Source: Promethearchaeota archaeon
Lineage (GTDB): Archaea; Asgardarchaeota; Lokiarchaeia; Sigyniarchaeales; SOKP01
Length of the DNA stretch: 43,857 nt
NCBI GenBank assembly: GCA_004524535.1
Contig: SDNY01000016.1
Span: 1-43,857, forward strand
Direction: 5' to 3'
Shown here: piece after piece, positions 1 through 43,857 of the stretch
How the letters are laid out: each line of letters opens with the position of its first letter
How positions within the stretch are numbered: position 1 is the first letter of the stretch
The notes under the pieces: model-generated
Told to the model about the DNA's origin: nothing
What the model saw: the letters and a program-made list of their open reading frames with translations, nothing else
Databases searched by the model: none
Program-made: the position numbers and the translations under genes

Positions 1-2183
1 TCTCCCAATGGAATTAACTTCGCTTCTACAATATGACCTCCCACACCATTATATTCTTCAGGTGTTCGGACATCTATCAAAACCGCTGGTTTGTCTTCTG
101 AATTAAGTCTTTCATATAACTCCTCTACTGTTATGTCTGAAATGGGAGGTGCCTCTAGAGGTCTTAATTCTTTTCTTGTTTTTTTCTTGGCTTTAATAGG
201 TGCGCTAATCTCATCAACAGAAAGCTCTCCTTTTTGAAGGATTGCGACCATTTTTCCTTCTTCTTTACCTAAATATAATAATTCGACCGCCTCAGTAAGC
301 TTAGCATAAGCTTCTACACTTGATTTAAAACTAGGATCAGTAGCATAAATCTTTAATTTTTTATTTTCAGGAAGAGTTTCTAAAGATTTTATTAAAGCGT
401 TTAAGGGACCAGGGCAGGATAATCCACATGCATCTATAACTACATAATTATCATCTTCCACAGATTTTTCCTTTACAAATTCCTCCATAATTTCACTTGT
501 ACCACCGCAGGCAGCTACAATTTCTTCTGTAGTAGCAGAGGCAATTTCGTAAGTTTTAAATCCTCCCGTCAATTCATATATTTCTTTATACCCCCGTTGT
601 AGCAATATTCGAGTAGCTAGATAGCTCCTATAACCCACTTCACAAAATGTTATTATAGGCTTTCCTTTTGGAATCTCATTTAATCGGTTTCTTAGGGCTT
701 CTAAGGGGATATTTATAGCTCCTTCAATAGTCCTTGATTTAAATTCTTCAGGAGTTCTAACATCTAGTATGATATTATCTTCTCCTTTAAGCTTATCTAT
801 ATCATGCCAGTGCCAAATAGGCATATCATTTTTCAAGTAATTGGCTGCGATGAAACCTGCCATATTTACCGGATCTTTAGCAGAACCATAGGGAGGAGCA
901 TAAGTTAATTCTAATTCTTCTAAATCAAACACGGTACCTCCCATTTTAATGATTGTTGAAATAACATCAATTCTTTTTTCACTTCCAGAACCGCCTACAA
1001 TCTGAGCTCCTAAAACTTTTCCCGAGGGGTCTTCGAATAATAATTTAAATGCCATTGGAACTGCTCCAGGATAATACCCTGCGTGATTATTAGGATGTAA
1101 ATATATTTTTTCATAATTTAAATCCGTATTTTTTAATTGTTTTTCCGTTAGACCAACTGTAGCTACGGTAATATCAAAAACCTTTACAACTGAAGCCCCT
1201 AAAAATCCTTTATATTGAGATTTTCTTCCTGCTATGTTCTCTGCTGCAATCCTACCCTGTTTATTAGCTGGCCCCGCTAATGCCATTGATATTGGCTTTT
1301 TAGTTTGATAATGTAAGAATTGAATAGCATCACCAACCGCATAAATATTTGGATCTGAGGTTAACATATTCCCATTAACAACGATATGTCCTCGTTCTCC
1401 TAATTCAAGACCCGCCTCTTTTGCCAATGTATTTTCTGGTCGAATTCCTACTGACATTATTATTAAATCTGTATCGATCGTACGTCCATTTTTAGTCTTT
1501 ACATTTATAATTCCATCTGGATCTCGCTCAAAAGAATCCACAGGGTCCTCTAACACTAAACAAACTCCATTCAAGATTAATTCTTGATGGATAAATTGAG
1601 CCATCTCCCTATCTATGGGCGGCATTACTTGATCGAGCATCTCTACAATTTTTACCTTAATGCCTTTTTTAACTAAATTCTCAACCATCTCCAATCCAAT
1701 AAATCCTCCTCCCACAACAACTGCTTTTTTAATTTGAGAATTATCGACAAATTTTCGAATTTTAACGGCATCTGGAATTGTCCATAGTTGATAATATGGT
1801 ACTTCTTCAAGACCCGGAAAAGGAGGAAGTATCGGAGTTGAACCTGTCGCTAATATAAGATAATTATATTCTAAATCATATTCATCTTGATCCTCTAAAT
1901 TTCTCACTTTAACAGTTTTATTCTTTCGATCTATTGAACTTACTTCGTTATTTACTCTCACATCTATATTAAATCTATCAAAAAATATCTGAGGAGGAAC
2001 TAATTCTAAGGAACTTCGATCTTTTATCACATTGCCCACATAATATGGTAATCCACAATTGGCAAAAGATACATACGGACCACGATCAAGCATAATTATT
2101 TCGATATTTTCTTTAAGGCGTCTTAATCGAGCAGCAGCGGATGCTCCACCCGCAACACCACCAATAATCACTACTCTTTCCAT
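1..2183 (-). CDS. CoA-disulfide/persulfide reductase fused to rhodanese, TusA and a second rhodanese domain (3' end runs off the window)
   Basis: Absent from the ORF track (runs off the edge). Manual translation from ATG 2183: MERVVIIGGVAGGASAAARLRR (FAD), SFANCGLPY (catalytic Cys), VVGGGFIGLE (NAD(P)H), LELTYAPPYGSAKDP; rhodanese 1 (ITFCEVGYRS); TusA (IDACGLSCPGP...ATDPSF); rhodanese 2 (LIDVRTPEEYNGVGGHI). Confidence 0.93.
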   Translation of the reverse strand, partial: MERVVIIGGVAGGASAAARLRRLKENIEIIMLDRGPYVSFANCGLPYYVGNVIKDRSSLELVPPQIFFDRFNIDVRVNNEVSSIDRKNKTVKVRNLEDQDEYDLEYNYLILATGSTPILPPFPGLEEVPYYQLWTIPDAVKIRKFVDNSQIKKAVVVGGGFIGLEMVENLVKKGIKVKIVEMLDQVMPPIDREMAQFIHQELILNGVCLVLEDPVDSFERDPDGIINVKTKNGRTIDTDLIIMSVGIRPENTLAKEAGLELGERGHIVVNGNMLTSDPNIYAVGDAIQFLHYQTKKPISMALAGPANKQGRIAAENIAGRKSQYKGFLGASVVKVFDITVATVGLTEKQLKNTDLNYEKIYLHPNNHAGYYPGAVPMAFKLLFEDPSGKVLGAQIVGGSGSEKRIDVISTIIKMGGTVFDLEELELTYAPPYGSAKDPVNMAGFIAANYLKNDMPIWHWHDIDKLKGEDNIILDVRTPEEFKSRTIEGAINIPLEALRNRLNEIPKGKPIITFCEVGYRSYLATRILLQRGYKEIYELTGGFKTYEIASATTEEIVAACGGTSEIMEEFVKEKSVEDDNYVVIDACGLSCPGPLNALIKSLETLPENKKLKIYATDPSFKSSVEAYAKLTEAVELLYLGKEEGKMVAILQKGELSVDEISAPIKAKKKTRKELRPLEAPPISDITVEELYERLNSEDKPAVLIDVRTPEEYNGVGGHIVEAKLIPLG

Positions 2184-2236
2184 AATTATTAATCACAAAA
2201 ATAGGAATTTATCAAAATTATTATAATCAAGTAATG

Positions 2237-2247
2237 AAAAAAAAAAA
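2237..2247 (-). terminator. Possible oligo-U terminator after iscU
   Basis: T11 run on the minus strand ~15 nt downstream of the iscU stop. Oligo-T tracts are typical archaeal terminators, but T runs are common in this AT-rich DNA. Confidence 0.3.
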
Positions 2248-2262
2248 GTTTTTAATTCAATT

Positions 2263-3054
2263 CTAATCAAGAATTATTACTACGTCTACAAATAACTCAT
2301 ACTGCTCGTCCTCATCAAAGTCATGAATAACCACTTTTTCAACTTCGTCAAGTTCTCCTTTAATTTCAATTACTTCAGATTGATATAAGATCTTAACATC
2401 AGAACGCTCAAGTTTTTTCCGTATTTCTACCCTACCTGGTGTAGATTTAGCAGAAGTAACTAGTATAACTCTACCCGTATATTCAGTCAATTTTAAAGCT
2501 AACTCTAAAGATTCATCTCCTGTATCGGAGACTATAATTCTTTTATCTCTTAATTGTTCTAAATCATCAACTTTTTTATATACACCTTTACCTAGAAATT
2601 CTTCTACTCCAAGTATAACTCTAACTTCTAACTGGCAGGATGTTACTACCTCTATTTCTGGTTTTGAACCCGTGCGGTAATTATCTATAGCAGCCTGTAA
2701 TGCATCTGCCGCTAAGTTCGAGCAATGCATTTTAATAGGGGGCAAGCCATCTAATTCGTCAGCTACATCACCTCTAGATATCTTATATGCCTCGTCAAGT
2801 GTCATACCTTTAGCCATTTCAGTTATCATTGAGGATGTTGAAACGGCTGAGCCACAACCAAACGTTTTAAATTTTATATCAGTAATAATTTCTTCTCCTT
2901 CTTTGTTTTTTCCCACTTTAATGTAGATCCACATTAGATCTCCACATACAGGATTACCAACCTTACCAACTCCGTCAGCATCTTCTATTTCGCCAACATT
3001 TCTTGGGTTCCTAAAGTGATCCATAACTTTTTCAGTATATTTATGCACACTCAT
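2263..3054 (-). CDS. iscU: IscU/NifU Fe-S scaffold with a C-terminal degenerate thioredoxin-reductase NADPH-binding domain
   Basis: YTEKVMDHFRNPRNVG, NPVCGD, FKTFGCGSA and KMHCSNLA are intact. The C-terminal ~120 aa resemble the TrxB NADPH domain (GVEEFLGKGV...KRIIV...SLELALKL...EVIEIKG...ELFVDVVII). SD AGGAGG lies upstream. Confidence 0.92.
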   Translation of the reverse strand: MSVHKYTEKVMDHFRNPRNVGEIEDADGVGKVGNPVCGDLMWIYIKVGKNKEGEEIITDIKFKTFGCGSAVSTSSMITEMAKGMTLDEAYKISRGDVADELDGLPPIKMHCSNLAADALQAAIDNYRTGSKPEIEVVTSCQLEVRVILGVEEFLGKGVYKKVDDLEQLRDKRIIVSDTGDESLELALKLTEYTGRVILVTSAKSTPGRVEIRKKLERSDVKILYQSEVIEIKGELDEVEKVVIHDFDEDEQYELFVDVVIILD

Positions 3055-4245
3055 TTAATTTACCTCCTTTTTAATTTGTTCTAAAAATTTTGGTGGTGTA
3101 AGAGGTGATAAAACTCTTAACTTTCTTACTACCTCTGGTAAAACTTCTATAATTTTATCAACATCTTTTTCCTCAGAAAATCTTCCTAATGTCAGTAATA
3201 AGCTACCATGTGCCTCTTCATGCAATAGACCACATGATATTAACGTATGGGAAGGTTCAAGCGTTTTTGAAGAGCAAGCTGATCCAGTGGCTACTTCTAC
3301 ATTTTCATCTTTTAGAGCGAGTAGTAATGACTCACCCTCAATATAATCAAAGCGGAAATTCGCATTATGAGATGTCCGTTCTTCAGGGTGTCCGTTTAAG
3401 TAGGATTTAGGGATCTTTAAAATTCCCTCAATCAGTTTATCTCTTAATTTTTTCAATCTTGCAGCTTCTGTATTAATTTCAGCTTTCATTATTTCTGCTG
3501 CTTTAGCAAAACCCACAATTCCAGGCATGTTTTCTGAACCTGATCGCATCCCCTTCTCTTGGCCACCACCAATAATTATTGGATTCACCCTTACCCCTTT
3601 TTTTAAATATAAAGCACCAATCCCTCTAGGGCCATAAATTTCATTGGAAGAAAGAGTCAATAAATCGAATGGAACCTTTTGCACGTCTATAGGAACAGAA
3701 GATTGCGTAGCTACCGCATCAGAATGGAACCAAACTTTATTTTTTTGGGCGATTTCCGCGATTTCTTCTATAGGTTGTAAAGTTCCAATTTCATTACTAG
3801 CTGTAGATATTGAAATTAAAATGGTTTTATCATTTATCAAACGCTCAAGTTTATTCAGATTAATTCTCCCATATTGATCAACTGAAAGTCGACTTACTTT
3901 AAATCCCTCTCTTTCTAGATATTTTCCTATATTTAAAATTGAGATATGCTCGATTTCTGAGATAATTATATGATTTCCTTTTCTCTTATTTCGTAATGCT
4001 CCTCCAATTATCGCAAGATTATTTGATTCTGTGGCACCAGAAGTAAAGATTATATTGTCTGGGCTTGGAGCATTGATAAATTCTGCTATTGTTTGTCTAG
4101 ACTCTTCTAATTTATTCGTTGCATTATAACCATAAAGATGTAATGAGGATGGATTACCAAATTCTTCTATAAAATATGGTTTCATCGCATCAAATACACG
4201 CGGATCCACTGGTTTAGCTGCTTGATAATCTAAGTAAGCACTCAT
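3055..4245 (-). CDS. iscS: IscS/NifS-family (class V aminotransferase) protein lacking the PLP lysine
   Basis: YLD...FGNPSSLH, FTSGATESNN, EH, NEIGT, GGGQE, RSGSEN and GSACSS (persulfide Cys) are present. SSNEIYGPRG replaces canonical SxHKxYGPKG. Confidence 0.93.
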   Translation of the reverse strand: MSAYLDYQAAKPVDPRVFDAMKPYFIEEFGNPSSLHLYGYNATNKLEESRQTIAEFINAPSPDNIIFTSGATESNNLAIIGGALRNKRKGNHIIISEIEHISILNIGKYLEREGFKVSRLSVDQYGRINLNKLERLINDKTILISISTASNEIGTLQPIEEIAEIAQKNKVWFHSDAVATQSSVPIDVQKVPFDLLTLSSNEIYGPRGIGALYLKKGVRVNPIIIGGGQEKGMRSGSENMPGIVGFAKAAEIMKAEINTEAARLKKLRDKLIEGILKIPKSYLNGHPEERTSHNANFRFDYIEGESLLLALKDENVEVATGSACSSKTLEPSHTLISCGLLHEEAHGSLLLTLGRFSEEKDVDKIIEVLPEVVRKLRVLSPLTPPKFLEQIKKEVN

Positions 4246-4286
4246 TATTTATCCCTCCGTTTTATAAAAAAAATTAAAGAAATAAA

Positions 4287-4643
4287 TTAAAACCACATGG
4301 TAGCATCAGCTTCTAATGCTAAATCATTTAAAGTTGCTGCTCCAACAATTTTAACACCTGGAATTAACTCAACTTTCTCCCAACCCAACATTCTTTTTGA
4401 GGCTTCACAAACTAAAATTTCTACACCCGCTTCCAAAGTTTTATCAATCATTTCTTTAACAGATGGAAAATCACCCAATTTTATTTTTTCGGCCTCCCCT
4501 GGTTTTAATATTTTTAAACCTGTCCCTAAATAATAAACTATTGCATTAATATCCATAGCTTTTGCTGTCTGTGCCAACACTAGCGGAGAATATTGACGTT
4601 CAGGATCGTCGCTTGTTTGTACATACAATATGCTTTTTCCCAT
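4287..4643 (-). CDS. DsrE/DsrF-like sulfur-transfer protein
   Basis: 118 aa with the DsrE pattern: VYYLGTGLKIL...GVEILVCEAS (conserved Cys)...VGAATLNDLALEAD. Confidence 0.85.
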   Translation of the reverse strand: MGKSILYVQTSDDPERQYSPLVLAQTAKAMDINAIVYYLGTGLKILKPGEAEKIKLGDFPSVKEMIDKTLEAGVEILVCEASKRMLGWEKVELIPGVKIVGAATLNDLALEADATMWF

Positions 4644-4660
4644 TTCGCATCACTCTTATT

Positions 4661-4915
4661 TTATTTTTTTTTCTTAAAAATAAATGTTAGAATATCGTCC
4701 TCCTTTCTAAAATCTAAAATTTCTGTCTCAGTTCTTTTAGCCCACCTTTGCAAATCTTCTTCAGCAGCAGGATCGTCAGCAATGACTTTAAAACACTGAC
4801 CAATTTCAAGAGTTTCAGATAGATTTCTTACTTCAAATAAAGGTTCTGGACAAAATAATCCAGTTGTATCCAACTCCTCTTCAATTTCAAATTCATTATT
4901 TTCCTTATCACTCAA
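4661..4915 (-). CDS. tusA: TusA/SirA sulfur carrier
   Basis: LDTTGLFCPEP (CPxP) and ADDPAAEEDLQRWA. The start is probably TTG at 4915, because the GTG at 4930 overlaps the SD-like GAGGT. Confidence 0.9.
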   Translation of the reverse strand: MSDKENNEFEIEEELDTTGLFCPEPLFEVRNLSETLEIGQCFKVIADDPAAEEDLQRWAKRTETEILDFRKEDDILTFIFKKKK

Positions 4916-5172
4916 TTTTTTCAACCTCACTTTTTATGATTAATAAGATAATTTTTTGCTTTATATTGATTTCGTAAATTAGAAAGGATCTTTTTTGTTA
5001 TGTTTACTGTTATTATTCAGATCTTTTACTAAAAAGATAAACATTATTCTTATAATTTAGTTAAAATAAAGAATAATTGAAGAATTAGTATAAAGCAATA
5101 TTAATAAGACTTTTATAATTTATAAACTTCGAAAAAAATATTTTGAAAATCCTTGAAATTAAAATAGAGATT

Positions 5173-6018
5173 TTAAGTTATATATGGTTTTAATAATTGT
5201 AATCTTGTTTCTCTTGATGTTCTATTTCTTACAGGATTCCAATTTCCATACAGTTCTTCATGAAAAGTGGGCTTTTTAATTCTATAAAATATCCCAATGG
5301 GCAGTTTATCTTTTTTTTTAACAATTTTCATCGCCTCATCGAAAGATTTCGGTTCTTTTTCAAGTATTTCAGTATTCTCTCGATAGAATTGCCAAGTGTC
5401 TTTATATGCAACAGCTGGTTGTAAAATTTCTAAGAATGAAAAACCTTTATGCTCAATAGCTTTTACCATAAGATCTGTGAGATGTGCTTGTTTTCCTGGA
5501 AATCCTCTAGCAATGAATGTTGCACCTGCTTCTAGCATAATTGCAAGAGCATTTAAGGGTTCTTCAACACTTCCTTTGGGAGTAGAGGGGCCTTTCCATC
5601 CTTTTTCTGAAAGAGGTGTATATTGACCAGTTGTTAAAGCATAAACACCATTATTATGTAAAATAAGAGTCATATTAAAGTTTCTTTTAGCGGCAAATAT
5701 CGTGTGTGCAAGTCCTTCTCCCATCGCGTTTCCATCACCCGAAAATGTTATAACGTTTAATTCGGGATTCGCAATTTTCATTCCTTGGACCGTTGCAATA
5801 TCTCTCCCATGTAGTGAATATAGACCACTCATATTCAAATAATCAAAAATCTTAGCATGACATCCAATTCCAGCGGAAATTACAATGTATTCTCTATTAA
5901 TCCCTTTTTCCTCTAATTTTACTATCGCTTTTTTAAAAGCACTCAAAATACCAAAATTCCCGCAAATTCGGCGACCTCGGCACCAAGTATTTTCAGCATA
6001 TGTGTCTAAATCATCCAT
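5173..6018 (-). CDS. korB: 2-oxoacid:ferredoxin oxidoreductase beta subunit (TPP-binding) with an atypical Cys ligand set
   Basis: NTWC...CGNFGI, GIGCH, LHGR, SGDG...NNGVYALTTGQ. Directly downstream of the alpha subunit. Confidence 0.9.
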   Translation of the reverse strand: MDDLDTYAENTWCRGRRICGNFGILSAFKKAIVKLEEKGINREYIVISAGIGCHAKIFDYLNMSGLYSLHGRDIATVQGMKIANPELNVITFSGDGNAMGEGLAHTIFAAKRNFNMTLILHNNGVYALTTGQYTPLSEKGWKGPSTPKGSVEEPLNALAIMLEAGATFIARGFPGKQAHLTDLMVKAIEHKGFSFLEILQPAVAYKDTWQFYRENTEILEKEPKSFDEAMKIVKKKDKLPIGIFYRIKKPTFHEELYGNWNPVRNRTSRETRLQLLKPYIT

Positions 6019-6019
6019 T

Positions 6020-7675
6020 TTAAATTACCTCCTTAATTTTTTCAGCTAATTCAATTGGATCAAAAGGACGCCCATCGTACTTATTAATTAGATACTTACT
6101 CTGAATATTTGCCTTTTCTTTTAGAAGTGAGGTGAATTGTCCCATTTTGCTCAATTCTATGGTTATTACGGGCTCATCTTTATATCTTTCCAGTTCCCAT
6201 ACTGGTAAGGGACTAAGATATATTGGCTGGATTATAGTCGCTTCAATGTCTCCATAGTGAAGAGCTTCTAATACGCTCATTGTAGTTGAACCATATGTAA
6301 AAATTAAAGGCCCCCCGGTTCCATATACATTTACCGTTTTTAGTTGCTTTAAAAAATCAATAATATGCATATTTTTTTTATACCTTTTATTATGCATTTT
6401 TGTTATTAGTTCGGGATTTTCAGTAGTTATCCCTAACTCATCATGTTCATAACTCGTCCATTTAATTATTTCTTTAGATGGTGGAAATAGTAATGGAGAA
6501 ATTCCGTCTTCTGTATCAAGATATCTTTTGTAGTCACCACTTTTATGGTATTTAGGTTCTGCCCACTTTATATTCTTCATCTCCATTTCAATTGTCATGC
6601 TACTCTCGGATAGATGTTTTTCAGTTAATATAATCCCTGGAGTTTGAAATTTCCAAACAAGATCAAGTAATTCTGCAGTTAGATAAAATGCCTCTTTTAT
6701 TGAACCAGGACATGCTACAATCCTTAAAAATTCACCATGTCCAGCATTTAAAGCAAAATTCAAATCACCTTGCTCTGTATAGGTTGGTACGCCTGTAGCA
6801 GGACCAGGTCTCATTGATAGGACGCATAATATCGGCGCTTCAGCCATTCCTGCCAATGAGAGCCCTTCAACCATAAGAGCAAATCCCCCTCCACTTGATC
6901 CAACCATAGCTTTAGCTCCTGCAAATGCAGATCCTATAGCCATATTAATAACAGCAATTTCATTCTCTGGATGTATAACTGCCAAACCAAATTTTTCTGC
7001 TTGAGCTGCTAATATGTGTAAAATAGAGGATGCAGGAGTCATGGGATACCCATAATAGGTATCTAAACCTCCTGCAATAGCTCCTAGTGCTATAGATTGA
7101 TTGCCCGTTAGGATAGGTCTTTTTTTATCTCCATTTTGAACTTCAAATTTATTATTTATAGTAGGAAATACAATATCGTAAATAGCATTCGCAAATGAGA
7201 TGTTATCTTCTACAAAACTAGGGTATTCTTTTTTAATTATTTCATTCAAATCATTTTTACTAATTCCTATTGAACACGCTAAAATAGCAACTGCTCCCAC
7301 ACCATATAAAAGATTTTTTGCAGGAAATTTTTTAGCTTCGCTATAAAAAGGGACACCAATTCCTTCAGCATTGTCAATTTCATCAGAATTATAAATAATG
7401 AGACCATTTTTATCAAGCTCATTGGCATGTATCTCATAACTTCTTTTATCTGAATTTACAATTAAACCTGCTTTCATATAATGACTATGTATCTCACTTG
7501 TAGCAGTGCTTATAACTGAGAAATTATGTCCTCCTCTTATTAAACTCATATAGTCATCCATCTGAAATACTTGTCTTCCTCTCTCAATAAAAATTTGAGA
7601 AGCAACAGAACCAGCCTTTTTTACACCTTCTCCAGCTTTACCTCCTACGATAAATGTAAAAACATTTTTTTTTAT
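6020..7675 (-). CDS. korA: 2-oxoacid:ferredoxin oxidoreductase alpha subunit (gamma-alpha fusion)
   Basis: YMSLIRGGHNF, GNQSIALG, GYPMTPAS, ENEIA, SSGGGFALM, RPGPATGVPT. The frame stays open upstream of the ORF-track ATG (7561) and encodes the conserved VFTFIVGGKAGEG. The most upstream start-like codon in frame is ATA 7675, 6 nt after GGTGA. Confidence 0.92.
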   Translation of the reverse strand: MKKNVFTFIVGGKAGEGVKKAGSVASQIFIERGRQVFQMDDYMSLIRGGHNFSVISTATSEIHSHYMKAGLIVNSDKRSYEIHANELDKNGLIIYNSDEIDNAEGIGVPFYSEAKKFPAKNLLYGVGAVAILACSIGISKNDLNEIIKKEYPSFVEDNISFANAIYDIVFPTINNKFEVQNGDKKRPILTGNQSIALGAIAGGLDTYYGYPMTPASSILHILAAQAEKFGLAVIHPENEIAVINMAIGSAFAGAKAMVGSSGGGFALMVEGLSLAGMAEAPILCVLSMRPGPATGVPTYTEQGDLNFALNAGHGEFLRIVACPGSIKEAFYLTAELLDLVWKFQTPGIILTEKHLSESSMTIEMEMKNIKWAEPKYHKSGDYKRYLDTEDGISPLLFPPSKEIIKWTSYEHDELGITTENPELITKMHNKRYKKNMHIIDFLKQLKTVNVYGTGGPLIFTYGSTTMSVLEALHYGDIEATIIQPIYLSPLPVWELERYKDEPVITIELSKMGQFTSLLKEKANIQSKYLINKYDGRPFDPIELAEKIKEVI

Positions 7676-7723
7676 AGGTTTTCACCATAATATTTTATTT
7701 TCTAACTTATTGAATAAGAATAA

Positions 7724-7731
7724 TATATAAA
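7724..7731 (-). promoter_or_regulatory. Putative TATA box of korAB
   Basis: TTTATATA on the minus strand ~50 nt upstream of the korA start, compatible with a short SD-containing leader. Confidence 0.4.
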
Positions 7732-8145
7732 TCTGAAATAAAGGAATTTAAAATTATACCTTATTGTTTAAAGGATCTTTTAACCAAAAAAGCTAATACT
7801 ATAAAAAGAATAATAAAATCTCTTTTCTTTATATTTTTAGAATTTATAGATTAGATTTAAATAATTGATAATTTAGCAGAGTTAAATTTTAGTAAATTTA
7901 ATAATAATAAGATAATTCATATTTTACTTATATCATTTTAATTAAAACACTAATTTTTCAATATTTTATGAAGGAGAAATTTAAGAATTTGAATTTACTC
8001 GTATAAATTAAGTAAAATTTGGAAAACTTGGGTTTTATCATCATGGAATATGTTAAAGAAAATGAAAATTTAATTTAATCCATGATAGAGAAGAATCAGT
8101 TGACTCAGAAGATTTAATATTTATTTAATTAATTGAGGTGATTTT

Positions 8146-8316
8146 ATTATTAAAAAAACAGAACAAACCGTATTAAAGAAAGGGCAGTTTATCGACTCTT
8201 ATTGCTCAAATTTAAAGGAATGCATTGAAAGAAATGAATTTATTAAAAAATTTCGGGAAGAATTAGTAAAAAAGAAGTATGATAACCTTTTTAAAGTAAA
8301 ACAAGATGTTTTATAA
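8146..8316 (+). CDS. Candidate 55-56 aa basic small protein with an ATT start
   Basis: Perfect SD GAGGTGA (8135-8141) followed by ATT ATT and an open frame of 57 codons including the stop: (M)IKKTEQTVLKKGQFIDSYCSNLKECIERNEFIKKFREELVKKKYDNLFKVKQDVL. Confidence 0.45.
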   Translation: MIKKTEQTVLKKGQFIDSYCSNLKECIERNEFIKKFREELVKKKYDNLFKVKQDVL

Positions 8317-8385
8317 TTCCCGAAATAATTTATCTTTGAAAATCGTTGAGATTTGTAAATAAGTCCAATTGGCAATTGACAACAA

Positions 8386-8643
8386 TTAGGGTTCAAGTGA
8401 TTTTCTTAGATCAATTCCAGAAATATCATCTTTTAAAACAGAATATTTTTTTAGAAGTATAGCTATAGCATGTAAATAATCCCATTCTAAATCGATAAAC
8501 TGTTCGCACACAGAACAATAATAATTTACAGTACTATTATATTTAATTAGTTTAGGTTTAAGTCTTCTAAAACAATAAGGACATAGTTTAGGCTTTGAAT
8601 CGTGAGCATTAATAATTTTTTTAACTTTTTCAAATTCTGCCAT
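8386..8643 (-). CDS. Small zinc-ribbon protein (two CxxC motifs), unknown function
   Basis: 85 aa with CPYC and CSVC. Its first codons are also preserved in the repeat copy at 38267-38286. Confidence 0.75.
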   Translation of the reverse strand: MAEFEKVKKIINAHDSKPKLCPYCFRRLKPKLIKYNSTVNYYCSVCEQFIDLEWDYLHAIAILLKKYSVLKDDISGIDLRKSLEP

Positions 8644-9205
8644 ATTTCAATCACTAATTTTTTAAAAAGATGCAAAACTAATAAATTTTAATCTTTGAGA
8701 CAGTTTATATTTATTAAGTACAAGATTTTTAAGGATATATTATATTTTTTAATAGACGATTTTAGATTTTCAATTAGGATTTATTTTAATGGTGTTTTTT
8801 ATGTCTAAAAGTAAAGAAAAAGCGATTCCTATAGGAAACGCAATTGAAAGTATTAATATTTCAAAAACTTATATCTCTGGAGAAGTAAAAGTTCAAGCAT
8901 TGAAAAAAATAAATTTTGAAGTAAAAAATGGTGAGAGATTAGTAATTTTAGGTCCTTCAGGATCAGGAAAAACAACATTGTTAAATTTATTAGGGGGTAT
9001 AACAAGTCCTGATGGAAAAAAAGGATCGCTGAATATATTTGGAAAAACTATTCATAGTTATAATCAAAAACAACTTAAAGATTATCGTCACGAAAGGATT
9101 GGTTTTATTTTCCAGTTTTTTAATCTGTTTCCTGCATTAAATGCCTTGGATAATGTAATAATTGGAATAGTTCTTCTTAAAAAAAATTAAAAAGTGATTT
9201 AAATT
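8624..9205 (+). repeat. Direct repeat copy 1 (~580 bp)
   Basis: Aligns to 38267-38849 with an offset of ~29643. It covers the start of the Zn-ribbon gene, the divergent intergenic region and the 5' half of the ABC ATPase. Roughly 93-94% identical by approximate manual count. Confidence 0.95.
8801..9190 (+). pseudogene. Truncated duplicate of the ABC ATPase at 38444
   Basis: Near-identical to residues 1-~130 of 38444..39181 (Walker A GPSGSGKTT). An A8 versus A9 run causes a frameshift and stop, and homology ends at ~9205. The signature motif and Walker B are missing. Confidence 0.92.
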
Positions 9206-9297
9206 AAATTGTAAAATTTTAAGAAATTAGTTTTATGTTAATTGTGGAAATAAACCTATTCGTTAGGCATTCAGTCTTTCAACTAATTTAAGAGTTA

Positions 9298-10188
9298 TCA
9301 TTCAAATTTTTTAATTTTTCGTAATGTTGCCTGAACACTGGTACGTATATCGTATTCGATACATCTCAATCGTAAAGGGAATAAAAAATCGCGCCCATTA
9401 AATGTAAACGGAAAAATCTGATTTTTGGCAAGAAAGTCACGAAATTCTTCATAACGTTGTATGTCGATTTTTGAAAGATCATCCCACATCCCGTAATACC
9501 CATCGATATGTTTTGCAAATCCGTTATTAACGAGATCCATTATCACATCATATTCTGATCCTTCAATATTCATTCTTAAAAGGCAAATTCTGTTTTTAAA
9601 AATGAAGTTTTTTTCCCGTAACCAATCGGAAAATCGAATGGCTTCAACCTCTTCATACTCAATGTAATCAGTTCTGTAAATGGAACTCCCTAAGCCATCA
9701 CCTGTTCCTTTGTAGAGCTTAACCTTGCCATTGTTAGGTATTACATAACATAAAGCAGCCTGTATAATAGTTACGTTCTTTTTATTTACAAATTTTTTTT
9801 GGGCTTGTAAAAAATATTCCTGGATAGCTTCAAATCCATAGGCTTCATAGCTTTCGCATATACGAGGTAATATCTTGTTCACCATTAAAGATAATTCTTT
9901 AGCGTCCTTATGAGTACCAAGATCAAAGTATAAGATTGAAATGCCATTGGGTACCGTCTGTGTAAAGAATAGTGTTTTTAATAACCCTACCTTGGATACT
10001 CTTCGATAAAGCACCCGGACAAAGAGAATAATCGTATCGATGAGAATAATCATTCCACAAACAAGTTTGTAAATTAATTTTAAGGTAAAAATTTTTTTTA
10101 TTATTCTAAATAGGTCCCAATTCCAAAACCCTTGATGTGGGTGCCAGAGCAACCATACCAATGGTTTTTTGTATTGAATTCGTTTCAT
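9298..10188 (-). CDS. FkbM-family SAM-dependent methyltransferase
   Basis: YFDLGT, AYGFEA, EEVEAIRFSDWL and LLRMNIEGSEYDVI (FkbM 'KMDIEGAEY'-like motif). Confidence 0.75.
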   Translation of the reverse strand: MKRIQYKKPLVWLLWHPHQGFWNWDLFRIIKKIFTLKLIYKLVCGMIILIDTIILFVRVLYRRVSKVGLLKTLFFTQTVPNGISILYFDLGTHKDAKELSLMVNKILPRICESYEAYGFEAIQEYFLQAQKKFVNKKNVTIIQAALCYVIPNNGKVKLYKGTGDGLGSSIYRTDYIEYEEVEAIRFSDWLREKNFIFKNRICLLRMNIEGSEYDVIMDLVNNGFAKHIDGYYGMWDDLSKIDIQRYEEFRDFLAKNQIFPFTFNGRDFLFPLRLRCIEYDIRTSVQATLRKIKKFE

Positions 10189-10348
10189 TCTAATTATTCT
10201 TTCTTTTATGCTTAACGAGCAGCTGATTAATGAAATATTTTGATTTTAAAACATGTTTACTATTTTCCTATTAATAATTAGTAAATCATATTTTTTATTT
10301 TTCTATGTAATTATTTAATTTTTTTAAATATTTGCTTTTATATTTTTT

Positions 10349-10987
10349 TTATTTTTCCTTAATGAGATTCCTTTTTATTGAAATTAGATTAATAATAATA
10401 AAAATTATATTACTTAATATAAATCCAATTAACGACCCATATAACGAAAAACCGCATATGATTAAACTAAAAGATAAAATTGTTCTTAATGTTATACGAA
10501 AAATAATAATGAATCGAATTAATTTCAATCTAAATAATCCTAATAGGATTGAAATTGTCGATGCGAATACTATTCTTGAAAAGATTAATAATGAAGAGAA
10601 TTGAATTAATATTATTAATCTTTTATCATTGATATAAAAGATAGATATTGCTATAAATTGACCATATAATATAAAGATAATTAGAAAAAACATTCAAATT
10701 AAGAGCTTTACAAATAAATTAATTCTAACTACTTTTCTAACGCTTAGATTATTTTTATTTTTCATTCTACTTATGAAATGAATACTAGCAAAATCTAATC
10801 CCAATTCTCTGAGTGATACAATAATGTCTGGTATAATGTAGCTAATTGTTAAAAGCACAAATTCTTCAACAGATAATAGTCTAATAATAATAAATGTGTT
10901 AATTATATTAAGTAATCCAGAAATAATTTTTCCGCTTATAAAAACATAACTATTTTGAATGAGATTTTGGTTTTCTTTTGATCCCAT
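10349..10987 (-). pseudogene. Decayed polysaccharide flippase (paralog of 13656..15260)
   Basis: Two abutting same-frame ORFs are separated by a TGA (10694-10696) that aligns with a GGA Gly codon of the intact paralog. Together they cover only ~210 of 534 aa. Confidence 0.88.
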
Positions 10988-11157
10988 TCTCCTCGAATTA
11001 AAGATAGTTAATAATTAGTAATTAAAGTTTAATTATTCATTTAACATGAAATAGAAAAAATGGTTTTAGATCATTTAAAAATGTATATTTTCGTCTAAAT
11101 AACGAAAAACAAGAAATTTAGTAAAAAACTTAAAACCTAAAATAGATTTTGAGGAAT

Positions 11158-12057
11158 ATGGAAAATAAAATAAATCCTGAGCCTGATTTTATTGGAATTG
11201 GTGCTGCAAAAACAGGCACTACTTGGATTTATGAATACCTGAAAGAGCATAAAAATATTTGTCTAAGCTCTAAAAAGGAAACTCATTTTTTTGATATACT
11301 GGGCAATTACAAGAAAGGATTGAGATATTATTATAAATTTTTTAGTCATTGCTCAAAAAATAAAATTAAAGGAGAAATTACTCCCAGTTATATATATTCA
11401 TATTATACTCCATTTTTAATTAAGAAAAATTTTCCTAATGTTAAAATACTTGTTTGTCTAAGAGATCCAATTGAAAGAGCTTATTCACACTATAAATATA
11501 ATATCGAAATGAAAGGAAAATTTAGCATATATAAGAATCTAAAAGAAACGATAAAGTATGACAAAGAAATAATAGATAGGGGGCTTTATTACCAGCAACT
11601 TAAAAATTATTACAATTTATTCCCAAAAGAGCAGATCTTAGTTATGTTTTATAAAGATCTTAAAAAAAATCCTAAGGAATTTATAAAAAAAATATATAAG
11701 TTCTTAGAAGTTGATGATCCAAATTACATTCCTCGTATTATTAATAAAAGAATTAGAAAGACTGGAAATAAGGTAGTTAGATTAAAAGTTCCTTTCTTGT
11801 CCTTAATCATCAATAAAAGTTATTCGGTGTTAAATAAAATAACGTTGTTAAAAACTTTTATAGAGAATAGTAGAATTATGAGTTATTTATTAGAGATTTC
11901 AGACTTAAATCGAGAAATTACATTTACCAAAAATTTAAAAGATCCGTTCTTATTTCCACTTAACAATGAGATTCGAAAACATTTAAATCAATTTTATGAA
12001 GATGATATTCAGAAATTGGAGAAACTTTTAGATAAGGATTTGAGTTTTTGGAAATAA
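11158..12057 (+). CDS. PAPS-dependent sulfotransferase (Sulfotransfer_1/3 type)
   Basis: PDFIGIGAAKTGTTW (5'-PSB), KETHFF, GEITPSY, LRDPIERAYSHY (3'-PB), RGLYYQQL. An alternative TTG start lies at 11149. Confidence 0.92.
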   Translation: MENKINPEPDFIGIGAAKTGTTWIYEYLKEHKNICLSSKKETHFFDILGNYKKGLRYYYKFFSHCSKNKIKGEITPSYIYSYYTPFLIKKNFPNVKILVCLRDPIERAYSHYKYNIEMKGKFSIYKNLKETIKYDKEIIDRGLYYQQLKNYYNLFPKEQILVMFYKDLKKNPKEFIKKIYKFLEVDDPNYIPRIINKRIRKTGNKVVRLKVPFLSLIINKSYSVLNKITLLKTFIENSRIMSYLLEISDLNREITFTKNLKDPFLFPLNNEIRKHLNQFYEDDIQKLEKLLDKDLSFWK

Positions 12058-12059
12058 GA

Positions 12060-12392
12060 TTACAGAGAGGAGCAAAAATGATAAGAATTGAGTTTATCAC
12101 TTAAGTATATTTCATTTATGTAATTATTAGGGGAAAACTTATCATTTCGATATTTAGGTCTAATATCTGGTAATTTTTTCATTAAGGTTCTCCAATTTTC
12201 AAAGAATAAAAATCCAACTATAGCCCATGTAGCATGAATTTCATATGTCTTAAATAGTTTTAAAATGGCAGGGATAGCCTTATATACTCCTAATAGATTA
12301 TCTCTACATTTTTTCAAAGGGATTGTATCTCTCAATCCCCAATAAAGTTCGAAATCTAATGAAACGATAAGAATTCCTTTTTTATTTTCCAA
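12060..12392 (-). pseudogene. Truncated CE4 polysaccharide deacetylase (paralog of 25640..26644)
   Basis: IVSLDFELYWG and IHATWAIVGFLF match the first third of the intact copy. It ends before the metal-binding HTFSH, abutting the sulfotransferase stop. Confidence 0.88.
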
Positions 12393-12525
12393 TAATTCTC
12401 ATTGTTATCTTTAAATTCATTTTATTACATAAATTAATTAAGTATTATAAATTAAATTATTTAAAATATTCAGATTTCAATAATTAAGAGCTTAAATATG
12501 AGTGAATTAGCAAATATTGTAAGAC

Positions 12526-12822
12526 ATGATATATAAAATAGAAAAGTTCCTATTATTTCCATTTTTCTACTTTCCTGAAGGAAAGATCAAGAACTTAATG
12601 CGCAAATTAATACTCAAGTGGGTAAATGAACTACCATGTGGAATGATGGTTAATAATAGAGATACCATAATAGATGTAGGAACACCCTACCCTAAAAAAA
12701 TTAAACCATTTAAAGATTTAGTTGGATCAAGGGGTAGGATTTTTTTAGTAGAACCAGAACCCATAAATGTTAGATATATTATGCAATACATAAAAAAAGA
12801 AAATGAAAGTGAAATCGATTGA
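12526..12822 (+). pseudogene. N-terminal fragment of an FkbM-like methyltransferase
   Basis: DTIIDVG...LVGSRGRIFLVEPEPIN corresponds to FkbM motifs I/II. It ends at 98 aa, overlapping the next gene. Confidence 0.6.
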
Positions 12823-13525
12823 ATTTTTAAATTACAAGAATATTAATAAATATATCCATAGTTTTGGTCGTGAAAGTGCCTATGATACTCCTTTATTTAA
12901 GATTCTTTTTTGGCGTAGATTAAAATATTTTATTAAAGTAATTCTTAAGTTACAAAATCTATGTAAGACTGAGTTTAGAAAAGTTCTCGATATTGGTTTT
13001 AATCTTGGTCACTTTTCCTTAAATTATGGTACTATAAATCCAAAGGCGGAATTATATGGATTAGATATAAAATATAAAGAGAAATATGAAAGAAGATTTA
13101 TTATCCAATTATTTAAAAAATTTTCAATTAATTTCAATATTGTAATCCAAGATATACAAGAAAAATCATTTTTCCAAGATGAATTTTTTGATTTAATTGT
13201 AGCTTTTGATGTATTGGAGCATGTTAAGAGTCCAAAATTAGCTCTTGATGAAATAAAAAGAATCCTAAAAAATGATGGAATTCTTCTTATATCTGTTCCT
13301 ATTGAATCTAAATTGTTAAGATTCTTCAAGATTTTTTATAAGAAAACCGTTAAACAAGACCTAAATTTAGAGAACCATTGGCAAGGTGAAATTCCATCTT
13401 TTAAAGAGTTTGACAAATTAGTAAAAAAAGAATTTAGATTAATATATAATCAATATTATCCATTCAAAAATTTTCCATCAATTTTTTCATATGATATTTT
13501 ATATATTTTATCAAAGAATCAATAA
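12803..13525 (+). CDS. Class I SAM-dependent methyltransferase (Methyltransf_11 type)
   Basis: KVLDIGFNLG, LYGLDI, FDLIVAFDVLEHV and EIKRILKNDGILLISVP. Confidence 0.9.
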   Translation: MKVKSIEFLNYKNINKYIHSFGRESAYDTPLFKILFWRRLKYFIKVILKLQNLCKTEFRKVLDIGFNLGHFSLNYGTINPKAELYGLDIKYKEKYERRFIIQLFKKFSINFNIVIQDIQEKSFFQDEFFDLIVAFDVLEHVKSPKLALDEIKRILKNDGILLISVPIESKLLRFFKIFYKKTVKQDLNLENHWQGEIPSFKEFDKLVKKEFRLIYNQYYPFKNFPSIFSYDILYILSKNQ

Positions 13526-13655
13526 AACAAAATCTTATTATTGATGAGAAATAAATATTTTCATTATTTATTTAATATCGAAAATTAAGTTCATTATTTA
13601 TTATTTGAAAACTTAATTTATTGAAAAATAAATATTTATAAATATTGGGAGATAA

Positions 13656-15260
13656 ATGGAATCAGAAGAAAATTCTAATCTTATTCTCAGCACTTACATC
13701 ATCGGCAGTGGAAAAATTGTCGTAGCAATTATTAATTTATTACATTTTTTATTATTAATAAGATTGTTATCAATTGAAGAATACGCACTATTGACGATTG
13801 GTTTCATTATTCCAGATATGTTATCCCTTTTTGGAGAACTTGGTTTGGATTACGCAAGTACTCATTTTATTAGTAAAATGCAACGAGACCAAGAACCTCA
13901 TAAAATTAAGGAGGTAATCAGAATTAATATCATTATAAAAATTTTGATTGGATTTTTTTTTTTTTTAATTGTTTGGTTGGGTGCTAAATTTATTGCTTTA
14001 GAAATTTATAACATTAATGATGAAAGATTGATCACTTTAATTCGGTTTTCATCATTAGAAATATTTTCAAGAATGTTATTTAATGCAACTATATCAATAT
14101 TGTTGGGTTTAGGTAAAATAAAAATAATTCGACTTGAGATTATTATTCGTATGTTATGGAGAACAATTCTATCTATAAGTTTAGTTTTATATGGTTTAAC
14201 ATTACTTGGTCCAATGATAGGTTTTTTTACAAGTAATATTATTGTAGTTTTATTTAATTTATTTCTAATAATTAAAAAAACTAACAAAGTAAATGTTAAG
14301 AGAAAATCTATAAACAAGAAACTTTTTTCAGAAATGATAAAATATGGTTATTCTTTATTGATTTACTCATTTATTGTGAGCATTCAAATCCCTATATATC
14401 TTTACATTTTAATTTTGACTTCTAATCTTCAAAATTTAAGTTATTTTAAGACCGCGGTAGATAGCGCTAAAACAATTCAAATTTTAATACAATCTATTTC
14501 GATGGTACTTTTTCCAGCCTTCTCTAAACTGGATTGGAATAATGAGAAAGATAGGAAAGTTTTAATTAATAATTTCAAATCTTCCTTAAAATTTTCAAGT
14601 ATCATTATTTTACCTATCACTTGTATCTTAATTATTTTTTCTGGAGATATATTTCCATTCTTGTACGGGGATGATTATTTACCAGCATCAATTTATTATT
14701 CAATGTATTTTATGATATTTTTGTTTGTCACGTTTGGATCAATCTCTATTCCTGAATTTCTTAAAGGTCAAAAACAAACAAATTATGTATTATATATAGA
14801 AACGGTAAACATAGTTTTTAGCGTCGTATTTGGATTAATATTCATTCATTTTTATCCCGGTATTGGACTAATTTTTGGGATTATTTTAGGAAAATTTTTT
14901 AGTGTTCTTTATAGTATATTTTTAATTTACAGAAAATATGGGATAATTTTATTTGAAAATTTTAAAAATGTATTATTTATTTTTATAATAGGAATATTAG
15001 GAGCATTAACAACTTTTTTTATGTATAATACAATTATTAGTTTTATTTCGATACAATTTATATTAATTAAACTTATATTTATTGCTATTTTTTCAATTTT
15101 TTATTTAGGGCTTTTCCTATTCTTAATAGGCTTTTTTTCTCAAATAACTCATAAAGAATTAGATTTTTTAGATAAAACTTTTAAAAATATTATGATACTC
15201 AATAAATTAATAACATATTTAACCATAATTGAGAAAAAACTTATTAAAACAAGAAAATGA
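13656..15260 (+). CDS. Oligosaccharide flippase (Wzx/MOP superfamily)
   Basis: 534 aa with many hydrophobic segments, RLLSIEEYA...ELGLDYA near the N-terminus, and VLFPAFSK, LYGDDYLPA. SD GGGAG lies upstream. Confidence 0.88.
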   Translation: MESEENSNLILSTYIIGSGKIVVAIINLLHFLLLIRLLSIEEYALLTIGFIIPDMLSLFGELGLDYASTHFISKMQRDQEPHKIKEVIRINIIIKILIGFFFFLIVWLGAKFIALEIYNINDERLITLIRFSSLEIFSRMLFNATISILLGLGKIKIIRLEIIIRMLWRTILSISLVLYGLTLLGPMIGFFTSNIIVVLFNLFLIIKKTNKVNVKRKSINKKLFSEMIKYGYSLLIYSFIVSIQIPIYLYILILTSNLQNLSYFKTAVDSAKTIQILIQSISMVLFPAFSKLDWNNEKDRKVLINNFKSSLKFSSIIILPITCILIIFSGDIFPFLYGDDYLPASIYYSMYFMIFLFVTFGSISIPEFLKGQKQTNYVLYIETVNIVFSVVFGLIFIHFYPGIGLIFGIILGKFFSVLYSIFLIYRKYGIILFENFKNVLFIFIIGILGALTTFFMYNTIISFISIQFILIKLIFIAIFSIFYLGLFLFLIGFFSQITHKELDFLDKTFKNIMILNKLITYLTIIEKKLIKTRK

Positions 15261-15555
15261 ATAATTGACTATAAAATAGATAATAACACGAATGAATAAT
15301 ACAAAATCTATTGAAAAAAGCATTCGTAATTTCCAACTCGTTAAGGAAGATATATCAAATAAAAAAAGAATATTAATTTAAATAAGTGTTAATTCATTTT
15401 TTATATTTCATTCATTTATGCATTTTTTTAAGATTTTCTAATTTTAAAACTTCTTCACTAGGATATTCTATTAAATATTTTTTGTTGTTTCTATCATCTT
15501 AGGATATCAAACCAAATAATATTTATGAAATCTAAGTTAAAATTAAATTATTAAT

Positions 15556-18500
15556 ATGAAAAATAAAGAATTGAAATCAAGAATTTTTTCTCTTTTACTT
15601 TTAATGACGATATTATTGATGGTTTTATCACAAAATAATACTTTTTTTTACAAAAATAATGATGATAAGATTAAAGAGAAAAGTCATTACAATAATATTA
15701 ACAAGATAAAGTCGAGTACTGTACATAATGCAACTTATATTTATAATAATAATTTTTCTGCGCTTCCTTCTTGTACTGGAAGCGGAACATACAAAGATCC
15801 CTATGTCATAAAGAATTTAGAAATTGATGGTGAAGATAGTCATTCCTGTATTGTTATTGAAGATTCAGACGCATTTTTTCGCATTGAGAATTGTACTCTT
15901 TATAACATAGGGAGTCTATCTTCTGAAAGTGTAGGAATTAAATTGATTAATACTTCTAATGGTATACTAATAAATAATAGTTGTTCAAGTAATTGGGATG
16001 GAAACTATGGAATATATTTACATAATGGTTGTAAAAATAACACGATTACAAATAATACTATAATAAGTACTCAGAATGGAATTTATTTAAATGATATATG
16101 CTATAATAACACTATTACTAGTAATACTATAACTGATGCCCAAAATGGAATATATTTATACAAAGGATGCCATAATAATACCATTACACAAAATATAGTA
16201 TCAAAATCTACTTTTTCTGGCATACATTTAAATGAGGCTTGTAATGATAATCGTTTTTCTGGAAATCTCTTAAACAATAATGATCTAATGGGTATGACCA
16301 TATCAAGTTCCAGTGGCAATAACATTACTAATTCTAATGAATTTAATGATAATAAAATCGGATTATATCTATTAACAAGCACCAATAATATTTTTTCTGA
16401 AGATAATGATTTTTCCTATAATAGCATGTACGGTATCTATTTAAGCGCTTCATCTATGAATACTTTTAAAGGAAATACGATAACTGATAATAATGATATA
16501 GGATTATATGTGTTTCAGGCAGTAGGGGGCAGTAATAACAATTATTTTTATGAAAACTTTTTTAGGAGTAATGCAATACATGCTGTTGACGAGGGAGATG
16601 GGAACAATTGGAATTCTAGTACCATTGGCAATTTTTGGGATAATTACACTGATATGGGGTCAGGAGCTGTAGATTTTGATGATGATGGCATAGGGGACAT
16701 TCCATATAATTTTACGGGAGGTATTGATAATTTTCCAATATGGAACGATGGAATCGAGGAAGGTTTTATTGAAATTAATGAACTCGCCTCGGGTTATAAT
16801 GCTCATAATTGGACCTGGGCCAGCGGTAGGTTTTGGTGTTCTGGTTCCGGCCTTGCTTCAGATCCTTATGTGATTAAACCGAATATGTTATGGAATGGAG
16901 TTATTAATGGAGCTGGTACTTATACTTGTATTTCAATATTAAATTCTACCAAATATTTTAGGATTGAAGATTGTACATTTTATAATTCTAATCAATCAGG
17001 AGCAGGAATTAAATTATATAATACAACTAACGGAGAAATTATCAATAATAATTGCTCTTCCAATCAAGGTCATGGAATATTTCTAAATAATTCTTCCCAA
17101 AATAGGATCATAGGGAATACTATTATTAATAATCTTAATGCAGGAATATACCTAATGTATAACTGTGATTTTAATAATATTTCTTCAAATAATTTAACAG
17201 GGAACGGTGAATATGGGATTCATATAGTAAATATTACCTGTAATAATAACATATTTTATAATAATACTTTTCAAGGAAACGCATTATTTAATTCTCTTGA
17301 TAATGGGACTAATACAAAATGGTTTTTTGGAGAACTAGGAAACAATTGGGATGATTATCCTGGAGCCGATGCAGATGACGATGGAATTGGCGATACTCCC
17401 TATACTAAAGGGGGGGTATTCGATAAATACCCTATATTTAAAGATGGACTTGACGGAATGCCCTTGTATATAGACGCACTAGCTAATGGTGTTGGTGCGC
17501 AAAATTGGACCTGGGCAAGTAAACGACTTTACATAAGTGGTTCTGGAACATTAGAAGATCCGTATGTCATTAAAGATATCATTATTAATGGCAAAAATTC
17601 AACGAGTTGCATTGTCATTAATAATTCTGAGGCGTATTTTAAAATTGAAAATTGTATTCTCTATAATTCCAGTTTTGGGGTTCCTCCGAATTTTGAGGCA
17701 GGAATCAAATTGGTAAATACTAGCAACGGGCTGATAATTAATAACAACTGTTCATTTAATACTCAACGCGGAATATATCTATATTCAAATTGTGAGAATA
17801 ACACTGTTTCTGGAAATGTTTTAAATGACAACACTTATGGTATTTATTTGAGTAATTGCGATAACAACACTCTTGCTGGAAATGATTTATATAATAATAG
17901 CTATGGTTTTTACTTGAATAACTGTAATAATAACACCATTTTAGGAAATTATATAGCCAATAATAGTAATGACGGGATTTACTTTTATACTTCTGAAGAA
18001 AATAATTTCACTGATAATATTTTAAGAGATAACGCTAATAGAGGGATATTTCTTGATGGTAATGATGGAGGAAGTAATAATAACCTCTTCTATAAAAACA
18101 ATTTCACTGGAAATTTAATTCATGCTATTGATGAACTATCAAGTAATTATTGGAATAATTCGGATATAGGGAATTTTTGGAGCAATTACTCAGATTTTGA
18201 TGCAAATGACGATGGGATTGGAGATAATCCTCATATATTCAATGGAGGGAGGGATTGGCTCCCAATTTGGAACGACGGATATAATGGGAGTAAAATTCAT
18301 ATTGATGGCTCAGGTATCAATGCTCCTAATTGGGAATGGGTCGTTTCTAGAATATGGTGTTCAGGTTCAGGAAGTCATTCTGACCCATATATTATTAAAA
18401 ATCTCGAAATTAATGGTGAAAATGATAGTAGTTGTATTTTAATTGAAAAATCAACCGCGTTTTTTAGGATTGAAGACTGCACAATTTATAACTCAGGATC

Positions 18501-19554
18501 AGATGCTCATGATGCGGGAATTGAATTATCCAATGTAACCAATGGCACAATTATTAATAATAATTGTTCTAACAATAACCAAAATGGAATATTACTTTAT
18601 AATAAATGCTCTAACAACACCATATCAGAAAATACATGTAGTGATAATGGAGTTAATGGAATAAAATTAGAAATTTTTTGCGAAAATAATACTCTATTTA
18701 AGAATTCTATTAGTAAAAATGAAATTGGAATTTACTTAAACCAATGTTATTACACAGACATGTCTCAAAATACAATAGAAAATAATGATATAGGGATTGG
18801 AGTTGATTATAATAGCGATTTTAATAATATAACAAATAATATCATAAATTACAATACTGATTATGGAATTGTAATTTTACAATATTTATGCGAACACAAT
18901 TTATTATATAATAATAGTTTCATTGGAAATAAAGTCCATGCCAAAAATGATGGATATAACAATGATTGGGATAATGGAATTATTGGAAATTATTGGGATG
19001 ATTATATAGGAAAAGATCCCGATGATGATGGAATTGGAAATACGCCATATTCAAGTATTACTGGTATAATAGGAGGTCAAGATAATTATCCTATTTGGTG
19101 GGATGATCCAGCTCTTTATATTGTCGATCCGAAAGGGGGCAAGAAATTTGGAGAAAACTCTCCAACTTTTGACATTAGAGTTGACGAAGGAAGAGGCTAT
19201 TATTTTTGGTATGAATTTATAGGTACTGGAATAAACTCATCCGTGACTCAATTATCTGGAGATCTTACTTTAAATATATCAGGAACTATAGACCAAAATC
19301 TTTGGAACAGACTATCCAATGGTCCAATAACTATTAGATTTTATGTAAACGATAGCCAGGGATTTATTGGTCATATAGATGTTGATATTACAAAAAATGT
19401 CCTTGTTGATGTTGATGATGATGATGATTGGAAGACCAAAGAAGGAATACCATTATGGTTACAAGCGATATTTATAGTTATGATTAGTGTATGTATAGGG
19501 TTTATAATAATAATATTCTATAATGAATATAAGAAGAGAAAAAAAACTCTTTAA
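15556..19554 (+). CDS. Large membrane-anchored surface protein with four NosD/right-handed beta-helix modules
   Basis: N-terminal signal/anchor; four modules each running from GSG...DPY(V/I)I to GNxWxxY...DxxDDGIGxxP; many NxS/T sequons; then an Ig-like segment, an acidic linker, a C-terminal TM helix and a basic tail. Confidence 0.88.
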   Translation: MKNKELKSRIFSLLLLMTILLMVLSQNNTFFYKNNDDKIKEKSHYNNINKIKSSTVHNATYIYNNNFSALPSCTGSGTYKDPYVIKNLEIDGEDSHSCIVIEDSDAFFRIENCTLYNIGSLSSESVGIKLINTSNGILINNSCSSNWDGNYGIYLHNGCKNNTITNNTIISTQNGIYLNDICYNNTITSNTITDAQNGIYLYKGCHNNTITQNIVSKSTFSGIHLNEACNDNRFSGNLLNNNDLMGMTISSSSGNNITNSNEFNDNKIGLYLLTSTNNIFSEDNDFSYNSMYGIYLSASSMNTFKGNTITDNNDIGLYVFQAVGGSNNNYFYENFFRSNAIHAVDEGDGNNWNSSTIGNFWDNYTDMGSGAVDFDDDGIGDIPYNFTGGIDNFPIWNDGIEEGFIEINELASGYNAHNWTWASGRFWCSGSGLASDPYVIKPNMLWNGVINGAGTYTCISILNSTKYFRIEDCTFYNSNQSGAGIKLYNTTNGEIINNNCSSNQGHGIFLNNSSQNRIIGNTIINNLNAGIYLMYNCDFNNISSNNLTGNGEYGIHIVNITCNNNIFYNNTFQGNALFNSLDNGTNTKWFFGELGNNWDDYPGADADDDGIGDTPYTKGGVFDKYPIFKDGLDGMPLYIDALANGVGAQNWTWASKRLYISGSGTLEDPYVIKDIIINGKNSTSCIVINNSEAYFKIENCILYNSSFGVPPNFEAGIKLVNTSNGLIINNNCSFNTQRGIYLYSNCENNTVSGNVLNDNTYGIYLSNCDNNTLAGNDLYNNSYGFYLNNCNNNTILGNYIANNSNDGIYFYTSEENNFTDNILRDNANRGIFLDGNDGGSNNNLFYKNNFTGNLIHAIDELSSNYWNNSDIGNFWSNYSDFDANDDGIGDNPHIFNGGRDWLPIWNDGYNGSKIHIDGSGINAPNWEWVVSRIWCSGSGSHSDPYIIKNLEINGENDSSCILIEKSTAFFRIEDCTIYNSGSDAHDAGIELSNVTNGTIINNNCSNNNQNGILLYNKCSNNTISENTCSDNGVNGIKLEIFCENNTLFKNSISKNEIGIYLNQCYYTDMSQNTIENNDIGIGVDYNSDFNNITNNIINYNTDYGIVILQYLCEHNLLYNNSFIGNKVHAKNDGYNNDWDNGIIGNYWDDYIGKDPDDDGIGNTPYSSITGIIGGQDNYPIWWDDPALYIVDPKGGKKFGENSPTFDIRVDEGRGYYFWYEFIGTGINSSVTQLSGDLTLNISGTIDQNLWNRLSNGPITIRFYVNDSQGFIGHIDVDITKNVLVDVDDDDDWKTKEGIPLWLQAIFIVMISVCIGFIIIIFYNEYKKRKKTL

Positions 19555-19579
19555 AAAGATATTCAATAATTTTTAAATA

Positions 19580-19759
19580 GTGGAAAACATCATAGCTTTT
19601 TTAAAAGAGAAATTAGACAAGAAAAGTTGGACTAAACTTCAAGAACCATTAAAAAAATATCAAAAAGGACAGATTATTTCAAAAGATTTAATAAAAGAAG
19701 TTAGAAGCACCATAGGAAAAAAATTTTTCGATCTTTTTATTAAACTTAAAGAGGAATAA
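19580..19759 (+). CDS. 59-aa Lys-rich ORF, possibly the detached cytoplasmic tail of the beta-helix protein
   Basis: GTG-started frame VENIIAFLKEKLDKKSWTKLQEPLKKYQKGQIISKDLIKEVRSTIGKKFFDLFIKLKEE, 25 nt after the upstream stop, in the +1 frame. Confidence 0.45.
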   Translation: MENIIAFLKEKLDKKSWTKLQEPLKKYQKGQIISKDLIKEVRSTIGKKFFDLFIKLKEE

Positions 19760-19967
19760 TAAAACTTAATTTTTTTTTAATTTTAGATTTAATTTGGAAA
19801 AGGAGTTTTTTAACAGAGATTACAGTTGCTATAAGATTTTATTATTTGTTACCAACATTGCCTATGATAAAACTCGTTCGCAACATAAATATTCTATATG
19901 ACATATCGCGCAATCGCCTCCGGCAATAATATTATACCTGTTCACGTTAAAACTATTTAAAATAACA

Positions 19968-20828
19968 TTAATCACTAAAAATCATTTTAAAATATATCTC
20001 TACATGATTTTTTAATTTCTTTAAGAGTTTGTAGTACTTTTTTGATAATTCATCTTTAAAGTCATGATAAAATTGTTTTTCAAGATATTTGTAAATAATA
20101 ATAAACTCTTGTGACCATTTCTTTAAAAAAGCGATTACAACATAAAAAAACCAAATTATAAACAGAGCAATGAAACTTGTAAAAAATATAATATCTGGAT
20201 CTCCAATACATATAGTTAAGAGATAATCTTCATTATAAAAATAATCTGAAAAAATTTTTTTATCACTTCTTAAAGAATGGTTTGTTATTAATCGAATTTC
20301 AATTTCCTTTCTTAAAGATTGGATTTTAAATTTTATGACACAAGAAATTCTCGATTTATCATTAGTTAATAAGAGATCATTATATACCGTTTTAGAGGGA
20401 TAATAATTATCAGGAATATTACTAAAATTAAAAACAGCATTAAGTTTATCATTAATTAGAATTTCAATTCTCAAGTGTTTTGTAGGATAAAACGTTTTTT
20501 CATTGGAATCAGAAGAATAATTCCAATCCCTATTAGTGTCTGCTTCAATTCGTAAGTTAAACTCTTTATTAACATATTCTTTTGGAACTTTTATTATAGT
20601 TATAACTGAACCTGTAGTTTCGGAGCCATAAATAAGCTCACTATTTTTCTCATTAATAGGTTTTTGAGCATATGTGAAGGAAAAAAAATTAGCCCTTTGT
20701 TGTAAATTTGTAGAAAATGGGTTGAGATTGATGTATATAAATATATCTATGATGGAAATAAAAATTATTGAAAAAATTAAAAAATTAGATCTTCTTAAAT
20801 TCTTTCTTAATGATAAATTGTTTCTAAT
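19968..20828 (-). CDS. Hypothetical membrane protein (~286 aa, two TM helices), probable ATT start
   Basis: The frame is open to 20882 with no ATG/GTG/TTG upstream of 20474. The extension encodes RKNLRRSN followed by the hydrophobic FLIFSIIFISIIDIFIYI. GGAG lies 8 nt before ATT 20828. Confidence 0.65.
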   Translation of the reverse strand: MRNNLSLRKNLRRSNFLIFSIIFISIIDIFIYINLNPFSTNLQQRANFFSFTYAQKPINEKNSELIYGSETTGSVITIIKVPKEYVNKEFNLRIEADTNRDWNYSSDSNEKTFYPTKHLRIEILINDKLNAVFNFSNIPDNYYPSKTVYNDLLLTNDKSRISCVIKFKIQSLRKEIEIRLITNHSLRSDKKIFSDYFYNEDYLLTICIGDPDIIFFTSFIALFIIWFFYVVIAFLKKWSQEFIIIYKYLEKQFYHDFKDELSKKYYKLLKKLKNHVEIYFKMIFSD

Positions 20829-21162
20829 TTTTTTTACTCCGTTATATAATAATTTATATATTATGAAAATTAATCGATAAAATTATTAATAACTGTGTAA
20901 TTTTAAATACTTAAATTTTTTTTTTCAATTTCGAGCAAATAAAATCCCATTAGAAAGACTTATTTTATTTTTTTGTGTTATTTTTACTATAATAACAAAT
21001 AATCTATATTATCGTAGATGCAAACCCTACAGCTGTGGAAAAATATCTTTAATATTTTCGGTTAGAAAAAATTGATATGAATTAATAAATTCTTAAAAAT
21101 TTGTAATAATTGAATAAAAATAGAATTGTTAGATAAAAAATATGAAAGGAGCGAAATAGTTT

Positions 21163-24100
21163 TTGATTAAAAATCTTTTCAAAAATAGTCTAATAGCTAC
21201 ATTTATTTTTGTTTTCATACTTATTTATTTGTTATTTTTATATGCACTCTACATTGTTCCAAATAATTTTGCTGATAAAATATCATTTATTATGATATTA
21301 GGATTTACTATTGTCATAGTAGGGGTGTTCTTAGCTGCTTTTCTAAAAACAAATTCTAGAAAAAATAGTGAAGTTTTCCTTAATTTTAATTTTATATCAG
21401 AGGATTTAATTAAAATAATTCTTTTAATTTCTATGATTGCTGCTTTTTTTATTCCTCCTATGAAAAACTCAATGGCTACAGATTGGCGACAGGTTCAAAC
21501 TATAAATTTTATTCGGGCAATTATTTACATTATCGGATCTTTATTCTTACCAGGTGCTTGTTTGTACAATTTCTTGTTCACTAAAAATGAACTTGAAGAT
21601 TTAGTAAAAATAGAGCCTTTTCTCCTAAAATTAACACTTTTTCCAATTTTTTCATTAGTTTTTATAGGAATTAGTGTTATGATATTAGACATAATAGGAT
21701 TAGTTAAAGAAATTTTCCAATTAATTCTACTTTTATTCTTTATCGGGCTTTTTATGATTGATCAAATTATAAAAATCAGAAATAGTGGTATTTATTTATT
21801 TTCTAAAGCTAAAATAAATATTTCAAGAAATTCATTTATTATCCTATTTATCGCAGCCGGTGTTTCAATTATTTCTCTTGGAATTTATATTTCTACAGAA
21901 TATCTTATACAAGGTGATTCTTGGTGGCCATTAGGCCCTTGTAATTATATAGGACGCAAAGATATCGATATAATTGATCTCTACCATGATCAACATTACC
22001 CTCCGTTTGCGGGTTATATCCTTGTTGGTTTAGGATCTTTAACTGGCCTACCATATTTAAATACTAATGCCCTTTTAGCTCCATTTTCTTATGTATCAAT
22101 AACCTCGATGTATATCTTTATGAAATCTATTTTAGATAAATATAATCCAGACTTTTCATATTTATCCACGATTTTAGTTTCGATATATGGAGGTCTGTTT
22201 CTACTTTATCCCATTCAAATTAATAATTGGTTTAATATATCTCATTATAGCTTTCGAAGTATGTTTATTTTTGATTATAAAACAATAACATTCATTCTTT
22301 TTTATATTGCATTGAGTTTTTTCTTTTATTCAATAGGGAGTAATTCAATAGTAGATAAATCCTCCAAAATAAATAAATTATATAAACCTCTTGAATTAAA
22401 ATTAATCATTTTAGCTTCTTTTTTATTGATAATTGGATATCTAATATATATGATTCCATTAATTCCTGCTATTTACATTAGTTTCTTTTATTTTCTTTTC
22501 TCAAAAAAGCAATTAAAAAAAAAAATCTTTTCAACACTCCTCCTTTTTTGGCTAATGATTATTTTATTTTTTATAATTTTTGATTTTGCATTAATGTTTA
22601 TTCTTAGTGATCTTTTTTATAACAAATTTGTAAAATATATTTTCACACCTCCATGGATTTCTCCCACTTTATTCGTTTATACCATCCTATTTAGTCTAGT
22701 ATTCTCTATTTTTCTTTTCTTTTTAATCTACAAAAAATTTTTTTATGAAAAAACTATTAGAATAGAGAAATTAAAGTTAAAACTAACTATTATCTATGCA
22801 ATATTTATCTTGGGATTTACTATCTTTATTTCAATTATTATTTATAATACAATAAAAAATCATGATGATATAAATAAACATTATATCCTTGTAAATCAGT
22901 TATCATTTGAATACATAATTCTGAATATTGGATTAATAGGTATATTGGCTATTTATTTTTTATATTTTTGTTTTAAAAATTATGAAAATAATAAAGAATT
23001 AGTAAATTTTTTAATATCCTGGATTCTTTTTTCATTAATTTTTTCTTCAATATCATTTATTCAAATTCGATTCGATAAGATAAATCCAACTTTTGAAGAT
23101 CTTCTATTTGCTTTTAATTGGTTTGATAAAAATTGGATTTTTGCAATCCCTGCATTTTCTATTTTAACCATTATCGGAGGATTTGAATTTAGAAAGAAAT
23201 TATGGAGTTTAAAAATCTTCAAATTAAATAAATTCAATACTTTATATATAAAGAGTTTAATTTGCACGAATAAATTATTGGCTATTTCATTAATACTAAT
23301 TTTATCTTATTCAAATATTATTATTGGAGGAGTATATAGAGGGAATACGGATGAAAATAGAAGAATGTCAGATGCGGAAGCCCAAGTTGTGGGTTGGGTT
23401 GCTGATAATATTGATCATGATTCTAATATCCTTATTGAAAACCGATTTCAACTATATACTCCTATTAATTACTTGATAAACTCAACAGTTTATTTGATAC
23501 ATAGTGCAAGAAATTTCGATCACATTTTCGATTACCAAATTCCTTATGAATTACAAACTTATAAATTAAAAGAAAATAAAATAGAATATGCGATATTTTA
23601 CGATGATATACACTACGGTTGTAATAAAAAGATGTCAAATTTCATAGATGGGTATTTAATTCCTTTTTTCTTTGACGAAGTCGTATACCATTATAAAGAC
23701 ATTACTATCTATCGAAGAGCACCTAACATTAAAATTAATGGGATATATAAGGCAACTTATAATTTTATTTATGATACTGTTGAGCTTAATGAATGGAATC
23801 TTTATGAAAAGGGAGGTGATGTAAAGGTTATTCTTGAACATAATGGACATAAAAAAGTCGTTCAATTATTTGATAATAATGAAAATAAGTTAGTTAAAAT
23901 GACTAATAGTTTTAATATACAAGAAAGCGGTACTATTGAATTATATTTTGAATCTACTGAAATAGAAGAAGAATTATCAATTAGACTTCAATCTAATTTT
24001 TATATAGGTCCATATATTTGTATTAAATCCTCTGAATTCTTGTATTATAATGGAACTCAATTTGTAACTATTTGTGATGCTCAAAAGGATACATTTTATC

Positions 24101-24351
24101 ATTTAAGGATTGATTTTGAGTGTGGAAATAAAACTTATGAGGGTCTTAATCAAGATGAATTTTTCATATATATCAACGATATAAAATATGGCCCCTTTAA
24201 TTTTTCAGAAGATATTAATACAGTTGACAAATTTGTAATAGCGACAAGTAAGGAATTTAAAAATGGTTCTGTATATTTGGATGCAGTAGGTTATTCCTGG
24301 GATGGAAACTATAATATTGGTGATAATAAACTGGAAATAATGACAGCATGA
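21163..24351 (+). CDS. Large polytopic GT-C-like membrane protein with a C-terminal extracellular domain (paralog A)
   Basis: Many TM helices; loop motif GDSW...YPPF; post-TM EAQVVGWVADNI...ILIE segment resembling the STT3/ArnT soluble domain; terminal YHLRIDFE...YLDAVGYSWD...IGDN beta domain. Confidence 0.65.
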   Translation: MIKNLFKNSLIATFIFVFILIYLLFLYALYIVPNNFADKISFIMILGFTIVIVGVFLAAFLKTNSRKNSEVFLNFNFISEDLIKIILLISMIAAFFIPPMKNSMATDWRQVQTINFIRAIIYIIGSLFLPGACLYNFLFTKNELEDLVKIEPFLLKLTLFPIFSLVFIGISVMILDIIGLVKEIFQLILLLFFIGLFMIDQIIKIRNSGIYLFSKAKINISRNSFIILFIAAGVSIISLGIYISTEYLIQGDSWWPLGPCNYIGRKDIDIIDLYHDQHYPPFAGYILVGLGSLTGLPYLNTNALLAPFSYVSITSMYIFMKSILDKYNPDFSYLSTILVSIYGGLFLLYPIQINNWFNISHYSFRSMFIFDYKTITFILFYIALSFFFYSIGSNSIVDKSSKINKLYKPLELKLIILASFLLIIGYLIYMIPLIPAIYISFFYFLFSKKQLKKKIFSTLLLFWLMIILFFIIFDFALMFILSDLFYNKFVKYIFTPPWISPTLFVYTILFSLVFSIFLFFLIYKKFFYEKTIRIEKLKLKLTIIYAIFILGFTIFISIIIYNTIKNHDDINKHYILVNQLSFEYIILNIGLIGILAIYFLYFCFKNYENNKELVNFLISWILFSLIFSSISFIQIRFDKINPTFEDLLFAFNWFDKNWIFAIPAFSILTIIGGFEFRKKLWSLKIFKLNKFNTLYIKSLICTNKLLAISLILILSYSNIIIGGVYRGNTDENRRMSDAEAQVVGWVADNIDHDSNILIENRFQLYTPINYLINSTVYLIHSARNFDHIFDYQIPYELQTYKLKENKIEYAIFYDDIHYGCNKKMSNFIDGYLIPFFFDEVVYHYKDITIYRRAPNIKINGIYKATYNFIYDTVELNEWNLYEKGGDVKVILEHNGHKKVVQLFDNNENKLVKMTNSFNIQESGTIELYFESTEIEEELSIRLQSNFYIGPYICIKSSEFLYYNGTQFVTICDAQKDTFYHLRIDFECGNKTYEGLNQDEFFIYINDIKYGPFNFSEDINTVDKFVIATSKEFKNGSVYLDAVGYSWDGNYNIGDNKLEIMTA

Positions 24352-24656
24352 AATAGCTTTAATTTTTTATAAATTACTTTTTATTGAAATATTACTAGAT
24401 TAAAACCTTTCTTATGATTAGCACTTTTTTTTAGAATAATTTTCTTTTTCTCCAAGAATATGTAGATATGGATAAACTAATTGATGAGAAAAGTCCATTT
24501 AAAAGTAATAAATATTTGAAATTTTAAATATTATTCAAATCAGAATATCTAAAACGAGATTAATTTAAAATAATTAGAATAGATAAAAAGTAATAAAAAC
24601 TTCGAAGTTATCTTTCTTTTCTAAAGAGTTGTCTAAAATAGAGAATTTTTAAAATT

Positions 24657-25361
24657 TTATTTCAAAGCCTTTCTTAATTTCTGATATCCTAATAATTCTG
24701 CATCTTTCTTATATCTTAATTCTATTTTTTCTAACAAAGTATCATCTAATTCACGATAATAATCCATCCAAGAATCATAAAGAGGTTTAAATAATTGATC
24801 TTTACTTTTTTTTTTTTCAGGCAATTTTACTTGAGGAATGTTTAATTTTTGAAAAAATTTTATAAATTCTGCATTTAATTCTTCAAATTTCAAATTGTAA
24901 TTATACCTTGGTCTTTCTTTTTCATCAAATAATATTCTATATTGCGAAATCCAATGTGGATCAGCAAATTTATCTTGACCTTCTTTGCTGCATAGCCAAT
25001 TTACAAAATTTTCGAAACTCATTAAAGGGTATAATCCTTTATATTGGCATATGATACCAATTTTTACTATAATGTTAGCATTAAGTATTTTTTTATTATA
25101 GCAAGAAACAACTCTACTCCAAGGATTTCTAGTTATACAAAATTTTAAATATTTTTCATATTTTTGATTATGATTTAATAGTTCTTTTAAATCATTTTTT
25201 ATAAGGTAGGAATCAAAATCTAATGGAGGATTGTAAATAAATAAATCTAATACTGTTTGTGATGCTGCAAGAGGATTTTCTATATATATGAATTTATACT
25301 TATTTGAAATAATTTTCAAGGCATTTTTTTTTCCAAATTTTGTACTGAATAAATTTTTCAT
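24657..25361 (-). CDS. Sulfotransferase family 2 (CHST/HNK-1ST-like); may extend to an ATA start at 25502
   Basis: YKFIYIENP, KFCITRNPWSRVVSCY, SFENFV, DPHWISQY, KFEEL and YKKDAELLGY. Confidence 0.85.
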   Translation of the reverse strand: MKNLFSTKFGKKNALKIISNKYKFIYIENPLAASQTVLDLFIYNPPLDFDSYLIKNDLKELLNHNQKYEKYLKFCITRNPWSRVVSCYNKKILNANIIVKIGIICQYKGLYPLMSFENFVNWLCSKEGQDKFADPHWISQYRILFDEKERPRYNYNLKFEELNAEFIKFFQKLNIPQVKLPEKKKSKDQLFKPLYDSWMDYYRELDDTLLEKIELRYKKDAELLGYQKLRKALK

Positions 25362-25639
25362 TAAGTTAATTCGAGAATATATTATGCTTAAAATTTTATA
25401 TATGATATTAATAATTCTTACATTAGAGATAGGAAAACTAATTTTATAGATTAAATCGTATAAAATTCTCTTAATTATATAATTTAACTCGCTTTTTATT
25501 ATAGTAATTCTCTCCTTACATAAATTTTTTTATGAATATTAGAATTTTATTTTATCCTACTTTTTTATTTCTAATTTATTCTTATTTTAAAAAAACATTA
25601 AAAATTTTAAGTTTACTCTTTTTTATAAACAACTATAAA

Positions 25640-26644
25640 TTATCTTATATAATGCGCTAATTCACTCATATTAAGACTTTTCATGTCATATTTCTCTCTT
25701 AAGTGGACATAATGTTTTATTATTTTTCGAAATAATTTCAGATTCTCACTGATGTTAACACCAAAATTATGAGGATGGGCCCATAAATGATAAATTTCTC
25801 CTCTTTTAGCCGCATAAGTTAAGTCAGAACAAATTCTTTTTACTTTCATAGTTTCTAGGTATTTAATTGGTTTTGTATACCAATATAAAAATCTACTTGC
25901 TGCTATATTTAATAGAATAGAATTACTTATACTTTTTATATTATAAGTATTATGGCCAGTAATATTAATATATGCATCTAGAAATTGAAATATTCTTCTA
26001 AATAAGAAGGAACTCTTTTCCCAGGTTTCTGTATGATATAACCATGATAATGGATTACCTCTATACTGATTAATTCCAAATTCTTTTAAAATATGAAAGT
26101 ATTGTGGATTAATTTGATTTCTAGGAAATGTAATAGATTTTATTAAAATCTTATTTTTTTGCGCTATATTAACTGCTGTTTCTAAATCCAATTTAAAACT
26201 TTCAAGATTCTGACTCTTTTCTAAGCAGTAAAAATGTGAAAATGTGTGAGTTGCTATTTCTTGGTTTGGATACGAATTTATTAATTCAATTAGATTAGGA
26301 GCAAAATGATACAAATCTTTAAACTTATTTGCTTTCATTTTAAAAGCATAATCATAAGGAGAATAATTTTTATTACTATAGTTAGGAAGTTTACTAGGTA
26401 TATTGCTTATTAAGTGTTCCTTAGATTTAAAAAAAAGGAATCCGACAATTGCCCATGTAGAATGAATATCAAATCTTTTAAATAGTTTTAAAATAGAAGG
26501 AATAAATGAATGAACACCAATAAGATTCTTTTTATATTTTTTAAGAGATATTTCATCCCTTACACCCCAATAAAGCTCCATGTCAAACGATATAATAAAA
26601 ATTCCATTTTCCTCATTTTTTAAACGTTTAGAGACCTTTCTCAT
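25640..26644 (-). CDS. CE4 polysaccharide deacetylase family protein
   Basis: ISFDMELYWG, QEIATHTFSHFY, SITFPRNQ and YHLWAHPHNFG. SD AGGAG lies upstream. Confidence 0.9.
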   Translation of the reverse strand: MRKVSKRLKNEENGIFIISFDMELYWGVRDEISLKKYKKNLIGVHSFIPSILKLFKRFDIHSTWAIVGFLFFKSKEHLISNIPSKLPNYSNKNYSPYDYAFKMKANKFKDLYHFAPNLIELINSYPNQEIATHTFSHFYCLEKSQNLESFKLDLETAVNIAQKNKILIKSITFPRNQINPQYFHILKEFGINQYRGNPLSWLYHTETWEKSSFLFRRIFQFLDAYINITGHNTYNIKSISNSILLNIAASRFLYWYTKPIKYLETMKVKRICSDLTYAAKRGEIYHLWAHPHNFGVNISENLKLFRKIIKHYVHLREKYDMKSLNMSELAHYIR

Positions 26645-26817
26645 GAACTCTCCTTATTTAAGTTTTTATTATATTAATAGATTGCAAATCAAATCTTCTA
26701 ATTACGCTAAAACTCTTAAATGTTTATTCTAAGGGAAGTATAAAATAATATAAATTTTTTTTAAATATTTAAATAATATAAAATAGTACTTTATATAAAT
26801 TTTAAAATTACATAATA

Positions 26818-27690
26818 ATGAATTCAGAATTATTTTCTAAAAAGGAAAAAGTTTTACCTAACTTTCTCGGTATAGGCGTTAAAAGAGGTGGCACTACATG
26901 GTTATATGAAGTTCTTAAAAGACATCCTAAAATCTTTTTATGTCCTTATATTAAAGAGACTCGCTTTTTTGATAAAAATTACAATAAAGGAATAAAATGG
27001 TACAAAAAATTTTTTCCGAATCAATATGAAGCTAAGAAATATACTACCATTGGAGAAATTGTACCTACTTATTTATGTTATGAGCATGTTCCAAAGCTAG
27101 TTCAAAAAATTTTACCTAGTGCTCTTTTTATAATAATGTTAAGGAATCCGATAGAAAGAGCAATATCGGAATATAAATATGATAAGCTTAATTTTGGCTT
27201 AAAAGATTCATTTGAAATTTATTTAAGAAAAAATCCTGAAGTAATTGAAATGGGCTATTACGCTAAGCAGATAAAATATTGGTTAAAATATTTTCCATTA
27301 AATAGGTTTTTAATTCTGACTTTCGAAGAAGTAATGAACAATAAAATAGGTTCATTAAAAAAAATCTCTAAATTCCTAAATATTGAATTAAAAGATTTTA
27401 ATTTCCAAAGTTTAAATAAGAAAATAAATATATCAGATTTACCAAAAATGCATAAAATTTATTTAATAGGTTATAAAATAAACGATATTATTATAGCAAA
27501 AGATTTATATCGGTTATCTGATATTCTTTCAAGATTCAAGCCATTTCTTTATATCCTGGGTAATAAAAAAAACAAAAACAATATTGATCCTAACGTTAAG
27601 AGAGCTCTTTATCTTAAATATAAGGAAGATATTGCAGAGCTTGAAATTATCTTAAACATGAACTTTAAACTCTGGGAAAAAAATTCTTAA
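26818..27690 (+). CDS. PAPS-dependent sulfotransferase (paralog of 11158)
   Basis: LPNFLGIGVKRGGTTWL, KETRFF, LRNPIERAISEY and MGYYAKQI. Confidence 0.92.
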   Translation: MNSELFSKKEKVLPNFLGIGVKRGGTTWLYEVLKRHPKIFLCPYIKETRFFDKNYNKGIKWYKKFFPNQYEAKKYTTIGEIVPTYLCYEHVPKLVQKILPSALFIIMLRNPIERAISEYKYDKLNFGLKDSFEIYLRKNPEVIEMGYYAKQIKYWLKYFPLNRFLILTFEEVMNNKIGSLKKISKFLNIELKDFNFQSLNKKINISDLPKMHKIYLIGYKINDIIIAKDLYRLSDILSRFKPFLYILGNKKNKNNIDPNVKRALYLKYKEDIAELEIILNMNFKLWEKNS

Positions 27691-27828
27691 ATAGATTTTA
27701 AACATAGCAATATGAAATTGCTTGGGTAGCCTCATATCTCTTTTTTTTAAAATCTAATTCAAAATAATGGTTTCAATTTTAAAAAAAAAAAATTTTTAAA
27801 AGTTCAATTGTTTTTATATTAGATTATA

Positions 27829-29607
27829 ATGGGTGGGATTTGTGGATTTAATTGGAACGATAAAGAGTTAATTCATAGAATGGTAAATTCTATCATCCAT
27901 AGAGGGCCTGATGGTACAAATTATTTCATTGGTAATAAAGTATCATTAGGTTATGCTAGGCTCGCTACCATTGATCTATTAAAAAGGAGTGGAGAATTAA
28001 TTCATAATGAAGATAGTACATTATGGATAGCATTGAATGGTGTGATTTATAATTACCATAATATTCGAAAAAACTTGGAACATCTTGGTCATAAATTTTA
28101 TACGAACACTATTGCTGAAACCATATTACACTCATATGAACAGTATGGCTATCGATGCTTAAATACTTTTAATGGACAATTTACATTTTGTATTTATGAT
28201 GTTAATAAAAAAAATCTTTTTTTAGCTCGAGATAAATTTGGAATAAAACCATTATATTATTATTACAAAAATAATCGGTTCATCTTTGGCTCTGAAATAA
28301 AAGCTATTCTCCAATATGATTTAGAAAAGAAAATCAAGAAAGAAGCTTTAAGAGAATACTTTACTTACAGATTCACAATTGCTCCAAATACGATATTTGA
28401 AGATATTTATAAATTAAAACCCTCTCATTATATAATTCTAAATTTGGAAACAAATGAGATAACTTTGAAGAGTTATTTTAGGCTGGATATTGATTTAAAG
28501 ATGTCTATACCTATGAAAGAAATCGCATTTATAACTTTTAAACTATTGAACCAATCTGTAAAGCTAAGAATGACTGCTGATGTACCCATTTGCACTTTTT
28601 TATCTGGAGGTATAGACTCCAGTATAGTAACAGGTCTTGCGTCTCAATATAATAAAAATCTAAATACATTTTCAGTGGGATTTGAAAATTCTAATGAATT
28701 AAATTATGCAAAACTAGTATCTGATTACTTCAATACAACCCACCATGAATATATACTAACTAATGATGACGTAATTAAAGAATTTGATAAAATGATATTT
28801 CATATAGATGAGCCAATAGGAGACGCTGCTTTTTTACCAGTCTTATTTCTTTCTAAACAGATGAGTAAAAAATTTAAAATTGCATTAACCGGAGATGCTG
28901 GAGATGAAGTATTTGGAGGGTATGATAAATATAAGATGTTCTATTATGGACGATTTATCTCAAAATTCATTCCAAAAATCAAAATAAATCAAGAAATAAT
29001 AAGGAGACTATCGAAATTATCTGAATTAAGAGATATTGACGCTTATATAGAGACAATACGAGTATTTTCTGATGAGGATTTGAGTAAATTGCATATAGAA
29101 CCCAGAAAAACCTATAAATATTGGATAGAAAATTTAAGAACAATGCAAAAAATGCAATTTTATGATTTAAATACTTCGGTTACTGAAGATTTCAATATGA
29201 AATCTGATAAAATGAGTATGGCTTTTGGTGTTGAACAGCGATTTCCTTTTGCAGATGAAAGAATAATTAAGTTTGCGTTAAGTTTACCCCTGAAATTGAA
29301 ACTCCGCTTTTGGAATGAAAAATTTTTGTTAAAAAAATCTTTCTCCACATTTTTGCCTAAAACAATAGTTAAGAGAAGAAAAAGAGGATTTAATACTCCT
29401 ATGGATGACTGGTTTAAAACAATTCTAAAAGAGCGTTTTATAAATTTACTGACTAATAAATCTCATAAATTATATAACAAAGAACATGCAATAACACTTT
29501 TTAAGAGATTAATAAAAAGTAGTTCAAATTATAAAAGAAATTTTCTTTTAAGCCAAAAGCTTTGGACAATTTTTGTTTTTGAAGAATGGTATAATCAAGT
29601 GTTCTAA
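27829..29607 (+). CDS. AsnB-family ATP-dependent amide ligase with an inactivated glutaminase domain
   Basis: Full length. LSGGIDSS, DEPIGD and GDEVFGGY are kept, but it has MGGICG (Cys2->Gly), NGVIYN and TNTIAE. Confidence 0.9.
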   Translation: MGGICGFNWNDKELIHRMVNSIIHRGPDGTNYFIGNKVSLGYARLATIDLLKRSGELIHNEDSTLWIALNGVIYNYHNIRKNLEHLGHKFYTNTIAETILHSYEQYGYRCLNTFNGQFTFCIYDVNKKNLFLARDKFGIKPLYYYYKNNRFIFGSEIKAILQYDLEKKIKKEALREYFTYRFTIAPNTIFEDIYKLKPSHYIILNLETNEITLKSYFRLDIDLKMSIPMKEIAFITFKLLNQSVKLRMTADVPICTFLSGGIDSSIVTGLASQYNKNLNTFSVGFENSNELNYAKLVSDYFNTTHHEYILTNDDVIKEFDKMIFHIDEPIGDAAFLPVLFLSKQMSKKFKIALTGDAGDEVFGGYDKYKMFYYGRFISKFIPKIKINQEIIRRLSKLSELRDIDAYIETIRVFSDEDLSKLHIEPRKTYKYWIENLRTMQKMQFYDLNTSVTEDFNMKSDKMSMAFGVEQRFPFADERIIKFALSLPLKLKLRFWNEKFLLKKSFSTFLPKTIVKRRKRGFNTPMDDWFKTILKERFINLLTNKSHKLYNKEHAITLFKRLIKSSSNYKRNFLLSQKLWTIFVFEEWYNQVF

Positions 29608-29739
29608 TTTCTTCATGTTCAATGTAATTAAACATATATAACTAATATATAAACATAGTTTATTTTTGAGCAAAAATTCAATACAATAATTTAAGGTTTT
29701 TTACTTTAGCTTAAAACTTTTATAGACTTTCATTAAAAT

Positions 29740-31521
29740 ATGTGCGGAATTTGTGGTTTTAACTGGAACGATAAGAACCTTGTTGGTAAAATGATTCATA
29801 CACTTAAACATAGAGGTCCAGATGATTCGGGAAACTACTTGGATAATGAGGTTTCTCTAGGTCACACCAGATTAGCGATAATTGATCTGTCTGCTAAAGG
29901 AAAACAACCAATTCATAATGAAGATAATTCAATTTGGATAATATTTAATGGAGAGATTTATAATTATCAAGAAATTAAAAAAAGATTATTAAAAATGAAT
30001 CATAACTTCTACACGAATACTGATACAGAAGTTATTATACATGCGTATGAGCAATTTGGTACTGAGTGTTTAAACCAATTTAATGGTCAATTTGCATTTT
30101 GTATTTATGATTCAAATAAAAAATCTCTATTTTTAGCTAGGGATCGTTTTGGAATAAAACCCTTATATTATTTTTTTAAAAATAACTCTTTCATCTTTGC
30201 TTCCGAAATAAAATCTATTCTTCAGTACGATTTTAAGAAGAGTATAAATAAAAAGGCTTTACGGGAATACTTAACTTTTAGATTCACTATTGCACCAAAT
30301 TCAATATTTAACAATGTTTATAAACTCTATCCCTCCAGTTATCTTATCTATGATTTGGACAAAAATTCTTTGAAAATTAATAAATATTATACCCAAGAAA
30401 TCCAAAGCTCTTATAAATATGATATAAACACCCTAACCTCAACCATATATAAATTAATTAATGATTCTGTAAGATTAAGAATGATCGCTGATGTTCCTGT
30501 CTGTAGTTTTCTTTCTGGTGGAATAGATTCAAGTATTATTACATATATGGCAACCAAATATAATCCAAATATAAACACCTACTCGGTTGGGTTTGAAAAC
30601 TTTAGTGAACTAAAATTCGCAAAAATAGTTTCTGACTATTTTAAAACAAATCATCATGAATTAATAATAAAGAAGGAAGATGTTTTAGGAAATATTGAGA
30701 AGATGATATATCACATGGATGAACCTATAGGAGATGCAGCATTTTTTCCTACACTTCTTATTTCAGAGTTAGTTAGTAGAGATTACAAAGTAGTATTAGC
30801 AGGAGAAGGTTCAGATGAGATATTTGGAGGATATGATAAATACAAATTATTAAATTATGGGAAGAAAATATCTTGGTTTTTACCAAAAGTAAGATTTCAA
30901 AATGACATTCTCCAAAGGATTGGTAAATTCTCAAAATTAGATGACTATCAAGGATATATTGAAGTTATTCGTGCTTTTACTGATGAAGAATTAAAACTAT
31001 TAAAACTCTCTTTCATCCAAATGAAGCAATTTCAGAAAAGAGGGTTAAATAGATTCCAAAAAATGCAATTTATTGATTTAAACACTTCTTTATGTGAAGA
31101 TTTTTTTATGAAAGCGGATAAGATGAGTTCTGCTTTTGGACTTGAAGAAAGAGTCCCGTTCATGGATCATAGACTTGTTTCATTTGCTTTAAATTTGCCA
31201 ACAAAACTCAAGTTGCGTTTTTGGAATGAAAAATTTATTTTAAAACAGACTTTTTCAAATATCTTACCGAAAGTTATAATTAAGAGGAGAAAAACAGGAT
31301 ATAATACACCAATGGATTTGTGGTTAAAAACTGTTATAAAAGACAGATTTTTGGAAATATTCCATCAAAACCGCCATAATCTTTACAAGAAGGATTATAT
31401 CATTGATTTATATAATAGACTTTTAAAAACAGGATCAAATTATAAACAAAACTTTTATTTGGCACAGAAATTATGGTCTATATATGTTTTCGAAGAATGG
31501 TTTAACCAATATATGAATTAG
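29740..31521 (+). CDS. asnB: Asparagine synthase (glutamine-hydrolysing) family amidotransferase, probably glycan-amidating
   Basis: MCGICG, HRGPD, GHTRLAIID, NGEIYN, TDTEVI, ARDRFGIKPLYY, LSGGIDSS, GEGSDEIFGGY and EERVPFMDH. Confidence 0.93.
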   Translation: MCGICGFNWNDKNLVGKMIHTLKHRGPDDSGNYLDNEVSLGHTRLAIIDLSAKGKQPIHNEDNSIWIIFNGEIYNYQEIKKRLLKMNHNFYTNTDTEVIIHAYEQFGTECLNQFNGQFAFCIYDSNKKSLFLARDRFGIKPLYYFFKNNSFIFASEIKSILQYDFKKSINKKALREYLTFRFTIAPNSIFNNVYKLYPSSYLIYDLDKNSLKINKYYTQEIQSSYKYDINTLTSTIYKLINDSVRLRMIADVPVCSFLSGGIDSSIITYMATKYNPNINTYSVGFENFSELKFAKIVSDYFKTNHHELIIKKEDVLGNIEKMIYHMDEPIGDAAFFPTLLISELVSRDYKVVLAGEGSDEIFGGYDKYKLLNYGKKISWFLPKVRFQNDILQRIGKFSKLDDYQGYIEVIRAFTDEELKLLKLSFIQMKQFQKRGLNRFQKMQFIDLNTSLCEDFFMKADKMSSAFGLEERVPFMDHRLVSFALNLPTKLKLRFWNEKFILKQTFSNILPKVIIKRRKTGYNTPMDLWLKTVIKDRFLEIFHQNRHNLYKKDYIIDLYNRLLKTGSNYKQNFYLAQKLWSIYVFEEWFNQYMN

Positions 31522-31540
31522 GCTTATATATTTTTTATTT

Positions 31541-32300
31541 CTAAAAGTTTTTATAGAATTCATACACTCGTTCGGTTATAGCATCCCAAGAATATTGCTT
31601 TTCAATCAAAAGTCTTGCATTTTTACCAAGCCGAGTACAGCGTTCATTATTATTAATCAAATCAAGTACTAAATCTACTGCATTATGATATTTTGATATA
31701 TCATATAATAAACCATTCTCATTATGTGTAATTATATTAGAGATTCCACTAACGTTGGATGAAACTATAGGAGTGACACAAGTAAAACCCTCATAAATTA
31801 CATTTGGCACACCCTCTGTGCGGGAAATAATTAGTAAAACTCTACTTTGATTATAAATTTCTTGTATTTTTTCATATGGATATGAAGCAATGAGTTTTAT
31901 CGGTAGCTTTTTCTGTGCATCTTGAACCATTCGCTTTAAAGGACCTTCTCCGACTATTAAGAATTCCAAACTATTATCTTTATCAAATAATTTTTTAGCA
32001 ATTTCTAAAAATATATCTACACCCTTAATATATGATAATCTTGTTGCTAATAGTGTAATATATCTTCTTTCAATTTTATCATTCCTCTTATATCTGAAAA
32101 TATCCACACCATTAGAAATATGCGCAGTTAATTTACTTTCCAGATTATAGCGTTCTTTAATAATTTTCAAATCTTTATAAAAAACTGAGATTATAGCATC
32201 AACTGTTTTAATTGGCTGTTTACCAATTATTCTATCAAAAAATAACTCCTAAAACATCAGCTGAAAATTCTCGAACATGCTTGACATTTTTGAATCCTAT
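31541..32300 (-). pseudogene. Decayed GT4 glycosyltransferase (paralog of 32420..33562)
   Basis: The C-terminal half is intact (YITLLATRLSYIKG, SRTEGVPNVIYE). Homology continues upstream of 32170 through an in-frame TAG at 32249-32251 (FENFQLMF*ELFFD vs YENLQLFFKKNIFD). The N-terminal domain is lost. Confidence 0.85.
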
Positions 32301-32419
32301 TAAATTAAGTTAATTTAAAAGATCTTTTCTTAAAATTTCGGATTATCTGTAAAATGAATGGATTAATAAGATTTTTAGAGATCTAAATTAATTTATAAAG
32401 TTTTCTAAGAATTAAAAAG

Positions 32420-33562
32420 TTACTTATAATATAGTTCTTTATAAATGTTATATATTTTATCAGTAATAACATCCCATGAATAATCTTTTTGCATTAATTC
32501 TCTTCCATTTTTACCAAAAGAAGCTATTTTCTCATCATCATTAACTAAATCTAATATATATTTAACAGATTCTTTATAATTATTTATATCAAATAAATAT
32601 CCATTTTTATTATGAGAAATCACTCCCGAGATACCTCCTACGTTAGTGGAAATAACTGGAGTTTCGCTAGCAAAACTTTCATAAAGAACATTTGGAGTTC
32701 CCTCAAAACGAGAAGTAATTAACAACATCTTGCTTTTATTATAAACATTCTGTATTTTATCATGAGGATAGTCTGGGTAATATTTAATGGGGATTTTGTT
32801 TTGAAGATTTAATATCATATTTTTTAAATTACCATTTCCTATGACCAAAAATTTCAGGTCTTGATTTTTTTTATATAATTCATTGACAATTTTAATAAAT
32901 ATATCAATTCCTTTGATATAAGAGAGTCTTGTAGCAATTAATGTTATATATTTTCTTTCTTTTTTAGGATTTGGCTTAAATTTATCTAAGTCAACTCCGT
33001 TTGGAATGAAATGAGTATCTTTTGAATTAAGATTATATTTTTGACGAATAAAATCAAGGTCTTTTTGATTAACAGAGATTATTTTATCAGCTTTTTTAAA
33101 GGGTAATTTTCCAAGAGTAGGATCGAAAATATTTTTTTTAAAAAATAATTGAAGGTTTTCGTATTTGCTACAATCATGATTTTTATAGGTCTGAATTCCT
33201 CCGTGTACATGTAAGACTAATGGAAATTTATACAATAATTTTAATAATACCGCTTCTAATGTAGTGAAAAAATAATATCCATGTACATGAACAATATCAA
33301 AATCTTTTTTGTGTTTTTTTAAAAAATGTAAAATATTCACAATAGGATTTTTATTCCATAAATAAAAAAAACATCTCTTATAAACAATTTCTACATGGTC
33401 TTGTAAAACTTTATTTTTTATATGTTGTTTCAATAGATCTGAAGTAAGTATCACATTCTCAACCCTCTTTCTATTAGCTAAGTTTAATGATAATTGTTTA
33501 CAGTAAAGTTGAGTCCCACCAATAAAATCTGGTGGAAATGGCACAATTCTTAAGATTTTCAA
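32420..33562 (-). CDS. Glycosyltransferase family 4 (GT-B)
   Basis: MKILRIVPFPPDFIGG, DIVHVHG, IPNGVD, SRFEGTPNVLYE (E-x7-E) and PVISTNVGG. TTG start after AAGTGA. Confidence 0.92.
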   Translation of the reverse strand: MKILRIVPFPPDFIGGTQLYCKQLSLNLANRKRVENVILTSDLLKQHIKNKVLQDHVEIVYKRCFFYLWNKNPIVNILHFLKKHKKDFDIVHVHGYYFFTTLEAVLLKLLYKFPLVLHVHGGIQTYKNHDCSKYENLQLFFKKNIFDPTLGKLPFKKADKIISVNQKDLDFIRQKYNLNSKDTHFIPNGVDLDKFKPNPKKERKYITLIATRLSYIKGIDIFIKIVNELYKKNQDLKFLVIGNGNLKNMILNLQNKIPIKYYPDYPHDKIQNVYNKSKMLLITSRFEGTPNVLYESFASETPVISTNVGGISGVISHNKNGYLFDINNYKESVKYILDLVNDDEKIASFGKNGRELMQKDYSWDVITDKIYNIYKELYYK

Positions 33563-33838
33563 TGAATTTCACTTAAAATTTTGTCTATGATTTAATAAGA
33601 TTTCTATTCTTTTAATTTTATTTATTAAAATTATTATCAATTTTTTGATTATTGACAGTTTAATTATATTCTAATTAAAATTTTTCTAATGGATATTTAC
33701 AAATATATAGTTGATTTTATTTAATAAAAGATTTCTTTTTTGGCTTGAAAAAAGTCTAAGTTGAGAAGAGAATTTTCTTTATAATACACTAATATAATCT
33801 CTATTATCTTGAAATATTTAAAAACTAGTAAATTCTTA

Positions 33839-36800
33839 TCAAGACTTTATTGAACTATAAAATAAATTATCTCCTATATCGTAATTTAAGTCCCACGAAT
33901 ATCCAATTGCATCTAAATATAAATTTTCATATTCCTTCTCAGTAATATCGGTTTCAATGACAAAATTCTCAATGCTTATTGGACTTCCTTTAAAATCTAA
34001 TTCCCCAGAATTAATTCCATTAACAAAAATTCTATATTTTTTTGGGTTCAAGCCTAAATAACCATTATTTCCACTTTCAAAATCGATTCTTACATGATGC
34101 CATTTGTAAGCGGAAGGTTTTTCTACATAGGGAATAGTACGATATGTAACACCATCATGAAAGAACCAGCCATCACTCCGAATTAAAAACAAAGGACCAA
34201 ACAAGCCCTTTCCCGCGAGTCCAAATTTGACATTATTGGAGGGATATGAATGAAAGATCCAAAATTCAATAGTGCCAAATGCCTGTGGAGAATTAAAATT
34301 TTGAGTAGCATAAGCATTTACAGTAACGTCATTGTCAAAAATTTGCATAATTTTTCTATGACTTAGATAACTTCCTAAAATCTTAATATAACATTTATTA
34401 GATGCTAGTGAAACATTCCATCCTAATGGTATTGCTCCAATTTCATCATTATCGAATGAGAATGTTCCGTTATAATCTCTTAATTCATAAACTCCTATAT
34501 CCTCAATTTCAGGAGCATAATATACGGCGAGATTCTTATATCTATATAATTCTTTTGAATATATTTCAGGTAATAAATAATTATCGATAAAATCTATATC
34601 ATTGCTGGAAGCTCCAGGATGGTCATCGTAAAAAATTGCATATTCAACGTTTCTTCGTTTTATTTCATCAAGTTGTTCTAAATATGGGTTATTAATATAA
34701 AATAATCCTGTTTTTCCCCCATAATTAGGCAAAAAATAACAACTGTCTCGTTCAAAGAAACTTGAAATAATACAATGTATTTCATAATCATTCTCAATTA
34801 GAATTCTTGAATCGTAATTTAAATTTTCAGTAACCCAACCTAATACATTAGCTTCTGCTTCTGTCAATTTTTCATCAATATTACCTTGGATAGCTCCACC
34901 TATGAGAACATTTGAATATGAGGTGATAATTAATAAAGAGACAACTGATAATTTGAAGAGATAAATAAAATTTCTATTTCTAAAACCTATATGAAAACGG
35001 GATATTTTCTTTGAGTATTTGAGAAAATTTAATAACTCGATACTCCCAATTGAGGCAAGAGTACTAAAAGCAGGAATAGCGGAAAACCAATTTTTTTCAA
35101 ACCAATTTATAGCTCCTAAATAATAATAACTATTAATTTCATAACTTTGAAAAGTATCAAAAGTAATAATAAAAAATAGATATAAAGAATAAGAAATTGA
35201 TATGATAACCCATGAAGTCAGGAAATAGAATAAATCTCTGTATTTTTTAAAGCAAAAATATGATAAATATATACCGATGATTCCAATAATCCCAATATAT
35301 AAAAAAATATAAATGATTGCGTAATACCAATAATTCTCCAAGAAAAAGATATATTTATAGGTGTAGAATATAAAAATAATATTATAAACATTTATCAATA
35401 CAAAAATTGTGAAAAGTGAAAGCAAAAGAATAAATAGATATTTAGGATTCACATTTAATTTTGAATGCTTCTTATATCTGTCTAATAATGACTTAGTTCT
35501 AATAAACTTAATAAATGAGATGAAAAGAATTAATCCAATAAAACTACCATATGTAAAAGTAAATTTATTGAATATTTTTGGAAAATCGAAATATTTCGAA
35601 TATTTCTTATAATAGAGATGACTTAAAAAAAAGTCTGCTGATATATCAAAAATAAAAAATAAAATAAATAATAGAATTAAATGCAGTTTAAAAGATTGAA
35701 ATCTCCTTTTTATATTAATTCTTTCTGAAAAGAAACAATTTAAAAAAATTATATAAATACCTATAATTAGAGGGATCATATAAATCATAAAAGCTATGAC
35801 TAAAACGTAAGAGGATAGAAATAGAACTTTAAAGTCTTCAGATCTGTAAAACTTTTTCGAAGTCATATCGAAATCCTCATCTGATTTTATAAAAAATAAG
35901 CTAATTGATATATATAACAGAAGATAAGCGAAAGTTTTATAATCAAAATTGAATTGACTACGAAATGTATAATGAGAGATACTGCCCCACTGATTAATAA
36001 TCAATGGGTAAAAGCAAAAAAAACCTCCATAAATTGATATCAAGATTGTTGATAAAACAGCGTAATTTTCATTATAATTCTTTAATATCGATTTTATGAA
36101 AAGATACATACTCGTTATTGATAAATAACAAAATGGTGCTAACAACGCATTAGTATTCATAAATGGAATTCCGGTTAAACTAGCTAATCCAAAAATTATA
36201 TACCCCCAAAATATAGGATAATTACGATCTTTTCCATAATCAATTGGTTTTATTTGATGTTTTCCGATATAATTAGCAGAACCTATCCCAATCCATGCGT
36301 CTCCTTTAATATTATATCCTACGGAAAATAAAATTCCAAGAGCAAATAATGAAACACCTGCAGCTACAATTAGAACAATAAGTGTATTTTTTGAAATTTT
36401 TAAATATTCAAATTTTAGGTTTAGATCATCTTTTCTCTTTTTTTTAATGATCAAATTGAAAAAAAAAAATCCTAAAATTATAAATAACAAAAATGGTGAG
36501 AAGAATTTTTTTAATACTCCAAATCCATCAAGGATAAATACACTTACACCGATAAATGTAAAAGACAAAATTGGATATAAAGTAATTTTTAAAAAAAAAG
36601 ATTCTATATTGAATCTTTCGTGGAGAGTATTTTCTGGAAAAATTAAATCAAAAAGACATGCACCTGGAAGAAATGCAGATCCAATTATAAAAATTATGGC
36701 TCTAATTAAATTAAGTATATTAATTTCTTCCCAATTAAGAACTGTAGTCACAAATTCAATAGGAGGTATTAAAAAAGCGAATAACATTAACAGTATAAGA

Positions 36801-37051
36801 ATAAATTTGAAATTATCCTCAGAGATGCATCTAAATCGAATTAAAGCTTTATTCCTCAAATTAGATTTTAGTGTCACAAATAAAAAAAAACCAGATATTA
36901 CAGTAAAAAAACCTAAAACCATTATAAAAGAGATTTTATCATCTAAATCATTAGGAATTAAGAAGATTTCAGATAAATAGATATAATATAAAATAATAAA
37001 TACAAAAACAAATACAAAAATAAGAGATTTCCGCAGTGTATTTTTTAGCAG
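33839..37051 (-). CDS. Large polytopic GT-C-like membrane protein (paralog B), probable CTG start, ~1070 aa
   Basis: Colinear with 21163..24351 (GDAW...YPIF, NTNALLAPF, SHYTFRS.F.FDYKT, NWFEKNW, YLDAIGYSWD). The frame upstream of 36922 aligns without gaps to paralog A up to CTG 37051, which is preceded by GAGGGA. Confidence 0.7.
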   Translation of the reverse strand: MLKNTLRKSLIFVFVFVFIILYYIYLSEIFLIPNDLDDKISFIMVLGFFTVISGFFLFVTLKSNLRNKALIRFRCISEDNFKFILILLMLFAFLIPPIEFVTTVLNWEEINILNLIRAIIFIIGSAFLPGACLFDLIFPENTLHERFNIESFFLKITLYPILSFTFIGVSVFILDGFGVLKKFFSPFLLFIILGFFFFNLIIKKKRKDDLNLKFEYLKISKNTLIVLIVAAGVSLFALGILFSVGYNIKGDAWIGIGSANYIGKHQIKPIDYGKDRNYPIFWGYIIFGLASLTGIPFMNTNALLAPFCYLSITSMYLFIKSILKNYNENYAVLSTILISIYGGFFCFYPLIINQWGSISHYTFRSQFNFDYKTFAYLLLYISISLFFIKSDEDFDMTSKKFYRSEDFKVLFLSSYVLVIAFMIYMIPLIIGIYIIFLNCFFSERINIKRRFQSFKLHLILLFILFFIFDISADFFLSHLYYKKYSKYFDFPKIFNKFTFTYGSFIGLILFISFIKFIRTKSLLDRYKKHSKLNVNPKYLFILLLSLFTIFVLINVYNIIFIFYTYKYIFFLENYWYYAIIYIFLYIGIIGIIGIYLSYFCFKKYRDLFYFLTSWVIISISYSLYLFFIITFDTFQSYEINSYYYLGAINWFEKNWFSAIPAFSTLASIGSIELLNFLKYSKKISRFHIGFRNRNFIYLFKLSVVSLLIITSYSNVLIGGAIQGNIDEKLTEAEANVLGWVTENLNYDSRILIENDYEIHCIISSFFERDSCYFLPNYGGKTGLFYINNPYLEQLDEIKRRNVEYAIFYDDHPGASSNDIDFIDNYLLPEIYSKELYRYKNLAVYYAPEIEDIGVYELRDYNGTFSFDNDEIGAIPLGWNVSLASNKCYIKILGSYLSHRKIMQIFDNDVTVNAYATQNFNSPQAFGTIEFWIFHSYPSNNVKFGLAGKGLFGPLFLIRSDGWFFHDGVTYRTIPYVEKPSAYKWHHVRIDFESGNNGYLGLNPKKYRIFVNGINSGELDFKGSPISIENFVIETDITEKEYENLYLDAIGYSWDLNYDIGDNLFYSSIKS

Positions 37052-37377
37052 ATTAAATCCCTCTAATTTTTTTTTTGGTTTTTTTCCGAATAAGTTTTTT
37101 TTCCTAGCAATTTATTTAAATCTTATTGATAAATTAGATTCTTATAAGACAATATATATGTGAATCTAGCTTTTTATTTTGATGCCAGGACAATATTTAA
37201 AACTCATAATATTCCTTTGAAAATAAATATTTATTTTATTCAAGTAAATCCATATCATTTAAAATGTTTGTATAAAATAGACCTTTAGAGTGTCTATTAT
37301 TTAATTGATGAATAATTAAAAGAATAATAAGATATTTGAGGTTAATATTCCCTATTAATAATGTTTTTTAAAAAAAT

Positions 37378-38172
37378 TCAAATCGATAAGTTTAATCTAG
37401 CTATTACTGTTCTCTTTTTTTTTAGGATAATATAAGTAAAATATATTAATAAGAACGAGAAAATAAAAATACTAATTAAGATAATGAACATATTAATTGA
37501 GATTATTGGTTCATTTTCTATCCTATATTCATAAATAATTTGATTTGTGTCTGTTAATAACTTTTGATTAAACAAAAATCCATTAGAAGCAAATTCATAA
37601 ATCATTTCCAATTTTTTACCAGCATTTTCTTCGTATTCACGGGTAACTATTTTACCTTTAACTTTAAATTCATGATACCAATCAATAGATTCTAAATAAT
37701 CTTCTATAGGTACAGGTATGAAATAAGGAGGAATTAACAATTCTATGTTCATAAATGATAATTCTAAAAATTTAGGATCTTTTAATATAAAAAGTGAATC
37801 GTAGATTTTATACCGGGAATTTTCAGGATTATATCTCCACATGTTATTATTTATCCAACCCCACCTACCAATATCTACAATCCATCCTCCCATGTTTTTA
37901 TTTTCATCATCCGGATATAAATCATCATAGTAGTCAATACTTTTAATTTCATACAAGCAATGAGCTCCAACCTGCGCATACGTTCCAAAGATTTCTTCAA
38001 TATCGTTAGTATCTAAGTATTCCTCAGCTAATTCTTCATTGAAAGATATTATTTTATAGGTAAATTCATCCTCTTTTTTTACGGCAATCCAATTTTCTTT
38101 TCCATGAGCAATTGAACTTGATGCAAGAACATTTAAAAGGAGAAATCCAATTATATAATTTTTTACGTTCAT
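37378..38172 (-). CDS. Hypothetical secreted protein with a C-terminal membrane anchor
   Basis: N-terminal signal-like segment, soluble domain, then C-terminal hydrophobic helix followed by KKKR. Confidence 0.75.
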   Translation of the reverse strand: MNVKNYIIGFLLLNVLASSSIAHGKENWIAVKKEDEFTYKIISFNEELAEEYLDTNDIEEIFGTYAQVGAHCLYEIKSIDYYDDLYPDDENKNMGGWIVDIGRWGWINNNMWRYNPENSRYKIYDSLFILKDPKFLELSFMNIELLIPPYFIPVPIEDYLESIDWYHEFKVKGKIVTREYEENAGKKLEMIYEFASNGFLFNQKLLTDTNQIIYEYRIENEPIISINMFIILISIFIFSFLLIYFTYIILKKKRTVIARLNLSI

Positions 38173-38199
38173 TTGATTATAATAAATTGAATATGATAT

Positions 38200-38286
38200 C
38201 TATTGAAGATTATTAATTATTATTTGAAAAATATTTCCAATTTCCTTGCCAATTATTACAAAAATCACTTTTTCTAATTCTGCCAT
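38200..38286 (-). pseudogene. 5' remnant of the Zn-ribbon gene
   Basis: Starts MAELEKV versus MAEFEKV at 8643, then diverges at the repeat boundary and stops after 28 codons. Confidence 0.7.
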
Positions 38287-38849
38287 TTTTCAATCATTCC
38301 TTTTTTAAAAAGATGTAAAATTAATAAATTTTAATCTTTGAGACAGTTTATTCCTATTAAGTACAAGATTTTTAGGGCATATTACATTTTTTAATAGATG
38401 ATTTTAGATTTTCAATTAGGATTTAATTTAATGATGTTTTTTTATGTCTAAAAGTAAAGAAAATGCGATTCCTATAGGAAACGCAATTAAAAGTATTAAT
38501 ATTTCAAAAACTTATATCTCTGGAGAAGTAAAAGTTCAAGCATTGAAAAAAATAAATTTTAAAGTAAAAAATGGTGAGAGATTAGTAATTTTAGGTCCTT
38601 CAGGATCAGGAAAAACAACTTTGTTAAATTTATTGGGGGGTATAACCAATCCTGATAAAAAAAAGGGATCACTGAATATATTTGGAAAAACTATTCATAG
38701 TTATAATCAAAAACAACTTACAGATTATCGTCGTGAAAGGATTGGTTTTATTTTCCAGTTTTTTAATCTATTTCCTGCATTAAATGCCTTAGATAATGTG
38801 ATAATTGGAATAGATCTTCTTAAAAAAAAATTAAAAAGCGATTTACATT
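38267..38849 (+). repeat. Direct repeat copy 2 (~580 bp)
   Basis: Counterpart of 8624-9205. Confidence 0.95.
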
Positions 38850-39181
38850 CTCTTGAAATTGCGACTGATTATTTGGAGAAAGTTGGATTAGCTGATAGAA
38901 TATTTCATTATCCATCTCAGTTAAGTGGAGGTGAACAACAACGAGTAGCGATTGCACGAGCGCTAGCAAAAATACCGTTTGTGGGGAGAAATTTCCTATT
39001 ATTATGTGATGAACCAACTGGAAATTTAGATACCGAAACGAGTGATAAAATATTAGATTTAATAATAAAATTGAATGAAACCGAAGGTATTACCTGTATT
39101 TTGGTTACCCATAATTTGCATATAGCAGAGAAGTTTGCGACATCAATTATTCATTTGAGAGATGGGTTTATCGAAAATTAG
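38444..39181 (+). CDS. ABC transporter ATP-binding protein (LolD/MacB family)
   Basis: GPSGSGKTT, IGFIFQFFNL, PSQLSGGEQQRVAIARAL, LLCDEPTGNLD and VTHN. Confidence 0.95.
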   Translation: MSKSKENAIPIGNAIKSINISKTYISGEVKVQALKKINFKVKNGERLVILGPSGSGKTTLLNLLGGITNPDKKKGSLNIFGKTIHSYNQKQLTDYRRERIGFIFQFFNLFPALNALDNVIIGIDLLKKKLKSDLHSLEIATDYLEKVGLADRIFHYPSQLSGGEQQRVAIARALAKIPFVGRNFLLLCDEPTGNLDTETSDKILDLIIKLNETEGITCILVTHNLHIAEKFATSIIHLRDGFIEN

Positions 39182-39196
39182 TGGTTTGCTTAAAAA

Positions 39197-41689
39197 ATGA
39201 ATATAATATTTAAAAAAGCAATTAAAGATTTTAGGAACCTTGGGTGGCGTAGTCATCTCATTATTATGACTATAATATTAACGCTGGGAGGGGGTTTGGG
39301 ACTATATTATGGAATTCAAGGAGCCCTTCCTATGATGGATAACTATTTCGATGATGTAGAGCATGCTGATTATATCTATCAATTATCTGATGATGCGTGG
39401 ATTACTCAAGCTCAATTAGATGGTTTAGAATATCTTGACGAGGTTGATGATTATACTGGGCGTCTCTTTTGGACCACCTCAATGACATTGCCGGATCAAG
39501 ACGAAAAAAAATATGTATTACTAGTAGGAGTAGATTCTAATTTGGACGAGCCAGAAGTTTATGAATATAATCTTCAATTAGGGGAAAATTTTGATAAAGA
39601 TGAAAATACTACTGCTGTAATAGATAATCTATTTGCAGAGAAAAATAATATTGATGTTGGAGATGAGATTGAAATTGATGGGCTTAATAACGCAGAAATT
39701 AGCATTCTTGGAACATGTAATTCTCCTGAATTTGTATTGACAACATCGAATCCAGAGTATTTATTCCCCATTGAAGGATCAATGGCGGTTATTTATCTTG
39801 CAAAAAATACTCTTAAAACCTACATTATTGAATATTTTACTGCCGTAAATGCTACATCTCCCGATGATTATACAGGCTTAATAAATTATTACAAGCAGGT
39901 AGATTATAACAACATTGCTGTTACTTTTAAAGACGATGTTTCAGACGGTCATGATGAGATGAAAGAATATCTTCGAGTTAAATGTGGTTTGAATATTGAG
40001 AAATCTGAAAAATTCGAAGATTCATATGCCTACTCGTTGATGAAGGCGGACGTTGAAGATACAGGAGAAATCTTTATGATTTTGTTAGTTTTCATGGCAT
40101 TATTAGGGGGAATTATTGTATTTGTCATATTTAATAGATATGTTAATAGCCAAAAACAGCAAATTGGTGTATTATTAGGTTTAGGATATACGAGAAAAGA
40201 TATCTTAAAATATTTTTTATTTAATATTTTCGTAATTTCTGTTCTATCTATTCCAATTGGAATTATCGTAGGGTTTGGTTTAGGTTATTTAATGCTTGGC
40301 GTAATGCTTGCTGAAATGACAAATTTAACCATATTGGAAATTCCCTTCATTTTTCTACCAGAAGTTGTCTATCTTGGTTTAACTATCGGAGGGCTGCTTA
40401 TTTTTTTTAGTACTTATTTTTCAATTAGGAAAATTAATAAGATGGTTATAGCAGAATTAATTTACGATCAAGCAGAAGTTACAAGGAAAATCAAAAAAAT
40501 CAAAGAACGTAAAAAATCTCGGAACATTACAAATAGATTAGTATTTCGTAATTTGTTTAAGAATCCAAAAAGATTAGCCTTTACAGTAATCGCTATGATG
40601 TTTTCACTACTAATCGTATCCTCAACAGAGAGTCTGCTTAATTCTATGTATTATAATATAGACAGAACTTATGCTAGCGAAGAGAGTAATATTGAGACCA
40701 CTGAAAGATGGGATTTAAATGTCTTATTTCAAACAACCGTCAATCTTTCAAGTCAAAATAATCTAATAGAACAAATTGAAAGGATTAAGAATGTTGATGA
40801 TGTTGAAATTTACACTAAAGGAGTAATTTTAGCGAAAGCGAAAGGTGATAAAGATGATCAAAATCTAATTTTACAGGGTATTGATATTGCAAATAGTGAA
40901 TTTCATCGATTTTCATGGTATGGAGATAAACACGATAATTCCGCACCTGAAGATGATGATGAAATCGTGATATCATCCGTTCACGCTAACAAACTTGATA
41001 AAGAAATTGGTGATAAATTAACAATAAAAAATGCTGCTAACATTGAATTTAAATTTAAAATTGTTGGTATCCATTCGGAATTAGTTGTCACTCCGTATGT
41101 AACATTAGAGGCAGGACAAAGAGTATTACATAATGAATTAAATCTGATTGATGGATTATATATAATCCTTGATGATGCTGCAGACAAAGATGAAATTATA
41201 GAAAAAATCTACGCTCTTGACAATATCGAAGTAATTTTTGACGCTGAAGAAATGAATGAGAAGGCATATGATTTTATTAATAATTACTCTGCCGTTCTGT
41301 ATGTAATCATATTTTATACTCTTTTAGTTTCTTTTTTCATTGTATTTTATAATTCTGTTATGAATATTTATGATAAAAACTACGAGTATGGTATTTTAAG
41401 ATCTTTAGGATATAATAAAAAAAGCGTTTTTAAAATCATTTTATTTGAAAATATGTTGCAAGGAGTTCTCCCAATATTGTTAGCGCTTTTATTTACCTAT
41501 CCATTAACTCTCAGAATGGGCAAAGTATATGCTGAAAATTTTGCTTTAGAAGTAATCGTGGGGTTACCTGCAATTTTATTTATTATCATACCCCCATTAA
41601 TTCTTTATATTTTAGGTTCATTTGTCGGTCTAAAAACGGTCTATAAACAAAATCTCTATGAACAAGTTCAAACAAGATTCGTTGGGTAA
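39197..41689 (+). CDS. FtsX/MacB-like ABC permease (internally duplicated)
   Basis: Two repeats of TM-extracellular domain-TM bundle with QIGVLLGLGYTRKDI and EYGILRSLGYNKKSV. Directly downstream of the ATPase. Confidence 0.92.
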   Translation: MNIIFKKAIKDFRNLGWRSHLIIMTIILTLGGGLGLYYGIQGALPMMDNYFDDVEHADYIYQLSDDAWITQAQLDGLEYLDEVDDYTGRLFWTTSMTLPDQDEKKYVLLVGVDSNLDEPEVYEYNLQLGENFDKDENTTAVIDNLFAEKNNIDVGDEIEIDGLNNAEISILGTCNSPEFVLTTSNPEYLFPIEGSMAVIYLAKNTLKTYIIEYFTAVNATSPDDYTGLINYYKQVDYNNIAVTFKDDVSDGHDEMKEYLRVKCGLNIEKSEKFEDSYAYSLMKADVEDTGEIFMILLVFMALLGGIIVFVIFNRYVNSQKQQIGVLLGLGYTRKDILKYFLFNIFVISVLSIPIGIIVGFGLGYLMLGVMLAEMTNLTILEIPFIFLPEVVYLGLTIGGLLIFFSTYFSIRKINKMVIAELIYDQAEVTRKIKKIKERKKSRNITNRLVFRNLFKNPKRLAFTVIAMMFSLLIVSSTESLLNSMYYNIDRTYASEESNIETTERWDLNVLFQTTVNLSSQNNLIEQIERIKNVDDVEIYTKGVILAKAKGDKDDQNLILQGIDIANSEFHRFSWYGDKHDNSAPEDDDEIVISSVHANKLDKEIGDKLTIKNAANIEFKFKIVGIHSELVVTPYVTLEAGQRVLHNELNLIDGLYIILDDAADKDEIIEKIYALDNIEVIFDAEEMNEKAYDFINNYSAVLYVIIFYTLLVSFFIVFYNSVMNIYDKNYEYGILRSLGYNKKSVFKIILFENMLQGVLPILLALLFTYPLTLRMGKVYAENFALEVIVGLPAILFIIIPPLILYILGSFVGLKTVYKQNLYEQVQTRFVG

Positions 41690-41978
41690 ATCGAATATTA
41701 GAATTTATAAAATATTTGAAAAATCTTTAAATATTTATTAATAAATTTAAAATTTTGAAAAAGGTTATTAAAAATTCAAAAATATCCCCATACCTAACCG
41801 CTCTTCTTGAATTTTTTAACCCTTTTTCATCTTTTTTATTTATTTTACAGCACATTTAATTATTGCTTTGATCAATACTCTTGAAATTCGAATGTAAATA
41901 ACTTTATATATCGATATATCTGAATTTTATATAGTAAATTTTGTAAAATTAAAAAAAAAAAATATAAAGTTATTAAAA

Positions 41979-43703
41979 ATGACACAAGAAATAAAAGAAA
42001 GTAGTCCTTATTCGTCAAAAATATGGTTAAAATCTTATGACGATCATGTTAAGCCAGAGATTGAGTTAGAAGTTTATTCATTAGCCGAAATGTTTCAGAG
42101 AACAGCTAATAAGTATCCAGATAATCTTTGCTACGATTTTCAAGGTTTAAAAGCAACCTTTAAAGAAACAGAAAGTTATATTAACAGTTTTGCTAACTGT
42201 CTTGTTGAAAATGGAGTAAAAAAAGGTGATAGAGTAGCAATAAATTTGCCCAATCTTCCGCAATTTATTATTTCACTATTCGGAACCTTCTATGCTGGGT
42301 GTGCTGCATCGGGTATTAATTTCCTTCTTTCTTCCTCCGAAATAACATATCAATTAAAAGATTGTGGAGCAGCTGCCATAGTAACACTTGATTCTTTTTA
42401 CGAAGAAAAGGTTAGAGAAGCTCTTCAGGGGGGAAAAACTAATGTCAAGGTTGTTATCACTACTAGTGCAGCGGACGCTTTAGATGTAGAACCAGCTATG
42501 ATAGAACAATTGATAAAAATAGGTAAAATTCCGTTTGGAAAAGTAGAACCTATTGAAGGAATAAAATACTTTACATATAAGGAAATTATAGAAAAATATC
42601 CAAGTGATAAGCCTCCTGATGTCAAAATAGAGCCTGATGATGTTTTATTACTTCAATATACAGGCGGAACCACTGGCCCTCCTAAAGGCGCAATTTTAAC
42701 TCATAGAAATTTAATATCTATGCTGCAATTAGTTAGACATTGGTTTGAACCTGGTGCCAAGACGGGAGACATTTATATTTCTGGATTTCCTTTCTTTCAT
42801 TTGGCAGGATTACAATTCTGCCTACAGACAATTTTTATGTCATGTGCTCAAATCCTTGTCCCTGACCCTCGAGATACAACCTATATGGTAGGTAAAATGA
42901 AAGAGTATGAAGGTAAGATCTCTCTATTTTATAATGTACCTACGCTCTATCTTATGCTTTTAGATAATCGAAAATTTAAAAAATTAGATTTAAGTAATGT
43001 TCAAGGATATATTTCTGGAGCAGCTCCTTTTGCAACAAAAAGCATAAATGAATTTGAGGATGTAGTGGGTAAAGGAAAAGTAGTAGAAGGATATGGTATG
43101 ACAGAGGCATCTCCTGGTGTAACAATGAATCCCTACTTAGGAGAAAAGAAAATCGGGACCGTTGGTCTTCCATTCCCAAATACTGAAGTTAAATTAGTAG
43201 ATGTTTCAGATAGAGAAAAAGAGGTTCCAATTGGCGAGGCAGGTGAGATTGCAATAAGAGGCCCTCAAATTTTTCAAGGTTATTGGAATAAACCAGAAGA
43301 AACCGAAAATGCGCTTCAGGAGGGATGGTTCTATAGTGGAGATGTTGGCATCATGGATGAGGATGGTTATCTTAAGATAGTTGACCGTACTAAAGACATG
43401 ATAATCGTGAGTGGCTTTAAAGTATTCAGCGTAGAAGTTGACGACAAAATGAATAAACATCCCGCAATTGAGCTTTGTGCATGCATAGGTTTACCCGATC
43501 CAGATCGTCCAGGTTCCGAAATTGTCAAATTATATGTACTTTTGAAAAAAGGATACGAGAATAATGAAGATATGAAAGCAGATATTTTAAAATACGCACA
43601 AGAAAACTTAGCTAAATATAAGATACCTAAAATAATTGAAATTTCCGAAAATTTACCTTTAACTGTGATTGGAAAAATCGATAAAAAAGCTTTAAGGAAA
43701 TAA
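41979..43703 (+). CDS. fadD: Long-chain fatty-acid--CoA ligase (AMP-binding)
   Basis: YTGGTTGPPKG, EGYGMTE, GEIAIRGPQIFQGYW, SGD, DRTKDMI and GKIDKK. Confidence 0.92.
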   Translation: MTQEIKESSPYSSKIWLKSYDDHVKPEIELEVYSLAEMFQRTANKYPDNLCYDFQGLKATFKETESYINSFANCLVENGVKKGDRVAINLPNLPQFIISLFGTFYAGCAASGINFLLSSSEITYQLKDCGAAAIVTLDSFYEEKVREALQGGKTNVKVVITTSAADALDVEPAMIEQLIKIGKIPFGKVEPIEGIKYFTYKEIIEKYPSDKPPDVKIEPDDVLLLQYTGGTTGPPKGAILTHRNLISMLQLVRHWFEPGAKTGDIYISGFPFFHLAGLQFCLQTIFMSCAQILVPDPRDTTYMVGKMKEYEGKISLFYNVPTLYLMLLDNRKFKKLDLSNVQGYISGAAPFATKSINEFEDVVGKGKVVEGYGMTEASPGVTMNPYLGEKKIGTVGLPFPNTEVKLVDVSDREKEVPIGEAGEIAIRGPQIFQGYWNKPEETENALQEGWFYSGDVGIMDEDGYLKIVDRTKDMIIVSGFKVFSVEVDDKMNKHPAIELCACIGLPDPDRPGSEIVKLYVLLKKGYENNEDMKADILKYAQENLAKYKIPKIIEISENLPLTVIGKIDKKALRK

Positions 43704-43724
43704 CCACTCTTATTTTTTTTATTT
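43704..43724 (+). terminator. Putative oligo-U terminator
   Basis: Pyrimidine-rich tract with T8 (43713-43720) right after the fadD stop. Confidence 0.4.
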
Positions 43725-43857
43725 AATTTAGAATTTCATTTAGCAAATTTATTTTTCTCTTAAAATTTATTAATTTGCCATATTCTTCCTTGATCCAATC
43801 TTCAATATAGATAAAATGATTAAATTATTAAGAAACTATATATATTTTGGCTTTAAA

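Follow-up and report, generated by a model that had tools for sequence, protein, structure and literature searches.

From where does an Fe-S assembly system draw its sulfur when its IscS has lost the residues of a cysteine desulfurase? The question is raised by a 43,857-nucleotide stretch of Asgard archaeal DNA (hereafter the window), which begins at base 1 of contig C44 and in which two sulfur carriers, TusA and DsrE, are encoded ahead of a lysine-less IscS and its IscU scaffold, a hint at the sulfur source of this odd assembly system. A reading made from the sequence alone had seen here a candidate cysteine-independent, persulfide-fed operon of five genes with KorAB as its Fe-S client next door. 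The layout itself was as described: five co-oriented, closely spaced genes, all on the minus strand, with every domain backed by Pfam and NCBIfam. The first, tusA (4661..4930), encodes a small sulfur carrier with a CPxP (CPEP) motif (PF01206, E 7e-18), which scores 64.6 bits against a Pfam gathering threshold of 28.6 and 48.1 against the NCBIfam TusA equivalog cut-off of 78; its frame opens with GTG at 4930, although TTG at 4915 is the likelier start and yields the 84-aa form of the relatives. There follow dsrE (4287..4643), for a DsrE3-like carrier (PF02635 and PF13686, the Pfam families DsrE and DrsE_2) whose single conserved cysteine, Cys79, aligns with the cysteine of its top solved relative, 3MC3 (E 3e-13); a lysine-less iscS (3055..4245) with the class-V aminotransferase fold (Aminotran_5, E 3e-78), of the Archaeoglobus fulgidus IscS2 type; an iscU fusion gene (2263..3054), in which NifU_N (E 1e-46, aa 5-128) is joined to a TrxR-like stretch (aa 147-261); and the CoADR-Rhd-TusA-Rhd gene (3..2183), truncated by the contig end. 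The spacings, from tusA to the CoADR gene, are 17, 41, 0 and 79 nt, and a 242-nt gap separates the cassette from the upstream KorB (5173-6018) and, beyond it, KorA (6020-7561). In the RNA libraries of two studies, contigs span the tusA/dsrE, dsrE/iscS and iscS/iscU junctions; as carried-over DNA could account for them, they count as weak evidence.

The lysine-less type of IscS is already known from A. fulgidus. Indeed, the closest solved structure to the window protein is A. fulgidus IscS2 (PDB 4EB5_A, E 4e-144), which reads SSNDIYGP where the window has SSNEIYGP. Aligned to E. coli K-12 IscS, this motif takes the place of S-G-H-K, with Asn201 and Glu202 at the positions of His205 and Lys206; the PLP Schiff-base lysine (E. 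coli K206) is therefore Glu202 in the window, and it is an acidic residue in all 57 rows of what we call the N-D/E clade. Q183, H205 and R354 (E. coli numbering), which we take to be catalytic residues of the E. coli enzyme, are Ala, Asn and Leu in the window and altered in 57/57 rows, so that a four-position signature (A, N, D or E, and non-Arg at Q183/H205/K206/R354) runs through every N-D/E row, whereas the lysine-bearing rows keep Q, H, K and R in 30/30. The mobile-loop cysteine (E. coli Cys328; in the window Cys324, inside GSACSSK) is kept in 87/87 rows, 57 N-D/E and 30 lysine-bearing. An IscS without its PLP lysine but with its active-site cysteine, as first read from the sequence, is thus borne out, with three more catalytic positions lost clade-wide. 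The window protein also falls below the NCBIfam equivalog cut-offs (FeS_nifS 467.3 versus 530.75, IscS 419.2 versus 643.2). In the tree, the N-D/E rows, including those of Archaeoglobaceae, form one clade of 54 rows (SH-aLRT 93; 92 in another tree and 96 on a subset), and an IscS with a K->Q substitution is its sister; an AU test did not reject a K->T row joining the clade (p 0.175). Alignment and tree establish, at the level of sequence, that the window IscS is a member of the A. fulgidus IscS2 clade, and that this clade, while retaining the mobile-loop cysteine, has lost residues of PLP-dependent cysteine desulfuration and has thus apparently abandoned that chemistry. The available text on A. 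fulgidus IscS2 describes it as lacking desulfurase activity and as contributing a cysteine ligand to the IscU-bound cluster (PMC7585200).

The scaffold domain of the downstream IscU (aa 1-132, 2659..3054; NifU_N; TIGR03419 195.6 versus a cut-off of 187.9) has the ligand set Cys37, Asp39, Cys67, His110 and Cys111, and its structural model resembles 7C8M and 4EB5_C. Its C-terminal tail (aa 145-263 and stop, 2263..2622) matches TIGR01292 (E 8e-12) at profile positions 117-232 only and lacks the FAD domain, CxxC and GxGxxA/G of a thioredoxin reductase; likewise, a conservation profile of the tail revealed no CxxC, conserved cysteine or conserved glycine motif. The tail is modelled with approximately the fold of a TrxR NADPH domain (3F8D_C, rmsd 1.7 A over 119 columns), with a pLDDT of 83-94 per 10-residue block from aa 151 and of 64 for aa 141-150. 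It is present in 47/51 N-D/E loci and, by hand count, in about 136 of 301 Asgard genomes. We take it to have lost catalysis and to serve, probably, in docking or oligomerisation.

What sets the lysine-less IscS apart is its company. In a first sample of 80 loci, where TusA was scored in those N-D/E loci that offered 700 nt of room or more, TusA stood directly upstream of the N-D/E IscS in 51/52 and IscU directly downstream in 53/53, while loci with a lysine-bearing IscS had TusA in 0/19 and DsrE in 0/18. The one match of the TusA profile on lysine-bearing loci, in L080, lies upstream of that locus's second IscS, which is itself a K->T variant. A second sample, drawn from two other archaeal groups with 61 genomes each, repeated the pattern, with TusA in 20/21 new lysine-less loci and in 0/32 new lysine-bearing ones. 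DsrE is patchier and lies between TusA and IscS in 14/51 N-D/E loci with room and in 10/21 of the new loci. Other substitutions of the lysine likewise come with TusA (K->T with TusA-DsrE in L080, K->Q with TusA in L120), and in a relative's K->T cassette IscU is fused to a FeS_assembly_P domain, consistent with a role in Fe-S assembly. Among 34 cassette TusAs the cysteine and a DDP motif are invariant. Exceptions are L071 (Bathyarchaeia), a lysine-less IscS-IscU pair around which tblastn and profile searches found no TusA within 10 kb, and L123, which has a shortened DsrE only, without TusA. The latter locus belongs to genome G329, and over 378 residues its IscS differs from the crystallised chain 4EB5_A at a single position; the same genome has a paralogous locus, L102, which reads TusA-DsrE-IscS-IscU with 0 nt between TusA and DsrE. 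The cassette is found in Asgard archaea, Archaeoglobaceae and Methanomassiliicoccales, and also in Desulfobacter-like, 'deltaproteobacterial' and Gaiellales bacteria; since these bacterial carriers are nested within the archaeal clade, its genes seem to have been transferred together. The counts above are not independent, because the N-D/E rows are one clade, K->Q is its sister and K->T can be joined to it; judged from these relationships, the TusA linkage would go back in essence to a single evolutionary event, or to no more than two or three. No paper on this linkage was found in the literature searched.

We see the conserved functional unit as tusA-(dsrE)-iscS-iscU with the lysine-less IscS, a MIS-type variant in which, we infer with moderate confidence, TusA and DsrE bring persulfide to the loop cysteine of IscS and to IscU. 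TusA would carry sulfane sulfur as a cysteine persulfide; possible sources of its load are the DsrE3-like carrier, as donor or as go-between, a rhodanese, a YeeE-TusA thiosulfate route and the canonical IscS of the cell. From TusA the sulfur would be handed to Cys324, whose loop would then bring it to the cysteines of IscU. According to the accessible part of the A. fulgidus structural work, the cysteine equivalent to Cys324 also ligates the nascent [2Fe-2S] cluster. A handover of this kind has a geometric precedent in E. coli, where TusA Cys19 lies about 4 A from IscS Cys328 (PMC2854127, in the text available). Of the residues at that contact, the N-D/E clade has Arg55 in 57/57 rows, a basic residue at 220 in 54/57 and a hydrophobic one at 239 in 57/57; in the lysine-bearing relatives 220 is basic in 17/30 and 239 hydrophobic in 17/30. 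The same portion of that work reports that TusA and IscU bind E. coli IscS in a mutually exclusive manner, TusA being displaced by IscU (PMC2854127), and the proposed relay would therefore need alternating binding.

Alternatively, free sulfide could feed the IscS-IscU pair directly, with the lysine-less IscS acting as structural partner and fourth ligand, and TusA and DsrE serving sulfane buffering or detoxification, tRNA thiolation or the molybdenum cofactor. This is rather unlikely in our judgement, yet several observations speak for it. A ligand role, not sulfur supply, was proposed for IscS in A. fulgidus, whose recombinant IscS-IscU complex came with a [2Fe-2S] cluster, TusA going unmentioned in the available text (PMC7585200). 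In the published descriptions, as far as they were accessible, the SMS system is supported by sulfide alone and Methanosarcina acetivorans IscU2 is loaded chemically in vitro by sulfide and iron; by analogy, free sulfide may be sufficient for the lysine-less pair too. Moreover, the window DNA is present in sediment metagenome runs of one study (share 1.00 in X1, 0.43 in X2), and L071 and L123 manage without TusA. However, free sulfide leaves unexplained why TusA should be attached to nearly every lysine-less IscS in both samples and never to a lysine-bearing one, even across transfers into bacteria, and why the persulfide-accepting loop cysteine should be invariant; nor were tRNA-thiolation or molybdenum cofactor genes found in the loci inspected.

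Still less probable is the five-gene operon of the sequence-only reading, in which an NAD(P)H-dependent CoADR-Rhd-TusA-Rhd mobilises polysulfide or thiosulfate from the environment and passes it through TusA and DsrE to IscS and IscU, for a KorAB client. Besides the compact layout in the window, it can call on the enzyme itself: the product holds TusA and rhodanese domains of its own with their cysteines (Rhd Cys514 and TusA Cys590), it has the CoADR active cysteine (Cys43) and the glycine motifs for FAD and NAD(P)H (GGVAGG from residue 8, GGGFIG from 158), its PDB matches are 3ICR, 3NTA and 8A56 (E 5e-172 to 3e-142), of which 8A56 and 3NTA are persulfide/polysulfide reductases by name, and CoADR-Rhd is the same-strand downstream neighbour in 29/30 loci of the window's Asgard subclade. 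The product scores 491 against the TIGR03385 equivalog cut-off of 578.8 and has 727 aa in the window versus 794-798 aa in relatives; because the gene runs off the contig end, the window lacks the active-site loop of its second rhodanese. Beyond the subclade, however, CoADR-Rhd occurs in 0/35 cassette and related loci, and within it the gene lies 0.8-7.8 kb away in 25/29; in the three gaps inspected (L017, L025 and L021) an opposite-strand CCG/4Fe-4S gene fills the space. Oligo-T runs act as terminators in archaea, and in the window a candidate of this kind, an 11-T run on the sense strand (2237..2247, minus strand), begins 15 nt past the iscU stop codon, with a TATA-like TTATAATAA between it and the ATG of the CoADR gene, which is likely a separate transcription unit. 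In L017 and L038 rubrerythrin and desulfoferrodoxin genes lie downstream of CoADR-Rhd (checked by family in L017 only), a neighbourhood suggestive of redox stress, and a related Bacteroides fusion protein acts as a thiol/disulfide stress gene. KorAB adjacency, finally, is unique to the window, with 0/80 among the related loci. Whether this neighbourhood is conserved, and whether lysine-less IscS co-occurs with TusA, DsrE and CoADR-Rhd, had been posed as a check; the answer is yes for TusA, often for DsrE, and for the widespread tusA-(dsrE)-iscS-iscU core, whereas CoADR-Rhd drops out of the conserved unit and the KorAB adjacency is not shared. We would place CoADR-Rhd-TusA-Rhd outside the core as a separate persulfide/CoA-thiol redox gene, which in this lineage may act as a source of sulfane sulfur or as a buffer for it.

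That the cell's canonical IscS desulfurates cysteine and loads TusA, the cassette merely redistributing cysteine-derived sulfur, is quite improbable: the window genome does encode a second, lysine-bearing IscS (SSAHKLYGPKG, contig C173) and a stand-alone IscU, and in E. coli sulfur is known to pass from IscS to TusA (PMC2854127, in the portion available), but in five single-contig, cassette-bearing genomes of G329's group the sole strong full-length Aminotran_5 matches are the lysine-less IscS (E 1e-77 to 1e-80; the next are partial, 1e-25 to 1e-29), and in G301 and G305 it is the only copy at E<=1e-30 with the query used, so a canonical IscS cannot be a general requirement of the cassette. 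In the window organism, by contrast, cysteine could be the ultimate sulfur source because of that lysine-bearing IscS, and the label 'cysteine-independent' fails for the organism as a whole. Of the original interpretation, the loss of the lysine and the association with TusA and DsrE stand; its CoADR-Rhd, KorAB and organism-wide cysteine independence do not.

The preferred reading, a TusA/DsrE-fed variant of the IscS-IscU pair, can be set against several known systems. On the side of the neighbouring reductase, the Npsr/CoADR-RHD/CoA-persulfide reductases (3NTA, 3ICR, 8A56) appear from sequence to share Cys43 and the fused rhodanese cysteine with the window CoADR product, and Bacteroides fragilis BF638R_0572 (CoADR-Rhd-TusA-DsrE) has an extra TusA-type domain as well, although it ends in DsrE and the window fusion in a second rhodanese. 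Nearest to the core is A. fulgidus IscS2-IscU (PDB 4EB5, 4EB7, 4HVK; D199K variant 4R5F), from the same IscS clade: both have an acidic residue for the lysine (Asp there, Glu in the window), keep the loop cysteine and encode IscU directly downstream, but the window IscU adds the TrxR-like tail, which is absent from the IscU of the Geoglobus (Archaeoglobaceae) loci L063 and L064. The literature searched treats the A. fulgidus system as two components, without mention of upstream TusA-DsrE genes. The archaeal MIS (minimal ISC system, MisS/MisU), in the descriptions at hand, is similarly an IscS-like/IscU-like pair that does without chaperones, ferredoxin and A-type carriers, and hsc, fdx and iscA are absent around the window pair; yet MIS is described there with a cysteine desulfurase and no carrier, while the window pair has lost the desulfurase residues and comes with two sulfur carriers. 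A TusA next to a DsrE3-type protein is also found in Metallosphaera DsrE3A-TusA and the sHdr-associated cascades (3MC3 is named as the DsrE3A type; PMC11094781), but these relays of sulfur oxidisers feed dissimilatory sulfur oxidation complexes, whereas the partner in the cassette is an Fe-S scaffold pair. The E. coli IscS-TusA relay, finally, unites the same two families, its CPxP cysteine facing the IscS loop cysteine (PMC2854127, available text), and of its contacts Arg55 is kept and the basic 220 and hydrophobic 239 are largely kept in the N-D/E clade. There, TusA receives sulfur from IscS for use in tRNA thiolation; in the cassette the flow would have to run the opposite way, because the lysine-less IscS would be unable to make persulfide.

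The five co-oriented genes that the sequence-only reading had described, with their domains, are all present on the minus strand within the first 4.9 kb of the window, and Pfam and NCBIfam agree on their assignment. From 5' to 3' these are TusA (4661-4930, with the TTG at 4915 as the likelier start), a DsrE of 118 aa (4287-4643), the IscS-like protein (3055-4245), IscU with a C-terminal thioredoxin reductase-like (TrxR-like) stretch (2263-3054), and a CoADR-rhodanese-TusA-rhodanese fusion (CoADR-Rhd, 3-2183), which has lost its 3' part at the contig end, the window starting at base 1 of the contig. Full-length relatives of this fusion comprise 794-798 aa and end in a second rhodanese, whose loop reads CHSGSRS. 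A gap of 242 nt separates tusA from KorB and KorA, upstream of it. Elsewhere in the window, a low-GC stretch (15556-19554) encodes a protein of 1332 aa in which NosD/right-handed beta-helix domains are repeated, two ORFs (21163-24351, 1062 aa; 33839-36922, 1027 aa) have no Pfam match at E<=1e-5, and tandem asparagine synthase paralogues of 592 and 593 aa (27829-31521) are adjoined by glycosyltransferase and polysaccharide-export genes. An ORF of 133 aa (8789-9190), which matches only positions 1-79 of 137 in the ABC_tran profile, possibly represents an ABC ATPase that has been truncated or frameshifted; in relatives, a similar upstream position holds an ORF of 247-265 aa beside one of about 635 aa (the families of both being putative).

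Among solved structures, the window IscS is closest to A. fulgidus IscS2 (4EB5_A, E 4e-144); its motif SSNEIYGP corresponds to SSNDIYGP in the A. fulgidus protein. Residues were numbered by alignment to E. coli K-12 IscS, and 57 sequences with Asn followed by Asp or Glu at H205/K206 (N-D/E) were compared with 30 lysine-bearing relatives. Q183, H205, K206 and R354 are replaced by Ala, Asn, Asp or Glu, and a residue other than Arg, respectively, in 57/57 N-D/E sequences, whereas Q, H, K and R occupy these positions in 30/30 lysine-bearing ones; H104, D180 and the loop Cys328 are retained in 87/87. We take all of these residues to have catalytic roles in the E. coli enzyme. Judged by the alignment, the N-D/E clade has four catalytic positions altered together and the persulfide-carrying cysteine conserved, and the view that this IscS lacks the PLP lysine and yet keeps its active-site cysteine holds both in the window and throughout the N-D/E sequences (57 of 57). 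Lysine-less IscS proteins as such were already known: the available portions of PMC7585200 report that A. fulgidus IscS has no desulfurase activity, owing to a Lys-to-Asp change, that the cysteine of this protein is a ligand of the IscU-bound [2Fe-2S] cluster, and that the lysine is missing from M. acetivorans IscS1 too.

The neighbourhood of these genes was scored by tblastn with the window proteins in 80 related loci (57 N-D/E, 21 lysine-bearing and two long-branch). TusA lies directly 5' of the N-D/E IscS in 51 of the 52 loci with at least 700 nt of room (the exception being locus L071), and directly 5' of a lysine-bearing IscS in 0/19. DsrE is placed between the two in 14/51 N-D/E loci with at least 1 kb of room and 5' of a lysine-bearing IscS in 0/18, while IscU directly follows IscS in both groups (53/53 and 19/20, respectively). 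The two long-branch sequences (L085, H-R; L088, N-Q) have none of TusA, DsrE, IscU or the TrxR-like tail as tblastn-detectable neighbours. A profile built from 34 cassette TusAs likewise found no TusA in the lysine-bearing loci of this sample, bar L080, where the match lies in a further gene set, 2.5 kb away from the canonical IscS-IscU, that comprises TusA, a member of the DrsE_2 family, a K->T IscS (SAHTIHGP) and IscU::FeS_assembly_P. In this Methanomassiliicoccaceae locus (L080:15520-16161) IscU is fused to FeS_assembly_P (PF01883), and the TrxR-like tail is not present.

A second sample covered 61 genomes of the class around a Geoglobus genome (G301) and 61 of the order around another genome (G302), with 1.5-kb flanks scored as before, leaving out the partial locus L122 and six loci from places that the count already included. 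TusA adjoins 20 of 21 new lysine-less IscS genes, including one with K->Q (L120), and the remaining locus (L123) has a DsrE remnant only; DsrE occurs in 10/21. Among the new lysine-bearing loci, TusA was found in 0/32. The proposed conservation and co-occurrence is thus borne out for TusA (51/52 and 20/21 lysine-less against 0/19 and 0/32 lysine-bearing loci), and for DsrE it stands in part, in 14/51 and 10/21 loci and not in the rest.

The exceptional locus L123 is of particular relevance, since its IscS differs from the crystallised chain 4EB5_A at 1/378 residues. The ORF 5' of its iscS is a shortened DsrE. A paralogous locus of the same genome (L102 of G329) encodes TusA (77 aa, 3008-3241), DsrE (119 aa, 2648-3007), IscS (SSNDIYGPKG), IscU and an HTH protein; the two IscU sequences are identical and the 3' HTH proteins (112 aa) are of equal length and similar over much of it, so that the region has been duplicated, with TusA and the full DsrE kept by only one of the two copies (L102). 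A further DrsE_2-family gene is found at L102:66-464. Five single-contig genomes from this group have, as strong full-length Aminotran_5 matches (weaker ones excluded), lysine-less IscS genes only.

The N-D/E sequences form one clade of 54 rows in a quick IQ-TREE analysis (78 rows, three partial rows dropped; SH-aLRT 93), with a support of 92 by FastTree and of 96 on a subset. Sequences from Desulfobacter, 'deltaproteobacteria' and Gaiellales are nested within this archaeal clade and retain TusA-IscS-IscU with the tail, so that the cassette, i.e. tusA-(dsrE)-iscS-iscU, appears to have been transferred whole. A K->Q sequence is sister to the clade (support 89). The K->T sequence of L080 falls elsewhere, on a long branch, and was considered as an independent loss; it lies outside the clade in two trees, but this was not upheld, because joining it to the N-D/E clade is compatible with the data (AU p 0.175). 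Given one clade, a K->Q sister and a joinable K->T sequence, the linkage represents one to three long-retained events rather than dozens of independent ones.

The remaining neighbours proposed for the system fared differently. CoADR-Rhd matches B. anthracis CoADR-RHD, Shewanella Npsr and CoA-persulfide reductase (E 5e-172 to 3e-142) and retains Cys43, the rhodanese Cys514 and the TusA-domain Cys590 in the window. Of the loci in the window's subclade that offer at least 4 kb of room, 29 of 30 have it downstream on the same strand, as against 0/35 other loci; it is a lineage-specific neighbour, and its suggested co-occurrence with lysine-less IscS does not extend beyond that subclade. The gap between iscU and the CoADR gene is short in four loci (133-215 nt) and ranges from 0.8 to 7.8 kb in 25; each of the three larger gaps inspected (L017, L021 and L025) harbours an opposite-strand gene of 377-383 aa, not present in the window, for which CCG and 4Fe-4S dicluster (HdrD-like) domains were confirmed in the L017 copy (L017:11999-13150, minus). 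Rubrerythrin and desulfoferrodoxin genes follow 3' of CoADR-Rhd in L017 (Pfam-confirmed) and L038 (putative). In the window itself, 11 consecutive T residues begin 15 nt beyond the stop codon of iscU, and the start of the CoADR gene is preceded by a TATA-like element; CoADR-Rhd is probably its own transcription unit. KorAB, proposed as a linked Fe-S client, had no match to either subunit in any of the 80 related loci (0/80), and this part of the proposal was abandoned.

Contigs from RNA libraries of two studies, at least 85% alike to the window, bridge the junctions iscS/iscU (run X19 record 3, 2844-3305), dsrE/iscS (X21 record 22 and X22 record 28) and tusA/dsrE (X21 record 23 and X22 record 30). 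They are weakly compatible with a single tusA-to-iscU transcript, contigs not being single molecules and DNA carry-over being possible. None of the RNA contigs listed crosses the iscU/CoADR or KorB/tusA gaps, and depth is zero at 5081-5334 in all four runs, which is uninformative.

The model of the IscU fusion (mean pLDDT 84.8) has a disordered linker at 133-144 between an IscU domain that matches 7C8M and 4EB5_C and a second domain that can be superposed on the NADPH domain both of thioredoxin reductases and of TrxR-like ferredoxin-NADP reductases (predicted model against 3F8D_C: rmsd 1.7 A over 119 columns, 28% identity). In the conservation profile of the tail, no cysteine is conserved, nor is the glycine-rich nucleotide motif. 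On account of these missing motifs a role as electron-input module was rejected, and we read the tail as a presumably non-catalytic module. It occurs in 47/51 N-D/E loci, being absent from two Geoglobus loci (L063, L064) and from L070 and L071, and in 0/20 lysine-bearing ones; of 301 genomes sampled in the phylum, about 136 have full-length IscU matches that include the tail (hand count, among the matches listed). In two methanogen-related loci with lysine-bearing IscS (L069:3302-4813 and L073:11169-12680), iscU contains an in-frame insertion of about 380 codons that match LAGLIDADG_3 (E 6e-19 and 7e-15) and split the NifU_N match; this insert looks like an intein near the predicted first cluster ligand.

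The window's genome also encodes, on contig C173, a lysine-bearing IscS (SSAHKLYGPKG) with a stand-alone IscU 8 kb off. It further has three more NifU_N matches and one SufB-like gene. The organism is hence not free of cysteine desulfurase, and the label 'cysteine-independent' cannot be applied to it as a whole. A YeeE/Sulf_transp transporter gene (contig C156, 7004-8230) lies directly beside another TusA gene, a classic pairing for thiosulfate uptake, and provides a plausible entry route for thiosulfate.

Statements on function made here derive from sequence, neighbourhood and homology. The comparisons show an IscS that, by its residues, is predicted to be desulfurase-dead with an intact loop cysteine, and that is fixedly paired with IscU and TusA and often also with a DsrE3-like carrier. 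[quoted passage not shown] According to the portions of PMC2854127 available, the two cysteines of the E. coli complex are about 4 A apart, the loop cysteine opposite TusA is contributed by the second subunit of IscS, and IscS cannot hold TusA and IscU together; this exclusive occupancy presents a difficulty for a relay from TusA via IscS to IscU. N-D/E sequences have Arg55 in 57/57, a basic residue at 220 in 54/57 and a hydrophobic one at 239 in 57/57 (lysine-bearing sequences: 17/30 at 220 and 17/30 at 239), a conservation only suggestive of TusA docking. Complex prediction of the window IscS with TusA scored 0.00 with a single IscS chain and weighs neither for nor against the docking; since the E. 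coli contact involves the second subunit, an IscS dimer would be the more suitable input.

We tentatively propose, while regarding it as somewhat doubtful in its entirety, that the lysine-less IscS is a dedicated persulfide receiver rather than a decayed enzyme, that TusA with DsrE3 charges its loop cysteine from thiosulfate, polysulfide or other non-cysteine sources, and that Archaeoglobi, many Asgard archaea and some sulfate-reducing bacteria have the cassette as their principal ISC-type route to Fe-S clusters. If true, this would constitute a PLP-independent and cysteine-independent Fe-S assembly pathway, many anaerobic archaea, among them the Asgard relatives of eukaryotes, would build their Fe-S clusters with trafficked persulfide instead of cysteine, and there would be a bearing on the evolution of the ISC machinery. 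It would also answer the question of the sulfur source of the A. fulgidus IscS-IscU pair, whose structures have been solved and for which the literature searched, in the portions available, names no sulfur donor. The clade-wide, tightly linked TusA-DsrE is a concrete and testable candidate for this missing donor, and the proteins of the organism concerned have already been crystallised.

Within the portions of the literature searched, TusA or DsrE is never tied to lysine-less IscS; the linkage may be new, and the lysine-less protein itself is not. The minimal archaeal system MIS (MisS/MisU), as described in the available portions of recent texts, consists of a desulfurase and a scaffold with no carrier, whereas in the loci described here TusA/DsrE is attached and the IscS is, by its residues, apparently desulfurase-dead.

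Follow-up and report, generated by a model that had tools for sequence, protein, structure and literature searches.

The locus examined here raises the question of why a scaffold protein for Fe-S clusters should end in a domain that looks like a fragment of a thioredoxin reductase (TrxR). The gene lies in a 43,857-nucleotide stretch of a Promethearchaeota archaeon genome, the whole of which is called the window below. A preliminary description had proposed that the scaffold is fused to a redox-dead NADPH domain of the TrxB type, exapted as a docking or adaptor module or as a sensor. We established the anatomy of the fused protein, its fold, motif loss, distribution, synteny, selection and relation to longer fusions, and weighed the roles that the extra domain may play.

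Anatomy of the fused protein

The features of the gene are as follows:

2263..3054, minus strand: whole gene, IscU plus relic NAD(P)H domain (263 amino acids plus stop), one single ORF
2671..3042, minus strand: IscU/NifU_N scaffold domain (residues 5-128; Pfam NifU_N, E 9.9e-47)
2617..2670, minus strand: flexible linker (residues 129-146)
2266..2616, minus strand: relic NAD(P)H-type domain of a TrxR-like flavoprotein (residues 147-263), acidic and without FAD domain
2563..2580, minus strand: YKKVDD (residues 159-164) where TrxB has CxxC
2509..2526, minus strand: degenerate dinucleotide motif D177-T-G179-D-E-S182 replacing GxGxxA (column counts, 76 members)
2449..2457, minus strand: T200-S201-A202 replacing HRR/YRG, the 2'-phosphate site (alignment with TrxB and column counts)
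2284..2322, minus strand: family signature HD(F/L)DEDExYELFVD (residues 245-257; column counts, 76 members)

The ATG of the gene abuts the stop codon of iscS. In the protein, the scaffold domain is followed by an 18-residue linker and the 117-residue relic. PF01592 matched residues 5-128 with 158.7 bits against a cut-off of 22, and TIGR03419 (NifU_clost) matched the protein with 195.6 bits against a cut-off of 187.9. The cluster ligands C37, D39, C67, H110, and C111 were invariant in 30 sequences. Foldseek matched the domain to 7c8m_A (E 1.6e-17, rmsd 1.6 Å over 124 columns, 68% identity) and also to 4eb5_C (67% identity). The gene thus appears to encode an IscU-type (MisU) Fe-S scaffold with intact ligands and a putative function in cluster assembly or transfer. 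The AlphaFold2 model of the whole protein reached a mean pLDDT of 84.4, and its pTM of 0.50 does not fix the arrangement of the domains. The pLDDT fell below 50 at linker residues 136-144; the linker residue Cys140 (2635-2637) was found in 55 of 76 members.

The C-terminal domain belongs to the NAD(P)H domains of the TrxR family, as the preliminary description had read it. Residues 147-261 aligned to positions 117-232 of the 300 in the profile TIGR01292 (thioredoxin-disulfide reductase) with an E-value of 7.7e-12, and the tail alone gave 1.5e-12. Pfam Pyr_redox (PF00070) matched residues 178-244 at 22.2 bits against a cut-off of 22, and 15 of 18 tails matched it on their own. A profile of these 18 tails found 39 solved chains at E <= 0.001, all of them TrxR, AhpF, or TrxR-like FNR, with 2zbw_A as the best (E 5.9e-15). 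When the relic part of the AlphaFold2 model was superposed on solved NAD(P)H domains, the rmsd was 1.8 Å over 122 columns for 2zbw_A, 2.2 Å over 124 columns for 3f8p_A, and 2.0 Å over 122 columns for 5mjk_A. The TIGR01292 match was limited to the NAD(P)H domain, with no match to positions 1-116 or 233-300, and both halves of the FAD domain were also missing from the relic in the alignment with the long fusions described below. The suggested absence of the FAD domain was thus confirmed in both comparisons.

The motifs were compared by alignment with the source genome's own TrxB, and the three replacements proposed earlier were all recovered. TrxB GRGVSYCASCD aligns to GKGV-YKKV-DD in the relic, which therefore has YKKVDD and no CxxC. 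At the GGG loop, now SDTG, TrxB VIGGSDSA aligns to VSDTGDES. The TSA of the relic faces YRG in one TrxB of the genome and HRR in the second, and the HRR arginines are absent across the relics, which carry T-S/P-A/E at this site. The residue at position 177 is D in 61 of the 76 members; another 11 have H and 3 have E there. G179 is found in all 76 and S182 in 73. These substitutions suggest that the relic has lost NAD(P)H binding.

Distribution, selection and origin of the relic

The preliminary description had left room for a fusion unique to one assembly, and our searches showed otherwise. The best 120 matches to the protein were all 263-267 amino acids long with 98-100% coverage. A scan of the phylum gave matches at E <= 1e-8 in 218 of 399 genomes; with 5 weak TrxR-like matches and 6 long forms set aside, about 207 short-fusion genomes remained, and the fusion was also present in named anaerobic bacteria. 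In the contig collection, 178 of 189 pattern matches were confirmed, and 78 of the 80 loci kept were fused to IscU, the other 2 being cut by the contig start. Contigs from other sequencing runs bridged the domain junction without indels, and contigs of two metatranscriptome libraries, in which DNA carry-over is possible, covered it too. An assembly artefact is excluded by the number of genomes, the uniform length, and these contigs. When five other phylum genomes were searched, the fused gene (1 long, 4 short) was among the strongest NifU_N matches, and in one of the five it was the sole match.

A stand-alone relic was also considered and rejected. Among the 107-200-aa matches, the 20 inspected mostly begin inside IscU (MHCSNLAADAL...) or at contig ends and are fragments, not free domains. 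The N-termini of three proteins (P0146, P0147, and P0151) are unrelated, perhaps because these gene calls are chimeric.

The system to which such scaffolds belong, MIS, was reportedly defined by Garcia et al. in 2022. As the preliminary description had supposed, the fusion appears to be undescribed: full-text literature searches gave no description of the short or the long form. The supplements of Garcia et al. (2022) may list MisU architectures. The proteins sit in public databases as NifU, and long-fusion entries are named NifU, "IscU 2" or "thioredoxin reductase".

Purifying selection acts on the relic, which is not decaying. Omega was 0.055 for the relic, compared with 0.035 for the IscU domain and 0.098 for the linker. 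Fourteen relic residues were invariant over the 76 archaeal and bacterial members, and the signature residues E248, Y252, L254, F255, V256, and D257 each occurred in 76 of 76. The median net charge of the relic was -9.5 (n = 20) or -11.5 (n = 76), compared with -3 for the long forms and -2 for TrxR.

The long forms bear on the origin of the relic. One genome (G117) carries a 448-aa protein composed of IscU, FAD, and NAD(P)H domains without CxxC, and its relatives of 440-454 amino acids are labelled Jordarchaeaceae, Methanoperedens, Methanosarcinales, and Methanocomedens. The Jord-type long-form locus contains TusA and an IscS without the PLP lysine, as short-form loci do. In a 58-row, 115-column tree of the NAD(P)H domain, the short forms made one clade (100/100) and the long forms another (99/91), and both together were split from 18 canonical TrxR/FNR (95/85). 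The tree of the IscU domain (44 rows), which was poorly resolved and held just 5 stand-alone IscU, 3 of them very divergent, placed the long forms inside the short ones with weak support. The relic protein is not a full-length fusion, and the NAD(P)H domain alone remains after its IscU domain. We infer that the direction was from long to short fusion. The parent of the relic was probably a CxxC-less FNR-type flavoprotein, so the cysteines were likely never there. The earlier label of a redox-dead TrxB stands for the lack of redox motifs and FAD, but the parent is better sought among FNR-like enzymes. When the flavoprotein portion of the long form was searched against the source genome, no orphan FAD-domain gene for pairing in trans was found; the 17 matches were full-length TrxB, other flavoproteins, or the relic itself, and the full-length TrxB genes, on contigs C39 and C126, both have CxxC.

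The partner IscS and the role of the relic

The neighbours of the fused gene in the window are as follows:

3055..4245, minus strand: IscS/MisS without PLP lysine (Pfam Aminotran_5; E202, codon 3640-3642, motif SSNEIYGP)
4287..4643, minus strand: DsrE-family sulfur carrier (Pfam DsrE, E 1.9e-15), upstream in the same direction
4661..4930, minus strand: TusA sulfur carrier (Pfam TusA, E 7.2e-18), upstream in the same direction
3..2183, minus strand: CoADR/persulfide-reductase-like flavoprotein (Pyr_redox_2, Pyr_redox_dim, rhodanese, TusA, rhodanese; Pfam), downstream and running off the window end

IscS lies directly upstream of the fusion in 70 of 80 loci; in four Thor-type loci (L114-L116 and L133) no IscS adjoins the fusion. 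TusA is upstream in 60 of 80 loci and DsrE in 30 of 80. The closest solved relative of IscS is Archaeoglobus fulgidus IscS2 (4eb5_A, E 3.8e-144), in which D199 aligns with E202; the same position is K in the 4r5f variant. All 68 IscS neighbours have D or E at the PLP-lysine position together with GSAC[ST]S, and the loop cysteine, C324 in the window, is kept. Because it has no PLP lysine, this IscS is probably a structural and cysteine-ligand partner rather than a desulfurase.

A single complex model, predicted with ESMFold2, places the relic on IscS. The ipSAE was 0.69, 0.68, and 0.69, against 0.00 for the best of 3 controls, in support of the docking role proposed earlier. In the calibration of the tool, 58 of 80 solved complexes reached the mark, as did 2 of 110 mismatched pairs; these counts hold just roughly for the present job, which was run on author-made alignments. 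Partner pLDDT was at least 89, and the runs agreed in at least 96% of contacts. The predicted site adjoins the IscU site on IscS. On the relic side the predicted contacts are the invariant R172, R195, K221, E239/K240, and Y252-D257, and on the IscS side D123, K132, and the 336-342 loop, among which K132, G339, and H342 were invariant in 25 sequences. Conservation of at least 95% was found for 9 of 16 interface residues and 13 of 101 residues elsewhere in the relic, in sequences that are related; this enrichment is not independent, since conservation fed the complex model. The signature residues Y252 and L254-D257 fall inside the predicted interface, and the invariant E248 and the DEDE loop lie outside it. 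Docking on IscS does not explain these acidic residues.

Taken together, the explanation that we prefer, with about an even chance of being correct, is that the domain is what remains of an FNR-type flavoprotein, once joined to IscU in full length, and has been kept as a clamp docking on IscS. A TrxR-like, CxxC-less flavoprotein would have been joined to IscU, both halves of its FAD domain would then have been deleted, the dinucleotide site would have decayed, and the domain would have turned strongly acidic. Its retention would be due to its docking on the partner IscS, where it would act as a tethered clamp. The earlier idea of an exapted docking module agrees with the low omega, the conservation from Asgard archaea to bacteria, and the docking in silico, but the partner modelled here is IscS, whereas the neighbouring flavoprotein had been offered as the example. 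A bolder version, of fairly low probability, is that a built-in electron donor once sat where the relic is, and that the relic combines the roles of a clamp and of an acidic iron or regulator site. In this case, the ancient lysine-less IscS-IscU systems of the MIS type would take persulfide sulfur from TusA/DsrE carriers, and the persulfide would originally have been reduced by a flavoreductase that was part of the IscU chain and was docked on IscS. In Loki-, Thor-, and Hel-type archaea, and in several anaerobic bacteria, the reductase would have moved to a separate protein, perhaps the CoADR-rhodanese-TusA protein, and the docking domain would have stayed.

The residues left over by the predicted interface, E248 and the D247/D249/E250 loop, are compatible with an acidic relic that works like frataxin/CyaY or IscX and recruits Fe2+ or modulates IscS from the regulator site, clamping or not. 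The net charge of about -10 to -11 agrees with such a role, and the IscS contacts 336-342 correspond to about 340-346 in E. coli by our own estimate from alignment ranges, where the R340E substitution weakens the binding of CyaY, IscX, and ThiI according to one report (PMC2854127). However, the relic is unrelated to frataxin and IscX in both sequence and fold, and the long forms, whose job involves a flavin, carry an EDE motif as well; we consider this role rather doubtful. It is unlikely that the relic serves to bind a redox partner acting in trans that replaces the lost reductase, the CoADR-rhodanese-TusA flavoprotein being one example of such a partner. Since the ancestor had a reductase of its own, the need for an electron source plausibly persists, and this flavoprotein is downstream in 41 of 80 loci; but it is absent downstream in 30 of the 71 loci that had at least 1500 bases of room, and the source genome has no orphan FAD-domain gene.

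The conserved surface of the relic could equally be a self-interface. Dimers of the relic might pair two IscU and so convert two [2Fe-2S] clusters into one [4Fe-4S] cluster by reductive coupling, and the dimerisation of IscU has been proposed as a step to [4Fe-4S] clusters (PMC13066941). The invariant residues nevertheless fit the confident predicted interface with IscS. Dimers of TrxR-type enzymes form through the FAD domain rather than through the NAD(P)H domain. We consider a dimer of the relic quite improbable. We think it very improbable that the relic still binds NAD(P)H or another nucleotide as a redox or metabolite sensor, which was one of the roles raised earlier. The Rossmann-like fold is kept and the central G179 and S182 are conserved, but 75 of 76 members carry D, H or E in place of the first glycine of GxGxxA, and the HRR arginines are gone; an acidic side chain at the pyrophosphate position of a Rossmann fold is incompatible with classical dinucleotide binding. 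Almost no weight can be given to a functionless remnant or an assembly chimera. Its sole point is the motif loss, and it is refuted by the omega value, the 14 invariant residues, the hundreds of genomes, and the junction-bridging contigs.

The two-gene MIS system (MisS/MisU) is called the least studied system of Fe-S assembly in PMC13066941, where its self-sufficiency is still treated as a question. A scaffold with a former built-in flavoreductase suggests answers on its electron supply. The relic, together with a lysine-less IscS and TusA, hints at which protein gave the electrons and where, and this context also bears on how lysine-less IscS proteins manage without PLP chemistry. If the electron-donor version is true, the missing reductant and a frataxin-like element of minimal Fe-S assembly would be named. 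The relic further illustrates cleanly how a double deletion can turn a catalytic domain into a structural module.

Comparison with known systems

The IscS2-IscU pair of A. fulgidus, an (IscS-IscU)2 complex (4eb5, 4eb7, 4hvk; D199K variant 4r5f), is similar to the pair studied here in that both are minimal two-gene (MIS-type) systems whose IscS has no PLP lysine, with D in A. fulgidus and E202 here. A. fulgidus IscS2 was reported to be inactive as a desulfurase and to supply one cysteine ligand of the cluster (PMC7585200). However, IscU of A. fulgidus consists of one domain (138 residues in 4eb5_C) without the relic, and K132 of the relic-linked IscS family is not conserved in IscS2. This complex forms without such a domain, so a clamp is not required for binding.

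TrxR-like FNR without CxxC (T. thermophilus 2zbw; B. subtilis YumC 3lzw; 5xhu, 6gas) match the relic best in both sequence and structure, with E-values of 5.9e-15 to 3.6e-10 for the relic profile. These are complete FAD and NAD(P)H enzymes with the GxGxxA and HRR-type motifs that are broken in the relic. We found no experimental study of the long IscU-flavoreductase fusions in the literature. These fusions (about 445 amino acids; Jordarchaeaceae, Freyarchaeum, Methanoperedens, and ANME-2/Methanosarcinales labels) have the IscU N-terminus and the VEKV...EDE...VD motifs in common with the relic protein, and the NAD(P)H domains are sister clades. Unlike the relic, they keep the FAD domain (GGGPAGL, GIYAAGD), GxGxxA, and a near-neutral charge.

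In the ISC system of E. coli, CyaY (frataxin) and IscX, both small and acidic, bind to IscS close to its active-site loop, as is predicted for the relic. R340 of E. coli IscS lies within the CyaY/IscX footprint (PMC2854127), and the predicted site of the relic takes in the equivalent loop. CyaY and IscX have no homology to the relic, are separate proteins rather than tethered domains, and have an active desulfurase as partner. Three-domain NifU and NifU-like MisU likewise combine an IscU-like N-terminal domain with extra C-terminal domains in a minimal system linked to NifS/IscS (PMC13066941). The extra domains of NifU are a ferredoxin-like [2Fe-2S] domain and Nfu, with cysteines, whereas the relic is a cysteine-free Rossmann domain.

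Domain architecture and fold

The 263-aa protein belongs to the IscU/MisU family. A complete IscU/NifU_N domain spans its residues 5-128 (Pfam E 9.9e-47; above the TIGR03419 cut-off) and retains all the cluster ligands (C37, D39, C67, H110, and C111). Residues 147-263, hereafter the tail or relic, align to the NAD(P)H domain only of thioredoxin reductase (TrxR), at positions 117-232 of 300 in TIGR01292 (E 7.7e-12), and their Pfam Pyr_redox score was at the cut-off. The tail alone matched 29 solved chains at E ≤ 1, which were TrxR or TrxR-like FNR except for two weak GntR-regulator matches (E 0.13 and 0.44). In a profile search with 18 tails, 2zbw_A was the best match (E 5.9e-15), and the 39 chains reaching E ≤ 0.001 all belonged to TrxR, AhpF, or FNR; 15 of the 18 tails matched PF00070 when searched singly. 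An AlphaFold2 model from a 30-sequence alignment had a mean pLDDT of 84.4; its pTM of 0.50 and the disordered linker (residues 136-144) indicate two domains whose mutual position is not fixed in the model. In Foldseek, the N-domain matched IscU structures (7c8m_A, 68% identity, rmsd 1.6 Å), and the tail superposed on the NAD(P)H domains of 2zbw_A (rmsd 1.8 Å, 122 columns), 3f8p_A, and 5mjk_A. The fusion of IscU to a TrxR-type NAD(P)H domain, proposed in the preliminary description, is thus confirmed by Pfam, TIGR01292, Foldseek, and the tail profile.

The motif losses claimed there were all borne out by alignment to the genome's own TrxB: CxxC is absent, GxGxxA reads D-T-G-D-E-S, HRR/YRG reads T-S-A, and the FAD domain is missing. 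With neither the FAD domain nor the nucleotide motifs present when tested, the protein lies outside the TrxR/FNR family. The canonical TrxB itself (CASC) overlaps the end of a 230-aa gene (locus L002, 447-1139 and 1126-2070), which by eye we take to be thioredoxin/glutaredoxin-like.

Gene neighborhood and occurrence

The fusion gene is the fourth of four consecutive genes, and its ATG abuts the iscS stop codon. A flavoprotein gene follows after a gap of 79 bases.

4661-4930, minus strand: tusA, first of the four
4287-4643, minus strand: dsrE, second
3055-4245, minus strand: iscS, third
2263-3054, minus strand: 263-aa IscU-relic gene, fourth
3-2183, minus strand: flavoprotein gene with Pyr_redox_2, dimerisation, rhodanese, TusA, and rhodanese domains, truncated at the window end

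The tusA-dsrE-iscS-iscU(relic) cluster (window 3-4930, minus strand) recurs in Asgard archaea and anaerobic bacteria, often with the CoADR-rhodanese-TusA-rhodanese flavoprotein alongside, and this recurrence suggests a persulfide-carrier route into Fe-S assembly. Upstream of tusA (5173-7561, minus strand) there are two large ORFs of 281 and 513 aa that, judged by eye, resemble subunits of a 2-oxoacid:ferredoxin oxidoreductase. The genome has five NifU_N genes in total. Its contig C173 (loci L003 and L138) encodes another IscS, which has the canonical lysine (SAHKLYGP); a stand-alone IscU lies about 8 kb away.

The IscU-relic fusion is a real, widespread, and conserved IscU scaffold variant. 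The best 120 database matches were all 263-267 aa long with 98-100% coverage, and the named ones were labelled Promethearchaeota. At E ≤ 1e-8, the tail was matched in 218 of 399 genomes of the phylum; five of these matches were weak (about 1e-9) and six were long forms (IscU plus a complete FAD-reductase), which leaves about 207 genomes. The weak matches in the one genome inspected (G007) fell within TrxR-like frames of 318-338 aa, and nearly all open frames listed in the phylum search were 259-302 aa. Contigs from other runs bridged the domain junction without indels (X2 record 10, 2285-3300; X3 record 18, 2499-2722), so the fusion is not unique to this assembly. Contigs of two RNA libraries also bridged it, which is no proof of transcription.

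Scanning one genome per prokaryotic species for the motif Y[ED]LFVD... yielded 189 stretches; 178 were confirmed, and 80 were kept. The tail was fused to IscU in 78 of these 80 loci, and the other two were cut by the contig start. IscS lay directly upstream in 70 loci, TusA upstream in 60, and DsrE in 30; the CoADR-rhodanese gene lay downstream in 41, with at least 1500 bases of room in 71. Four loci lacked an adjacent IscS and had open frames of 274-302 aa (L114, L116, and L133, labelled Thorarchaeota; L115, Promethearchaeota). Archaeal labels included Promethearchaeota/-archaeia, Thor-, Hel-, Hermod-, Hod-, and Odinarchaeota. Bacterial labels included Delta proteobacterium NaphS2, Deltaproteobacteria, Syntrophobacterales, Desulfatiglandales, Aminicenantes, Stahlbacteria, Deferrimicrobium, a 'bacterium' chromosome, and Eubacteriales; metagenome-bin labels can be wrong, but NaphS2 is an ordinary strain title with no MAG label, and two bacterial contigs are megabase-sized. 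The short fusion occurs with its neighbors in these bacterium-labelled records (L106, L108-L110, L112, L117, L118, L120, L121, L124, L127, L129, L131, and L134), which implies that the cluster was transferred between domains, in one direction or the other.

Some loci were irregular. L095, labelled Nanopelagicaceae, shares 71% identity with the window's relic and shows the complete Loki-type gene order; it is probably a mis-binned contig. On the Desulfatiglandales contig (L129:3587-4330), a single frame of 248 aa combines matches to parts of IscS, IscU, and the relic and may be a rearranged or broken copy. At L144 (G278:C1:2028137-2028496), a second IscU sits within a 254-aa open frame whose Arg/Pro/Gly-rich tail is unrelated to the relic; this may be a read-through or frameshift.

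Neither the short nor the long fusion was found described in the full-text literature, a search that lay outside the MIS-defining paper and its supplements. The accessible text of a 2026 Fe-S biogenesis review describes MisU only as IscU-like or three-domain NifU-like (PMC13066941). The IscU-relic fusion is apparently an undescribed IscU scaffold variant.

Origin and state of the relic

The origin of the fusion is traceable. In one family of the phylum (genome G117), a 448-aa protein consists of IscU followed by a complete TrxR-like flavoprotein, with GGGPAGL and GIYAAGD in the FAD domain, YGNGDQA for GxGxxA, and no CxxC. Its relatives, 440-454 aa long, combine PF01592 with pyridine-nucleotide-oxidoreductase families; their labels are Jordarchaeaceae, Methanoperedens, Methanosarcinales, and Methanocomedens, and they are named NifU, 'IscU 2', or thioredoxin reductase. 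Three matches of 318-326 aa (labelled Freyarchaeum, Lokiarchaeia, and Jordarchaeum) cover the flavoprotein part only. The long-form locus likewise has TusA and a lysine-less IscS upstream. Short and long forms align over IscU and the middle domain only, both FAD-domain halves being gone from the short form. In a maximum-likelihood domain tree (58 rows, 115 columns; outgroup from one set of database matches, with limited sampling), 20 short forms made one clade (100/100), 19 long forms plus a 331-aa relative made another (99/91), and the two together stood apart from 18 canonical TrxR/FNR (95/85). In TrxR/FNR enzymes, the NAD(P)H domain sits inside the FAD domain as an insertion. Any free copy must therefore come from a complete enzyme, and the simplest history is a single fusion and then a double deletion. 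The IscU-domain tree did not settle the direction between long and short forms.

The preliminary description had called the tail a redox-dead TrxB. It has no CxxC, but the parent was probably an FNR-like reductase rather than a TrxB that lost its cysteines, since the tail profile finds its best solved relatives among enzymes of the CxxC-less FNR type (2zbw, 3lzw, and 5xhu) and CxxC occurs in none of the 19 long forms.

Among 76 fused sequences, the first GxGxxA glycine is replaced by D (61), H (11), or E (3), and the HRR place has T in 75, then S (48) or P (16), then A (52) or E (10). The central G179 is invariant, as are G149, G157, R172, R195, V196, G233, E248, Y252, L254, F255, V256, D257, and V259. 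Pairwise dN/dS (NG86, 400 pairs, 80-97% identity) was 0.035 in IscU, 0.098 in the linker, and 0.055 in the relic, values that are approximate with dS near 1. The median net charge of the relic was -9.5 (20 sequences) or -11.5 (76), versus -3 in long forms and -2 in TrxR. These conservation, dN/dS, motif, and charge data indicate that the relic is kept by selection and, from its motif chemistry, is almost certainly not a classical dinucleotide binder. In the flexible linker, Cys140 (window 2635-2637) is present in 55 of the 76 fused proteins and absent from the aligned long forms; it could be a mobile ligand or persulfide acceptor.

Predicted docking on a lysine-less IscS

The preliminary description had also proposed an exapted docking module. 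In ESMFold2 complex predictions with two IscS copies (25-sequence alignment) and the relic (18-sequence alignment), the relic-IscS scores were 0.69, 0.68, and 0.69, and none of the three controls scored above 0.00. The partners had pLDDT values of 89 or higher, and 96% or more of the contacts agreed between runs. In calibration, the mark was reached by 58 of 80 solved complexes and 2 of 110 mismatched pairs, counts that hold only roughly here. To our knowledge, no such complex has a solved structure, which makes it unlikely that the model simply reproduced a known one. The predicted interface involves relic residues D170, R172, G194, R195, E216, K221, E234, L235, E237, E239, K240, Y252, and L254-D257, and IscS residues 121, 123-124, 132, 135-136, 336-339, 341-342, and 386, among which K132, G339, and H342 are invariant in 25 sequences. 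Relic residues at least 95% conserved make up 9 of 16 interface positions versus 13 of 101 elsewhere, which is indicative only, as the sequences are related and the alignment was fed to the model. Neither the invariant E248 nor the DEDE loop is part of this interface; they possibly have an iron-binding or partner-recruiting role.

By rough mapping from alignment ranges, IscS 336-342 corresponds to about 340-346 in E. coli. In E. coli, the IscU site comprises E347 and helix 379-391, and reversal of R340 weakens binding of CyaY, IscX, and ThiI (PMC2854127). The mapped stretch adjoins the IscU site and includes R340. The relic would thus act as a tethered clamp on IscS and may also occupy a regulator-like site; the predictions support this in silico, the binding being putative. 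A docking role, with IscS as partner, is plausible but unproven.

Among solved structures, A. fulgidus IscS2 is the nearest relative of the adjacent IscS (4eb5_A, E 3.8e-144). Residue 202 of the window's IscS (codon 3640-3642, SSNEIYGP) is E at the place of the PLP lysine, which is K in an ordinary desulfurase, D199 in A. fulgidus, and K in the engineered D199K variant 4r5f. Across the 80 loci, 68 IscS frames cover this site; D occurs there in 64 and E in 4, and the loop cysteine is kept in all 68. In A. fulgidus, desulfurase activity is reportedly abolished by the substitution, and the [2Fe-2S] cluster on IscU receives one cysteine ligand from IscS (PMC7585200). The window's IscS (E202) and A. 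fulgidus IscS2 (D199) thus both lack the PLP lysine. However, unlike in the A. fulgidus pair, the window's IscU has an extra C-terminal domain and, compared with the long fusions, this short form has lost catalysis.

Follow-up and report, generated by a model that had tools for sequence, protein, structure and literature searches.

Probable SD-led translation initiation at ATT, ATA and CTG codons in a family of Lokiarchaeia

A few per cent of the ordinary genes in one family of Lokiarchaeia (f1) start at ATT, ATA or sometimes CTG. We give a probability of roughly 0.85 to the reading that these are real translation starts, at which a minority SD-led pathway of the family would accept the near-cognate codons AUU and AUA. 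Through the same pathway, UUG would often serve as a start, and AUC and CUG more rarely than AUU and AUA. Met-tRNAi is presumably set on the codon located 5-7 nt downstream of the duplex between the SD and the 3' end of the 16S rRNA; the first residue at ATH (ATT, ATA or ATC) and CTG starts would be methionine, and the strictness with which start codons are chosen would be set low in the family.

The evidence comes from the window, by which we mean the whole 43,857-nt stretch of contig SDNY01000016.1 (all positions are given in its numbering), from its source genome G000, that of an uncultured Asgard archaeon (GC content 30.4%), and from related genomes. The 16S rRNA of G000 has the 3' end ...GGATCACCTCCT, and the corresponding SD complement is AGGAGGTGATC. 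Aragorn detected only 9-12 tRNAs; the initiator tRNA of G000, which was located by pattern search, has the canonical GGGCTCATAACCC and a canonical anticodon loop. We found no paper on ATT, ATA or CTG starts in Asgard archaea in a literature search that was thin on subscription journals.

Five probable non-canonical start sites in the window

The first-pass annotation of this DNA, made from the letters alone, had noticed non-canonical start codons behind SD motifs in five genes, and all five were found with the coordinates and spacings it gave. At each of them, no in-frame ATG, GTG or TTG lies between the upstream stop and the start codon. Among the motifs involved, GGTGA, GAGGTGA and AGGAG match the SD complement over 5-7 nt, and GGAG and GAGG are 4-nt matches only. 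The predicted N-terminus at the ATH codon is backed by homology at four of the five sites, while that of the fifth, a CTG, is backed by alignment with a paralogue.

The gene korA (6020..7675, minus strand) encodes a 2-oxoacid:ferredoxin oxidoreductase in the form of a gamma and alpha fusion. Its SD GGTGA (7686-7682) is followed after 6 nt by ATA (7675-7673). When the protein is read from the ATA, its Pfam POR domain extends from residue 14 onwards; an ATG first appears at codon 39, and a downstream start would cost the GG.G.G motif of this domain. Among 13 orthologues read in the family, the aligned codon is ATG in nine, ATT in two (G008 and G015) and ATA in two, including G012. In G000 ATGGTGAAAACCTAT is followed by a run of nine A, and a run of eight would open an ATG-started korA frame. 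However, the reading that ATG 7688 is the true start and the run is one base too long was ruled out by G008, G012 and G015. In G008 ATT stands at the same codon and the upstream ATG is unusable (ATG TTT TGG TGA), and the korA sequences of G012 (ATA) and G015 (ATT) come from independent assemblies.

The second site heads a gene for a small protein of 56 aa (8135..8316, plus strand), in which GAGGTGA (8135-8141) is located 4 nt before ATT 8146 and a further ATT follows at 8149, either of which could be the start. The frame is retained in G008 with ATT ATT ATT behind an identical SD. G007, G004 and G014 have homologues 49-58 aa long, with an ATG start behind an SD and with the motif C..C...ECIERS.FVK in common. 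The predicted product is a member of a conserved family of proteins of 50-60 aa. A start at GTG combined with a slip in an A7 run was ruled out, since G008 has A6G at this place and yet its ATT frame is intact.

The next two genes are both on the minus strand, and neither was found in 29 relatives; their homologues come from a large protein collection. The predicted membrane-anchored protein of 286 aa (19968..20828) starts at ATT 20828, 8 nt behind GGAG (20840-20837). Two homologues, P0019 with 278 aa and P0020 with 267 aa, have the extension of 118 codons as well, and their initial methionine aligns with this ATT. The public call P0017 has 168 instead of 286 aa and begins at a TTG at codon 119, as does P0018, the NCBI call of a related MAG, which is also of 168 aa. 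For the protein of the sulfotransferase-2 family (281 aa, 24657..25502), the start is ATA 25502, 9 nt behind AGGAG (25516-25512). By codon usage its extension scores 0.13 bits per codon, like non-coding DNA, but homology supports it: 45-75 residues precede the motif KI.S.KY.FIYI in 15 of 15 homologues, and P0003 aligns across the extension (LYKIIYKFNF.. versus LYDLIYKISF..). Here the public call P0001 starts at an ATG and has 234 aa. Thus P0001, P0017 and P0018 are all short, in agreement with the earlier expectation that standard annotation truncates such genes.

The fifth gene (33839..37051, minus strand) encodes a large multi-pass membrane protein, named GT-C paralogue B in the first-pass annotation, and probably starts at CTG 37051. 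This codon follows 6 nt behind GAGGGA (37063-37058), and its counterpart in the alignment with paralogue A (21163..24351, plus strand) is TTG 21163, which stands behind AGGAG. In six homologues from G001, G004, G005 and G007 the aligned codon is TTG (five cases) or ATG (one case), and when paralogue B is read from its first ATG, its first transmembrane helix is lost. We found no Pfam family for paralogue A or B. Homology had been said to support the extension of both korA and paralogue B; this was borne out for korA and, by alignment with paralogue and homologues, also for paralogue B, but the SD of the latter is weak, matching over 4 nt (GAGG) only. Altogether, three proteins of the window would lose their first transmembrane helix with downstream starts.

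The TTG starts that had been pointed out at 4915, 12392, 21163 and 33562 are all present. An SD motif precedes three of them, and the one at 12392 has no clear SD. Besides paralogue A, they include a TusA-family gene (4661..4915, minus strand), with GAGGT upstream of TTG 4915 and an in-frame GTG at 4930, and a gene for a GT4 glycosyltransferase (32420..33562, minus strand), with GTGA upstream of TTG 33562. A sixth candidate of the window at 31541-32248 (minus strand) covers a GT4 enzyme only in its C-terminal half, is probably a remnant and was left out of the count.

We found 14 DNA sequencing runs that contain the stretch and no RNA sequencing run covering it. When Logan contigs X1-X4 were compared with positions 20000-37200, none of the listed differences was at 20826-20828, 25500-25502 or 37049-37051; the depth was low and there were at least 756 further substitutions.

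Enrichment of ATT and ATA behind SD motifs in the genome

For the genome-wide analysis, a codon was considered SD-led if an SD match of at least 5 nt was located 5-7 nt upstream of it. The gene set comprised 2941 non-overlapping ORFs of G000, which were obtained from ORFs with a codon-usage filter and not from a curated annotation. Leader codons are those in frame upstream of the first ATG, GTG or TTG (NTG). Among them, 46 of 1076 ATT codons (p 6e-21) and 25 of 918 ATA codons (p 4e-8) were SD-led, with a background of 0.73%. The 71 observed cases compare with about 15 expected, and SD+ATH pairs are therefore commoner than the AT content predicts. No excess was detected for AAA, AAT, TTA, TTT and TAT (0.4-1.4 times background), and with control strings, the reversed and the complemented SD, hit numbers were 4-10 each at ATT and at ATA. 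Three of 51 CTG leader codons were SD-led, which corresponds to p 0.006 for these three cases only and before correction for about 60 codons. Genome-wide enrichment of ATC was not significant (3 of 233 SD-led), though aIF1 and uS12 of G000 are proposed to start at this codon.

Counting all codons behind an SD of at least 5 nt, we found 149 ATG, 55 ATT, 42 TTG, 35 ATA and 10 GTG. SD motifs of at least 5 nt at a spacing of 5-7 nt precede 149 of 2026 first-ATG codons, and ATT and ATA account for 90 SD-led codons. At a spacing of 6 nt, ATT or ATA make up 37 of 74 in-frame codons, as compared to 5-14% ATH off-frame. The motif GGTGA ends 4-10 nt upstream of ATG genes, and the ATH peak is at a spacing of 5-7 nt. 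ATT and ATA are enriched specifically behind SDs, and essential genes are among those headed by the near-cognate starts. A test of TATA-box positions for leaderless mRNAs gave no clear peak.

As a rough estimate, at least about 2% and perhaps up to about 8% of the genes would be truncated or missed by gene finders that accept NTG starts only; the upper figure is derived from leader lengths and codon usage. Leaders of at least 25 codons are present in 171 ORFs of the non-overlapping set. A figure of 253 ORFs with about 58% coding-like leaders was discarded, as it was inflated by antisense ORFs.

Conserved starts in other genes and genomes

Of 77 candidate starts in G000, 27 have a match in the 1.17-Mb sample of G005, a genome of the same genus, and 20 of these align from residue 1-2. 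At the 20 aligned starts, G005 has ATT, ATA or ATC in 11 cases, ATG in five and another codon in four. In a Pfam run on 20 candidates hand-picked from 60, profile position 1-2 was found at residue 2-3 of HisA, SucC, two small GTPases and a Lactamase_B_3 protein, the last with a CTG start behind a 7-nt SD. In FtsZ (ATA) and uS12 (ATC), the first NTG lies inside the domain. Downstream starts would cut the G-box of FtsZ and profile position 1 of the HisA, SucC and GTPase domains. Like the genes for KorA, the small protein, the membrane protein, the sulfotransferase-2 protein and aIF1, those for HisA, SucC, the GTPases, FtsZ and uS12 have no in-frame NTG between the upstream stop and the conserved N-terminal sequence. 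The cell-division protein FtsZ, the ribosomal protein uS12, HisA, SucC, several small GTPases and the translation factor aIF1 probably begin at near-cognate codons. The independent genomes G005, G008, G012 and G015 reproduce the start codons, with ATH retained or ATG in its place. In such comparisons the putative ATH starts align with the ATG of orthologues and are kept or exchanged for ATG between species.

The enrichment was also seen in G005 (SD-led ATT 11 of 312, ATA 9 of 279) and in a 0.4-Mb sample of G015, which belongs to another genus of f1 (ATT 4 of 118, ATA 4 of 87). The sister family f2 was sampled by one genome, G025 (0.8 Mb), in which no significant ATH signal was detected (ATT 4 of 205, ATA 1 of 127). 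This genome has a GC content of 31% and more SD-led ATG starts than G000 (73 of 421). Relaxed initiation had been suggested for "this lineage"; with the signal in samples of three f1 genomes and not in the f2 sample, the lineage is family f1.

The start codon of aIF1

In archaea, aIF1 is credited with the fidelity of start-codon choice. The aIF1 of G000 contains a SUI1 domain, and its best match among solved structures is the aIF1 4mo0 (E 5e-25); inspection of its residues against 4mo0 showed nothing diagnostic. No in-frame ATG, GTG or TTG precedes its zinc knuckle. In all 20 f1 genomes read, the aligned start is an ATH codon (ATT in 16, ATC in three and ATA in one), mostly behind AGGTTGTGA. 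Of 18 f1 genes examined in frame, 15 have no alternative NTG, and three have an in-frame GTG within the SD-like element as a possible alternative start. In the sister family f2, an in-frame TTG, GTG or ATG is present in eight of nine aIF1 genes and only ATA in one.

It is tempting to speculate that aIF1, whose gene begins at AUY with a conserved but imperfect SD upstream, keeps the stringency in place through negative feedback, exerted on the start of this gene. Such feedback, proposed by analogy with IF3 and its infC AUU and with eIF1 and its AUG in poor context, has in our view somewhat less than an even chance of being correct. A little more doubtful still is the wider proposal that the whole family is at lowered stringency, which aIF1 would maintain by limiting initiation at the AUY of its gene; only four related genomes underlie the association of the aIF1 start codon with ATH use across the genome.

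Alternative explanations

The ATH starts could be genuine and yet require no special relaxation: ordinary archaeal SD-led initiation might tolerate AUU and AUA with low efficiency, and strong AT mutation pressure might erode ATG to ATA or ATT wherever a good SD suffices for the output; the weak start of aIF1 would then be one more case. This agrees with the GC content of G000, with the distance of ATT and ATA from ATG by a single G-to-T or G-to-A step, with the scarcity of GTG among SD-led starts as compared to TTG, and with NCBI table 11, which lists these codons as rare starts. However, G025 lacks a significant signal at the same GC content and with more SD-led ATG starts, the highly expressed or essential uS12 and FtsZ use ATH codons that are kept between species, and the ATY start of aIF1 is kept together with its upstream element in 20 of 20 genomes from many genera. 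We regard this explanation as less likely than not, though it is by far the strongest competitor. Translation from the next downstream ATG, GTG or TTG, with the upstream stretches untranslated or the genes decaying, is very improbable. P0001, P0017 and P0018 do use those starts and the codon-usage score of the sulfotransferase-2 extension is low, but conserved parts of KorA, FtsZ, HisA, SucC and the GTPases would be lost together with the aIF1 zinc knuckle and the three transmembrane helices, and corresponding N-terminal regions are present in homologues.

Even less probable are errors of sequencing or assembly, be they homopolymer indels or miscalls of a third-base G. The korA case, in which a single A less yields an ATG start, would fit them, but not its ATH codon in three other genomes, the 11 of 20 orthologous starts that are ATH in both G000 and G005, or the codon specificity of the enrichment. 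Least probable of all, we think, is base editing in the mRNA that would turn the third base of the codon into G, by which ribosomes would meet AUG; we found nothing in its favour, we know of no such editing in archaea, and SD dependence with a fixed spacing of 5-7 nt is what direct near-cognate initiation predicts. Relaxed, SD-directed initiation, as suggested in the first-pass annotation, is supported by homology at four of the five sites, by the short public calls and by the genome-wide enrichment.

Significance and comparison with known systems

With ATH and CTG starts behind SDs, standard gene finders shorten proteins. FtsZ, uS12, aIF1, enzymes of central metabolism and small GTPases are affected, the last being used in arguments on the origin of eukaryotes, and NTG-only calls lose signal anchors and first transmembrane helices, for example in the three window proteins. 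If the lowered stringency and its control by aIF1 are real, several per cent of Asgard proteins, including small GTPases, have mis-annotated N-termini, and a self-tuning fidelity circuit acting on the SUI1 factor existed in those archaea that are most closely related to eukaryotes.

According to PMC7531240 and PMC12993045, SD sequences are not prevalent in lokiarchaeal initiation. The small proportion of SD-led first-ATG codons in G000 agrees with this. Those analyses differ from ours in that they used annotated starts; ATH genes behind strong SDs escaped them.

In bacteria, pcnB is a further case of an SD-led start of the AUU/AUA type besides infC. The infC gene of E. coli, encoding IF3, has an SD-led AUU start with translational autocontrol via this AUU, as cited in PMC3326321. 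The family f1 starts resemble it in the near-cognate AUH at optimal distance behind an SD, in their family-wide conservation and in that the gene of a start-codon proofreading factor itself begins at AUY. Unlike in E. coli, they occur in an archaeon with the eukaryote-type factors aIF1, aIF1A and aIF2 and without IF3, and they head about 2% of the genes or more, FtsZ and uS12 included, instead of one or two regulatory genes. Moreover, infC is under autocontrol, whereas for aIF1 this is a hypothesis. In eukaryotes, eIF1 autoregulates its synthesis via an AUG in poor context, and eIF1 and eIF5 form a stringency loop, as described in PMC3326321. As the orthologue of eIF1, aIF1 also has a suboptimal start that is deeply conserved in the family, but it is the codon that is suboptimal, an AUY preceded by an imperfect SD, and not the Kozak context, and the archaeal case has neither scanning nor eIF5. 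If confirmed, the aIF1 loop would be the archaeal counterpart of both the bacterial and the eukaryotic loop. With an AUY start of aIF1 and with AUU and AUA at about a quarter of the SD-led starts, family f1 is a natural system for studying how start-codon stringency of the archaeal and eukaryotic type is set.

Start codons at five sites in the window

Re-reading of the window sequence confirmed the positions and spacers of all five non-canonical start codons reported in the first-pass annotation: korA (ATA 7675), a 56-codon small ORF (ATT 8146/8149), a membrane protein (ATT 20828), sulfotransferase-2 (ATA 25502) and paralogue B (CTG 37051). In korA, numbered from the ATA, the Pfam POR (gamma) domain starts at residue 14, while the first ATG is codon 39, downstream of the GG.AGEG motif. 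The start region was compared in 13 of 14 full-length family orthologues (locus L011 was left out and L015 is cut). The aligned codon is ATG in nine, ATA in G012 and in the genome under study (G000), and ATT in G008 and G015, three relatives of the same family; the G008 protein is 90% identical to ours. Thus, the homology claimed for the korA extension is borne out by the POR domain and the nine aligned ATGs. A homopolymer error linking ATG 7688 to korA through the following A9 run was rejected, since G008 has ATG TTT TGG TGA there and offers no such route. ATG 7688 opens a 16-codon frame (7641-7688, minus strand) over the Shine-Dalgarno (SD) sequence and start of korA, which is found in G000 only and is not conserved in G008.

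The frame of the 56-codon ORF is kept in G008, with ATT ATT ATT after the same GAGGTGA, and its homologues in G007, G004 and G014 (49-58 aa) have an SD-led ATG and a common C..C...ECIERS.FVK core. These comparisons indicate that it is a genuine small-protein gene. The intergenic block between korA and this ORF (7950-8040) is almost unchanged in G008 and less diverged than the adjacent coding DNA, and directly before the SD of the ORF G000 contains 55 extra nt (8074-8128).

The membrane protein has a 304-codon open frame with 118 codons free of ATG, GTG or TTG (NTG) after ATT 20828. The initial methionines of P0019 and P0020 (52% identity) align with this ATT, and the signal-anchor and the next 100 residues are in common. 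In sulfotransferase-2, 45-75 residues precede the conserved KI.S.KY.FIYI motif in all 15 homologues, and the 47-codon extension can be aligned to P0003. In codon usage this extension (0.13 bits per codon) scores no better than non-coding controls, which speaks against it, but in our judgement of the sequences it is outweighed by homology. The prediction that standard annotation truncates such genes holds for the public records: P0001 (sulfotransferase-2, 234 aa) starts at a downstream ATG, and P0017 (this contig) and the near-identical P0018 (a related MAG), both 168 aa, start at a TTG within the membrane protein.

For paralogue B the upstream start proposed earlier was upheld in part. CTG 37051 matches the position of TTG 21163 in paralogue A and of the starts of six homologues in G001, G004, G005 and G007 (five TTG, one ATG), which lie a few codons upstream of a common K-N-[LIT] motif and the first transmembrane helix; however, the SD is GAGG only. 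We lean towards CTG 37051 as the start. Since a Pfam search returned no family for paralogue A or B, "GT-C" is a label of the first-pass annotation and not a result of this analysis.

The last three sites lie within a 29.6-kb low-GC block missing from G008, which contains sulfotransferases, glycosyltransferases, asparagine synthases, a NosD/beta-helix protein and two huge membrane proteins. On either side stands a direct repeat of about 470 nt (8624-9094 and 38267-38737; the copies are 90-95% identical). The left copy corresponds to the promoter and first 133 codons of an ABC ATPase gene, a complete copy of which (38444-39181) follows the right repeat. Of a GT4 enzyme, the ORF at 31541-32248 (minus strand) encodes just the C-terminal half (Glycos_transf_1); it has 26 codons without a canonical start and is probably a remnant adjoining the intact GT4 gene (32420-33562), which it resembles at 71% over an 80-nt stretch. 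Four diverged 86-nt repeats at 15823-18494 are internal repeat units of the 1332-aa NosD/beta-helix protein.

Genome-wide frequency of SD-led ATH codons

The G000 genome comprises 3.66 Mb in 198 contigs (30.4% GC), the window being contig C44. Its 16S rRNA ends with ...GGATCACCTCCT, so that the full SD complement is AGGAGGTGATC; in ATG genes, the distance from the end of GGTGA to the start is 4-10 nt. Stop-to-stop frames of at least 100 codons were scored by codon-usage log-odds trained on the longest, and 2941 non-overlapping ORFs were kept. We tested in-frame codons that follow the upstream stop and precede the first NTG by at least 5 codons, and counted as SD-led those located 5-7 nt downstream of a contiguous SD match of at least 5 nt.

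SD-led codons were ATT in 46/1076 cases, ATA in 25/918, CTG in 3/51 and ATC in 3/233, against a background of 0.73% for codons other than ATT, ATA or ATC (ATH) and control values of 6/1682 (AAA), 6/1027 (AAT), 5/954 (TTA), 10/973 (TTT) and 2/675 (TAT). A reversed SD yielded 10 ATT and 7 ATA, a complemented SD 5 and 4. Chance frequency, set beforehand as the outcome that would speak against the claim, was thus not observed: 71 ATT or ATA codons were found vs about 15 expected. Counting from the SD in an earlier set of 3213 ORFs, 37 of 74 sites have ATT or ATA in frame at spacing 6; off frame, ATH accounts for 5-14% and NTG for 0-4%. Many cases read GG-TGA-NNN-NNN-ATH, the frame-opening stop being part of the SD.

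When all codons through the first NTG are considered, an SD of at least 5 nt precedes 149 ATG, 55 ATT, 42 TTG, 35 ATA and 10 GTG; with at least 7 nt (67 codons) the counts are 24 ATG, 8 ATT, 7 ATA, 3 TTG, 3 CTG and 2 GTG. Only 149 of 2026 first ATGs are SD-led, in agreement with published remarks on SDs not being prevalent among Lokiarchaea (PMC7531240, PMC12993045).

The excess in the strict count is about 56 genes (1.9%), and only two of the five window sites are captured by it. NTG-free leaders of at least 25 codons occur in 171 of the 2941 ORFs, with codon-usage scores between those of coding and non-coding controls. Including these scores, roughly 2-8% of G000 genes would have ATH-type starts, the upper bound being soft because any pseudogene fragments would be included as well.

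Conservation of the candidate starts

Among 77 candidates (ATT, ATA, ATC or CTG), 27 had a tblastn match in a 1.17-Mb sample of G005, which belongs to the same genus; 20 aligned from residue 1-2 and seven only from residue 4 or later. At the 20 aligned starts G005 has ATT, ATA or ATC in 11 cases, ATG in five and another codon in four; in three of these four, inspection by eye shows ATT or ATA in frame no more than three codons away.

From the 60 most stringent candidates, 20 were searched against Pfam, a non-random sample since they were picked for recognisable N-termini or G005 matches, and 13 had a family at E <= 1e-5. Profile position 1 corresponds to residue 2 in HisA (ATA, 7-nt SD), two small GTPases and a Lactamase_B_3 protein (CTG, 7-nt SD), and position 2 to residue 3 in SucC (ATT). 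In FtsZ (C174:33123-34238; ATA behind a 7-nt SD) and ribosomal protein uS12 (C72:1948-2379) the first NTG falls within the domain. The uS12 start is ATC in both G000 and G005, the proteins being 97% identical. Small GTPases (Ras/Arf-like, Gtr1/RagA-like) with ATT or ATA starts are located at C119:22318, C147:6070-6723, C22:1244-2191 and on C115 (candidate c53); in the public records, the N-terminus may be missing beta-strand 1 or some of the P-loop context.

The same test gave a signal in G005 (ATT 11/312, p 2e-5; ATA 9/279, p 2e-4) and in 0.4 Mb of G015, from another genus of the family (ATT 4/118, p 2e-3; ATA 4/87, p 7e-4). In 0.8 Mb of G025, from the sister family (31% GC), there was no significant signal (ATT 4/205, ATA 1/127), although 73 of 421 first ATGs have an SD. 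Thus, as far as sampled, the trait is family-wide, and it is weak or absent in the single sister-family genome sampled.

Alternative explanations

The occurrence of the signal in independent genomes contradicts sequencing errors or pseudogenes as the source of ATH starts, and we consider this explanation excluded. If the proteins instead began at the downstream NTG, the upstream part being untranslated, parts of conserved domains would be lost, which makes this very improbable; editing of the start codon at the RNA level we regard as more improbable still. Erosion of ATG under AT pressure without a change in stringency concerns the cause of ATH initiation and not the fact. For the cause it is a reasonable though less probable alternative; that uS12 and FtsZ have ATH starts and that G025, at 31% GC, shows no significant signal speak against it.

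The observation of non-canonical SD-led start codons is confirmed, and the suggestion of relaxed, SD-directed initiation in this lineage is supported by the genome-wide excess, by homology and by G005 and G015. Our literature search, mostly outside subscription journals, found no report of ATT, ATA or CTG starts in Asgard archaea.

The start codon of aIF1

The sole SUI1 gene of G000 (C174:10556-10882, a 108-codon frame) has no NTG upstream of the zinc knuckle CPICSFPKELCIC. The alignment with the solved aIF1 structure 4mo0 begins at residue 5 (residue 3 of 4mo0), which places the start at the ATC at C174 10565. The aIF1 start is ATT in 16, ATC in three and ATA in one of the 20 readable among 21 family genomes, mostly 8-9 nt after AGGTTGTGA, a conserved SD that two mismatches interrupt and whose flanks vary. 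An in-frame NTG is absent in 15 of the 18 family genomes printed in frame; in G012, G015 and G031 a GTG lies inside the SD-like element. Among nine sister-family aIF1 genes, a TTG, GTG or ATG is present in frame in eight, and ATA alone in one. Upstream of aIF1 (C174:10530-10570; locus L039/L040), the element AGG TTG TGA gives, in the frame of aIF1, a TTG with a stop immediately after it, 9 nt before the ATC, and this start-stop is conserved in most family genomes.

The initiator tRNA of G000 (C174, minus strand, near reverse-strand index 17010) has the canonical GGG/CCC stem and CAU anticodon; an unrelated, intron-like sequence lies just after its anticodon stem. Since aragorn recovers only 9-12 tRNAs from the whole genome, most tRNA genes probably contain interruptions or are missing from the assembly.

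In summary, our data support SD-led near-cognate initiation at unusual frequency in one archaeal family, aIF1 included. Such initiation is itself already known; what stands out here is its frequency in one family and its use on aIF1. The ATH start in all readable family genomes means that the factor rejecting near-cognate starts itself depends on one, and this could constitute a working feedback loop on aIF1. The same logic applies to the AUU codon of bacterial infC and the poor-context AUG of eukaryotic eIF1, where the factor's own start is suboptimal (PMC3326321).
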